Below are positions 1 through 64,000 of a stretch of DNA of 64,000 nt, in pieces; the first letter of the stretch is position 1, and each line of letters starts with the position of its first letter. Origin of the DNA: Dicyema japonicum (Eukaryota > Animalia > Dicyemida); NCBI GenBank assembly GCA_011109175.1, contig RDEW01000021.1, forward strand, positions 73,080 to 137,079. Direction: 5' to 3'. The position numbers and the translations under genes were made by a program. Below the pieces are notes generated by a model. The model was not told the origin of the DNA. It saw only the letters and a program-made list of their open reading frames with translations, and searched no databases.

Positions 1-789
1 TTCTAAGCGATATCGCTTCATTTTCAATATTTCTCGTAGATTTACTATTTAATCGGTTTCTTGGATTGATTATTGTTTATTTCATTGACTTTGTGGTTTT
101 CAATGAATTTGGTTTCTAAGCAATCGTCGTCTTAAAATTTTATGCCAACTAAGGGTTGTCCACCCACGTGACTCTACCAGTCTATTCGAACCAGATATGA
201 ACTCCTAGTCAGGTGGGTTATTCTATAACGGTTTATAGTCAAGAGTTTTCTCCGATATGGCTGAAGTCCTCCTTTTTGTAGGTAACTCACCCTTATTCTC
301 TTAGTTAAATATTATGCTAATGAAATAAAAGATTATCGATTTATTTTTGATAGTTCCATAGTAGTGTTACAGTACATAGATCATCTTTAAGTATCTAGGG
401 AATCAGTGGGAGTAGGTTAATCCACTTTGGGACGTGACGGGAAGAATTTGGTAGTCGGTATACGCTTTCTTGTTGGAACGTGGGGTGGGTCCCTACGCCA
501 TTCTGCATCAACTCTGCCTGTTTTCTGTTAAACTTAAGGCTTTTATTTCCGTAGGCGTAGTGATTCCGAGTGGATTATATTATTACCCTGTTGAGAAAGC
601 CACGTGTGAATTCAATCCACTAGAGAAAAGTCCGATGATATCTAGCAAATAGATTCTCTCGATGCTGAAACCAACGGATATCGTTTTAGTCGTGATTAGC
701 CTTGGATTCGATATCTATACAGCTACCAACCTGGTCGAGGTATTCAGTTGACCCACCATTCTCAAGAGACACTCAATCCCCGTCCAGCA

Positions 790-900
790 TCCAAAAAGGA
801 TCTATCTCGTCCCTATTACAGTGGAGGGGTTCCCACAACGGTAGATGTGTATGCATGTAATAGTTAAGGATGTGTCCCATTCAGACAGTGGAAATTGGAT
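790..900 (+). repeat. Degenerate fragment of SINE-like family A
   Basis: gtggaggggttcccacaacg and ggaaattggatatac resemble the family A core (ctggaggggtttccacaactg ... gaaactggatacac). Confidence 0.4.
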
Positions 901-1089
901 ATACCATAATTATGCGTTTACTCTTAGTGGATGAAGGCTATTAAAGGGATCTTTTAGTAATTAATATAATGATTAAATGTCGTACACCTGACTCACTGCA
1001 CGTGCGTGAAACAATTAATTTTAACAAAAGTAATTGATTTTTATAATTATAAATAGCACATAAACTCCAAATAAAAAAGTAATAGGATA

Positions 1090-1420
1090 AAATAATAATA
1101 CCAGGCCCAGGTTACATCAAACTAACTAATCACGTGATCCCATCACGCTCTAGCAGAGACCGATGCTCGTTCATCAACGTCGCACAAGCTCGTATCAGCC
1201 GAATGACTGGATCTTCACGATGGCACGTTCCACGATTCATCCGCATCATGGATTCTAGAGGCATTGGAGACTAGGACTCTTCAGAAGTCCGTCGTTCCGT
1301 AATTTTGTAGGACAATTGTCAAAGAAATGGATGGAACCCAGATTCCACATGCAATGCGTGTATTTTTTGTATATAGAATTCAAAATAGGATTGTTGCCGA
1401 TCTTCCATAAGCCAAATAAA
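1090..1420 (-). mobile_element. LINE 3' end fragment (family B/C tail)
   Basis: Minus strand ends gggatcacgtgattagttagtttg..., matching LINE 3' ends elsewhere (ggatcacctaattagttagttttg at ~37320). Confidence 0.5.
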
Positions 1421-1578
1421 CATTTAAATACATATATCTTTTTTCAAATTTTGTTAAAACATTTTCAACAAATAAATAAATAAAACAGCGAAATTAATTA
1501 AAAATATTTTAAAATTATATTATTTTTATTAAATTAATTTATAAAGACACGCTGACTGCTTTTTGTTCTGTTGTTAAC

Positions 1579-2919
1579 ATGGAAAACCCTATGACAATAA
1601 ATAGCGAGGATAACAACTCAATGAGCCCTAATAAATCTAACCAATCAGAATCCAACACTGCATATCAATTGATAGCGGATGCTCCGATTGAATACGAAGA
1701 GCGAGATGACGTAATTGAGGACGTCCCTCAAAACGACGTTGTTTTAGGCTAGTAAATCTGTAGAACGACAAGGAGGATACCTCAGCGACTGTAAATGTTC
1801 ACTATCTTACTCAACAGGGACAGAAATTGGATGAATCTCCGAACGTATCACTTTCCGCCCTATTAACCCTTTATAGGAGAAAAGAGGGGACACGCGTGTC
1901 ATAAGAGTTAGATTATTGTCATAATATAAGTACGGAGACAAAAAGGACGGGAGAAGTCATCGCTCGGATCACGGTAGGCACTATTCTAGACGTGACTCTG
2001 GTGGAAAGGAAGAGACCGTTACTCGACTCCTTCACATCAGAAATCTTACGAGGCCTTATCTGCTGGAAGATCTTCTGGATCTCCTCTCTTCCTGTGGGAG
2101 TTTTAGTCGTGATAGTATTTGGCAGGACAAAATCAAGTTCAGGTGCTTTGTAGAGGTGATCTGTACTTGATAATTGCAGTATGAGAACGAGGAAGTCTCG
2201 AAGGAGGCCAGAAATGCCTTGAATGGGATGAGGTGGCCTCCCTCTAATCCTCGACAGCTCAGAGTTGAGTATTCTGACGAAAATGAGGTCATTTTGGTGG
2301 TGATTCCGTAGCTGGTCGCAATGAAAGCCAGGGATGAGAGAATGAGTGAGAGGACGGACCCTGTGTTGTCTAATCCTGATGTCACGGTCTCCCGTAGGTC
2401 CGACGACCGATTGAAGATTACCAGGAAGTATGTTGTGAGGGAATGGGATGTCCAGAAGGAGGACCAAGTGGGATCCCAGCCAAAACTGAGACGGGAAGAC
2501 GAAAATAATGATTTTCCTAACAACTCTGATCGGCTGAAAAGGCAGTGTAGTCTCTGGGGCTGACTTGCTAGTTGACGAACAGACTGCTCGGGCAGATGGG
2601 GAGAAAGAGGCTGAGAAGTTGTTGGAGTCACTGTTCAAGAAGACGGTCACGAAGCCATCGATTTTTTGGTGTCCTGTGAGTATTTTTGTTGTGATTTGCT
2701 TAGAGTTTTTCTACGGAGGTGGAGGAACCCGAACAGGTATTTTGGTAATTGATTTTTTAGGAGAGCTCGACTAAGAAGGTTGAGGTTGTGTGTGGCTGTT
2801 ATGATAGGAAACCCGACAGGCCTCACCTGACCATCGTCAGCGATCTGTTTGGTTTTGTGGTTGAGTTGTAGAAACGATCTCCTGAGCGTTCCAGAAGAAG
2901 TCCTCACAGACGACGTTGA
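1579..2919 (+). CDS. ACIN1: Acinus (ASAP-complex splicing factor), compact form, about 11 introns of 23-32 nt
   Basis: Spliced translation gives the Acinus RRM (LLHIRNLTRPYLLEDLLDLL...IWQDKIKFRCFVE|YENEEVSKEARNALNGMRWPPSNPRQLRVEY), the RSB motif KLLESLFKKTVTKPSIFWCP and an RS tail KRSPERSRRSPHRRR*. N-terminal introns are less certain. Confidence 0.9.
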
Positions 2920-2939
2920 TGTAATTGTCTAATTTCTCG

Positions 2940-3540
2940 ATTAATTCATTTTATTAGAATGTTCCCGATTGTTGTAATTTTTGTTGTTTCACTAAGGATT
3001 TATTTGTGTAGTTTTGTTATCAGCCAATCATCTGGTTGGTTCAATGTTTCTTCATACTTTATAGTCCGTGGGGTTATATTCCATGGAGTTATGGGTGGTG
3101 TGATTGATCATAGTCTTGGTAATGGTAGTTGCTGAGTTGACGTAGTAGTAAATGGTTAAGGATTTTGTCTGTCACTTAGTGTGCTAATGAATTAGTGACA
3201 CTTTTTAGTGTTTCAATGGAACTAAATTATTTATTTCCCCATATCATTTTGCTAAAAGTTATTCTCAGTCGACACCTGGGAGGTTGAATCCTGGTATATG
3301 CGTAATTGTGCAGGCAATGGGGTCAAAGTGTTCATTATTTCTCTTACAACCCGAATGGTTGCTGGATGATCCCTATCTCGAAGGTAGGACGATTTGCTAA
3401 GCATATGATAGCGAAAGGCAGTTATAGTCAGGAGGCTTGGATATTTCATAGGTGTATATGTAAAAGCTGAGTACCTTGGGGAACTAGATTTAATAGAAAA
3501 CATGTCTTCAATCTCACATTATTGGAAATCCACGTCTTCC
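2940..3540 (-). mobile_element. Degraded LINE ORF2 (APE endonuclease/linker) remnant
   Basis: Fragments PDYNCLSLSYA and DDWLITKLHK resemble APE GDFN and post-APE ADW motifs; many stops. Confidence 0.35.
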
Positions 3541-3574
3541 GTGAAATATATTTTATGTTGGAATGAATGTCCGT

Positions 3575-3945
3575 TTCGAATATTTTCGTGGTGATGGAAA
3601 GTGCCCGGACGGGATAACTGTCTTTTCCTTTCTCTCGGAGGAAATGCTTGATTTGGATGGGGCCTTTACGGACACCTTTTTCTAGTCGAGACTTCCTGAT
3701 TCCGCGTTGAAAGTTGGGGAGGCTGCTCGGACTTTCGAGAATTTCAAAATAAAAAATACGACAGCCTATTCACCAGATTCTATCTACAGCCCGTTGTCGT
3801 GGAGACGAGCGGAGTCTTCTGGCCTAAGACGGATTCATGATATCGAAGGTGACTAATGGGCCTCTGGAAATCGAATGGCTGTTCCAAAGGTTTTCTCTGG
3901 CAGTTGTCAGGGGAATGATCCATTCCGTCCCAGCTGGATTATTTT
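3575..3945 (+). mobile_element. CRE-like retrotransposon 3' fragment (REL domain)
   Basis: PDGITVFPF...KIKKYDSL...VVVETSG...LFQRFSLAVVRG; same motifs as the C-terminus of the element at 4829-7432. Confidence 0.75.
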
Positions 3946-4065
3946 GATTGTCTTGTTACGTAATAAATTGTTTTTGTAAAAAATTAGTTTTTTGTCTGTC
4001 ATTTCGGACGAACTGAGTCAAATTCCATGGTAAAATTCACGCTTACAAAGACTATTCTACTGTGA

Positions 4066-4260
4066 TGTATAGACTTCTCGTATTTCCAATGAATAGACAT
4101 GGAATCCACATTTTGAATTCCTTCGAACTGTTCTCGTACTGCTTCTTGTGAGATCGAGTATCTGTATAGACTTCTCGTATTTCCAATGAATAGACATGGA
4201 ATCCATATATTGAATTCCTTCGAACTGTTCTCGTACTGCTTCTTGTGAGATCCGAGTATC
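4066..4260. repeat. Tandem duplication of a ~97 bp unit within a probable RTE-like LINE remnant
   Basis: 4066-4162 is repeated at 4163-4260 with few differences. Confidence 0.9.
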
Positions 4261-4529
4261 TTCTTGGAACATGAATCTCTTGGTCCTTTTTCCAGAATCA
4301 CACAGACTTGGAACATTCTCTCGTACAATTATCTTATTCCATACTCTTAGATGCTTCCACTAATATTTTGATTTTATTATTCCTCCCAGATATGATGAAT
4401 CGTGTGTATCCCGCGGCGCAGATGATATTCTCCTGAGTCATCGACGCATTTCTATATGGTGATGAACTCCTGTTCTTCCATTTCTTCCAAGTAGTTATGG
4501 GAGAGGTGATGAGATGTATTTATCTAGAG

Positions 4530-7500
4530 CAGGGGTGTCAAACTCATTTAGCTTCGAGGGCCGCATTTATAATAATTTTTCACCAAGGAAAGATTATTTG
4601 TTTGTTTTAATGAAAAACCAAAAATAAGCCTTTTTAAGTTGTATTCTTTCGGTATAGCGATAAACTGGTTACAATTTTTCCATAAATCGTTGTACAAAAA
4701 TAGAAAAGTTCCCATTTTTTGAAACACTCTCTTTTCATCTTTCAAACACCGTTTTTTAGTTCCAGAACAAACACGTGGCATTGACAAACAAGATTTACAA
4801 ATACTATTAAAAAATAATTAAAATTAAAAAATATTTTATAATTAAGGCTCTTATCAATATGACAAAATGGAACTGCCAACCATGCCTTTCATCTGGTACT
4901 GCTTTTTCTTACTCCAATCAAACTGCTTGCACTGAACCGTTTGACCCTACTCTCGTAGCAGATCCTGATGAAGCTCTGAAACTGATCTCTCGAACGCGCT
5001 CGGACGTGACCATTCCTGTGAAGATTCCCAAAGGTGCGAGAACTGCTGTTGCCGAGGCTCTGATCTCCACCATCAAGGATGTTTTGAAGCCTGACGCCGT
5101 TTCTTCGGAGTGGGTCAAATTTTTCCTTTTCCCGTCACTCACTCTTGGGATCAGAAGACCAACGGAAGCATCCACTTCTCTCGCAACAAATATCCTGGGA
5201 CACTTAAAAACACCCCTGAAACGCTCATGTCTTTACAAGAAAGACACCCCGGATCCCCGAAGACTTGAGAACTATAAAACCTTTCCACGAGGAACAATTG
5301 CTCGCCTCTAACGAAGATATAATCACCTCCCTGCGTTCATTTCGTCCTAGTAGTGGAGGTGGTATCGATGGCTTGAGACCCGGTCACCTACGTGATCTCA
5401 CAGCTCCAATGATGGGATCTGTCGGAAAGGATCTTTCGAACGTTATTTGCGAACTGATCAACAAAATTCTTTCTGGATGTCTGTCTCCTTTCGGTCGAGA
5501 TATGTTATTTTCTGCTAATCTTGTTGCTCTCCGAAAGCCTGACGGCGGTATCAGACCGATTGCTATTGGAAACGTGTTTTAGGAGACTTGCAGATAAAGT
5601 CGCTTGCTTTTCAGGGGTTCAAAGATTACTTCCTAGTTTCAGTCCTATACAGATGGGCGTTGGAGTTCGTGGCGGTGCAGAGGCTTGTGTCCACGCAGTG
5701 AGGAGTTTTTTCACGTCGTCGTCCCAATGCAAAGAGGACGTTGTTGTCTGCAAAGTAGATCTTAAGAACGCATTTAATTCCATAAGGAGAGATCATTTAT
5801 TGGAGTTATGCCAAAAAAATTTACCACATATTTGGGAGATTGTTCGCCTTTCATATTCTAAGCCATCATCATTGGTTTTCCACGATGCCATCATTAAATC
5901 ACGAACTGGTGTTCAACAAAGCGACCCACTTGGACCTCTTCTCTTTGCTTTGGGGATCCATGGAGTAACCGCATGCTTAAAATCACCTTTTAAATTTATG
6001 GTATTTGGATGACGGAATCATTGGTGGACATCCAGATACAGTTTGGAGGACGTGCGTCGTTTGATATCTGAATTCGAAGCGATTGGCCTTTCTGTCAACA
6101 AGGCCAAATGTGAATTAATCAAGATCAATTTGAGCCCCGATCTACTACTTTCTACAATGACCAGTTTAAATACACTCTCGAAAATTATGCATCGGTTCCA
6201 GTTGGGGAGTCTCTGTTCCTTGGTTCTCCTATATTCGAAGACCGAATTGTGGACGTGTTTAAAGAAAGGACAATAGAGCTCGGTACTTTTGAGACTCGTT
6301 TGCGGCATGTTGACAACCATATTGCCCTCTTCCTATGAGAAACTGCTTGTCCATTCCAAGATTAACTATTTACTAAGGACTGCACCATGCTATAAGTGTG
6401 ATTCCCATTTAAAAGATGTACTGAATTCGTACTTAACGTTTCCCTTGACACCCCTGGATGGATACAGACTCAATTACCGATATCATTGGGTGGAATCGGT
6501 CTTACTACTCCCTGCCAAACTGCTGGCCCGGCGTATTTTGCCTCAAAACTTTCATGCAAAAACCAAGTGGACTCAATTCTTTCAAAGCTTCCATCTCGGA
6601 AACTGTCCAATGACTTGGTTGAATACATGGACGTGTGGCGGAGTGAAGGGCTTAGCAAGCCGCGTAATCCAGACCAACAGTCGTCTTGGATGATCCATAG
6701 ATGGAATGCTCTGGCATCCAACCTAGTCAGCCGGCTCTCTGGACATCGCCTGGACTGTTTCCAAAATTCGAGGGAGGCGGTTGATGGATCTTGGCTTGGG
6801 TTTACCCATGTCAAGAAGTTGGTGGATTGTTGGATGATGACTCTTTTCGTACAGCTGTATGTCTACACCTCGGATTGCCTGTTTGCACCAAATCGAAGTG
6901 CAAATGTGGCTGTCTATCGGACGAACTGGGTCTCCACCTCCTCTCATGCCGGAGCGGAATTGGCAGATCTTCTCGACATTCGGCAATGAACGGCATCATT
7001 AAGAGGGCATTAGAATCGGCTGGATTCCGTTGCCGGATCGAACCGACTGGTCTATTTGACAACGGAAGACGCCCTGACGGCATGACCTCCTTTCCTTTCG
7101 AGCGAGGGCGAAACCTTGTATGGGATGTGACCTGTGTCTGCTCTTTCGCCCCAAGCAAAAAAAATAATTCACCGGGCAGACCTTCTTCTCAAGCAGAGGA
7201 AATGAAAAATGCTAAGTATTCGGATATCAGCGACAGGTACATTTTCGCACCTGTCGCGATTGAAACTTCGGGGAACTTTGGCCCTAAAACGCTGAAGTTC
7301 CTGAATCATCTTGGAAAACTACTATCCGACAAAACTGGTGATCTTCGTGAGACGAGATGGCTCAAGGAGAGGCTCTCGTTGGCTGTTGTCCGTGGGAATA
7401 GCTTATGCATCTCCCAACAGCTGAATAATTAAAATTAAAATTAACTATTCTTTTTCCTTATAATAAAATTAAAATATTTGTTTTATAGCTATCAGATCGG

Positions 7501-7586
7501 GCTACACGGTACTGTTGCATTTAACGAACTCCACTAAACATTACTGTTCCACATGAGGCTCGAGGGCCGCATGTTTGACACCCCTG
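4530..7586. mobile_element. Non-autonomous Charlie-type hAT element (~445 bp) split by a retrotransposon
   Basis: Perfect 14 bp TIRs CAGGGGTGTCAAAC (4530-4543, 7573-7586), perfect 8 bp TSD ATCTAGAG (4522-4529, 7587-7594), subterminal agggccgca at both ends. Confidence 0.92.
4829..7432 (+). mobile_element. CRE/SLACS-like non-LTR retrotransposon (RT + REL), frameshifted
   Basis: GIRPIAIGNVF, QMGVGVRGGAEACVH, VDLKNAFNS, GVQQSDPLGPLLF, WYLDDG, CxC..H..xC zinc motif, RRPDG..FPF..GRNLVWDVTC, RLSLAVVRGN; flanked by the 17 bp direct repeat AATAATTAAAATTAAAA (4812-4828, 7424-7440). Confidence 0.92.
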
Positions 7587-7594
7587 ATCTAGAG

Positions 7595-8300
7595 TGAATG
7601 GTTGAAAGCCGTGTTGAAATGAAGACGTAGGGGGTTGATCTTGAATGCGTTCAAGAACTAGTTTCTCGGGATTGGGGGAAGGGAATATAAAATGGAAATT
7701 TGACAATAAGAGGAAGGCTTATGGATTGGTTTATTCGTCTTGCGTATTTGTTCAATATACAACTTCCATAGTTTTGAACTGACGGGTGATTGATGTATTG
7801 AAGATGAGAGCTATTAGTTTTAGCCTGAGGATCCATTTGCTTGAGTCTCCTAGAGGTGATGAATTCCTCTGACTACGGAGTTGCAGGCAAAGGGAGGTGA
7901 ATTTTCGCATCAGGAGTTCGAGGCTTCCAATATTGAGGAGATACTGTAGACTTAGTCGATGATATCCCTGTGGGGATGCAGTAAGACATCAATATGACAT
8001 CTTTTAGCAAGGTTTCTCAGTTCAGGGATCTTGACTTAGATTGAACGATTATTGGATCAGGATTTGCTTCTATGTCTCCGCACTGACATAGACTGCCCTT
8101 GGTGGTTCATTCTGTTTAAAGGATAAGGAAGTGTTATTTATCAAATACCACCAAAACTGAGAATGACATTTCTATTAGTCATGTAGTGTAGAGTTGGTGT
8201 GTTGGCAGTAATCACTTAATGATTCGTGCTGGTCACCTCCTGGTAGTGGAAGCTAGTTATAGTGAGTAAGTCGGTAATACAGTGGGTTTATGAATTATGT
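7595..8300 (-). mobile_element. Degraded APE-type LINE RT remnant
   Basis: EKLVLERIQDQPPTSSFQHGFQP matches the RT 'EK....QHGFR' motif. Confidence 0.6.
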
Positions 8301-8404
8301 TAGTTCGACTGAAAAACGGTTCTCTAGGATCACTGTGTTTTGAACCCTATTGAAGCGTAGAGCCCGGCACTTATTACAACACCCCGTCATTCGTTAATAT
8401 TAGT

Positions 8405-8718
8405 AACCCCGGATACACCGAGAAAGAAGTTAACAGTATCAACGAATTAAGTGTATCCAGAGTCCACTGTTACAGAGTCCTTCACACAAGTCCATCCAGA
8501 ACCAGGATAAAAAGTAAAATACGTCCATTCCTTGCAGTTGTGGAAACCCCTCCAGTGGAGTGGGGGAGAGAAAATGATCATTTTACCTGCCACTCTGACA
8601 CTGAGCGCCATCTGAGACAGGTTGAGCACATGCCGCCACTCTAGTAGAAAAGAAGAGAAGAGGAACAGACTAACAAACAGAAATCTTCAATCAAGTAGCC
8701 ACATGGCACCACACGCCC
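8405..8718 (-). repeat. SINE-like family A, full copy
   Basis: Colinear with copies at 24400, 26924 and 61818. Confidence 0.85.
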
Positions 8719-8899
8719 TTAAATTTAAAATTATTGAACCAGAAAACACCGTTATGGCCAGAATAAAAAAACTTGCCGTTAATAAATTATTATGCTTTGA
8801 CTTGACGAGTGACGCCGTCAACATCTCACTGCGCAACCGGATCGTCTACAAAAAACTCACACCCAACAAAAAGCATTCCTGAAAAGAGACTGGAGGTCA

Positions 8900-9640
8900 T
8901 CAACTAGATAAGTACCCTTGTTTCCTTTTCTCTTGATTTACCTTAATATTTCATCATATATCTTCAATAATTCTGATACTTTTTATCGCTTTGATCATTG
9001 ATATTGCTTTTTTGCTGTAAATACTGTTCCAACATTTTACAAAAGACTCATGCTGCATATTTTGCCATGCCTCAGATATTAAAATCAGTGGCGTAAATTG
9101 ACTTTGTTAAGGATTCCAAAAATTGGACATTTTTTTCATTGAGTAACACAAAGTCATCAATTGCATCAAAAACATGAATTTTTGTTATCTGAGTACATTT
9201 GTTTTTTGAGGTTTCTAACCACCCATTTGATGCCTTAACAGTCTTAAACGTAATCTATGCGCAATTTTTAAACATAAGACTCAATATGGAGAATACCAAT
9301 TTTTAAGTGAACCAATGATCGGGACATTTTGCAGTCTCTGAAATACATCGAGAACCTTTGAATCCAACAATTTAAAAGTGTATTCATTCTTTTCATGAGT
9401 TTTTAGTCTTTGAACAGATGTTCCCACAAATGGCCTTTTTTATTCGAACTATAGTTCCAATGATCGTTCAGAGCTAAGAATCTGCGAGAATAGATTTTTT
9501 TGATAGGAGAGCTTTTTCAAGTTTTCAAGGTGAGGTTTTCCCCGAATTGAGGCCAAAGTGTAAAAATACTGCAAAAATACTTGGGATCATTTATATTCAA
9601 TCCTTTCTTTTTCGTCCCACATAGAACGTGCAGAAACGTA
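8900..9640 (-). mobile_element. pogo/Tigger-type transposase remnant, internally deleted
   Basis: VKASNGWLE (CENP-B-type HTH) and LISEAWQNMQHESFVKCW (DDE_1 C-terminal motif). Confidence 0.65.
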
Positions 9641-9649
9641 GGAAACCCT

Positions 9650-10430
9650 AATCATTTCTGCGTCTCCTCCTCAGAAAGAAGACTGGTGATGGATGAAAAG
9701 TCGGCTTGCATGAACCGCGTGGTTAACGACTGAGATAGTCTATACGCTAGATCCTCGAAGAGAACAGGTCAAATCTCCATATTCAATTGTCGGCAAAATT
9801 ATTCAAAGATGAGGTTTATGGATACAAGCTACAGGTGGGAAAGGGGATCTTCTTTATGATAGCCTTTAGAATTTTCCACTTACAAAGGCCCTCAGTTAAT
9901 ACTTTCTCCGTGTGACTGGAAAACGTTATTAGAGTGTCGAAAGTTACTTCAAGGATTTACTGGATTCGCGTAGAAGGAATAGAGATGTCTGCAAAGAATA
10001 TTTGAGTCTACAATCTCCTTCCGAGTGAGCAGGATGTACTGAGACATGGATGCTGATACAACATATTTGCGGATAGCCAGTCACATACCTGGTTGAGGTA
10101 TGACTGAATCACAGCCACGGAGGAATATAGTTCAGTTGGTCAATATTTTAATAATTCTGCAAATATTACTTCAGGGCCTGCTGATTTTCCCATATTGAGT
10201 TCGGATGCGGTTTCCTCCACTGTTATTGGGTATTCTAGACCGATAAAATAGTCTTCTGAAATGTTGAGACACAATGCCTACGTTATCTTATGTACTCATT
10301 AGTATTCTCTTTTCTTGGTCCATAGCCGTGATGTCCCTAGAACATTGCTAATGTTTAGTAATCGTACCGTTCTTGTATTTATCTATTTCGTTCAGCAGTC
10401 CATTGATGTCTCTGTTTTTGTTTTTAGCTA
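9650..10430 (-). mobile_element. Degraded LINE RT remnant
   Basis: PITVEETASELNMGKSAGPEVIFAELLK; nucleotide similarity to LINE pieces at 34320-34390. Confidence 0.55.
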
Positions 10431-10459
10431 ACTACTGTAATTTTTAACCTCTCTGAGTA

Positions 10460-13400
10460 ATCCAAGTTGGAAGAGTCAATTGCTTTTTGACTTGTTAAGG
10501 TTGGTTACATCTGCTTTTAGGCAGAGATTTTTTTATAAGAAATTCTGTAAAAAAAGATCACTCCATTCTCTGTCGCTTATATTTGAAGAAGTCAATTTAC
10601 TACACTTAAACATTGTTCGGGATCACATAGAAGATCTGAATGTAAAACATCGCATGATACAAAAAATTGTGTTAATTGTGGGTCGACTACTCATCTGGCA
10701 AATTATGGAGGTTGTCCGAAAGCTATGGAAGCCAATCGTGAGAAAATGAAGAAAGTTGCTGAAAAGTCAAAAGTCTCCAAAAAAGAAGATAAGAAACTTG
10801 CCAAATCCGGAAATAGTCATACTATAGCAAAAAATGCTAAGTCAGCTTTTCTTGATGGTCGAACTTGTTGGAATATTCCAACGGTCAAAAGGGCAACAGT
10901 AGAAGCTTCTACTCAGACAGAAGAACCTGTGAAGGGAAAGAAAGAAGAAATCTCAACACAGGTCAATGATGGTGAATGTCAACTTGATTATTCACAAACT
11001 TTGAAAAAATTAGAGAAAAGCATTATAGAAGTAACGAAAACAAAAAAGGATACGAAGCATTTATTGGATTTGGTGGCGATCCTAAGAGGAGGGATCAGCC
11101 ACCAAAAAAATCAGAAGTAATCAGGATAACCCTGATTAATGCCCGCTCTCTTCGGAAGCGGGCTTCAGAGCTGACTGCATTGGTCAGCACAGTGCATATG
11201 GATGTTTTGATAGTAAATGAGACGAAGATCAAGAAGGGAAGTTCTTTTAAACTTAATGGATTTTCATCAATTGATATTCCGTGGAAGAAGGGTTCTATTT
11301 CTGGAACTGGAACTTCGATTTATTATAAATCTAATTTGAATACGAAGAGACCAAGAATTATTGAAGAAGATGTATGTGAACTAGTCAGTGTGCAAATACA
11401 AACAAATATTGGATGGATAACAGTTGGAGGAATTTATTCTAAGAGCTTACGTGAGTACCCTTGGATCATTGAGAAATTTTTTAACGAAAACGTGAATTCG
11501 ATTTTGGTTGGGGACATGAACGCAAAGCATGTTGATTATGGATGTGTTACAACAAATCAGGATGGAAAATGTCTTATAAAGTGGATGGAATCAGGAGAAT
11601 TGAAAATTTTGACGTCAGCAGAAATAAATCACTATGCAACTTATAGTGGTGATAAACTTGGATTGTTCATAATGCCTCTGACGATGAGTGAAATGTGTGA
11701 TCCTCCATATATCGAAAATGACATAGGAAGTGACCACATCCCACAAACGATTGAATTAAAAACTGGTCCGGTTTACACACGACAGTTATTCATTGGATAT
11801 GATGTCAGCAAAATTGATTGGAATCACTTCAATTTCTACATCAGGCTGAAAATTGGTAATGTTTGTGATTTGGGGATTTCGAAACCGGAAGATATCGACA
11901 TTCTGGATAACAAAATAAGATCTTTGTTGTTAAGTTATCTGGAAAATTATGGAAAAAGAAAAAATCTGTTGCCGCAGGAAAATATGATAATAGGAGTAGA
12001 AGAACGCTCTTTGCGTCAGGAGAAGAATAAGTTAGAAAATAAATTAAAGAGGTGTTGGGATATCTTCGACTCTCAAGAACTTAAAATGCAGATCAAGTTA
12101 GTGAAGAAGAAAATAATGGATGTTGTAAAGAAGAATGAAGAAAAAGTATGGAAAAGAGAATGTTCAAAGTTACGTCGACAGAACCCAAAATTTTGGAAAC
12201 TATATGCAAGAATGAATTCTCCCAGTAATAAGAATGAAGAAATATCTCTCAAGTCAGATGATGGTCTCACTATTCCAAAAGAAGAAATTCCAAATGTTTT
12301 ACGTCGACAATTGTCCAAAATTCAAGAGATAGATCCGGCATCTTTTATTCCGATAGAAGTACAAGATACAAGAAGTAGTTATAAAGAAAAGTCGAAACTG
12401 AGTGGTCCCTTGTGTCATCCTATAACGCTGGAAGAAATAAATGCTGCAATTAAGGGTTGCAAAAATAAAGCACCAGGGTGGGATTTTATCCCAATGAGTA
12501 TTTTCAAGAACGCAGGCCCAATTTTGATTGAGTGCCTAAAAATATTATATAATTCTTCTTGGAGTTTTGGTCATGTTCCAGCTTATTGGAAACGAACAAT
12601 TGTACGCATGGTTGTGAAAAAAGGAAAGCCAAGGTCAAAAGCAGATAGTTATAGGCCAATTAGCCTAGTCTGCTCAATATCGAAAGTTATGGAAAAAATT
12701 GTTTTCAATCGTCTATCAAGGCATGTTGAGGATAATAATTTTCTCTCTGATAATCAACTGGGATTTCGGCATAAAAAAGGGACTGGAGATTGCTTTAAAG
12801 AGCTAAGATCTGCAATCGAAATTTCACGAAATAAAAAGGAATTTCTTACAATAGCATGTTTGGATATAACAAAAGCGTTTGACAGTGTTTGGCACTTTGG
12901 ACTTGTTGATACGTTGTCAAAAGCAGAAATTGGGAAAACTGCGTTATTATGGATAGAAAACTTTCTTTCAAAAAGAAAGTCATATATACGTGTTGGAAAT
13001 TTAATTTCAAAGAAAATTGAATTGCGAAGAGGAGTTCCACAGGGTTCAATTCTCAGCCCGCTACTCTTCAATTGCGTAATGAGAGATTTGCCGAAAACAG
13101 AGAGCGTAAATAGTCAAATGATTATTTATGCTGATGACATTCTTGTGCTTGATTCAAGCATGAATAAACAAATTTCATGGAAAAGGGTGGAATCCCATAT
13201 TACTAAGATTGGAAAGTGGTGCCAAAACAATGGGTTGACTCTATCGAGGGAAAAAACAACAGTCACTTGGATTGCAAGTAAAGAAAAAATATTAATCAAT
13301 GTGTGAATACTGGGATATAAAAATCTCTGAAACATTGAAGTATCTCGGATTGTTGAAAGATCGAAGAGGATCTTTCAAGGAACATATTAAAACACCAAGA

Positions 13401-13848
13401 AAGAAAGCTACAGGAATGTTGAAATTTTTAATTCGATTTCATTTGGAGCCTGAAACTTTTCTTTTTGTGTATTCGGCGTGTGTTGAACCATTCTTGATAT
13501 AATGGTTATCAAGGATGGTTTAGAACAAAAGAAAGTGATGTCCTTGTCAAAAAATTGGAAAAGTCCAGAAGATTTGCGATTAAAATTAGCATATGGACTG
13601 GACTTAAAATCTAATATCGAAGAGGATTACGACCTGAAAGTCAGAAAGATAGAAAAATTATTACATCACTTATGGAAAATGTGATGTAATTTTTGGGGTC
13701 CAAACGAAGTAGAGACATGTGGTGTCCTCATAAAATGACCCTACACGATGAATACAAACCCACTTAATTAGTTTTCGGTTCAGGTTTTGGTTTCTTTAAG
13801 TAATTAGTTTTGGGTTTGTTAGAAAATAAATTTGTCTTGTCTTGTCTT
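10460..13848 (+). mobile_element. I/Jockey-like LINE: 5'-truncated gag-like ORF1 with zinc knuckles plus APE-RT ORF2
   Basis: ORF1 knuckle CVNCGSTTHLANYGGC; ORF2 INARSL, VNETK, GDMNAKH, GSDH, NQLGFR, LDITKAFDSV, GVPQGSILSPLLF, YADD; open ~730 codons then frameshifts; ends AATAAA + (TTGTC)3. Confidence 0.92.
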
Positions 13849-13910
13849 ACTACACTTAAACAGCATCATGTATTAGTATCCATTTATTATCGTATTATTC
13901 GAATAAGAGC

Positions 13911-13984
13911 GCCCTGGTAGCTCAGTTTGGTTAGAGCGTCGTGCTAATAACGCGAAGGTCGCGGGTTCGAGTCCCACTCGGGCA
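13911..13984 (+). tRNA. tRNA-Ile (AAT), variant copy with imperfect acceptor stem
   Basis: A box TAGCTCAGTTTGG, anticodon loop CT-AAT-AA, B box GGTTCGAGTCC, downstream T-run terminator. Confidence 0.85.
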
Positions 13985-14019
13985 CTTTTTTATTCCCAAC
14001 CAAGTGAACGGAAAAGAAT

Positions 14020-14300
14020 TGCAATCACATGGTATTTAGAATCAGAAACCCTTGATGACATTACTGTCCGCACCGTTATCTCTATTATATTTGGACTGAA
14101 GTTTTGCCAGACGGTAAACGGCCTGACATAATCACAATTAATCCAGTCGAGGAAAAGAAACCTTCGACCCCCTTTGCCTATCACACTGTATGAGGGCAAA
14201 GGAGAAAAAAATAAGAAACGCTATACGGTTGATTCATATTCTACCCCATTTTTGTTGAAAAGGAATAAGCGGGAAATCGTTTCGTTTCCTAGAGAAACTC
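14020..14300 (+). mobile_element. CRE-like remnant
   Basis: TLDDITVRTVISIIFGLKFC followed by DGKRPD. Confidence 0.45.
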
Positions 14301-14459
14301 GGACGTCTAGCTACACTATAAAGCCACGACGCACGTGAGACTCGTTGGCTTCTCCAGTTAATCTCTGTTGCGATCGCGAAAGCAACTCAACTTCGATTAT
14401 GTCGGCGGGACCACTTTTGTTTTTAGTAAAAACGTATCATTAAAAAATTAATTTTTAAG

Positions 14460-14840
14460 TGGCCCTTGAGTAGACAGGCTTCGATTTTCAAACAGTTCGT
14501 CCATGAGAGGTTTATTCGCCATGAAGCGCAGGCATTGGGAATGATCGACTCAATGAATTGTTATAAGGATCCACGAGGTGGAAACGGATTTTTTATTAGA
14601 CCTCCAAATAGCGATTTGATCAGTTCAATTTTCCTTTGGCAGGTCCCGATAGTCTTTTTAATTTGAGGAAAAAACACATATGGGTATCGAATGTGATACC
14701 TAAAATCTTTGGGTTCTTTGTGAAAGGAATTTTCGTGTTGCCAATGTATAAGTCTGTTTCCGAGTCTTTTATCCGATATGAACAGATTGACGATGACTTC
14801 TAAAGGGAAACGTCCAGACGATTGTGGTTAAAGGAGTTCT
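14460..14840 (-). mobile_element. LINE family B RT C-terminal fragment
   Basis: KIPFTKNPKILGITFDTHMCF, homologous to QKILGVTFDT at 26400 and 53510. Confidence 0.6.
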
Positions 14841-14875
14841 TGAAAAAATATAATAAAAAGTAATTCAGTAAAATA

Positions 14876-15358
14876 TCATTCCATTCTCTGTCGCTTAGAA
14901 TTTGAAGGAGTAATTCCATTAAAATCAAACAGCAGCATGTATTCTGGGGGAAGTGGTCCTTCATCGAGAACCAGAGACTTCAGGTGGGTCTCAGACAAAG
15001 GGTCCAACGGTTTGGCCACGGCTGGCTGACTAACAAGGAGATGTCTTAGAGAGCTATGGGAAAGAAGAATATAGAGACCTTCCATAAGGTTGACTACTAA
15101 AGTCTATCTTCCCTGAAAGACTTGGGAGATAGGCAGAGAGGCTGCGGTCGATTATCTTATTGGAATAGTTTTTGAAGATCAAATCAAGGCCGTAATACTG
15201 TAGTAAATCACAGTACCCAATTACTTCGTCTGGTTCTGAATTATAATTGAGTTTTTACTTGGAAGCTTCTTTAGTAAGTAAAAAGGTCCTCCAGAAACGA
15301 CAGACAATTGATTGGACGTAGATACCACACTCTTTACTATATTATTTGAGTCGTCCAT
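14876..15358 (-). CDS. MED19: Mediator subunit 19, copy 1 (introns of 23 and 25 nt)
   Basis: GPFYLLKKLP..EVIGYCDLLQYYGL...LSAYLPSLSGKID...SSLRHLL...LDEGPLPPEY matches the MED19 core (GPFYL...LSNFLPDLPGMID...SSLRSLI...GPLP). Confidence 0.9.
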
Positions 15359-15449
15359 TGTCCCCACAAAAAAATTATATTTTAAATTTTTTAAAAAATT
15401 AAGAAATAATTAATTTTCTAAAAGATTTAAAATCAAAATTTAAGTATAA

Positions 15450-16120
15450 ACAGGGTTAGAAAATAAAGAATCACAATGCTAGCTAAGTGATCACAGAAGG
15501 ATGTCAAAACGATGAGGATAGCGAACCACATAATGGGCCTTAGTCTTCTCATATCTCGGATGGTTTCTGAGATGTTTGAAAAGGTGTCGTATAGGGAGTT
15601 GTTTTGTAGGTTGGTTACCTTCACGAATTTTCATTGCCATTCGGCGAAATCTAGTGCCTTCTAGATATTCACTAAAGAGTAGGGTGGAACACAGGAATGG
15701 TTTACTATCCATACAATATTGGGGCACCTATTCACACATGTCTATTTGATGCTGTTTAAGATTTTTTTGCCCCTTTTGACTACAACCCCCACTTGAGAAG
15801 GACCAAGGAATTTTCCGACTAGGACATAGATCTTCTACATGTGATTTTTGCAGTCAGCCTCTTGAGAACGAATGGAAAATCTACCACCTTTCATGTCAAA
15901 GGCGATCATGATGGACGAAAACAGTATATGATAGATCAATACGGAGAGTCCTCATGATGAAAAGAGTACTTTTTTATTCGAGACGAGCAGCGGACTCACT
16001 GCAAAAGTTGAGAAAGGTGGTAATATATTGTATGTGTCAATGATCGGTTTCGTGGTCTGTCTTATGGGGAAAGCGTCCAAGGGCATCAGGGATTCCTCTT
16101 TCGAATAGTTCAAACAGTCC
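15450..16120 (-). mobile_element. Degraded CRE-like RT region
   Basis: KRLTAKITC...GKFLGPSQVGV resembles RRLADKVAC...SPIQMGVGV of the 4829 element. Confidence 0.45.
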
Positions 16121-16521
16121 TCTTAAGACTTCATCTTCCTATTTTGAACACTCATTCTGGCTTCATCGTGTTTGTATGAAGCCGGGAAGGAGTGAATATT
16201 ATTTTTTCATATTCGCGGTGAGACACCTGCTATGGCATACTGGAATAAAATAGTCATCTTGTATTTACTTGTGTTCTCTTGGAATTCACTTAATAATCCA
16301 GTATTGAAGTCATTCTTCAAATAATGACTAAATAATTTAATAAACTTTGTAGAGAAGTAATACTAATGATTACAGTTTCCAGTAAGAGTCCATCCCAACG
16401 GAGAAGATAAGGAAACTTAAAAATAGCCCTCTCCTCCAAAAATGATCAATCGTCGGTGATGGACCGTTAAATCAATTATTAAAGCATTGTCTGAAATTAA
16501 GAGTAGACTAATATATATCCT

Positions 16522-16927
16522 GATGGGATGACCCTTTTCCCCTTCACGTCTGGAAGATCTTTGGTCTGGGACGCAACTTGCATAGACACGTTCTCAAGCA
16601 CGAACATTTTTAAATCGGTTCAGACACCTGGAGCAGCTGCTTCGACTGCGGAAAACCTAAAAATCAAAAAATATTCTTGCCTCGAAGATCGCTACCGATT
16701 TACTCTTGTTGCGACCGAATCATCGGGAGCCGTTGGTCCAATGACGGCAGAATTCTTGCAAGAACTCGGAGGATTGCTTGCCAGAAAGGCAATGGATCAA
16801 CGAGAAGGGTTATGGCTAAGACAAAAGATAGGAATAGCCATACTCCGAGGGAACTCGTTCGCAATCCACGCAGCAGGCTTCCTCAACTGACATTTGTTTA
16901 ATTGTTAAAAAAATTTTTGTTTAAAAA
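16522..16927 (+). mobile_element. 5'-truncated CRE-like insertion with 12 bp TSD
   Basis: Open REL frame (DGMTLFPF..GRSLVWDATC...KIKKY...AILRGNS), A-rich tail, TSD AATATATATCCT at 16510-16521 and 16928-16939. Confidence 0.9.
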
Positions 16928-16937
16928 AATATATATC

Positions 16938-17631
16938 CTAATTAACAAGAATTCTCGAGCATGTTGTATCCCCTTCTTCCCCCTTCGTGAAACACTGGAA
17001 ATGACGAATCATCTGGCAAAATAATCGACTCTAGTTTCCCTTCGGAATTTTCTTTGACCTATGTGACCCTCGTGTTGAACCACTATTTTGGAAAATACTT
17101 CCCGTTCACAATTTTTAGAATTTCATCACACAAACGAAGAGATTCATTTTTTGATAAAAACTCCACGAATCCATTGCAGCCATAAGTTACCAATTGGGGA
17201 AACTCAGTTATAGTGTATATTGGAGACTCCTATACGTTTCCCAACAACAGCGTTGACAAAACGACTTTCATCTTGCTTCCATACATCTTTCAAAAAGGAC
17301 AGACACTCATCTTCGGAGACCACAGTCGTTATTTTTTTCGTCACCGTTGAGCCTGCGATCGAGAGGTGAGATTCTTATCAGCTTTCCTTTCTTGGATTTC
17401 TCATATCCAAGAGTAAAAAACGTTTAAAGTTTTATCCTTCTCTTCTTTGGATTGTTGACTAGTAAACTTGCTAATAAGAATGAAGTTTTAACGACCCTTT
17501 TTCAATATTTTTATTCGTAAAGAATTATTCTGTTTTCCTTGTGTTTTAAAGCACTTCCATCATAAATATATTTATTACATTAAGAAACAATCAATTTGAG
17601 GGTCATACGGTAGACTGCGTGGCCATTCCAT
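16938..17631 (-). CDS. Unassigned multi-intron gene candidate (~200 aa) with apparent 1-nt indels
   Basis: GT-AG introns of 22-25 nt join MEWPRSLPYDPQIDCFL..., KFTSQQSKEEKDKTLN|KSKKGKLIRISP, VVSEDECLSFLKDVWK...GKRIG|FPQLVTYGCNG; about 3 single-base corrections needed; head-to-head with the CDF gene. Confidence 0.45.
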
Positions 17632-17749
17632 ACAGGATGGGGAGATTCGCTCAATGAACTCTGGATTTGGAAAAAATTGAAAAATTATTAAAAAATAAAA
17701 TTAATTAAAAAATTAATCAAAAATAAAATTAAAGTATTATTCAAAAACA

Positions 17750-18960
17750 ATGACTGATACAGATTCAACTGAAGAATGGAAAATACCACTAAAAAGTCCA
17801 GATATATCACATTTGATAAAAACCAGTTCAAAGGAGATAAAGTAATAATAATTGTGATCAAGAAAATATTATAAACAACAGAGATTGTTAATGAGGTCAA
17901 TAAGAAAGGCTGAGGGAATCGAAGTGGATGATTATAATACAAAGAGTAAGCAGGACAACTACCTACTGATTGGTATATTTCTCCTTAACGTTGTAAGTTC
18001 TAGTATGAACCAAAGTTACTATTTATAGGGAAAATAGTGGCCACGGTTATTAGCGGGTCATTGGCTATATTATCCAGTACAATTGACAGTGCCGTTGATA
18101 TATTGACTATAATTGTCATTTATGTCACAAATAGACTTAAAGGAAAGAAGGATTTACACAAATATCCATTTGGTGCAATTTTCACTAATTATAGGTCGAA
18201 AGTCACTGGGGACAGTTGGGGTTCTAATTGTGGCCGTTTCAATGACCTTTGCTTCACTAGAGACTATCGGAAAGTCAATTATATCACTATTCAGTGGGGA
18301 TATCCAGATTAAACTCAACTCATTTTCCATCGGAATCTTATCTACCACAATTTGTGATTATTTTATTAAATTTAGGTTCAAAATTAATGATTTTTATAAT
18401 TCTTTTTCGTAGTAAGAAAGAGATACTTAAAACAATCAAAAGAGACTGCTTCAATGACGTCATTACAAACACGTTTACGTTAATTTGTGTTTTCATAAGT
18501 TATCATGTTTGTATATTTAGTCACTAAGGGGGTTAGGGAGTGGAACCATAACTGGAAATATTTGGATCCCATTGGGGAATGCTAATTTCTCTATATGTGT
18601 CAGTGGGGTGGATCACCACGTGTATTGGTAAGATTAGTAGTCAACTCATATTTAGGACTAATCGGACGACTCACTGGGGTTACAGCAGATCATCAATTTA
18701 TTCAAAAGTTAGCATGGATTTGTCTAAATCATCATAAGGAAATTGTAAATATTGATACCATCAAAGGATTTCATTTCGGCGATTTGTTGATTGCTGAGGT
18801 TCACATTGTTTTACCCCCGAATATGGAGTTGAAGACAGCTCACGATATTGGAGAGTCTCTTCAGATCAAATTAGAACACTTTGAAGATGTACAAATCGCA
18901 TTTGTTCATTTGGATTATGAACCCCACCACAACCCTTTAATTGAACATAACTTTAAATAA
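17750..18960 (+). CDS. Cation diffusion facilitator, Mn-CDF/MTP8-11-like
   Basis: KYYKQQ, GSLAILSSTIDSAVD (TM2 DxxxD), KYPFGR, DCFND (TM5 DxxxD), YLDPIG, EVHIVLP...AHDIGESLQIKLE...AFVHLDYE; one apparent missing G at ~18575. Confidence 0.9.
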
Positions 18961-19039
18961 TCACTCTTTATACAAATTATTTTCTATATTAAATCAACCT
19001 TATGATTTTTTATTTTTTTATTTTATCAATCATCCACAA

Positions 19040-19345
19040 CATCAGACTATCTTCCCCTTTGAAGTCGGGGAACCTCTTGTCCGGATGCACCGACACATTC
19101 GTCCCTTGCAACATACATCATAGTGCCTCTGAAGCCTGTTCTGCTGTTGAGAAGGCTGAGATGTCAAAGCGAGCAAAGTACCCAAGGATTTTTTTGTTCA
19201 TTCCGCTCACTGTTGAAACCTCTGGTTCCCTTGCGCTTTCGACGCTGGAATTACTGATTGGATTTCTGCACGAACAGGAGATCCCTGTGAGCGCTGGTGG
19301 CTATTTGAGAGAACTTCGCTCGCTATTCTGAGAGGGAATAGCTAC
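19040..19345 (+). mobile_element. CRE-like 3' fragment
   Basis: IFPFEVG, EMSKRAKY...FIPLTVETSG, LRGNS. Confidence 0.6.
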
Positions 19346-19399
19346 GCCGTCAGGACGGTCGCTGCATAGGTGGAAACTCTGTCCCGGCGACAAAAATTC

Positions 19400-20830
19400 A
19401 TAAACAGCAGAAGATATCCGACTAAGGGTTATCAGAGATAGTATCTTCCTCAGTGTTCTCAGTAATATCACTGATCTTAGAGTTTTATCGGTTCCTTGCT
19501 CTTTCCTAGTTAATGAAAAGGAATTAAAATTCCATGACCATGTTTCAAGAGGAATGCGTCTCAAATACCTTATTGAAAATCTTTGTAATGAGGGTTGTCA
19601 GTTCGCCTGGTGCATACTTGATCATTTCTCCCAGCTCCCCTGTTGCTAAATTCATTGATTGCCAGGTTAGTTTCTTTTGTAGAGATAAGGTAGATTCAGG
19701 CTTCTCGGTCCATAAATGAAACTCCACATATGAGGTTTCATTTTCATTCAAAGTCCAGAAAAATGTTCGACAATAATCTCAGTTTTTTCTTTAATCCAAT
19801 ACATTTTTCCTTGACTGTCGTGTATACAAATAGTTGAATTCCTCTCTGCAAAAGGCGAACTGCACGAAACATTTGCGTTCCGTATCCCAACTTCTCAATT
19901 TCACTGATACGTTCGTCAATTTTCTTGACTTAAATTTCCTTCTTCCTCCTTCTAATCTCCCTTGCAATACAATTTCTTTCTCTTCTTAACACGTTATAAG
20001 TATCATTATTTTTACATGATTCCATTCTCAGCCACAATTTTTTGTTTAATTGATAGTGAACCAATTTCGTGATCGAAGACCCCTTTAAATCCTACCGGCC
20101 TTTTATCCCCAAGCACGTCGAAACTTGCCTTCTTTATTCCATCAACAGTAGCATTCCAAATTATGTTCACAATCTCCTTCTTAATTACCATACAATAATC
20201 TTAACGCGGCTTCTCACATAAGCATAATTTTCCACAATAAACGATCCAGATCAGCTCTCTTCGTTCTAGCTCCATCTATTCCGAAATATCTTTTCATTCT
20301 GAAACGTGCAACCAGCAGTTTATGATCACTATGAGTGATAGGTGCCTCCATAGCTGCGGGAGTCTGTTAGTAAAGCACGAAGAGATCTTTTACACATAAC
20401 ATAATCAATCTGGTTGTATATCCGGAAATAGTCACCATTTCCATCCTTTCTGAGTCCAGTCCACGTAATCTTATGTCTCTTATTGTGGTCGAATGCAGAA
20501 TTACAAATAAAGTAATCAAACACGTTACAGAAGTGTACAAGCGACTCTCCTGACATATTTCTTTTCCCTGGCATTCCCGCCCATACAGGGTTCTCTCCAT
20601 GGACAGTGACCCACTTTTGCATTCCAATCTCCACATAAAAAGGTCATAAACAAGGCTTTAAGATCAGAGATGGTATCCGTTAGTGACATGTAAAACAGTT
20701 CAAATTCATCGAGATTTGTGGAAACCCTCCCCATTGTGAATGTGTAAACATTAATTTTGGATATAAAGGAATTATCTGTCCTCCCAATCTTAATCTAAAG
20801 TACTGCTATTCTGTCATTGACCCCCCACAC
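19400..20830 (-). mobile_element. RTE-like LINE remnant (APE to start of RT)
   Basis: CGDWNAKVG, ITWTG...YNQIDYVMCK...SDH, KYAPGE. Confidence 0.8.
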
Positions 20831-21394
20831 TCTGTGGTTTCCCCATCAAGACATTGACTTTGTTTATAATAAATTGTGGTGAGTTGGGCCATCCATCTCC
20901 TGGACGAGGAAAACAGTGGATCATTGAAAGAAACGGCTGCCCTTAAACACTGAAAATCCTAATACCAAGCCAAATTGATGGCTCAGGTGGACGTATAGTT
21001 CAGGTCTGTGGTCTTTTGAAATAAATTCATTAATATTCCACTAGAGCAAGCCTCTAGACAAATCGTCCTTGATTCACGGGGATGTCGAAAGAGATTAAAG
21101 TTTCTCATTGAAGGGCTTAAAGCTAGATAGGGAAGCAAAGGTTTAGTCCCATAATCTCTGAAAGGATGGTGCGAGAGAATAGTTTGCTATCTTCCAATCT
21201 ATTGGATCCTCCTTTGAGAAGTCCCCACAACAGCAGGACGTTTTCCTGTTTTATTAGGAAATCTCTGGTTCTGCGGTCGTGGGACCAGATCCTCTCAATT
21301 ACTAGTCAACTGTTGACTCCCCTTAAAGTGATTGGGGAAGGGTAATAAAAATTTAAACAATCGAAAATTAGATTAAGTCAATAAGTTCAGATAG

Positions 21395-21837
<443 letters not shown>

Positions 21838-22499
21838 CTATTAATATGTAATTGGAGTACATTAAAATATCTTTTAATGAACGATTTTACTAGGCTCACC
21901 AACATAAAATAATTAATAAATTATTTAATTTAAAAATTATAATTTAGTTTGATGAATTTTTCGATTCTTTTCATCACGAAAATATTAATTTTTTTCTGTC
22001 TAAATTTTCCTAATTTTTTTTGGTTGAGGTGGTGACGCATCTCAAATTAAACTAATTTCTTTTTCACTCTTTTTCAAAATTTCTTTCACGCTAGCATCCT
22101 TCAACGTTCGAGGACTAAAGTCGTCGGTCAAAAGGAGGTCACTCTGCCAGGATCTGAAACGATACAACATTACTATCTGCTGCTTGCAAGAGACCATTGA
22201 TTCGGATCTTGATGTGGTATCCGTCCTGGAGATTCCACCACCTTCCCATCTCACACTTTGTTCCCCAAATTTGTCCACGTCCGTGTCCTGGAAAGTCTAT
22301 TATGATCTCCCATTCGACCATAACCCTATTACTGTGACTATCGACCTTTTATCACCCTGAGACTTATACAAATTCACTTACGTTAACGATAAAAGAACAC
22401 GTTGTGGGAATTCAAGTCTGCCACTGAACGGTCTCTCGAAGAGTTTGTGGTTGACAAGTTCCACCCCATTGAAGAAGATCAAAAAATAAATTTTTTGTT

Positions 22500-23100
22500 T
22501 TACTTATCAAAAACGCGCGAAATTCCCCTGCGAAAAGGCCTGATGGCTTTAGTGTCCCCTCCGCCCACTCCACAACCACCCACCTGACAACCCTTATCAA
22601 ATACATTGCCACGGTTTCGATAACTCCTCTCCCACTGAAAGGACGGTACTTGCATCAATTGACCTCATCAAGCTTTTCATCGCACCTCACGTGTAAAACT
22701 GTCCAACAAAATTCTTCCTCTAAAATCCCACCCATCTGGTCATGCTCTTGAATTTCGATAAATGTGCAGTTCACGGTTCAGGCATCTTCCAAATGAGATT
22801 CCGCAGGGTTCTATTCACCTTGAGCCTTTTCAATCGCCTACCTGAGTAGCACTCGGACTACTCTAAACTCAATTGTCCTTACATATGTCGATGACATTGT
22901 CATCGCTGCCAGGGTCGCTGACATTCAGAGAGCCACGTTACATTTGCAGCATCACCTGGACATTATGAGTGAATACTCCAACTGGATTTCCTCCTCTCCT
23001 ACTAAATCATCTATCACTCTTTTCACGTCTGACAGGAGACATTTTAACTCTGTCACTACACCATTGTCCTGACAGATCTTGGTCTTACCATATTTCTTGA
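22500..23100 (+). mobile_element. LINE RT remnant
   Basis: HGF, LTYVDDIVIAA; degraded. Confidence 0.6.
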
Positions 23101-23289
23101 AATCATGTGAGGATATCTTGTTGCAAAGGTTGAAAGTGTGGACTCCAATAATTAACGCAGATTTTTGTCTGGTGGTCGGTCATCTTGCTATGATTGTGCA
23201 GGCGTCATTCTGTTAATGCTAAGCTGTAAGATCAGGATTCTTTAGTTCAGAGAAAAAGGGTTAAGCTTGATATTGTTAGAGCGAGAAGT

Positions 23290-23500
23290 TACGCCCGATC
23301 AATGGTCATCAGAGGGAGTTTATTAAAGGGATCCAATAGGGAAAGCGGATGGTTCCCTATTGTTAATCGTATAAGATATGAAAACACCCAGATGACATCA
23401 CGAGAAGGTGAATCACAATGTCATAGAATTAACACTACCTTTTCAGGGACTAAATTAGACAGCCCATCCTTATTGGAGTCAAATAACTTTATATATCCTA
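23290..23500 (+). mobile_element. Possible LTR-retrotransposon integrase remnant
   Basis: HQREF-like segment and EGESQCHRINTT resemble rve 'DQG.EF' and 'GNGQCER.NRT'; very degraded. Confidence 0.3.
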
Positions 23501-24399
23501 AATTTCTTTAGTCGGTCATTTAATCCTCATTAAAGATAAGAAAATGAATTAAGACTAGCGACAACCGCAAATTCACAGCCAAGACTATTTAATGACGTCA
23601 CAAAAGGCTAAATGGACACATTAATGAAAAAACAAGTAAATTTCACGTAATGAAAACCACGTGGGTAAGTTGCTATAAACACGTAATAAAGACCATTCGG
23701 GTGCGATATCATATGACATGTTAGAGACCACGTGAACAAGCTACAATAAAGACATCTTAAGACCACGTGGATGTGATACTATAAGGGGATGTTATATAGG
23801 TTACGTGCTACTAGAAATGATGCGAATATAATGAGAGAAATAGAATCAATTTATTTAAGAACCACAACAAAGGGAATCGTCAAAGTCGAAATAATCATAA
23901 TTATTAGACTTTGCGGCAAGAGGACTGATGAGGATCAGACTGAGAAAGAATCCAACCAGAATGGCGGAACAAATGTGGTAATTGTACATCATAAACAACA
24001 GCATTAGAATGTAATTTATGAAAAATCTGACTAGCATAATGAGGGAATTGACGTAGTGAAGAGGGGTCATAAGGACCTTCGAATAACTGGAATTTACATT
24101 TTTAATACTTTCTCGATTGATACTTGAGATTTATGAAGATGCTTGCGATTCTCAGAAGTTCTGAGGCAAATGTGAGGAGAATTGTTACAAATATTGTCAT
24201 GCAGAGATCTTTGAATAAACTCTTTTATTACCGCCGATAGTATTCAGTTTAAATCTGGAAAATAAGATCACAAGTCCCTTCCAGTTGCCATTAAAATACA
24301 TAATCATCAATTAAGCGGCAGAATTAATATTTAAATATTAATTTGGTTGGCCTAATTAAAATATTTTGATTTATTTAAAAAATTTATTATTTATTCATT

Positions 24400-24702
24400 A
24401 ACCCCCGATAACCGAGAAAGAAGTTAAAGTAATTAAGTGTATCCAGTTTCCACTTCTACAGAAACAGAGTCCATCCGGAATCAGCATAAAGGGTAAAAGA
24501 CGTCCATAGTTGCAGTCGTGGAAACCCCTCCAGTGGAGTGGGGGAGAGCAAATGATCTTTTTTCATGCCTGCCTGGCACTGGGCGCCACCTAGACAGGTG
24601 GATCACATGACACCACTCTAATATGAAGAGAGAGGAGGAACAGACGAACAAAACAGAAACTTCTATCAATTAGCCACGAAGCATCACATGGCGTCACGCG
24701 GC
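24400..24702 (-). repeat. SINE-like family A, full copy
   Basis: Colinear with the 8405-8718 copy. Confidence 0.85.
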
Positions 24703-24734
24703 TATTTTCAAAATCTTATACCTTTGACACTTTC

Positions 24735-25205
24735 TTGACTTTACAAAACATGTCGAAAATATTTTATTGATTGTACGAGGAAAATCAACTTCCTGAAGGC
24801 GTTCTTGGGAAACCTAAGAGACAAAGAAGATCTGAGTGGACTGGATGTCATATACAAACAGTTCTTCGAGTCTACAATAGGATGCCCATGTAATGTCTGG
24901 GGATCTAACCTTGCTGCTACGAATCTGGACAAGATCTGCAACATTCAAGTGAAGACAGCAAACCTACTAAGGAAATATTCTCATGTGGAAATTCTGCCCA
25001 GAAACCTTGAAGATATGATAGAGGCGACTGGAACAGTGCCCTTGCGAAGGAGTCGAATATGCGGACCCCGTCCATATCAGAAATGCGTAGAAACGTAGTC
25101 GGAACACCGAGAAAAGATGCGAAGACTGTTGAGGGAGGCCGGGATCACCTGAATTTGTTTATTTTGGATATGACGGTGGTTTTCTGGTTCAATAATAATA
25201 ATCTT
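24735..25205 (+). mobile_element. LINE family B 3' fragment
   Basis: Highly similar to 53560-54000; ORF ends ...REAGIT*, then 3'UTR and AAT tail. Confidence 0.8.
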
Positions 25206-25329
25206 ATTGCTTCAAAAATATAATAAATAAAAAGGCCTTGACTGCGTGACTATCCCTCTTAGGATGGTTAGCGATAGTCTCTCAAATCACGGGGATCTCT
25301 TGTTCGTGCAGAAATCTGATTCCCTAGAC

Positions 25330-25480
25330 CAGGGGTCGGAAACCGTGGCTCTTTGAGTTTTTATGTGGCTTCTTCAATTATCACAATGACTACTTACATC
25401 TCCAATTATTACTATTTAAACCAAAGAAACACCGTTTTATAAATTTATGAAACATTGCATCCGAATCAGTCACATTCCTT
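25330..25480 (+). mobile_element. Isolated hAT left end
   Basis: CAGGGGTCGGAAAC preceded by CCCTAGAC (Charlie-like target); no matching right TIR found. Confidence 0.5.
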
Positions 25481-25639
25481 ATAAAAAAGATTAACACAAT
25501 CGAAAATAAAGAGAAAGTCATACAAAATGGCCTCAATGACTTGTTTTCTTCTTAAAGATGTATCCAAAGCAATATCAAATCAGAAAAAAAACAAACTCAT
25601 ATGGCCCAGACGGAATTTCTCTTATTCTGCTGAAACACT

Positions 25640-26915
25640 TGGGATCAGCATCAATAAATGCATCATCTACAACACATCACTAGACATAAATAGCAGACTG
25701 ACTTTATGGAAACTATCAAAAATTGGTCCAATATTGAAACCGGGAAGACCGAAGAACGATCCCGGGTTTTACAGACCAGTTTCCCTTATATGTGTTTGTA
25801 GAGATCCTGGAGAAACTGGTCCTAAAATCTTATTCGCCCTCTCTCCCACGACCTACATTCCAACATGGCTTCAAGGAAGGATTTCAACAACCTCCTTCCT
25901 ACAGCACTAATGAAGTTCATAACTGAAGGACACAAGAACAAACCAAAACAGGAAAAATCGGTCATATGTACAATCGACATTCAAAAAGTTAGACTCTGTC
26001 CTGAGAAAAGACAAAAATATTTTTGACAGCAAATTTTTAAGTGGACGCCGAGGGAAAGTGTCCGTCGGAAACAAAAGTTCCAGATCGAGTTATTACCCAA
26101 TGGTGTACCCCAGGATCTGCTTTGTCACCAATCCTTTTTAATTTGTTTTTGAATGATCTCCCCGTACCTATGAATAATAATGACATGCTACTTTCCTATG
26201 CCGATGACATAGTTGTCGCATCTAGGACGTAAATGTCGAACATGCTAAAGAAAGACTACAAGGAATACTAAATAACATATTTGGATGGTTGTGCGAAAAT
26301 CGATTAAATGCATGTTCCGAAAAGTCAGCAGTCACTCTATTTACTAAGAATAGAAAGATGGGAACGCAAAAAATTGATGTCATGTTAAATGGAGTGTCAA
26401 TACCACAAAAGAAATCGCAGAAGATACTGGGAGTAACTTTTGATACTTTCCTCTGCTTCTCATCCCATGTGGAATCTATACTTTCCTCTGTCAACCTGTG
26501 CAAAGAAAATCAATTTTGTAAAAGTTTTCCTTTGGAACTGTGGAGGAATTTATCCGCCAGGTATCGGGACCCTATACAAGCAGTATGTCGAACCAACAAT
26601 AGGCTATGCATTTGCTGCATGGGGATCTAACCTGTCGGCAACGAACCTAACAAAAATTCAAGAGATCCAGTCAAGAGCAATAAAATTACTGGAAAAATAT
26701 ACAGATAAAGAAATTGCCCCCAGAGCACTCGAGTCTATCATAGAGGCAACTGGTGGCAATTTCAGAAGAGGAGGGAAAAAAGACCCCCGTCCGTATAGAA
26801 AATGTGTGGGGTCACGGTCGGAGCATCGAGAAAAAAAAGATGTTGAGAGATGCCGGGATCACTGAATATTAGTTAGTGGTTAAGACGGTGTTTCTTTTGG
26901 CTTTTTATTTTTATT
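25640..26915 (+). mobile_element. LINE family B RT region to 3' end, degraded
   Basis: PILKPGRP..DPGFYRPVSLI, PGSALSPILFNLF, SYADD, KILGVTFDT, family B tail. Confidence 0.85.
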
Positions 26916-26923
26916 AATTAATT

Positions 26924-27142
26924 AACCCCGGATACACCGAGAAAGAAATTAAAATAAAAAACTAGTTAAGTGTATCAGTTTACACTTCTACAGAAACAGA
27001 GTCCATCCGGAATCAGCATAAAGGGTAAAGACGTTCATACTTGCAGTTGTGGAAACCCCTCAAGTGGAGTGGGGGAGCAAATGATCCTTTTTCAGCCAGC
27101 CAAGCTCTAGGCGTTACCTAGAAAGATGGATCACATGACGCC
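26924..27142 (-). repeat. SINE-like family A, 5'-deleted copy
   Basis: Matches the 3' two-thirds of family A; abuts the CRE remnant. Confidence 0.85.
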
Positions 27143-28330
27143 AGTTAGCATCATCGAGTTCGAGAAAGAATCCACACAAGTGCAGTCCCATACCAGCGAT
27201 TTTCCCTCAGAGAACGGAAAGATTGTTAGCCCATCCGGTCTTTTCCCGTCTCCGCGCTCTAATCCCACGGGCTTAAACACTGCCGGGAAGCCTGCAGCGT
27301 CAAGAGCACGTATTACAATGTTGTTCATAGTAGCATGGCGGGGTGCTCTGCCCGCATTCCTTTTTTGCACGAAAGCGGATGTAGCCCTTTGGCATCGACG
27401 ATCCCTCCACAGCGGTATTGGTGTTCGACGCATACGTCAAACCCCAGGCGCTGTGCGATCCCAATCCGAGTGCAGTCATCGTCCAAAAGGGTCCCTAGGG
27501 AGAAACACAGGAGCGCATCCAGCCACGCTCCGCTCCTATGGTTGGCGGCGGACACGAAGCATGCATGACAATGCTGGTTGGTCTCAGACTTTGGCACGTC
27601 GAAGATATTCTTGGAGTAGATCTCATCCCAGTCTTGTTGCCTCGAAGGATAGTTCGCATATCCAAACCAGTTTCATACCATTCGCGACGAGCTTCGTCGA
27701 AGACTTTTCCCAAGAAAGTCCGGTTGGAAAACGTAGAAGACCAAGAAACTTCCACTTGAGAGTGCTGACAGATATGCTGGAAAGGCGATCTCCAGCGCCA
27801 ACCTGAGACCCGTGCCTTCGAGGCGTGAAGGAAGTCTGCATTGATTCCAACTCGGCACGTCAAAGTGGATGTTTATAAGCAATTCGGCTGATTTTATCAA
27901 TTTCCCATCCAGTGATAGAAGGATGCCACGATGTTTGAAGCAGGGAGAACATCGGAGAGCGTATAGGAGTATGGGAAAGCCGATGCTATTTTTCTAAAGA
28001 AAGAACGTTGTATGAGCATCGAGTAAGAGAGTTTCTCCGTAACTCTAGATAGTTCATCCTTTTTTGTTAGTAGATGACTCCGCAGTTCCTTTTCGTCAAG
28101 TGGGCACCCAAGAAAGTATGTCCGCTCCCTGGGTATAACAGTGATTCCAGGTAGTACCGAGTCGAAAGACCACGTTGATAAAATCACTCTCCGAGTATAT
28201 GATATTTATTAGTTTCAATTTCTTTATATTTATCTCAAATCCGAGGTTTCGTAGTGCCGGCACGGCATGTGACAGAACGTCCATGAACTTTTCACCACGG
28301 CCCTCCAATCGTGGCTTCATCAAGATACCA
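27143..28330 (-). mobile_element. CRE-like retrotransposon fragment (RT C-terminus to REL)
   Basis: LWYLDE, SGAWLDALLC.SLGTLLDDD, CRHP-like zinc motif, DGKRPDGLTIFPFSEGKSLVWDCTC. Confidence 0.88.
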
Positions 28331-28572
28331 GAGGTTTAGTGTGTCGGACAATTTTCTTGTATGACCTTTTTGTTTATTTATAATTTTAATAAGTAAAAAT
28401 AATTTTAATAAATAAAAATGGAAAATCCCCGAATGTTCCCGTCGAAAATGGCGCCATATAAGACATTCCTAAAGAATACCGTGTTGGGTCACTATTCACA
28501 TCGCTCGCATTTTTCCAGTACTTTCGCTTCCTTACTAAAATACTAAATACCATGATTGCGCATCGTATATAC

Positions 28573-29545
28573 CAGGGGTTCTCAACCTTTTTTTACTCGT
28601 CGACCCCTTGACTTTTTTTTCGACCCTCCTAATATTTAATTGACCCCTTAAAACTTTTTTATTTAGAACAGACAATTCTAAGTAAAATTAGTTAACTATC
28701 TAAAATGAATTCATTGTTAATAATAAATCAATCAAAAAAAGTATATAGTCGATGTTAAGTTGGTATCTCAGCATAAATCTATAATAAAAAAAAGAATTAA
28801 ATACCAATGGGATCCATGTTATTGATATTTTTTCACCAAAGATTCGGTATTTGACACTATTTGTGTTATTTTTAAACGAATATCTCCTCCAATGGACACA
28901 TCCAATTTGTTTCGTTCTTTATTTACAATTCGATGTAGAATGCTAAATCCGCATTCAACACAGTATGATGTCGGAAAATATAGTAGCAATTGTGCTATTT
29001 CTGTCCACAATTTTGGATAACTCTCATTGCAATTTTATAGGATGCAATTAGTCCTCCTAAATATAATTTAAAATAACAACTATTGTTTCTTTCATTACTT
29101 TTTGTAAAAACAGTGTCAATCGTTTTTTGTTTACGGAAAAATCCTTTAATTCTTCAAAATACTCTAATGGTTTATCTTTTTTATTCGAATGTTTTCTCCT
29201 AAGATGATCCAACAATTTGGACGGTTTCATTGCATCATTTGATAATGACTTATAACACAGTAAGCATATGGTCAATCATCAAAAGAATTTTTTTATAAAT
29301 CCAAATGCCAAAAATTCATTTTTATATTGACGAATTTTTACTGTAGAAAGACGACTCATACACGAACAAAAACAAGCATGGTAATTCTAAAAATTTTAAA
29401 GAACAAAGGTTTACCACTTTAAATATAAACTAAATTATAAAATAAAAAAATTAAATTTATGTAAATTTATTTTGACCCCTTACGATCGATTTGGATTGAT
29501 TTTAGACCCCTGGGGGTCGAATCGACCCCAGGTTGAGAACCGCTG
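28573..29545 (-). mobile_element. Charlie-type hAT internal-deletion derivative
   Basis: 16 bp TIRs (15/16 match) CAG(G/C)GGTTCTCAACCT, TSD GTATATAC/GTATAGAC, BED-type CLLCYKSLSNDAMKPSKLLDHL joined to the dimerisation motif FPTSYCVECGFS. Confidence 0.92.
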
Positions 29546-29944
29546 GTATAGACAATACTATAGCGTTAACACTTTGCCCCAGGAATCTGGGTTAGCAGAA
29601 ACATCCAAGAAACTTAAGCGTTCTGCCTACCTATTAATGAGGGCGGCATGCTTTAGAAAACTAAACTTGAGGTTAAAACTAACCCCCAAATTAGCTCATC
29701 CTTCTTGTTTTTCTGAGTGATTACTTCTCGGTCTCCACCAAAGTTGTAAAACAGGTAACTCCATAGAAAACACCACACTAACGCAATTTAATAAGAGTCA
29801 AGTCCAGCGATATTTCGTTCATAAGCCACCAAGGATTGGTCCTCAAGTTAGAAGAGGTCGAAAAATCATTTTTTTATAAATCAAACAGATATTTGTTAAT
29901 TATAGGTTAATCGGTCACTTTATGAATTATAAATCACTTTCCTT

Positions 29945-30010
29945 TGGCTGAACGTAAAGTCTAATGACATTGGATCTGAAGGTCGTGGGTTCGAATCCGG
30001 ACGATGGAGT
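29945..30010 (+). repeat. Degenerate tRNA-derived head (pseudo-tRNA or SINE)
   Basis: B box GGTTCGAATCC preceded by aggtcgtg; no full cloverleaf. Confidence 0.35.
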
Positions 30011-30359
30011 TTTCAACACAGGTCAATTCTCGTCAAACAGATCCCACCCGTGAGGTGAAGAGTACTTGTGGCACGTTACAATAGTTGAAAGGGAACTTGA
30101 TACCATCTCCCTGACCAAATCCTCTGGTGAAGACATCATGAAAACTCTTCCGTCGAAGAATGAAATGATGTCTGCGACGTTAAGACGTGTGATGAAAATG
30201 GAAAAGGGCGAACCTACTTCTCCACCCACTCGAAGCAATAACAAACCATCATACCCTGACCTCTCTATACCATCCCCACGATCAAGTTCGTAAAGTCATC
30301 TGCCGACCCTAATAAACTATGACATTTTCAAGGTTTCAGCCAATACATATGTTAGGCTC

Positions 30360-31260
30360 TTCATCGTCGATTATCTGCGATGATTCCTCTTTCTCCAAGA
30401 CACTGTACAAAAATAGAACAAATGATCAGAGAACCAAATATCAAAAGATATCCCAATATCGCAGATATCTCCAGGATTAATACCCTCAACAATAAGATTA
30501 GCATATAAATCAAATACGATTGCTGAAACATTGGGAAGCTATCCAAAGTCCTCATTAGAAACCCCTCTATGTAAAAAATATTGAACAGCGTTAAGTCAAT
30601 GAAGAGATCTACCACCGAACTACACAACAAAGTCTATGTCCAACCAAATTTTAGTGAAATACTACGCCTTTATATCCCACAAAAATTTTAGAAGGATCAC
30701 CAAGTTTATCTAAAGAAGATTAAGCTGAAAAGATCAAATGACTGAATCATATTTATCTGGAATGATGTTCGACGGGCAATCTCAATGATCAGCTACTCGA
30801 AGCCAAGGGCCCTTCTCCTACCTTCAAATTTCTATATTTTGTTTTTATTCCTGGATTCTTGAAAAATAATGCGTGAACATATCCAAAAAATATCCCACTA
30901 TCAAAATTTCGGGAGCGAACCATTCTACTCATCTTGGCTCCCTCAAGATTCAACAGATCAAAGATCTGTCCTGATATCAGTCGAAATAAGCAGGGCGTTT
31001 GACTCTCAGGAAAATACTTCCAAAACTGATTTTAGACGTGGATATTCAACCGAATATAAAACTTGGGTTGCTCTACTTCCTAACTGGAAGACGTGGCTAA
31101 GTGAAATGCAACATGGAATCGAAGACACGTCTCAGGTATTGACCTACGTGTACCATAATCTAGCAAGCCGCAACAAAATCATCAGCCCTAATTCGACTCT
31201 TCTACTTGACAACAAAAAATCGTGAAATCGGCCAAGTTACCAAACAACCCTCTCTATAAC
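30360..31260 (+). mobile_element. Degraded LINE ORF2 remnant
   Basis: VEISRAFDS and ISPNSTLLL resemble RT motifs. Confidence 0.5.
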
Positions 31261-31725
31261 ACTTTTATCAATTACTTCGAAACAACCCGAGATGAAAAAA
31301 GATTAATATAAAGAACAGTTCCCGCCGGTTACAATTTACCCTTGTCGATCTGGGATCACTTAGTTAACTAGGACATGCTTTTCTTTTAACACAGAGGCAA
31401 ATAATAATAATCAATCGTTAGTTGTTATGACAGCAATTGACCTAGTCACGTGGTTCCCTTGCTTCTCTCCATAGTGAGTAAACTCACAGTTATTTGATTT
31501 TATGAACTAACTGATGAATATTGGGTACATAAGGGCTTAGCTGACTCACCAATATAAGTGATTTTAAGCTGGGCTACTTGAGCTAGTCTTATTGACTCAT
31601 ACAAATCTCCTCCAGCTAAAAAATTGAATATTGGGGGAAAAGTAAAGGATTATCTCTTTTAGGGGACTAACGAGAATTAAGGCAAAATAAATAATAAAAT
31701 CAATATTGGTTGAACTGATTAAAGT

Positions 31726-31965
31726 CTATTCCACGTCATCAAAGTCATCAATGTCCTCTAATTTATTAAATATAAGACAACCTTCGTAATATTCATTGTA
31801 GTCGATGTAGTTTATCAAATCATCATCTTCGTCTGGCTGGTCTGAATCCTCCAACTCAGTTATATTGGATTCGGGGTCATAAACCTTCCGAAAGTCCTCC
31901 ATGGTCTTCAACTTACTATAATTTGAAGCTCCATTGACCAAAAGTAAAACCAGTAAAGAAATCAT
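31726..31965 (-). CDS. Small putative secreted acidic Tyr-rich protein (orphan)
   Basis: Hydrophobic N-terminus MISLLVLLLVNGAS; D/E-rich body; candidate in-frame 24 nt intron at 31758-31781; AT-rich gene-like flanks. Confidence 0.55.
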   Translation of the reverse strand: MISLLVLLLVNGASNYSKLKTMEDFRKVYDPESNITELEDSDQPDEDDDLINYIDYNEYYEGCLIFNKLEDIDDFDDVE

Positions 31966-32120
31966 CGTCGTATTTATGTCTTCATTTATTTAAATACAAT
32001 TTCAACGAACATTTACAAATGTTTAAAATTAGCACTATTTAATATGTCCAAATTTGGAAATTTAGTCATACAGCTTTTAGTACAGTAGCACCTACAGAAT
32101 CCACACTTTTGGGACTTTCG

Positions 32121-32242
32121 ATTTCGGACGGTCTATATCTCATTTTGGTCGACATATGTTTCATTTCAGTCGGTATATGTCTCTTTGATCGATATATGAT
32201 TCATTTCGGTCGGTATATATCTCATTTTGATCGCTATATGTC
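32121..32242. repeat. About six imperfect 19-21 bp tandem units (ATTTYGGTCGRTATATRTYTC)
   Basis: Units read directly from the sequence. Confidence 0.8.
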
Positions 32243-33246
32243 ATGATGTCTCGGTCCCTTCCCACAATTAATTAGCGTTTCCTTAAATAAAATGTGTTCT
32301 GCCTAAGGAGGTTCAAGTATCTTAAGCATTATTATTCGTACACAAAAAAGCACATTTATTATTAAACTGGAAAAAATATTTGATTTCTTAAATTTGATTT
32401 CAAAGTATTTTTATCGTTTTAGGTATGCCACGTGGCGCCAAAGTTAGTGTGGTGCTATGTGGCTACGTGAATTGAAGATTATTTGTTTGATTCTTTTGTT
32501 CCTCCTCTTCCCTTTTGGCTCTTCAATTGTCAGCGTGCGTCGAGTAATTTGCCAGATATAATCTTAAATCCTAAATTATAGCCAAAAAGGACCATTTGTT
32601 AACAAACATCCAGTGGAGTTCCCCTGGACGCCACTTCATTCAAGTCCAAGCATGCGAAGACTGCTGAGGAAGGTCGGAGATCACCTGATTTTTTTCATTC
32701 TGGCTATGACGGTGTTTTTTGGTTCAATAAATTAAAAATTTTAAATATATTTCAACATTTTTCTATAAAAGGAGGAGTACGATTCAACTTGGAAAATGCG
32801 GCTATGCATGAACTAAAGGATTTATGGCTTAAACGAAAAGGAATCATCATCAAACTAAGGATACTGCTACACAACTCGCTTATAAAACCTATGTAAGTAC
32901 AGAGGCTGTACTATTTTCAGAGGAATTACAGAAGAAAAATAACTACCTCAAAGAGAGTTAGCACCCCCGCCGAATAGAGTTATGAAAGACTAAATTGTTT
33001 GCCAAGAGGGCCGTTTCCGTGAAAGACGCTTCGAACAGGCATTTTTTCAGTAATTGAAGTGGAGGAGTACCCATCTAACATCCTCTCCCATATTCGATGA
33101 CTGACAATTTTAGAAACTCGACATCGTTATAACCAAAACTTTATTATATTGATTATATAAATACTACCTAATCTCCCATTCAAATGACCCACGTGGGTAA
33201 CAATAATTTCACCATACAAAATGAGTTAAAAGCAAATCACAAAAAA

Positions 33247-34057
33247 TTAATCAGCAGGAGCATTTCCAATAAGCTTATCAAGACTAACTCCCTGAGGGAC
33301 CCTCCCAGTATCCAGGATGTCCTGGTATTTGGCGATCTCATCAAGACTACGAGACTCAATAATGGCTCTCTTTAGTTTCTCCTTCTCCTGGATTGACAGA
33401 CAGCTTGTCATTGGTTTATCCGCCGGGGCCGTCGAGTCCTCAATCTCGACTTCCCTCACAGCCTTCTTTGACTTGAACAGCTGAGCAGCCTCTTCTCTCT
33501 CCTAGAATGACCCAGGCAGCAATACCGCTTTCGTAATCCTCTGGAAATCGAGAACCCTGAGTTGGGGGAGTCTGTAGATCACATAGCTACGGTAGTGTCT
33601 CCTAGTGAAAATTGGGTTCCTCATAAGACTGAACTATAAGCTATGGGGGTACCTCAGATAAGTCAGTTTCGTGAATTTGGAAAGTTTATTGATTTCCGTG
33701 AAATCACTGACGTTGTTGTTGGTGAGAATGAGACATTTCAAGTTTGGGAGACACTTGTCCAGGTCGTCCCCAATTCGGCTGGAATTGGTGGGGAAAATTA
33801 CCTGATGTTATTGTTAGCGATGAGTATTGTGGTACAACGTCTGAGGAGAGCAAATCCATCCAGTTTGCTAATGTCATTATTGCACAAGTCGAAGCAGTCG
33901 AATTGATCCTGAAAAATAATAGGGAAATGACTACAAGAGTTATTCCAGTGTTTTCAATTATTGATATATTCAGATCCCGCAAGGACACCTCTCGTTGTCT
34001 TATTGCATTCGTAAATTGCGGACTAGTGTTGTATGTCTCCACTGAGAGTCTAACCAT
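33247..34057 (-). CDS. SNRPA1: U2 snRNP protein A' (introns of 26, 23, 24, 24 nt)
   Basis: MVRLSVE..SPQFTNAIRQREVSLRDL..IIENTG.TLDQFDCFDLCNNDI.KLDGF.LLRR...NP...YRSYVIYRLPQLRVLDFQRI. Confidence 0.95.
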
Positions 34058-34129
34058 TCTGTTTTATTTGAATTTATTTTTTATATTAACAAAATTATAA
34101 ATTTTATATTTATAATTTCAAGGTTAGCT

Positions 34130-34620
34130 CACATTCTTATTGGGTAGCTTACTATGTAATCCAGGTCTGTGGCGGTGGTTCAGTCAAACTTCAACCAGGT
34201 ATGTGATTGGCTATCTCTGTATCTACATCCAAGTCTCAGTTCACCCTATTCACTACGGACGGGAGATTCAAATGTGGACTCGAAGTACTCTTCGGAAACA
34301 TTCATATTCCTACTACGCGAATCCTGAAGATCCTAGAGTAACATTCGACTCTCTAATGACGTTCTCCAGTCACACGGAGGAAGTGTTAACCAGGGGGCTC
34401 GAAACTGGAACGTACTCAAAGCTATCATAAATAAGAGCCATTTCCCACCTACAGCTTGTATCAGCAAACTATATCCTCAGGTTATTGTTCCGAAAATTGA
34501 ATATGCTTGTTCTTCCATGAGATTACCAGGATCTTTCTCCAACAGCCATATCTTTCAAATGTTCGCCTAATATCATGTCTTTAGCGTATAATCTCAGGTG
34601 AAAAATAAGTCTCCTTTGAG
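34130..34620 (+). mobile_element. LINE family C fragment
   Basis: RVTFDSLMTFSSH, homologous to 36840-36900. Confidence 0.65.
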
Positions 34621-35542
34621 TTAACCATTCTTTCTTGGTGATCTTGGGAATTTTAAGAACTTACTGTATATGATATCATGCATTTAGTAATACTCTATGA
34701 GTTCGAGTACCCCAACTGACTACTTGATCAAATGTTTCTCTTCCTTTCCTCTTTTCCTTGTTTTTTTACGTTCCACTTGAGAAACGAATTTCGATTTACC
34801 CGTCTTAGCTGTTATCCAGTATCAGGATGGTGCGAAAAGGATAATCTTTATTCCCCCATTCTATTGGATCATCCGTGAGAGGTTCCTCAACTGTAAGACT
34901 GGATGCTTTCCTTCCACTGTTGGGTTTATGTGGAAGGTCTCTACTTCTCCCCAATATTACTGTACACACTTAATTGGCCGCTAATTAGTTTCTTCTCAAC
35001 CTGAATTCACCTTTTTAAATTCATGGAGGTCAGATTCCAAAAACGCTTTTCAGCGTCATCTGTGCTTACTGGACCTTCTGGCTACAAATTTCGGATTACA
35101 ATAGCATAGACTCTCCAAGAAAGAGATTGATTCTTTTAGCATGTGATCCTTATTATATCTAACTGGGTTCGCGGAAGTGACTTTTTCCACAAAAACTCGA
35201 TGTTCTCTTGGAAGAACTTATCTCTAAGCGACCTAGGTACGCTTAAACAGTTTTTACCAGTTCATTTCCTCATGGTTATAAAACTAATCAATCAACCAAT
35301 CGGGGATAATATTGAAACACTCCATTGACTGTCTTGGCCAGACATCTTTACTTCCTTATGGTGGATTAACCCTGGTCCCGAAATTATAAAGTTCCATGAG
35401 AACAACTAAATCATCCAGTAAATCAGAGTCCACATGATGAATAGATACACCAAAGGCACGTGTAACCTCAAGAACAGGACAATCTCCAAGAAAACCATAT
35501 TCAAGTCGTGCAACGAATACCAAACATTTAAAATATAAAAAT

Positions 35543-36436
35543 CTAAGAAACGTCACTTTCCACCGTGGACACCATGTCCCCCAACACCGCAAAGTCCCAG
35601 CCACACATGTCATCACAAAGTCCGATAATTTCATAGTTGACGATTTTACGGTCACATACCGTAAAAACAACCACCCCTTCGCTGTTCCTCTCATCCTCAG
35701 CCGAGGGATCATTCAGAAACCGTCCCTTATAGAAGGAAACAGTCCAAACTAGGGGACACCACCTCAAAACAACACACCCAGCTTCCCCATTCGGTAATTT
35801 GAACTTCACTAATCCGTAAATTCCGTGAAAAAAACCGTTTTTTAATGCGGTCATCAAGGCAATGAAAGCACCGCTGAGGACATTTCCGTTGTTACTGACC
35901 ACAATGATGCTACAATTAATCCTGAAAGAGGTCTGGGATAACAGGAACACAAACGTGATCTGATTCACTGTAAAATTGGCTGAAATCGAGGACTTTGAGC
36001 CTAAAATTGAGAAAAGCGGTAAACTTTTTAAAAATCCCAAGGATTCGCTCAGCCAAAATTTCGTCGGATTTTGCCACCTTCTTTGACATTGTGAATTCAC
36101 GCGAAAGCGGTGATTTAACGGTCAGGACTATTAGTCAGCCACGTGATTACCGAACTCTTCGGAATCTGATTTGGCTTCTTTTATCGATTCCTTGATTAAA
36201 TATTGACAGGAACCATCCTGATTCCGCAGACAACGACAGTCTGGCCGATTGAGACGGAAGAGGAGCCATCGCATGCTTCTGAGAAATTACCTGGGATTAT
36301 TCTGAGAGATTACTGGATGAGACAAATATTGGTCTTCTTTGAAGGAAACTACGGCCGTCTGCTCTTGTGTTATTTTCCTGTAAAACTAGAATCAGAGACC
36401 TACAATGTAATCTTCGTAGTTCCACATGCCGATCAT
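35543..36436 (-). CDS. EXOSC8: Exosome core subunit RRP43 (RNase PH fold), about 7 introns of 22-27 nt
   Basis: RADGR, DGSSSVSIGQTVVVCGIRME, NGNVLSGAFIALMTALKNV, DPSAEDE; closest to the EXOSC8 motif pattern among RRP42/43/45. Confidence 0.82.
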
Positions 36437-36509
36437 TTGAATTTATTTTTCAAATTAAAATAATTAATAATAAAATTATTTTTTAATATTATTATTGATA
36501 AATTTGGCA

Positions 36510-37380
36510 TGGTACATGCAGAATTCACTCCTAATCCCGCAAGGCTCCCCTTTATCTCTTCTTTTTTTTAACCTTTTTCTAAATGACCTACCTAGTACCA
36601 ATGACTAGGACACTGTTTTTTTCCTATGCGGACGACCTAATTATCGCTGCAAGAGATAAATCTCCTTTCGTGGCTGTAGTAATTGTTTAGTCACTCCTAA
36701 ACCGGGTATGTGACTGGCTATCTGCAAATATGTTATGTGCGTCAGCATCTAAATCTCAGTTCACCATTTTCACTAAGGATGGACTCGAACTGTTTTTTTG
36801 AGATCTTCTATAATTTCTACGCGGACCCAGAAGATATTTGGGTAGTTTTCGACTCTCTGATGACGTTATCGAGTCACGTGGAGGAGGTACTTGCCAAGGG
36901 TCATCGGAAAAGAAACATTTCAAAAGCGATCATAAAGAAAAGCCCCTTTTCCCTGCTGCTTGCGTCAACAAGGTCTACCAACAAGTCATTGTTCCTATTA
37001 TTGAATATGCCTGCTCGGCCTGGAGATTCGCCATTCCTTCTTCGAGAACTCTCTCAGGCGGAAAATTATGCACCACACTGACATCTCCATTGGTGGCCTC
37101 GTTTCTGATGAGGCTACGTTGAGAATGGCCAGGGTTTCCTACGTTTTTGCAAGAACTGGGAAACCCATTCAAGGTAAAGGTGAACCATGGAGTTTCGGTC
37201 GGTTATAAAAAAGTGCACGCCGATTGAATTCCTATGCAGAAGAAAGAGAAGGCGCTTCTGGAATGTGGTTGGGTCATCAGAAGACCAGGCGAAGAGAGTT
37301 CGGATGTTGTTGGAGGCTAGGATCACCTAATTAGTTAGTTTTGACCTATCTTTCTTGGTGGTCTTGGAGTTAAATAAATG
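36510..37380 (+). mobile_element. LINE family C RT 3' half
   Basis: SYADDLII, VVFDSLMTLSSH, PIIEYACSAW, ORF end ...EARIT*. Confidence 0.8.
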
Positions 37381-38299
37381 CTAAGGATACCATGCTCTAA
37401 CAGTGCTGCTATGGAATACTTGTTGGAGACAGGTGGTGCCTACAATTAGGATAGAAGAACTATTATATTTCCCCTCCTTTTTCATTTGATCTTTCGTTGG
37501 TGGTTTTCACAAACTGCGAAAACTGGGCGTTTCCGAATGACGTGGTTATTTTGGTATGGACTCTCCTCACTTTTTATGAATTGGGGGAATGATAATTTGT
37601 CTTCAGATGGTTAAACAATATCCTTATCTTTTAAGGTGGGTATAACCCTCCTCCCCTCTTCTTAGTGTACCTAGGAAATATCAGAAACCCGAAGTTTTGA
37701 AATAAGGAAGCATCGGCTTCGAATTTCGAAACTTCGTAAAAGACAGAGTAGAGATTACCAGGATCTCTCTCCAACACCCATGTCTAAAATATTCGCCGGG
37801 AGTCGATAGATTTTCATTTTTGGTACTCATTAGCTTCCATATGGATCCACCACCGACAAAGTGAGATGATTTACTGGGTCCCTATTCCAACAAATGAATC
37901 CGATGCTATTCAGATAGAAATAGTCGAGGATTGCAGTCTGAGAATAAAGCACCAAATTTCCATACGGTGTATGAGCTCAATATTCGGCAGAATTGCTTGA
38001 ATGAATACCCAGCCAATGGGGGTTGAAAAAATAGGACTTTTGGCTAATAACACTTCTTTAACTTCTTGGTTACCACTTTTAGGACATTTTAATTTTCACG
38101 ACTCTTCTTAAGGATTTTGTCCCATGTCGTGGTCATCATTATTATTAAACGTACATCCACAGAACCAGAGAATGTTATATTAACTAAGGTGCCGTTTGTG
38201 CCCCACGATTTAAGAACCTTTTTACTGGACGTCTCCAGCGGACTCTGTCCATGGTATGCGACTCTAGGTTGCCTTCCAATTTCCTATTCCTTCCAATCC

Positions 38300-38930
38300 T
38301 ATTAATATCCTTGTTGAGATCCACAAGAAGAGTGACCCTTACCTTCCTCTAAAAGGGAGTCTGTTTTCATTTTTGAAGTATTGTTTCATTACTATGTATT
38401 CAGGAGCATCTATGTCCATACGTTCCCAGAGTCTCCACCTCGATTCAATGATTTCCACGCTCAGTGGGACTGATTTGGTTGCACAAAATAGTCTCTAAAT
38501 TTTCTTTGGTCACTCCGAGCCTGATAGTTTTCGTAAATGATTTTTTGGAAGGTATCTACCTCAATCCCCCCTCCCCCATGTTCCCGAATTTTAAATCAAC
38601 ACGTTCTTCCAAATTTTTTTCATGAATTTTCTTCTCGATGTTTTCCATTTTCTTATTCGCTGCCTCTATGAACCTCCTGTGCACAACGTCCTTACTGTCT
38701 CCAAGTAAAGATCCCAATTTCCCCCAACCTTCTTCACCACACTCAGGCTCTCTAGTAATTGTTATAAACTCGGTCTTGTCTTTGTTGACGTTCAAAAACC
38801 AGTCCTTTAATTCATTTGGGATTGTGGCCGTCGTGGTCATTAATGTGTCATATGTGGCACTAAGGAACAGTGACCCCCTTTATGGTTTCCTTAAACCTCC
38901 AGAAAGATCCGGGTCGAAATGAAAATATTA
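38300..38930 (-). mobile_element. RTE-like LINE remnant
   Basis: LKDWFLNVNKDKTEF...KLGSLLG, homologous to 63605-63994. Confidence 0.7.
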
Positions 38931-40338
38931 AAACAACTGCGAAATTTAAAAGACTTTCTTATCAATTTTGTGAGGTTATAATACATTTTTGAGCATTTCC
39001 TAATCACAGTAGGAAAACCAACATTTTTATCAATTTTCACCGCAAAATTTACTAAGTATGAATGACCTTCAAAATATATATCCTTTGTACTTCCTCTCCA
39101 AAGCCTTTTAAATTAACCAATGGCCTACCCTATCTCCACCTGACAACCCAAGGCTCATTTTGGGTGCATGAAGGAATTTGAAGCAAAAATAGCTTTAATG
39201 TTAATTTTACGTATTTTTGAGTCAAAGTGGCAATGGAAGATATCCACTCTGACTTCTTTGAGGTTGGAGAACCAGGTGATAGTGGAATATTCGTAGTTCG
39301 TTTCGTCCTACTTGATACTCGTTGGTCTCCTACGTGTTAGTGAGGCCGGGGTAACTCAACATAACTTAATTCAAAAAGATATGTTATTTTAGTCGACTAC
39401 TTTTAAGAGCACAAGTCCTCTATTTTGGGAATACGGGTTCTTAATCTCAATTTCGTTGAGCTCAATATTTGGCGGTTTCCTTTCAGATGAACCGACTCCC
39501 AATTACGATTCGCAAAAAAATCTATTTTGATTGATGTGGTCAGCAAATAAATTAATCTGACCCCTATTTGTGGGTTTCAGGATTATTTGCTCAGTCATGT
39601 CTGGTAAACATCAAATCTCTACAAAATTCATCGAAAACATCACGGCTCACAAATTTTGATTAAAATTGAGGCAACTATCCATTTATCCAAAATTGTGAAA
39701 AATATAGAAATATCGGCTGTCCCTGAAATCTAGGCATCCAAGAAATCTCTATTTGTGATCTTTGATTTATGATCCTTGGGAACTCTTGACTTTTGGCCCG
39801 AAAATATAGTCGGGTGACATGAGTTGTCGTCTATGCTGTCAAAAGTGATGTGCAACTGTTTTTGTTAATGAAAAAATAATTTGTGATAAGGCAGCTGCTC
39901 AGTAAAAGATAGCATTAGATCGCAATATTAGCGTAAATGCGTACCTTTATATTGAGGAGCTGCCCAACTACGATAAAATCTACGACCGAACATAATATGC
40001 AGTTAGTTTTCACTGCAAATTTAAACTCGTGCCAAACTGCTAGTTTAATTGATTTGTAAAAAAATTATTGCGTGCTTACATTTTTGACATGCCAAATGAG
40101 GACCATTTAAATGGCTCATTTTGTCGGTATAAATTGTAGGGCTTTCAACCAAAATGAGATGAATCGACTGAATTTGGTGGACCGTTTTAAAGGTAATACT
40201 AAAGTCAAAACTGCTCGCTAATGGCCTTTGCACAATAAGGCAACCCCTTAATGACTTGTCTTTTGATTTCAAGTGCTGTTATTTTTCTGTTTTTATATCA
40301 GATAGCGCTGTAATTATACCTTAATGGTCCATTCTTAG

Positions 40339-41058
40339 ATTGTGACAAATATCCAGTCTTGGTGACAGATCAGGACCATTCTATCGTCTACCAAACAGGT
40401 TTCTTTATTTTTTAAATTTTAGAAAAACAGTGTTTCAATTGCGGAGTTAAGTCCACCCCCCTTTGGAGGAGGGATAACAATGGAAACTACCTCTGCAACG
40501 CCTGTGGAATTTATTTAAGGAACAAAAAGAAGCATCGCCCCCTGGCCCACTCGAAGAAGCTGAACGTAGTCTTTTTAGTCACATGGTAGAGTGTTTCCAG
40601 GAAAACCGGGCAAGTTTGCACAAACTGCGAGACTATAACGACCACTCTGTGGAGGAGAAACGAAAATGGGGAGACCGTGTGCAACGCCTGTGGTCTCTAC
40701 TTCAAGCTTCATAGCGTATACTGAGCAATCTAAACTCTAGACACCTCGACCTCCTTCATTAAACAAGTCATCCATACAGACGCGACATCGGAGACTTAAA
40801 AATTCAACTCCTGTGATTCACTACAATCCGACAGTCGAGCAAAGTGACTTAATTTACAACTACAATTCCAATCAACTTCCTCAAAGTCATCAGAATGGGA
40901 CAAAATTTGACTACATAAACTACAACCAGCAATTTTACGTTGACCAGCACTACAGATCATTCTCAAATGACTCCTTCGGAATGTACCATCAATATGGGAG
41001 ATTTGATGCCACCCTCAACACAGAGGGGTACTACCTGAGCCGATTCGAAAATAATTAA
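40339..41058 (+). CDS. GATA transcription factor with two C4 zinc fingers; 5' exon(s) unresolved
   Basis: [26 protein letters not shown] and [32 protein letters not shown] joined via 24-25 nt introns; start codon not fixed. Confidence 0.92.
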
Positions 41059-41517
41059 TATTTTTACGTTATTTGCGAATAAATTACTTTTTAATTTTAG
41101 TAACCAATTTACACATGCGGTTTAATTTTCACATATAACCGCTATCTGTTATGAGGGTATAACCGACTTTATTCTGATAATATATTCTCGGTTTCAGACA
41201 AAGTAGAGTGATCAGGGGTTTAAGGACCATTTTCATACTCTGGTGGTCGGCTTTAATGCCTGTCATTGTTATTAGCGAATAGATGGAATCACATTAACCT
41301 CCATTCTGTACGTTCCCAAGGTTTTTTGGATTGGACGGGATTTGAACGAGAATGCCTCCCGTATTGGCACCTGATTGTCCGAATATTATCTTTCTGATAT
41401 CTTCTGGGTCCATCATCTCGTTCATGTTCTTCAGAGATTATCTATAAGACGGGGGAATTATGATAAAATATTGTTAAATGGTAATTTGCTAATAAATACG
41501 ACATTTCGAAAAATCTA

Positions 41518-41689
41518 TAGTAGAACCAGAAATCCATAGAAGAATTAGAAATCCCAGAAGACTGTCCCTATTTTCTGGTCTTCTAGTGAGGCCGGGGTCA
41601 CTTAACTAACTACTTTACGTAGACAACGTTCTATGATACACTGTTCTACAAATCTGCTTCGACATACGGTTCTAAGTCTGGTTCTACTG
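41518..41689. mobile_element. Tc1/pogo-type MITE carrying a LINE 3' fragment
   Basis: 13 bp TIR (C/T)AGTAGAACCAGA, TA on both sides; gtgaggccggggtcacttaac LINE tail inside. Confidence 0.7.
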
Positions 41690-41749
41690 TACATCCTATA
41701 GTTTCCTGTTTTATATGAAACGGTTCATACCCTCTCGGAAAGCACGTAG

Positions 41750-42940
41750 TATTTTTGAATTTTAACTTTTTAAGAAAACCGACTAAATTAAGCACATATT
41801 GCTATGAACCAGCCAACAGAGTAGTTGAGGCTAAGTTGGGCAGGTGGAATCTGTTTGGTCATATTCTAAGAATGGACCAACCACATCAGCGATTATCATC
41901 ATGGAGAACTACTCCGCACTATTTGGGAAAAATTCCTTGGCATCCGCATGCGACGCTTCCTGAAATTCTTAATGGGGATTTATGGCGTCAAACAAAGGGG
42001 GAGAAAGAGATTGGTAATCAGTAGGGGGATTCTTGTCAAAGTCACTTTACTAAGATGCTACCTGTATGGACGGCTTCTCACTTTCCAACCGAGTGTTGAC
42101 GGCATCTCACTCCGGATATAACTCAGAGAAGGCCGAAAACCTTAAAAGAAAGAAGTAAAAAAGCCTCAGAGGACGTTTCGTTTTCAAACCATTCGCCGTC
42201 GAAACATATGGGATCATGTTCCCTGACTTTATTGCATGGCATGCTTATTGAGAGGAAAAAAGGGATATGAGAGAAGAGCTCCCTAATTGAGTTAAAAAAG
42301 TCAGAAAAAATTTTTGAGAGAGCTGGTGATGTAAATCAAACACTTTCTCTGGAAATTGCGGAATTCATGAAGTAGACTTCACCCTCTTGATGTTCAATGT
42401 CAGGGTGTTCCTGAAGGCAAGATGGAACTGTTTGGACATATACTTCGTATGGACCTGTGGATCCCCGCGAACGTGGTCATGTAGGATTACTTTGTTCTGG
42501 ACCCTCCAACTTTCCGTGGTCGACAGAGGACAATCCTACCCACCGTCTTTGATGAAGACCTTAAGGAAATCGGGAGAAGCCTCAAGGACGAGGATGACCT
42601 CGACAGGCTACAGGACATGGCAAAGAGTTATCAGAATGTTCTGTGGACTGTTGGATCGGGAGTAGGTTGACTTAATGTTAGTTATGCTGCGTTCAGGAGT
42701 GGAAATGGATACAGCTACAAACATTGGGATGGAAGAATACTTTGTTGACAGTGGAACTCGCTTCTGTAGAAGTTCACGAGTCATATTTCCTGGAGTACTC
42801 AATGTGGATCTCATGTATGTAAAAGGAAATCTACGACATGGAGAATATACAAGAGAGGTCGTTCACTACCATGGAAGGTGGAACCGCTTAGTTGAATTAA
42901 AATTCGCGGGATTAAGTTGCTGTGAAAACTTTTCTTAAGG
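41750..42940 (+). mobile_element. Cluster of RTE-like LINE fragments
   Basis: RWNLFGHILRMD at ~41840, a frameshifted equivalent at ~42420, CVQEWKW-like APE fragment at ~42690. Confidence 0.6.
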
Positions 42941-43858
42941 TATTTCTACACAAACTGGCTCTTTTTAGTATCAAACTCCTTGATCCTGACGTGTTCCTGC
43001 GATTTCAGAAATTGTCTCTAAGTAACGAAATTGTCTCCCGGTAGCAAGAATAGTTGGATCCTTTTGAATACCGGCCAGGCATTGGGCGTCTCCTTAGGTG
43101 GTTCCAATGACGCCATATGAGGGAGGAAGAAATTTTTTAACCAATTAGCCACATAGCACTACATGGTGGCATCACAGAGTCAATAACCTAATTGACTCTG
43201 TAAAGAAATAGCACACAAGAACTTCCTTGGCGTTATGCAATATCATGAAATAGACAAAAGAAAACAGAATTTTTCATAACTGTTATTTAATTTTATTTAA
43301 ATTTGTCAACCTTATAATATTCATTGAAATTTATTGAATGTTTACTGTGAACTCTAAATTTTCACTACGTATGAAAATTATGGCTATGTTAAAAATTTAT
43401 TAGACTTTTGTCAATAATTCCAATAGTAACCAAGATCATGCAGCCAAAGGGCATATAGAATTATAGTTTATATGATTTTTTGTATTTTTAATAATATCCA
43501 GCCACACTAAACAATGAGGGCGGGTTTCATATGGCAGCCACGATTGTCGGGTGTTCACAAAGTGAGTGAGACCCAAGGCAGAGAAAACGATTTCAATGAG
43601 AAAAATAGTCAAGTGATGGTGAGTGGTCCAAAACTCCGAGTTAGAATATATTGAACGAATCTAAGAAAGGGAACAGAACCTCTTTTTCAAAAGACGGATT
43701 TCAAAGATTGACAGAGTGATCATGTATAACTTCCAATCTCGAGATGTCAGGACTGAAGCAGGGAAGATTATGAATTGAACATTTCATATATTTAAATGTT
43801 ATTTTTATAATATTTAATAATTATTTGATCTATTTGAATTTAAAATAACAAACCAAAC

Positions 43859-45410
43859 ATGTCAGATTGGTCAGCTTATTTTTCAACTAAAGTTTATAAA
43901 ATTTTAATCAGATAGAACAAACACGAAGAAACACCCGCTAAAGAAACGGAGAAATATTCGGAAAAGCGACACACTTTATTAGATAAGATTAAAGACTTTC
44001 AGACCAAAACCTACTCAAAGCAACCGTTAACTGATTTACGGTCTGATCCAAACAACCCTCTCTATTCCGTTAACAGTTTCCGCGATATTCCACTTCGCCC
44101 GGAACTCCGTAAAGGTCTTGTCACCCTCGGCTTCGTTAGTCCTTCCAAAGTCCAAGGAATGGCTCTTCCGATAATCCTTCGAGACCCGTTCATGTTATGA
44201 CGTCATCATAGACCTTCCAATTTGATTGCTCAATCTCAGAGCGGGACCGGTAAGACTGCCACGTTTGCGATAGGGATGCTCAATAGAATAAATTTGAATA
44301 TCCGTTGTGTTCAGGTTTTTTCCCTCCTCAAACTTTCAGTCCCTGTGTGTCACCCCGACCTATGAATTGGCCGTCCAAGTGGCTCAGGCAATTGAACTTA
44401 TAGGACAGTACATGGAAGGCTTGTCGGTCTACCTTGCTATCCGAGACTCATGTAGTCATGAATGAATCCATTTAGACGTGGATAGAAATTCTGAAATTAA
44501 AGACCATGTGGTCGTGGGAACCCCGGGAAAGTTGTTGAATCTCTTAGAGGATCAGCAACTGCTTAATATGACGGACTTGAAAGTGTTTGTGCTGGATGAA
44601 GCTGACATAATAATCGACCAAGGAGAGAAAACACGTGCAATTGACATTTACAAGTAAATTGTGTTTAAACTTGAGCTGTCTCCCCCGATCCTGTCAGATT
44701 CTGCTGTTCTCAGCCACTTTCACGGATTCTGTTATTGAACTGGGAAAGCAGATGACGGAAACAACGGAAATAATCCGACTTTCTAAGCCGGAGATGACTC
44801 TGGAGAATATTGAGCAGTATTATATATACTGTATCGGGGACGAGGAGAAAAAGTCGGCGATAGACTGCATCTACCAGAACATGGGAGTGGAGAAGGCCAT
44901 AATATTCTGCAACGTAAGGGTTTATGTGATCGCAGACGGTGTTACAATCCAATATTCTGTTCGACTTTTTCGTTGGAATGGGGTACAAGGTGGTGGTGAT
45001 AAACTCGTCCTACAATGTGAAAAAACGCGCGGAAGAGCTCAATAGGTTCAAGAGTGAGGCCCACGTACTCATTTCGACAAACGTGACGGCACGTGGTAGT
45101 GGGGTTTCTAATGGGTGCAGGGTTGGATATTACCGGTGTCGCAATTGTCATCAATTACGAGATCCCAGTGAAAATGGATGGTTCTCCTGACTATGAGACC
45201 TATTTGCATCGTATTGGACGAAGTGGAAGATTTGGGGAGATGGGATTCGCCTTCACATTTGTTTCGAGTCAGAATGAACTGAACTTAATTAAGCGAATTG
45301 AGGGATACTTTGGTTTGTGATTATGGGAGATGGTAGAACGGCCTATTAAGGAGCTAAAATCAGGAGATTCGAAGGCCATTGGAGGACTGGTTAATAGTGA
45401 TGGCTTGTGA
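43859..45410 (+). CDS. DDX19: DEAD-box mRNA export helicase DDX19/Dbp5 (introns of 22-25 nt)
   Basis: DPNNPLYSV, NLIAQSQSGTGKT, TPTYELA, VLDEAD, FSAT, AIIFCN, STNVTARGLD, YETYLHRIGRSGRFG; frame intact after splicing. Confidence 0.95.
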
Positions 45411-45587
45411 TTTTCTACTTGATCTTAAATTTTCTTTTTTGAGCGTTTAAATGTTCTCAGACGAGTTGGCTTAGTACTTGGGATAGTGGAGGATGATGGG
45501 TTGTGGTTTGGTTCCTAGAAAATGTTGAATTTTTTCTGCGGTTGTATTTTTTTCAATAATTATTTTTTATCGGTCGAGCTGGTCAAA

Positions 45588-46352
45588 ATGGCATATCTAG
45601 TGGCTATCGTTTAATTAAATGACGCTGGTGTCCATGTCCTACTACGATTTGTCTATGAATCCTTAATTGATCTTCATAAAAGAAGGCTGTTACCCATATT
45701 TTGGAAAGGACTTCTGATTTCGATCCTAGTTGGTTTTCTGGAGAATTGGAAATTTTGTTGACGTTCCTACAGATGAACCATAAATGGCACAAAGTTTAGT
45801 GTTTTTTCGTAGCAGCATTTTCCAAGAGTTGTTATTTCTTCCGATTGTTGTCCTGGTATGAGCATTTGGATTGTTAAAAATATCAATTTCGTCCAGGACT
45901 GACGGGATATATTTTCCACGGGGATATTAGGGGTTCGAACCATCACTTATAATCAGATCTTTCAATCTATGTAAGGTTATGCATGGCCCCTTAGGTGGAA
46001 AATAAATATTTGAGTTTAATAGGAATCTGTTCTATGGAATTATTTCCTCACAGTTTGGGAATTATCAGAATCTAAAAGCTCGCTTCTGACAATTATGAGT
46101 CTTGCAACAGATCCACTTATTTGGTTCTTTGTTGAGTAAAGAGTATTCTGAGAAACAACGAGTTGGGACTGATCTAGAAAGCATCGAATTTTGTATGTGC
46201 GCAATGTCCACCTTTAGGTTTTCAGTTAAGAGGTCCAACTTTGCTACGAATACAGTCAACATTTACTTAAAGGATCATAGGATGGGTTAGGTAAGTCGAT
46301 TAATTATTTTTTGTTCTCAGTTGATACTGAGGAGTATCACGATAAAATTTAG
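45588..46352 (+). CDS. Unassigned multi-intron gene candidate
   Basis: Series of GT..AG segments of 22-41 nt (strong donor gtaagt at 46291) between stop-free pieces such as KAVTHILERTSDFDPSWFSGELEILLTFLQMNHKWHK; exact model unresolved. Confidence 0.35.
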
Positions 46353-46379
46353 TTTTTTTAAACCAAGAATTACCGCTAA

Positions 46380-46740
46380 AGAAACAAGCCCGCTTAGTGA
46401 TTCCAATTTCTCTTAGAAGCCTTCAAAACTTTTCTCGGTTGTTCCCCTCGCGATTTCTATGTACTCAGGAACACAGCGGTGCTTCAGGGGTATCATTTTG
46501 GCGCTCGTTACCTTTAGAAGGACCTCAAATGTTGTCGAGTGTAACAGGATAGTCGAGAAACGTTGGACGGTTTTTGTAACTGTCACTTGGCTTGTTTTAT
46601 AGATATTTTGTTTAGATATCGACGATCTTCTTAAACCTTGTTTTAGATATGCCCGTACCCCATGCAGCGCATAGCTGATGGTTAGTTAGGACAATATGAT
46701 TATCAGATCGAAAAGATAGAAAGTGGCTCTTTATTACAAG
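46380..46740 (-). mobile_element. LINE family B fragment
   Basis: ccatcagctatgcgctgcatgggg matches the TIGYAFAAWG region at ~26600. Confidence 0.55.
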
Positions 46741-46936
46741 AAGAAAGGGGACAAGGGCAATCTTTTAATAAAATCCTCAGCCTCACTAACATGCAGGAAG
46801 TCAAAGTGGATGACACAAGAAGTTATTAAGTGGGATGACACAAGAAGTTTTATTTCTATTAAGTAGAAGATATATTTAATAATAATGATAACACCAGTTT
46901 TTATAAAATTTAAAATATAATTTTTTTGTGGGGACA

Positions 46937-47419
46937 ATGGACGACTCAAATAATATAGTAAAGAGTGTGGTATCTACGTCCAATCAACTGTCTGTCGTTT
47001 CTGGAGGACCTTTTTACTTACTAAAGAAGCTTCCAAGTAAAAACTCAATTATAATTCAGAACCAGACGAAGTAATTGGGTACTGTGATTTACTACAGTAT
47101 TACGGCCTTGATTTGATCTTCAAAAACTATTCCAATAAGATAATCGACCGCAGCCTCTCTGCCTATCTCCCAAGTCTTTCAGGGAAGATCGACTTTAGTA
47201 GTCAACCTTATGGAAGGTCTCTATATTCTTCTTTCCCATAGCTCTCTAAGACATCTCCTTGTTAGTCAGCCAGCCGTGGCCAAACCGTTGGACCCTTTGT
47301 CTGAGACTCACCTGAAGTCTCTGGTTCTCGATGAAGGACCACTTCCCCCAGAATACATGCTGCTGTTTGATTTTAATGGAATTACTCCTTCAAATTCTAA
47401 GCGACAGAGAATGGAATGA
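46937..47419 (+). CDS. MED19: Mediator subunit 19, copy 2
   Basis: Same protein as 14876-15358; identical introns. Confidence 0.9.
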
Positions 47420-48474
47420 TATTTTACTGAATTACTTTTCTGATAGTCAATATCAATTTTAATATATGATTCTTAATGGAAAGCAAACTCCACGTACGAC
47501 CATGCGAAAATATTGCGAGTCAATTTCTTATTCCTACGAAAACCTATCATCTCGCTCCAACGATAATAAACCTCGTTGAGGACCTTCTCACAAACTATTG
47601 GAAATCAGTCTATTCCATGTTAACTAAATGGAACCAACCACTAGTTACATCTGCAACTCACTTCCCTTCAGCGAAGATTTCAGTCAAATCCTTGCTGTCT
47701 CTACCACGGTGCCAAAAAGGACTCACTTTGGGAGTTCGTTTGAGTACAAATAGTCGTATATTTGATGTTCAAGATTTTACATTGTATGTCGGGAAGAAAG
47801 ATCCTCAACAAGCACAAATTACTATAACTCTAATTCCAAAGCGACTATACTAAATGTTTAAAGTCATCGTTAATTTGATGGACTTTGAAATCCTCGTAAG
47901 CGCTGCTGCTATTTGAGCGAATCTCGCTCGCCATCCTGAGAGGGAAAAGTCACGCAGTCAGAGAGACCGTTGTAAAATTCTAATAATTTATTATTTTAAT
48001 TCGTTGCAGAGAAAACTGAAAGTGTTACGAAACCAATGTCCCATAATATTATTGAGATGGTCAAAAAAGACACCCACATCGTTACTACGGGAACACGAAT
48101 ACCTTACGGAACGCCACCGCGACTTCCTCAAGATAGGAAAGTATCTCGACCATCTCATAAAGCTATATCTGGACGCCTGCCCTAGATACGAAAAGAAATA
48201 TTCCCCTTTATGGAAATTAACCCAGGGTTCTAAAATTAACCGCAGGAAGTCTTAGATGGATACTCGGGTCATTGACTTTGACTCACTTGGTTTGATTTAA
48301 CAGTTCGATTTTCTATAACTCTGAATGTCATGTGTAATGTGTGGAACTATCACTTGGTAACTCTGTCTTCTGCCAGTATCAATGCTGTCATTTTGATTTT
48401 TAGGAAATATGATAACGCATAGAAGGGTAAAACTAAAATAATTTACTTTCCGTTATTTTGTATAAAAATAAAAG

Positions 48475-48548
48475 TGCCCCGAGAGGGTCTCGAACCCGCG
48501 ACCTTCGCGTTATTAGCACGACGCTCTAACCAACTGAGCTACCGGGGC
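48475..48548 (-). tRNA. tRNA-Ile (AAT)
   Basis: GCCCCGGTAGCTCAGTTGGTTAGAGCG...CTAATAA...GGTTCGAGACCC..TCGGGGCA; fully paired acceptor stem; T-run downstream. Confidence 0.93.
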
Positions 48549-49759
48549 GTATTAAATTGAACAATGCGAGAGTAGAGGAAATCAATTTCTATTCCATCAT
48601 GATGTTTTAAACTTCGTAGAGGCACTTTTGAAAATTATTGGAAATTATTCTGCTCCATACATTTATTACATGGAAGAAACAATCAGATACTTTTGCGATT
48701 GATAGGGAACTAATTCAGCGAAACGATCTTAAAAAATTCGAAGACTTACATTCCATAGGTACAGAAATCCTTTAAAGTTTTTCAGCTCCACGACACATTT
48801 AATCCCTCGAGGCTTTTGTCAGTAAAACAGGTTAAGTAATTTGCCTGTAACGTGACAATTCGGAGAGTGGGTAGGATTCCAGAAAAACATCAAGCAAAGA
48901 TGAGGAGGTGTAAGTATACAAAGGTGGATTTAAGAGGGGAATCAATTTTGCATATGAATCACTTGATTAAGCAATTCAGCCTAACTCTGGACGCCTGTGA
49001 AGTAACCAATTTGGACTCTTGAAGACTGAATAGAATTCGATCGTTTCCGCGTTCAGGAGATCATTCCCAACGCTACGAATACCCCAACACATCAACTAGA
49101 GATACTTGGATGCTCTTTACGGAGGGTGGATTCAGTGACACGTCAGAAAAATAGAACAACTAAAAACAACATTCACATTTCAGGAGATGCTGGACATCCT
49201 TTTTCCTTCTAAAACGTCTTGACAGCGCAAAAATTGTCTGATTGCTGAACCGTGCTATGGAGTCTGTTGAATACCCATCTATACTGTTACTTGTCGGCAT
49301 GGACAGGAGAGAAAAAACGGCCGGATATAATTACAATCTTTCCTTTAAAGGAGGGAAAGCCATAGGTATGGGACTCGGGATTTAATGATATTGAATGAGA
49401 GCTGGTTTGGGACTCCTTCACTTTTTTACTAAAAGGCCCACAATACTAAAATTTTAAACTTAGCTTTCAGAGGTTAGTTAAGTTACCCCGGCCTCACTAA
49501 CTTGCATGAGATTAGCGGCTATTAAGTAGAAGATCGCAAATCCCGGTCGCTCCCATAAGTCAACTTTGGCATGGTAGGCCGACAGCGTACAAGTACAGGA
49601 CATTCAATAGGTGGATTGCTGTCAACTCTGAGAGGCTGAACAAGATGTATTTAGCATCATCCAGTTTATCTAAAAGCACAGCGGTTTAAGAAATACACTT
49701 AGTTTTTTTTGACGGTTTTAAAAAATAAACACGTGACTCTTTAGAATACAGTGTGAAAA

Positions 49760-50960
49760 CACATGATTCAATTGGATAATCTTCGTTTAACGTCAAAGGG
49801 ATCTCGAAGACATGGATGAGGAAAACACTGTGCGATGATTTAAAGAAGTACCGCATCTCTATCGGATGCCTGCAAGAAACAAAGGTCTCTGATAGAGGCT
49901 GTGAATACTATGGAACCTATAAACTAATTCTATTCCCCAGTGAATCAAAACATTACGGACAAGGTTTCGCAGTCCATGACCATGTTGTTCCTCAACAACA
50001 TCAATTTTGAAAAGTCAATGACATGATCACTGTCCTGCAAATCGGGATGAATGGCATGTGCCCTTCCAAAAATTGCATGACAATCATTAACGTATATGTT
50101 CCACATAGTGGTAGATTTTTGAAAAACCCTGGTGAACTGGATGACTTTTACTTATTCAGAATATGAAACTTTTCTAAATAAGTCCTTAGTAATCGACAGT
50201 AGCATATTGAGAGACGCCTGCACTACTGACAAATATGACTACACAAGACCTGTGGGACAGACTAGAAGCATTATTTGCCTTGCCACAAACACCCATCTTG
50301 GAGTGAGACAACGGACAGCTGGAAACATGTCACTGGGCCACCCAGACCCCTTATTACTGACAAAACACCAACGATGAATATGATAGTCTAAATACGACAG
50401 ATAAGCACATCAAAAACAAACTTAGAGCTAAACGAAATATTATCAAAAAATTATGAAGCTTAATAATGCACATTCAAAGGATGTCTTTTATCGCACCTAA
50501 AGGACAATGCAAAAATGTTCGGTCCGACTAATGCGAGGAAAAAAAGCGACAGTACATGTTATGGATCGAATTGATTAACCAGACGAACAGATCGAATTGA
50601 TTGCTTCTCATCTTGAAAAATTTCTCACTGCGAACTGTTATGAACTGGCTGGCCCATTTCATCGGAGAACCGCAGATCACATCTAATGAAGTTCATAGTG
50701 CGTACAGCAATCTAAAGATTCAGAGGAGCGCTGGAACGGATATTGTCTCCAGGAACTGCTGACAAATGGACCTATATGTCTCTTCGAAACCATTGTGACA
50801 CTATTAAATGGAATATTTACATCTAACTCTGTCCTACCACTGGGGAAGGGATATTGATATGCAAAAGCCTAACAAACAAAAAGGACCACTAGAAAGCCTA
50901 TTTCCAGACAAAGGACCTTCTGACCAAACATCTAACTGAGCATTTAAAAAAACAGGTTAA
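49760..50960 (+). mobile_element. RTE-like LINE remnant (APE + linker)
   Basis: SFNVKG...ISIGCLQETKV, IINVYVPH; many stops. Confidence 0.75.
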
Positions 50961-52050
50961 GAAATTGCACAAATGTGACTTGCCACAGTGACTTTGGAGA
51001 GTATGAGTGTGGAATATAAATATGGGAGAATTTCCAAATGCCGAATGACTCTTATCTCAAGTTGAACGATGGAGGATTGACTGTCGAGACAAGTTATCAC
51101 CGCACTGGAGAATTCAAATAAAGAGTCGAAAAGATCAATTGAAGGAGTCATTTCGGTGGATCGGTAAAGACGATTGGATTTGCCTTAAAGAAAATGAAAA
51201 TCTGTTGAGATCCCTCACATAGTTACTAGCTCTGGTTTACAATGTAGGGAAACTCAATATTCTACTTGTTTTGAAGAAATGAACGATTTATAAGATTTGT
51301 TATAAAATATGTCCATAATTTTGGTTCAAGTAAATACCCACGTGGTCTCTTCTCTATATTTTATAATTTGTAAAATAATTCCTAATATAAACTTGGAGAT
51401 ATTTTGTAAGGTCAAATATCTACTATCCTTAGTAACAATGTCTAAAATGGACAACTAATCGAATTTAATAAATGCTCTCCCCACTTTTAATTTTATCAGA
51501 GGAGGGGAAGTTGCCTGAGTTAGCATTTATTGGGGAACAGTCAGCAAATAGCTAAAAATATCTTTCAATTAAGTGTGGTTGCTCTTAAATTGAAAACGCA
51601 TTCTCCCTCACGATGACGTAACTCTATTGGAAAAGGGGAGATGAAAAACAGAGATCTTCAATCAAATAGACTTGTAGTCATGGAATGAATTAATCGACTC
51701 TCCAAAGATTTTTAAAGGTATTTCGATAATATTCGAGAATTTTTTCATTTTGTTAGATATCAGAGATGGATCAAAATATTGAAAATTAAGTAAAATAGTA
51801 TTATTAGGTTCAGGGAGATCCGTGTAGCCTTAGAGGAGTATGCAATAGTCATTGTGGGAGTGTTATAAATGATTAAGTGATCCCATTAGCCTTCAAGAAG
51901 TATACAGGAGGGGTTGTTAGACATAATTAAAAAGTGACTCCTAGCCTCCAAGAAGCGAGTTACTGTTGAAGAGTTAGACTTTAGTGACCCCTAGCCATAA
52001 AGAAACATACAAAACTAAGAGTATGACTGATGTGTTGTAATTAGCAAATT

Positions 52051-52156
52051 TTTTTTTTTTTTTTTTTTTTTTTACAATTAAATTTTTTTTAACAATTAAA
52101 CAAATGTCAGTTGAGGAAGCCTGCTGAGTGGATTGCGAACGAGTTAGCGAGTTAGC
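52051..52156 (-). mobile_element. Very short 5'-truncated CRE-like insertion with long poly(A) and 11 bp TSD
   Basis: Near-identical to the 3' end of the 16522-16927 copy; 25 nt T-run; TSD ATTAGCAAATT at 52040-52050 and 52157-52167. Confidence 0.92.
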
Positions 52157-52308
52157 ATTAGCAAATTACTTAAAGGCAATAATTTGACTGATTCAAGTCA
52201 AATTGATACTTTAAAAATCCAAATCACGTGCATTCATGGACTGAAGTAATTAAAATGTTACGTTACACGTATATATAGGACGACTTCATTTCGATACTTT
52301 ATTGGTGG

Positions 52309-52927
52309 ATGGTTAGACAAAAATCAATCTGCAAGAAATGTGAAGCAATCGGCTACAGTGAAGAGATGCTTAAGTGCTCGAAATGCAAAAAATCATGTAA
52401 CCCCGATCTCTAAAGTTTTCTAGATCACACATCCTGTATAAACTATCCAATTGATCTCAAAAAATGCGGAAACCATGGAGGATGGATTTGTATGGACTGC
52501 AAAATGTGTGTAATATGTTGCGAACATTACTACGGGGAGGAACTCGTCGTGTGTAAGCAATGTGATCTCGCATTTCACCTTGAGTGTAATAATTCCCCAG
52601 ATAATGACCGCGTTGGAATTCCGATGTCCTGGTTGTGCTTTCACTGCAGCTGCCGTTTGCCCCATAAAAGAGTCAATGTGTTCGACTTAGCAAAATGGAA
52701 GCCATCGGAAGTGTCTGATTGGTTGAAGGGGTTGGGGTTTTTTGCGGAGTCTCAGGCATTTTTGGAGAAGGTAAACAGTTTGAGTCATTTGGCAGGAAAT
52801 TGATGGATTCGATCTTCTCTTTATAACACGGGATGAAGTCGTGGATGAATTGAATCTTCCCAAGGAATCAGCTATTCTTATTTTCTATGAAATACGCCTT
52901 CTAAAGAAAAATCTTACTTATAATTAA
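52309..52927 (+). CDS. Double PHD finger + C-terminal SAM domain protein (SAMD1/atherin-type SAM)
   Basis: Two C4HC3 fingers (C..C...C..C...YHTSC...WICMDC; CVIC...C..C..AFHLEC...WLCFHC) and SAM W.PSEVSDWL..LGF..ESQAFLEKEIDG..LL; introns of 27 and 25 nt; start uncertain. Confidence 0.85.
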
Positions 52928-53389
52928 TTTTAAGCCATAATTTTTTCTTTATTAAAATTTAAGATTTTTAATTTTAAGATTGGTTTTGTGTGCTTTGGTT
53001 AAAAAAACTTGAACGAATAGCAAAATGAATAATTGATTATGCAAGTTTTCATGTGTGCCATTGCTCGTGGAGAAAACCACCTGCAATTGCAACCAACAGA
53101 CTGAACATCTCTCTTTTGACATTACGGACCAAGGACCAAACTACCGTTCCCAGATTTCTTTGAGGTTTAGTGACATTGAGCCACTGAACTAAAATCAACT
53201 CATCGAAAGTTACTGATCCACCAGTTGAACATCAAAGTCTTCCAAAGAAATATTGACTAATGTTACTCCCTTGGTTATAATTAGTAACAAATTGCTTCCA
53301 TTCAAAAAATAGTTTACATCAAAATCAAAGACTCCATATTTCAAGAGATCCATCAATCTGAATAAACTAAGTTTATGGCTTTGGGAAAA

Positions 53390-54000
53390 TCAATTGACTG
53401 CTAACCCGGAAAAGTCGACGTTGACCCTATTCACGACAAACAGAAGACTAGGAAAAGAATCAATTGACGTCACACTGGATGGGAAAAATATCCCGCAAAA
53501 CAAATTCCAGAAAATCCTAGGAGTTACCTTTGACACATTAACATTCACAAAACACGTGAAAATATTTATTGGCTTGTACGAGGAAAATCAACTTCCTGAA
53601 GGCGTTCTTAGGGATACCTGAGAGACAAAAAAAATCTAAGTGGACTGGATGTCATATAAAAACAGTTCTTCGAATCTAGTAATGTCTGGGGATCTAACCT
53701 TACTGCTACGAATCTGGACAAGATCTGCAACATTCAAGTGAAGGCAGCAAACCTACTAAGGAAATATTCCCGTGTGGAAATCCAACCCAGAAACCTTGAA
53801 AATATGATAGAGGCGACTGGAATAGTGCCCCTGCGAAGGACTCGAGTATGAGGACCTCGTTCATATCGGAAATGCGCAGGAATGCAGTCGGAACACCGAG
53901 AAAAGATGCGAAGACTGTTGAGGGAGGCTGGGATCACCTGAATTTTGTTTATTTTGGATATGACGGTGGTTTTCTTGTTCAAAAATAATAATAATGGAAG
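53390..54000 (+). mobile_element. LINE family B 3' fragment
   Basis: ANPEKSTLTLF, QKILGVTFDT, ends REAGIT* + 3'UTR + AAT tail. Confidence 0.85.
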
Positions 54001-54741
54001 AAATCCTTGATTCACTTTTATGAGGCAAAATAAAGCAATGGGAATTGCATAGTAACCAACGTGACTCAGTTAGGTTTCGTAACTTTTACCCACTTAACTA
54101 CGTCCTCTATAATCAAAGATGACTCCCGTTCTGACTGACTATGACTTCCAAACAACACAAAACAATTTGATCATTGAATACAACTTCTTGTGTCTGTGGA
54201 TATCTTTTTAGAGATCAAGGTTGAGAAATTTGAAAAACTTCTATCACATCAGGTCCACGTTTTTTGAAGACTGTGACTTTGCTATTCAACAAAAAAGCTC
54301 ATTCCTTATTTTTCAGAGTGGACTGCAAGGTATAACTGAACTATACATCAATATCAATGCCCCCAATGTTTTCATCACACGTCCTGCCGTCGCGGACATC
54401 ACTTCATTCTTCGACGAAACATTTTTCATAATGGTAATCTTCACCAGTGGATTTGGTCAGGAGGTAGGTGACAGTTTTTTACAAGTATGACTTATATGGC
54501 GGCTATTCTACCACTTACCACAACCTCACTAACAAACACGCCTACAACACCAAACGACATACTCCTGACGGTTCTATCCATCAAAAAGAAATAAAAAACC
54601 TCAACTATAGAATGTCCCTTCAGGCATCAGCAACTTAGTACGGCAAAGAAAGAATCCCTACACTACAGTGACCTTATTTTGTAATGATATACTAATTTAA
54701 ACACAATGACATTTGTAATAGCAATTTAAAACGGTTAATAG

Positions 54742-55480
54742 TTAAACATAATCAAGGTCCCCCCAACACCAAACTGAGAACTGAATGTTTTTGCGTCAAT
54801 GTTGTACTTTCTTCTCAGCCATGACTGAACTACAAATATGTTGTCTGAAAATACCACAATCCCACACACCTGTCCACCTGTTTACTGCATCTTTCCCGTC
54901 AGCAATCTCCCTTTCCAGCTCGTCTATCACTGCAGGGTCACAATCCCTGTACTTCTCCAACTCATTTTCCAAATTTCCCCACTTCTGTCTTGATTTCCAA
55001 CGTGTTCTTTCAACAGGGATCTTCTTTCCTCCTAAAGTAACAGAGCCAGTCACCGTATCTTCACGGGAGGCCAGTAATTCGGCTTTTTTCTGTGAGAGAG
55101 AAACTTGCTTCTTCTCCAGAATTTGAATGGCCTCTTTGAGTTTGGAGATTTTGTTAACCAGCTATGCTTTAATACAAAATTACCACCATTTGGGCATTCT
55201 GGCTGGGATAGGACCAGAAATAAATACTTGTGCGATTTTTTCGGATTCGACGAGGGAGTCGTCAACGAGACTGGTGAGGATGTCTTTGGCCACCATTGAA
55301 GATATGCCCTTTTCTTTTTGACATAATTTTTCTATTTCTTTTTTAATTAAAGAACTCTTTCTTACAATTCAATGATAATATTACCTTTTCGTGGAAAAAG
55401 TCCCAGCATTCGGCTTCTTTTCTCTTCAAGACTTAGTCCGCGTTTTTTGGACTAAACGTTACTCAAGAAACATCAACCAT
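54742..55480 (-). CDS. MND1: Meiotic recombination factor MND1; six apparent 1-nt indels (assembly error or pseudogene)
   Basis: M|[66 protein letters not shown]; five introns of 22-26 nt. Confidence 0.9.
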
Positions 55481-56029
55481 ATTTCCCGGTTTAAATTTAA
55501 ATTTATTGTTTTATTTTTAATTATGATTGTAAGATTTCTAATATTAAAAAAATAACTAAAAAACTCTTATAAATCATTAATTGGGATCACGTGACAGTTT
55601 TTACCGTGGTCTTAGGATGTTAAATAAATGAATAATGATAACCCACTGAAAAAACCTAACCGGGCTATGAAAAATCGGGAATCATCCCACTAAAGACCAC
55701 TTCACTCCCTTCACTCCTAGTATATTGAGCCATACATTTCTTGTGCAGGCGCCTCATGGGGCCTTTTATTCCCTGGATGATGCCCAGAAAATAGTGGCTA
55801 CACAAAAAGGGCTTTGTGAATGACAGAGAAATGATCTACGGGGAAAATGCTTCTTACTGGAAATAACAGAGAAACTGAGTCATTTTATAATTATACAGTC
55901 ATTTACGTTAAATAATAATAATAAAGCCTTTTCACGAGAAGCCATAGTATTTTATAGCTCCGCATAGGCAGGACACACACTTTATTTAAGTAAAGAAAAC
56001 AGTTAATTTTAACTAATCGTAGAACCAAG

Positions 56030-56246
56030 GAATGATCTTCACTTCTTTTTTTTCTTTTTCTTGTGTGAGTGTCCTTTCTAGACAATCCAGTTCCGCAGTG
56101 AGTATTCACTGATGACGGCGTCACTCGTCAAACCATTTCTGCATCGTAGATGCGTGGAACCTTCCACCAGGTGAACAGCAGCGAGAATTCGAACCCGTAA
56201 CCTAAAGTCACTTAAGCCCGACACCTAACCACTAAAGCCACCGGCC
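56030..56246 (-). mobile_element. tRNA-derived SINE (family D)
   Basis: A box TGGCTTTAGTGG, B box GGTTCGAATTC; body ttgacgagtgacgccgtca...ctcactgcg also at 8795-8880; A-rich end. Confidence 0.7.
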
Positions 56247-56588
56247 ATTTACGTTAAAAGTCAGAAATTTTGAAGTGCTAAATAATAATAATAATACGGT
56301 TTTGCTTCCTCAGTTCGTAGTGGGACGCACTTTCCAGGTCTATCCACATCAGCCATTGTTGGAACCCCTCCACTAGAGTAGTGAATGACGAGATCCTTTT
56401 TAGATTCCAACAGGGCACTGGGTTATCTGAATCCTTAGAAATTAAAGAAGGCAGAGAGCAGAAAAGAATCATTCGACCAAGTAGGTAACTCGTCTAACAC
56501 AAGAAAACTATGCTGGAGTAAAGGGGAATAAATCTCCATGGCTTAACTCTCAAGAAATAAAGTTTATGTCACAGTCAGTCTGTATTAC

Positions 56589-57864
56589 TCAAAAATACAT
56601 AACAAAGTCATTATCAATCAATTTGTGCCATTCTAACAGGCCTCCTTTGATATTTACAAACTCATGGTTCTCGAATTCACTATGGGAGGACAAAGTCTCC
56701 ACAACTCTCCCAGAATCTAGTCCTCTCTTGCAGATAACATAAATTGGGGGACATTTCTCACCATCAAACATATTTTTGAGCAGCCTCGTTAATTCTGAAC
56801 GTCCTTTGAAGGAAAACAAATCAGTATGCGATATATTTATGTAATAATCACAGCTCAGATGACAAATCTCGGTCTCAACCGGATTTCTGACGTCCAAGAG
56901 AACGTGACTAAGCTTGGAATCCCTGATTTTCGAGTATTCCTGAACTGAAATCCCACACTGCAGCTCGCAGTTCTAAGAATAATAGCTAAGGTCACACCGA
57001 TTCCAGTACACATTCCTTCAATTCTGTGATCGAGGGGTCGTCTCCGCACACAGGACAGCTAGATTGACGTCCCCTCAGCTTAAACGTCTTAAAACTCGCA
57101 GAAAGTCCGTTATAAGTCAGTAATAAACCACTTAGAGGTTCTGGAACTCAGACGTTTGGTAAACCTCCAAAGGAAGTGACCACTTTGATGGCCTCCATAG
57201 CTTGAAGGGTCCCCATAATGCCAGTAATCGTTGGGAAGATTCCGTTTTCCGCACAACTCCCTGCCAAAACAGTTGGAGGCTGCGGATAAAGACAGCGATA
57301 ACAGGGACCGTTGTAATTATATACTGTCAGTTGCCCCTGGAAACCTAGAGCAGCCGCAGATATCAAAGCACGTGACATCATCACACATGCATCGTTAATC
57401 AAGTATCGTGACGTCACGTTGTCAGTGCAGTCCAAGACCACGTGGAACTGGTCTATAATCGAGAAGGCGTTATCAGAGGTGATGGCCTCATTAAAAATGA
57501 TATAATTAGTGGTTGAATTGATTCTACGTCATTAAAACTACAAAGAACTTTGCAAGTCTATCTCTGGCACGTGTCACCTTTGGAGGCCAACGTCTGAATC
57601 AGAAAACAAAGTTTGCCTCGGAAGATTAGATAAAGAGACGGAATCAAAGTCCATGAGTCCAATCGTGCCTTAAAGTCAATCGAAGGTAAAAACCTACACC
57701 GGAAGATGCCAAATGGAGGGCAGCGGGACAACCAAGTCCTCCAACACCAATAATTAAGACCCGGGAGTCCTTCAGAGTGATTTGTCCTTTAAGTAAGAAT
57801 TTACTTTACTTGAGAGACCAAATTCGGGCAAAATTAGTTGTCTACCATAACGAATATAATCCAT
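56589..57864 (-). CDS. MOCS3: MOCS3/UBA4 adenylyltransferase-sulfurtransferase (E1-like + rhodanese)
   Basis: [58 protein letters not shown], rhodanese CKRG; one apparent missing C at ~57582. Confidence 0.93.
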
Positions 57865-57974
57865 AATTTTAATTTGAAATGATACACACGTAAAATCATT
57901 TATTATAAAATTAATATTTCTTAATATTTTTTAAACTATTAAAATGATTTAAATTTTCAGTCGTACTGGGGTAT

Positions 57975-59767
57975 ATGAATGCTAGTGAGAATAGAATTTA
58001 TTATTACATATTTCCTAAATTAAACCCCACGACGCCTAATTTACTGGAAAAATTATCGAAACTATGCACAGAAGTGCTTTCTTACTCCCAGAAGTTACAC
58101 GAGAATTACATTTGGTACAACGAGGGATTCACTCTATTTCCAAAGTTAACTTTCAACAACCCTGACTCCATTGTACCCCATTTGTGTGGATCTACTGATT
58201 GTGACGAAAATATCGACGACGAATGGCTGATTGTCTACATATTGAGGAATATATCTATTTACTTCACTGATTTTGTGATAAAGTCTCCACATTTTCTTAT
58301 ATTCCAGAACAGTCGACTGTGATGGAGAATTCCTGCCCATTGATGCTGACGATGTTATTCCCGGATGGTTGGACCCTGAAAATGCCGACAATCGGGTATT
58401 ATATTCACAAACCGAAGGTTTACCTCTCAACTGGTGGACTCCACATCCTCGACCTCTCCTTTGATGTTTCCGATATTTTAAAGGCCGTTCAAATAGTCCG
58501 CAGCAATCAAAACACACGTGCGTCCTCCAAAGTTCAGGATGCCGTTCTTTCGAGAATTAACGAGTAATTTGCTAATACTTAGTAGATTTCCCGACAAACT
58601 TGATAGCAAAAAACATCATAGCACATGTTTTGTCCCTTCAACCCTCGTATTGCTTCTCCGTAGAGATCCCCAACTCTTATCCGTCTTTATACGCAATTTT
58701 GTACATAGAGATAACCTTCAGCTAGCAAAAGTATATCGAATATCACTAAAACAGGCAATGAAATGCATTACCGAACGATTTCCGCCGGAAACGAGGATTA
58801 TGCACAGAGTTGGCGTAGGATTTTACCTTAGATTTGCTTTTCCCGCTGTCTATTCGCCAGATTGTCACAGGAAAGGTTCTTCCCTCCCACCAGGTCGAGT
58901 TGGATGACTTCTGACATTCCTCCCAGTAAGCTACCCCAATATGAGCTCGGGTTAAAATTGGTAACTTTCGTTGGTTGAATTAAGACATTTGGGGCTGCTA
59001 TTTACCTCACCAGTTGGGGTTTTGAGTCCTCAGGTACTGATTTCGAGAAAAAACAGGCATTTTTTGATGTCCTAAATAAATCTGGATATTTTCAGGTTAT
59101 GACTGTGATTATTGAAGGGCGAGGTTGAGGGGAGTACCCTTCACTGTGACCTGAAACGTACTGCTGAAGAGTTCTATGCGATTAGCTGCGAGGATAAGCG
59201 GAAGATATTGTCCCCTAATAGATTGTTTAGATTATATCTCTGGTTGTAACTTTAATGTTGAAGGTTTGAGTCATTTATATGTCGTAGGTGATGTGGGGGA
59301 GGACGATTGTGAGGACTGGATGACGATAGACCCTGAGAAATTTGAGGAAATCCTGAGGTCCCCCTCTGCTAAGAACGTGGTCCCCAATGCTATGGACGGC
59401 TTTGTTGCCGCTGAGTCAGAGTTTGATGGAGTTGTCCCTTCAGATGAGTTGGTAGTTTGTTTACTTGTAGTCTTCTGGGATTTGATGTTGATCAATTGGA
59501 AAATTCTTTGAGAAGGCTGTTGTTTGATGAGGAGGTTGAGGAGGAAGTGGATGAAGAACTAGAAGACCTATTTGATGTAATGGATGATGAGCTGTTGGAC
59601 TCTAAAATGAATGATAGTTTCAAGAAATCGGTTGTTTGGTTGAGTGACTGTGTAGAATGGACAAGTTGAGGTTTCTTGAGTCATTTGTCAGTCAGAATGG
59701 AGAGTGTGGCCCTGTTGAAACTCTAATGAAACAGTTGGGACTCGATTATACGTTTCATTCTCCTTAA
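57975..59767 (+). CDS. ECD: Ecdysoneless / SGT1-like protein
   Basis: YIWYNEGF, ENIDDEWLIVYILR, DGEFL.I.A...P.WLDPENA.NRV, FSRCLFARL.Q..F.P, GYFQGEVEGS, FLESF.SQ.G..GP; two apparent +1 A indels (~59217, ~59656). Confidence 0.9.
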
Positions 59768-61689
59768 TATTTACTTTTTTATTTCACTGTGATTTGTTGA
59801 CTTATTTTTGTATTCGAAGTTTAAGAATATTCGAGAATTAAGTTTTTATAATTTGGACAAGATTTATCCTAACCTGGGCAACAATTGTGACTACGCTGAA
59901 AAATCTGTTTGCTCCCCTGTTTTTACATAAGGCCACTCTTTGTGCATTGCACTGAGGTTGTTTAGAAAATCGCCTTTATAATTGAAAGAACAAGGTACCT
60001 TACTCTATTGTGGTGAATCCTGCATTTAAAGACCACTCTTTTGGATAATGATATATCTCAAAAGAATATTTGTCAAAGGCAGTGAAGCTAACAAATTCTT
60101 CTTCCGTCTCCAGTTTAATGAATCAAAGAATACAACACTGGCTTCTTTTAAGGATGTTTAGTCTCTCTGGGTGATCACTTGGTCCTGACACATGATCAGA
60201 TTGGCTCTATGTAATGACAGAGGATTTGTGATCCCACTTAAAAGCATTAACCAGAGCAATGAAGAAATGCAGGTTTTACATGCAATAAATCACGGAATAT
60301 ACGTGAAGAACGTAGATCTTAGTACTCCATCACGCCCTTTCAGTTGGAAGTACGATTTTTTCTATGGAAAAGCTCTGGATAAAGTTGTTGAATTATTCAA
60401 TTTTATTTTCAAATTTTGGTTAACTGTTGAAAAACCATAAAATTCTTCAAATTTTTTATTTTCTTATGGACAAAGCTGAGAAGATCACGGTTATCCAGAA
60501 AAGAGCGTATAGTAACAGAATAGTGGATCACGGAAAACGACTGCCGCAAACACTCGTGGAAATCCTAATTCGTCTAAACTTTTCATGGTTCACAGTACAC
60601 CGTACGGACAAGTTATCCGCCCATCACGGGTTTGTGTGACCCAAAGGAAAAACACTGAACTAAGTTGAAAGATCTGTTAGGATGTGTCGAGATCTCAGTC
60701 ACCAGTTCTTATCTTAACCCTAACAACAAAATCATATGAAGAACACATGAGTTTCACGACGAAGGCGAGAAATAAAAATTTCAGAAAGATGGTTCAATTG
60801 AAAAGATTCTATCCGTAATTTTTCATTTTCAAGTTCTACGAGATGCTCAATCTAAATTGGTTTGACTTTCTTTCGTTTGTGGTGGTTTAAATTTAAAATA
60901 TGATTTTTGGCCACATTACCCCCAAAAACTACAATAAAGACAGAAATTACACTGAAAGAAGCAGTTCTTACATGATCCGAAGAGATACGGTTAATTTTAA
61001 AAATAATACAGAACAAACACCAACAAGTTCTTTGAGCATTGAAAATAATATTTTTGTGACCTTCTCTTCGAAAGTTGTTACGGAGATATAACATATTTTG
61101 ATTTGAGGTTTCAATGAGTATAAATGTGTTTTCTTATCAAAAAGTCGTATCAATGTCTCACATAACTCATCGGGGTCTGTCTAAAGATATATCGATAGAA
61201 AAGTAATGTAAGCCTTTTTATTGATTAATTACAAGAAAATATTTCCAAGGTCATAATTGTGACAAATAAGTGAGGTTAATTATATAAAGCACAAAACGCA
61301 AGAAAGTACAATAAAAAACTAAAAAACCAATTTTATCGACAAATCACACTGATTTTAGTGATTTCCGATTTTACATGACTTCCAACTTTTTAGAAAGGTA
61401 ATGTGTCTAAGAAATAACATGAATTTCAAACAAAATGAAAAAGGGTTTTAAATTGGTCACTCAAGTTTAGATTGAATATCTACACATTTTCAACGGCCAT
61501 TCTTATTAAGACGTGACTATTGTCTTTGGTTATTATTTAAAATAACACACATTATTAAATAAATTTAAAATATTTCTGTTAAAGCTCCGAAATTTCTGTC
61601 AATTGGAAATGGAAAGTTCAAATTTGACAAGTGTCGGGAGTTTTGATAACTGTTCATATCTTTCTAACTGTTCGGTGAAATTTTGGCCA

Positions 61690-61810
61690 ATTCGGCTGCG
61701 TTGGCCGTGAATATGGGAAAAGCGTCATTCCGTCTGGTCTCTTGCCATCTACACGATCCAGTTCAGCAGACTCCAGTTGAGCTGGGAAGCCTGTTCGAAG
61801 AATAACATTA
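61690..61810 (-). mobile_element. CRE-like REL fragment
   Basis: [24 protein letters not shown]. Confidence 0.75.
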
Positions 61811-61817
61811 TTCAATG

Positions 61818-62119
61818 CGGTGTGACGAAGTGACGACCTGCACTCCTTTTTGTTTTCTGTTTGTTCGTCTGTTCTCCTCTCTCTTCTTATTAGAGTGGCG
61901 TCATGTGGTCCACCTTTCTAGCTGGCGCTCAGAGCCTGGCTGGCTTAAAAAGGATCATTTGCTCTCCCTTACTTCACTGGAGGGGTTTCCACAACTGCAA
62001 GTATGAACGTCTTTTAGCCTTTATGTTGATTCCGGATGGACTCTGTTTCTGTGGAAGTGGAAACTGGATACACTTAACTAGTCGTTTACTTTATCTTCTT
62101 TCTCTGTGAATCCGTGGTT
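61818..62119 (+). repeat. SINE-like family A, near-full copy
   Basis: Colinear with the 24400 and 26924 copies. Confidence 0.85.
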
Positions 62120-62965
62120 AATAAGTAAATAAATTAATCTTTAATGATAGAAAAAATACTCGAATGCCTAAATATTCTTCAGCGTTGTCCGGCTGTGTGT
62201 AAACAGTCTATCATAACCTGAGGAAGTGACAATATAAGAGACACACTTCCTTTTGAAAAAATACACAAAAAATTTGCGATTCGATCGTATAATAATGAAA
62301 TTGTTTAAATGGGGACCGATAATTTTTAAAAAATAAATTATTAACCTCGGTTTAGCTAATTTGTATGAAATGGAGATCGAAAGATCGAAAATATCCTCAG
62401 CCCAAATAGGCTAAACTCATAAAAACCTGTCTGTCGAGAGTTATGAATTTCTTCATCTTTAGGATCTTAGCCTTCTCCGAAGCAGAACCTGGGTTAGTTG
62501 CTGTCATAATAAGGTTAGGAGAGAGTGGTTATCCAGACAGGTAATGTCCCAAGGAAGGGTATCTACTGCTTTCTCATAGGAAGAGATTTTTACCGTTAGT
62601 TTTTGGTTGGCTGGGTAGTCCGGTCGGCACTAATCCGATAAAAAATCCGAACACCTCAAGTCTCTGCAATAACTCCGTTGATTGTGGCGTGTCTTGGACT
62701 CATTCCATCACTCCTCCGTAAGAAAAGAACATGAAGACCTTTGGTCTCGATCATCTCTTCACGTCTAGAACGATGTATCGTGCAATCATCAATTCAAAAG
62801 TTGACGAAAAAACCCATCTTCGTCACGTCTTCATCTAATAGTGTCCCAAGTGAAGAGCATGCTAATGCTCTGAGTCAGGCACCACTTTGTTTATAGATGT
62901 AGAACCCAGACAAGCCAGACTATGCTGGTCAAACTCAGCTTTATTTCGTCTATGATCTTTAAGCA

Positions 62966-64000
62966 TATTGTTCGCTTATTATTATTATATTATTATTATT
63001 ATCAGCACTGCCGAGAACACATAAAAAAACAAAAGTCAATTAAGGTTCCCTTGTGCCGCGCCGGCCACCCTTTGCACCAATCGCATCCAAAGGCCTCTCC
63101 GTTTCGCAAGATCTCTTAGTTCATCGAGGTCATCCATTGTTTTCAACTCCCTGCCTATGGCTTTTAGGTCCTCATTTAACGTGATAGGTATGGTTGTTCT
63201 AGGCCTTCCTCGGAATGATTTTGTTTTTTCCATGAAATATTCATCTATTACGTGATTTGCCGGGACATCCAGGTCCATCCTCAGAATGTGACCGAACAGT
63301 CTCCATCTCGATCTTCTGATTTCCATGGATAATGGTTCTGTTTTGCTCAACTTATATAATTGTTCGTTTTTGATCTTCATTTTGTAGTGAATATTAAGTG
63401 CCTTCCGAAGCATACTGCGGTCGAAACTGTCAATAGACTCCATTGCCCGTTTAGACAAACCCCATGTCCCACAGTTATATATTAGGATGGGCACAACAAA
63501 GTATTTGTATATCATAAGCTTTATTTTTCCACAAAGTCTTCTTCCCGAACTCCATATTTTAGATAGGCTTCTGAAAGCACCAGATGCAAGGATTTTCCGT
63601 CGAGCTACATCTTCCTCGTCCCCAAGAGCGATCCGACCTTCTTATGTCTTCTCCACGTCTCGTCGGATATCCTCTCTGCACGGCTGAATGATGTAAATTC
63701 CGTTTTGTCAGTGTTTATCTTCAAGAACCATTTTTGGAAAATGTTAGGAAGATGTTCGTTTATGTACTTGAGAAATTCAGAATCATCCGATACAAAGTCC
63801 AGATCGTCTGCGTAAATCAACTCATAATATTGTCCTTTAATGGATAATCTGAAATCCCTCAGTGCAGCCTCAAGATAAATAATAAATAGAATAGGAGACA
63901 ACGAATCCCCTTGTGGAACTCCCCGAGTGGTTTTAAAAAAATTGGAAGCGGTATTTCCGATTTTGACAGCCAGGTGAGTATCTTCTAGGAGCAAGGAAAT
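62966..64000 (-). mobile_element. RTE-like LINE 3' portion, runs off the window
   Basis: GVPQGDSLSPILF, IYADD, PILIYNCGTW, RWRLFGHILRM; (ATA)n tail at ~62966-63000. Confidence 0.9.

Follow-up and report, generated by a model that had tools for sequence, protein, structure and literature searches.

The inverted MED19 pair

The cephalopod parasite Dicyema japonicum carries two near-identical, intron-containing copies of the small Mediator gene MED19 that lie head to head, 31.5 kb apart, in the window (the whole 64-kb stretch of DNA that was analyzed). A repeat search and self-BLAST of the window identified the pair as an inverted repeat of 542 nt with 99.26% identity (Table 1). It is the sole pair of sequences at least 99% identical in the window, and likewise in 257 kb of the same scaffold. 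A base-by-base walk through the alignment located four mismatches in the 542 nt (0.74% divergence), which are evenly spread over the block. Numbering from the A of the ATG, one mismatch lies 5' of the coding sequence at -33 (A/T) and the other three lie within it at +51 (TTG/CTG), +253 (ATA/ATC) and +371 (ACC/ACT). In window coordinates (A/B), these four sites are 15391/46904, 15307/46988, 15105/47190 and 14987/47308. The three coding differences are all synonymous, which has a probability of P = 0.012 under neutrality (S = 98, N = 328). Translation exon by exon gives identical proteins; the two genes encode the same protein and both are therefore under constraint. The two micro-introns of 23 and 25 nt are also identical between the copies. 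The search, the self-BLAST and the base-by-base walk confirm the inverted duplication with identical introns that was described in an earlier note. That note counted three differences, all synonymous, and this holds for the coding sequence; the upstream mismatch at -33 is a fourth.

Table 1. Features of the two MED19 loci, in window coordinates
Feature	Position	Strand	Remarks
MED19 relic, distal part	10537..10612	-	76 nt; end of coding sequence, stop codon and 3' flank; 1-nt deletion
Young LINE	10613..13846	+	APE endonuclease and RT; interrupts MED19 relic
MED19 relic, proximal part	13863..13874	-	12 nt; 35 nt from 5' end of tRNA-A
tRNA-Ile(AAT) A	13909..13986	+	47.6 bits; convergent with MED19-A
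Old LINE fragment	14190..14842	-	5'-truncated; part 3' of RT core; same orientation as MED19-A
Linker TATTATATTTTTT	14843..14855	-	13 nt; MED19-A 3' edge to old LINE
MED19-A block	14856..15397	-	39 nt upstream, coding sequence, two introns, 20 nt past stop
MED19-A exon 3	14876-15053	-	TGA included
MED19-A intron 2	15054-15078	-	25 nt; GT..AG
MED19-A exon 2	15079-15235	-	
MED19-A intron 1	15236-15258	-	23 nt
MED19-A exon 1	15259-15358	-	
MED19-B block	46898..47439	+	542-nt identity block
MED19-B exon 1	46937-47036	+	
MED19-B intron 1	47037-47059	+	
MED19-B exon 2	47060-47216	+	
MED19-B intron 2	47217-47241	+	
MED19-B exon 3	47242-47419	+	
tRNA-Ile(AAT) B	48474..48548	-	58.6 bits; convergent with MED19-B

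Identity between the copies spans -39 to 20 nt past the stop codon and is firm from about -32, the sequence here being AT-rich. Past either end of the block it falls to the random level in the space of 1-2 nt. Directly past the block, copy A reads TATTATATTTTTT and copy B reads CTGATAGTCAAT. The shared block is gene-sized, holds both introns and stops just outside the coding sequence, as had been reported, and the edges are sharp in the base-by-base walk. An AT-rich near-palindrome (15372-15441) is located at the 5' edge of MED19-A.

The gene was assigned to the Med19 family by Pfam searches. When the exons were searched separately, exon 2 matched positions 14-58 of Pfam Med19 (E = 3.4e-5, 24.3 bits) and exon 3 matched positions 64-105 (E = 0.014, 15.8 bits); the corresponding scores in a genome-wide six-frame Pfam scan were 22.2 and 15.7 bits, and all of these single-exon scores, obtained with the exons scored one by one, are below the curated PF10278 cut-off of 25 bits. 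The exon 2 and exon 3 matches are collinear and in frame across the 25-nt GT..AG intron. Exon 1 ends with GPFYLLKKLP, and the core of the Med19 family presumably begins in the same way. A DNA search and the six-frame Pfam scan of the 67.5-Mb genome detected two MED19 loci only. A third MED19 gene elsewhere that could serve as the parent was thus rejected, having been found by neither of the two genome-wide searches.

The draft genome was made by merging Platanus and Falcon assemblies followed by GapCloser and HaploMerger, and the pooled sample has a heterozygosity of 1.24% (PMC6736024). A 0.74% difference between copies A and B falls within the allelic range, and hybrid assembly, gap closing or haplotype merging might have misplaced the second allele of a single MED19 locus. 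We consider such an artefact very improbable. Both copies lie within one gap-free 64-kb stretch that contains zero N runs, and the DNA on either side of each copy is unique and unrelated to that around the other, whereas a wrongly placed allele should be accompanied by allelic flanks. Biological signals described below, the tRNA synteny and a relic close by, tie MED19 to both loci. Misassembled alleles, one of the options raised earlier, are unlikely for a pair set in gap-free, unique and mutually unrelated flanks.

The flanking DNA

Apart from a tRNA gene, the flanks of the two MED19 copies are mutually unrelated and rich in transposon debris. DNA alignments, local as well as anchored and controlled by shuffling, together with tblastn searches of six-frame ORF fragments, detected no homology between the A and B flanks beyond the tRNA. 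A larger ancient palindrome was sought within +/-65 kb, and the inverted-collinear matches consisted only of MED19, the tRNA and pieces of repeat families. There is no leftover flank homology except the tRNA, and the case for an older, larger duplication therefore rests on one syntenic feature. On the 3' side of copy A, the truncated 5' end of an old LINE is located 13 nt from the edge of the block, and the linker between them resembles neither copy B nor the LINE consensus. A 125-aa ORF just past MED19-B occurs nowhere else in the genome and gave no reliable family assignment. The scaffold as a whole is a mosaic of local duplications, both direct and inverted.

Two forms of insertion were considered and rejected. 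Insertion of the MED19 unit into a recognizable repeat, which would leave a filled and an empty site, was discarded: the missing part of the old LINE is absent from the other side of copy A, the two flanks of copy B join in no repeat family, and the third tRNA-Ile locus has no paralogous site that is empty. Carriage by a mobile element (Helitron or TIR) was discarded after sequence inspection of both copies, which revealed neither terminal inverted repeats nor TC...CTRR ends.

The edges also bear on a small DNA duplication, in which replication template switching, or a templated insertion in the course of break repair, would recently have placed a 542-bp inverted copy at a distance of 31.5 kb. 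This origin is unlikely but deserves some weight, and the same low standing applies to its corollary that the match of the edges to the gene ends is due to luck or retention bias. Sharp edges, 0.74% divergence, inversion and a short distance are all typical of template-switch events, the scaffold is a mosaic of local direct and inverted duplications, and the near-palindrome at the MED19-A 5' edge could be counted in its favor. However, it is improbable that a random 542-bp copy would enclose a complete 483-bp gene with just 39 and 20 nt to spare, and neither copy splits a recognizable repeat or has a visible filled-versus-empty structure. The synonymous-only differences and the end point shared with the relic better suit a functional or transcript-defined unit, and the tRNA-Ile synteny is left unexplained.

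Neighboring tRNA-Ile(AAT) genes

The two tRNA-Ile(AAT) genes are the only tRNAs in the window. tRNA-A is 870 nt past the MED19-A 3' edge, or about 216 nt with the old LINE taken out, and tRNA-B is 1035 nt past the MED19-B 3' edge. tRNA-A appears degenerate: its D-loop carries one additional T, and its 3' acceptor strand is one G short. There are about 10-14 tRNA-Ile(AAT) loci in the 67.5-Mb genome, which gives a chance of shared tRNA-Ile synteny of about 1e-4 genome-wide and about 1e-2 given the four copies clustered on the scaffold. The earlier note argued against an ordinary segmental duplication on the premise that flanks would have been copied too. This premise is weakened by the convergent tRNA-Ile(AAT) downstream of both copies; the remainder of the flanks is unrelated.

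tRNA-A and tRNA-B have 5 differences over 81 positions (~6% divergence), and there is no homology between the spacers that separate tRNA from MED19; any common ancestry of the two loci would therefore long predate the 0.7% divergence of MED19. The two tRNAs are not mutual closest relatives among the genomic copies. Their 5' flanks have marginal similarity (z = 2.3-4.1), and a specific A-B kinship of these flanks was rejected since the match is no better than that between A and L005, a locus on another scaffold. Elsewhere in the genome, tRNA-Ile loci occur as segmental duplicates in which the core is conserved and the flanks decay, exemplified by a case with 93% identity in the core and 73% in the flanks.

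A decayed MED19 relic and two LINEs

An 88-nt fragment from the 3' end of MED19 lies in two parts on the far side of the old LINE. This relic is 82% identical to MED19 over 85 nt, with an alignment score of 97 compared with a shuffle mean of 26 (sd 3.3). It is 5'-truncated and has no recognizable target-site duplication. Homology stops within 2 nt of the 3' edge of the A/B block and is followed by AT and A7 (10528-10536), and the MED19 3' edge is therefore probably a poly(A) site. With both LINEs taken out, the relic is about 330 nt from copy A. No relic was found beside tRNA-B (z = -0.8) or the other tRNA-Ile loci, and only the match at A is significant.

The LINE that interrupts the relic is young. 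It is bounded by a 16-bp target-site duplication, TTACTACACTTAAACA, at 10597-10612 and 13847-13862, and the 790 nt at its 5' end are 100% identical to several other copies. tRNA-targeted insertion by this LINE was rejected, as none of 20 copies is followed by a tRNA in the next 500 nt. The old LINE fragment differs from its family consensus by about 9% and lacks about 280 nt internally. The elements are thus ordered by age from the relic (18% diverged) through the old LINE (9% from consensus) to the MED19 A/B divergence of 0.74%, which is similar to that of the young LINE. This order, read from sequence divergence, and the nearness of the relic suggest that MED19 sequence has long been resident at locus A.

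The end point of the relic raises the possibility of a recent copy of the unspliced MED19 pre-mRNA, or of its cDNA, with the abundant active LINEs supplying the reverse transcriptase. We regard this as unlikely. Equally unlikely is the specific route, capture at a chromosome break or insertion by the LINE machinery, which would yield a copy from start site to cleavage site. A block limited to -39..+20 around the coding sequence would be expected of such a copy, and an older, independent, 5'-truncated fragment whose 3' end falls no more than 2 nt from that of the block, before an A7 run, resembles one with a retrocopy tail. A very young LINE family with 100% identical 5' ends and an intact 16-bp target-site duplication is active in the genome, and partially processed retrogenes are on record (Soares 1985 and others, cited in PMC5470649). 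However, both MED19 introns are kept, and a search for direct repeats and tails at the edges of either full copy revealed no target-site duplication or poly(A) tail. The young LINE family does not target tRNAs (0/20 copies), the sole LINE sequence adjoining a copy exceeds the A/B divergence in age about 25-fold, and the tRNA-Ile synteny is again unexplained. Retroposition of unspliced RNA, as proposed in the earlier note, thus agrees with the 3' end and A7 of the relic and disagrees with the full copies, which have no poly(A), target-site duplication or intron loss.

A further reading is that the MED19 unit was copied at least twice by a route defined by RNA ends and lacking the usual marks of retroposition. 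It is quite unlikely, as is its division into one event that made a full, unspliced, tail-less copy and an older event that made the 5'-truncated relic with its A-run. If true, it would indicate that RNA-templated break repair or the capture of cDNA, acting in cis close to fragile tRNA genes, can duplicate an intron-containing gene intact in the germ line of an animal. Were the pair of RNA-templated origin, it would offer a rare instance in which an entire gene, introns included, was duplicated by way of its transcript.

Discussion

Gene conversion that keeps duplicates alike is a known process. We lean toward an old inverted duplication of MED19 and tRNA-Ile that has been kept homogeneous by ectopic gene conversion. 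The duplication would have copied a segment with at least MED19 and the tRNA-Ile(AAT) just downstream. Substitutions, deletions and insertions of transposons would then have replaced or scrambled the non-functional DNA around and between both genes, and the old LINE, 13 nt beyond the end of MED19-A, would be one of the elements that inserted during this flank decay. MED19-A and MED19-B would both stay under purifying selection. Because the transcription units stayed alike, ectopic (non-allelic) conversion between the inverted copies could repeatedly overwrite one with the other, and the tiny introns and short untranslated ends would travel within the conversion tract. A tract cannot enter non-homologous DNA, and identity would therefore halt where constraint halts, at about the start and end of the transcript. 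The pair and its edges, the tRNA synteny, the unrelated flanks, the relative ages of the neighboring elements and the synonymous-only differences are observed; from them we infer that the duplication is old and that conversion, not recent copying, accounts for the 99.3% identity.

Identity of 99.26% over 542 nt inside the gene versus flanks without detectable similarity fits the pattern by which concerted evolution is recognized. The tRNA synteny, the tRNA divergence, the age order, the synonymous-only differences, the decaying tRNA-Ile duplicates and the Drosophila precedent together make conversion a somewhat probable explanation. Several points weigh against it. Conversion must persist across 31.5 kb on just 542 nt of homology. 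The 3' end shared with the relic and its A-run hint at copying defined by RNA ends at this locus. tRNA-A and tRNA-B are not closest relatives, the similarity of their 5' flanks is marginal, and only the tRNA is shared in the flanks. With these reservations, conversion limited to the functional island of an older duplication fits best of the four options listed in the earlier note.

The D. japonicum gene set comprises about 5,000 genes and is among the most reduced in animals, and MED19 is usually single-copy across animals. A maintained pair of Mediator-subunit genes for the same protein is a small curiosity because of this reduced gene set and the normally single-copy state of MED19. If conversion is correct, the pair would illustrate it on a very small scale, with a 542-nt island, micro-introns included, and 31.5 kb between the copies. 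Concerted evolution would make an old duplicate seem brand new, and transposon turnover would sharpen the edges of the tract. This would be a caveat for dating duplicates in the fast-evolving, repeat-rich D. japonicum genome.

Concerted evolution in the palindromic Amy and Hsp70 pairs of Drosophila is confined to the coding region, and the flanks evolve independently (PMC3924832). Like Amy-p/Amy-d and Hsp70Aa/Ab, the MED19 copies are mirror-image functional paralogs on one chromosome arm with a near-identical gene and independent flanks (PMC3924832). Unlike these pairs, MED19 has a spacer of 31.5 kb rather than a few kb, a very small homology island (542 nt) that includes two micro-introns, and flanks that are unrecognizable and not merely diverged; the MED19 pair is described from one haploid consensus assembly.

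The MED19 relic resembles 5'-truncated, LINE-mediated retropseudogenes in its truncation, its presumed cleavage-site end and its A-run. It differs from them in having no recognizable target-site duplication and in its closeness to copy A (about 330 nt), which would not be expected of a random retro-insertion. Partially processed, intron-retaining retrogenes, of which rodent preproinsulin I is an example, still show target-site duplications and the remains of a poly(A) tail and lack one or more of their introns, whereas the MED19 copies have neither mark and retain both introns. The likeness to the retrogenes cited in PMC5470649 is that a MED19 copy is bounded by presumed transcript ends and keeps intron sequence. 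Templated insertions and template-switch inverted duplications share with the MED19 pair a short, sharp-edged inverted copy whose donor lies tens of kb away in cis. Their end points are arbitrary, whereas the ends of the MED19 block enclose the whole gene and both loci share a tRNA neighbor.

MED19 is present as a gene-exact inverted pair

A repeat search of the window detected one long inverted pair (14856-15417 versus 46878-47439), and BLAST placed its limits at a 542-nt block with 99.26% identity. The two copies, MED19-A and MED19-B, differ at four positions in a base-by-base walk (-33, +51, +253 and +371 relative to the ATG). Identity is lost abruptly at -40 and at +503, 20 nt past the stop. 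These three analyses confirm the inverted near-identical pair described in an earlier note made by eye. Three exons separated by two GT..AG introns (23 and 25 nt) make up the gene model, and the unspliced frame meets stop codons. When the exons were searched singly, Pfam Med19 matched exon 2 (profile 14-58, E = 3.4e-5) and, collinear with it, exon 3 (profile 64-105, E = 0.014). The translations are identical exon by exon, which makes all three coding differences synonymous, as the note had stated; its count of only three differing sites omitted the mismatch at -33. The neutral probability of 3/3 synonymous changes is 0.012 (98 synonymous and 328 non-synonymous sites). Divergence is 0.74% overall and 3% at silent sites. 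When the whole genome (67,542,437 bases, 377 sequences) was searched at the DNA level and scanned in six frames for Med19, no MED19 loci beyond these two were found, and across 257 kb of the scaffold the pair is the sole low-copy pair of at least 99% identity. Centred 9 nt beyond the MED19-A 5' edge is a near-palindrome of ~70 nt, AT-rich and 82% self-complementary, with one arm within the block that the copies share; it may be a fold-back scar or simply reflect a chance match in low-complexity sequence.

The published Dicyema japonicum draft (67.5 Mb, 377 scaffolds, 36.7% GC, 49% repeats, mean intron 38 bp, heterozygosity 1.24%) was built from a pooled sample as a Platanus/Falcon hybrid assembly and then processed with GapCloser and HaploMerger (PMC6736024). 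Pooling, heterozygosity and merging could in principle place one gene twice, but such an artefact is unlikely because both copies lie in one gap-free stretch (the 64-kb window has no N runs) between flanks that are unique and mutually unrelated. The MED19 pair is a real, gene-exact inverted duplicate.

Features of the two MED19 loci and other repeats, in window coordinates
Feature	Position	Strand	Remarks
Tandem repeat	4066-4261		~98-nt unit, two copies, 97% identical
Young LINE	10613-13846	+	APE endonuclease and RT; far side of tRNA-A
tRNA-Ile(AAT) A	13909-13986	+	Rfam, 47.6 bits
Old LINE	14190-14842	-	fragment
MED19-A	14856-15397	-	BLAST limits
Near-palindrome	15372-15441
DEAD-box RNA helicase exons	44635-45320	+	Helicase_C, E = 2e-8; SAT and HRIGR motifs visible
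Old repeat	46347-46688		209 unique nt separate it from MED19-B
MED19-B	46898-47439	+	BLAST limits
125-aa open frame	47476-47853		starts 37 nt past MED19-B; single-copy in genome, unconserved
tRNA-Ile(AAT) B	48474-48548	-	Rfam, 58.6 bits

The flanks are unrelated apart from a tRNA

Neither local and anchored alignments, run against shuffle controls, nor six-frame comparisons detected homology between the A and B flanks besides the tRNA. Over +/-65 kb the only inverted-collinear matches are MED19, tRNA-Ile and pieces of repeat families; the remaining flanks are unrelated. A 79-nt, 94% inverted match, not collinear with the pair, arises because a dispersed repeat carrying a 120-aa ORF without a Pfam match occurs at 16528-16929 and 52067-52145; it recurs at ~91% identity in loci L004 and L005. 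Across positions 1-257000 the scaffold (C113, of which the window is 73080-137079) is a patchwork of older local duplications at low copy number, both direct and inverted, of ~60-90% identity, which may be segmental duplicates or mid-copy transposons. Examples are window 19391-20845 versus C113:40025-41559 and 25719-26888 versus C113:57888-59154 (inverted); window 28462-29717 also belongs to this patchwork.

The helicase ends ~1.6 kb upstream of MED19-B. Downstream, 447 unique nt precede two repeat fragments (47887-47975 and 48007-48248) and then tRNA-B. The first fragment is a MITE- or SINE-like element of ~70-90 nt with >700 candidate genomic copies at ~90% identity, and it also matches window 19278-19353 and 25239-25287. 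The 125-aa frame has a weak, sub-threshold Pfam match (PRP8 U5-snRNA-binding, E = 0.049) and could be either a gene specific to the lineage or an ORF that arose by chance. Neither MED19 copy interrupts a recognisable repeat, and the scaffold's third tRNA-Ile locus has no paralogous empty site.

The spacer between MED19-A and tRNA-A is mainly the old LINE, from a family that encodes reverse transcriptase, in the same sense as MED19-A. This 5'-truncated copy has lost ~280 nt internally and differs by ~9% from the consensus of five others. Its truncated end is separated from the MED19-A 3' edge by 13 nt (TATTATATTTTTT), and its missing part is absent across the gene, on the other side of MED19-A. 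The young LINE is near full-length (3,234 nt), and the 16-bp target-site duplication on its two sides, TTACTACACTTAAACA, is perfect (10597-13862 with duplication). Over its first 790 nt it matches at least five other copies at 100% identity, and >1,600 candidate copies of its 3' end are ~97% identical; the family seems to be active now or to have been so very recently.

Locus A contains a MED19 relic

Taking out the young LINE restores an 88-nt MED19 3' fragment on the minus strand (13874-13863 + 10612-10537). This relic is 82% identical to the final 66 nt of the coding sequence plus 3' flank, with a 1-nt deletion (alignment score 97; shuffle mean 26, sd 3.3). It lies ~330 nt from MED19-A after LINE removal, which suggests that MED19 sequence has long been resident at locus A. 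The relic has no second copy in the genome, and none lies beside tRNA-B or eight other tRNA-Ile loci. Homology ends no more than 2 nt from the edge of the A/B block, after which come AT and seven A's, the look expected of what would be a 5'-truncated MED19 mRNA retrocopy. The common 3' end and A-run imply that the block probably stops at the cleavage site on its 3' side. They fit the note's idea of a MED19 unit defined by an RNA and transcript-limited conversion equally. A retrocopy origin of a full copy is opposed by both introns being retained in both copies and by the absence of poly(A) and target-site duplication at either. Also against such an origin, the sole LINE abutting a copy is ~25 times older than the A/B divergence, and the young LINE family is not tRNA-targeted (0/20 copies).

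The same tRNA lies in the same place at both loci

The tRNA-Ile(AAT) genes are the only tRNAs in the window and form the region's only other inverted repeat. Each is downstream of MED19 and convergent with it, at 870 nt (A) and 1035 nt (B). Genome-wide there are ~10-14 tRNA-Ile-like loci, four of them on C113, where the four copies fall within 130 kb. The chance of a second MED19 copy having a tRNA-Ile so placed and oriented is ~1e-4 genome-wide and ~1e-2 given local clustering. The two genes differ at 5/81 positions, and their nearest relatives are elsewhere. Relative to nine other copies, tRNA-A carries one T too many in its D-loop and one G too few in the 3' acceptor strand; it looks degenerate and may be a pseudogene. 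Other tRNA-Ile loci of the genome are visibly segmental duplicates: their cores are conserved and their flanks have decayed, to ~73%. Tandem pairs 4.1-4.35 kb apart occur at C223:1444279-1448703 (L005), C235:173770-177938 (L007) and C376:25029 (L008). Between loci on different scaffolds, flank homology extends over as much as 800 nt with 82-93% identity, indicating that the family spreads by segmental duplication.

Origin of the pair

Three features require a joint explanation: near-identity confined to a complete constrained gene, unrelated flanks, and the same rare tRNA in the same relative place. A recent copying event, RNA- or DNA-templated, accounts for the first two but leaves tRNA placement to chance (1e-2 to 1e-4). 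A small template-switch duplication is less probable: both the gene-exact ends and the tRNA would have to be coincidences. We lean toward an old inverted duplicate homogenised by gene conversion. The old duplication would have taken in MED19 and tRNA-Ile, which explains the common neighbour, and the repeat turnover seen here explains the unrelated flanks. The decayed flanks at other tRNA-Ile duplicates, by analogy, may be counted in its support. Gene conversion would be needed for near-identity within the gene because selection alone would not hold introns and silent sites identical. The age order by divergence (relic, 18%; old LINE, 9%; A/B, 0.74%) fits this sequence of events. The tRNA synteny, the age order and a precedent in Drosophila together favour conversion on an old inverted duplicate, and the pair is most probably an instance of a known process: in the inverted Amy and Hsp70 gene pairs of Drosophila, concerted evolution restricted to coding sequence is well documented (PMC3924832).
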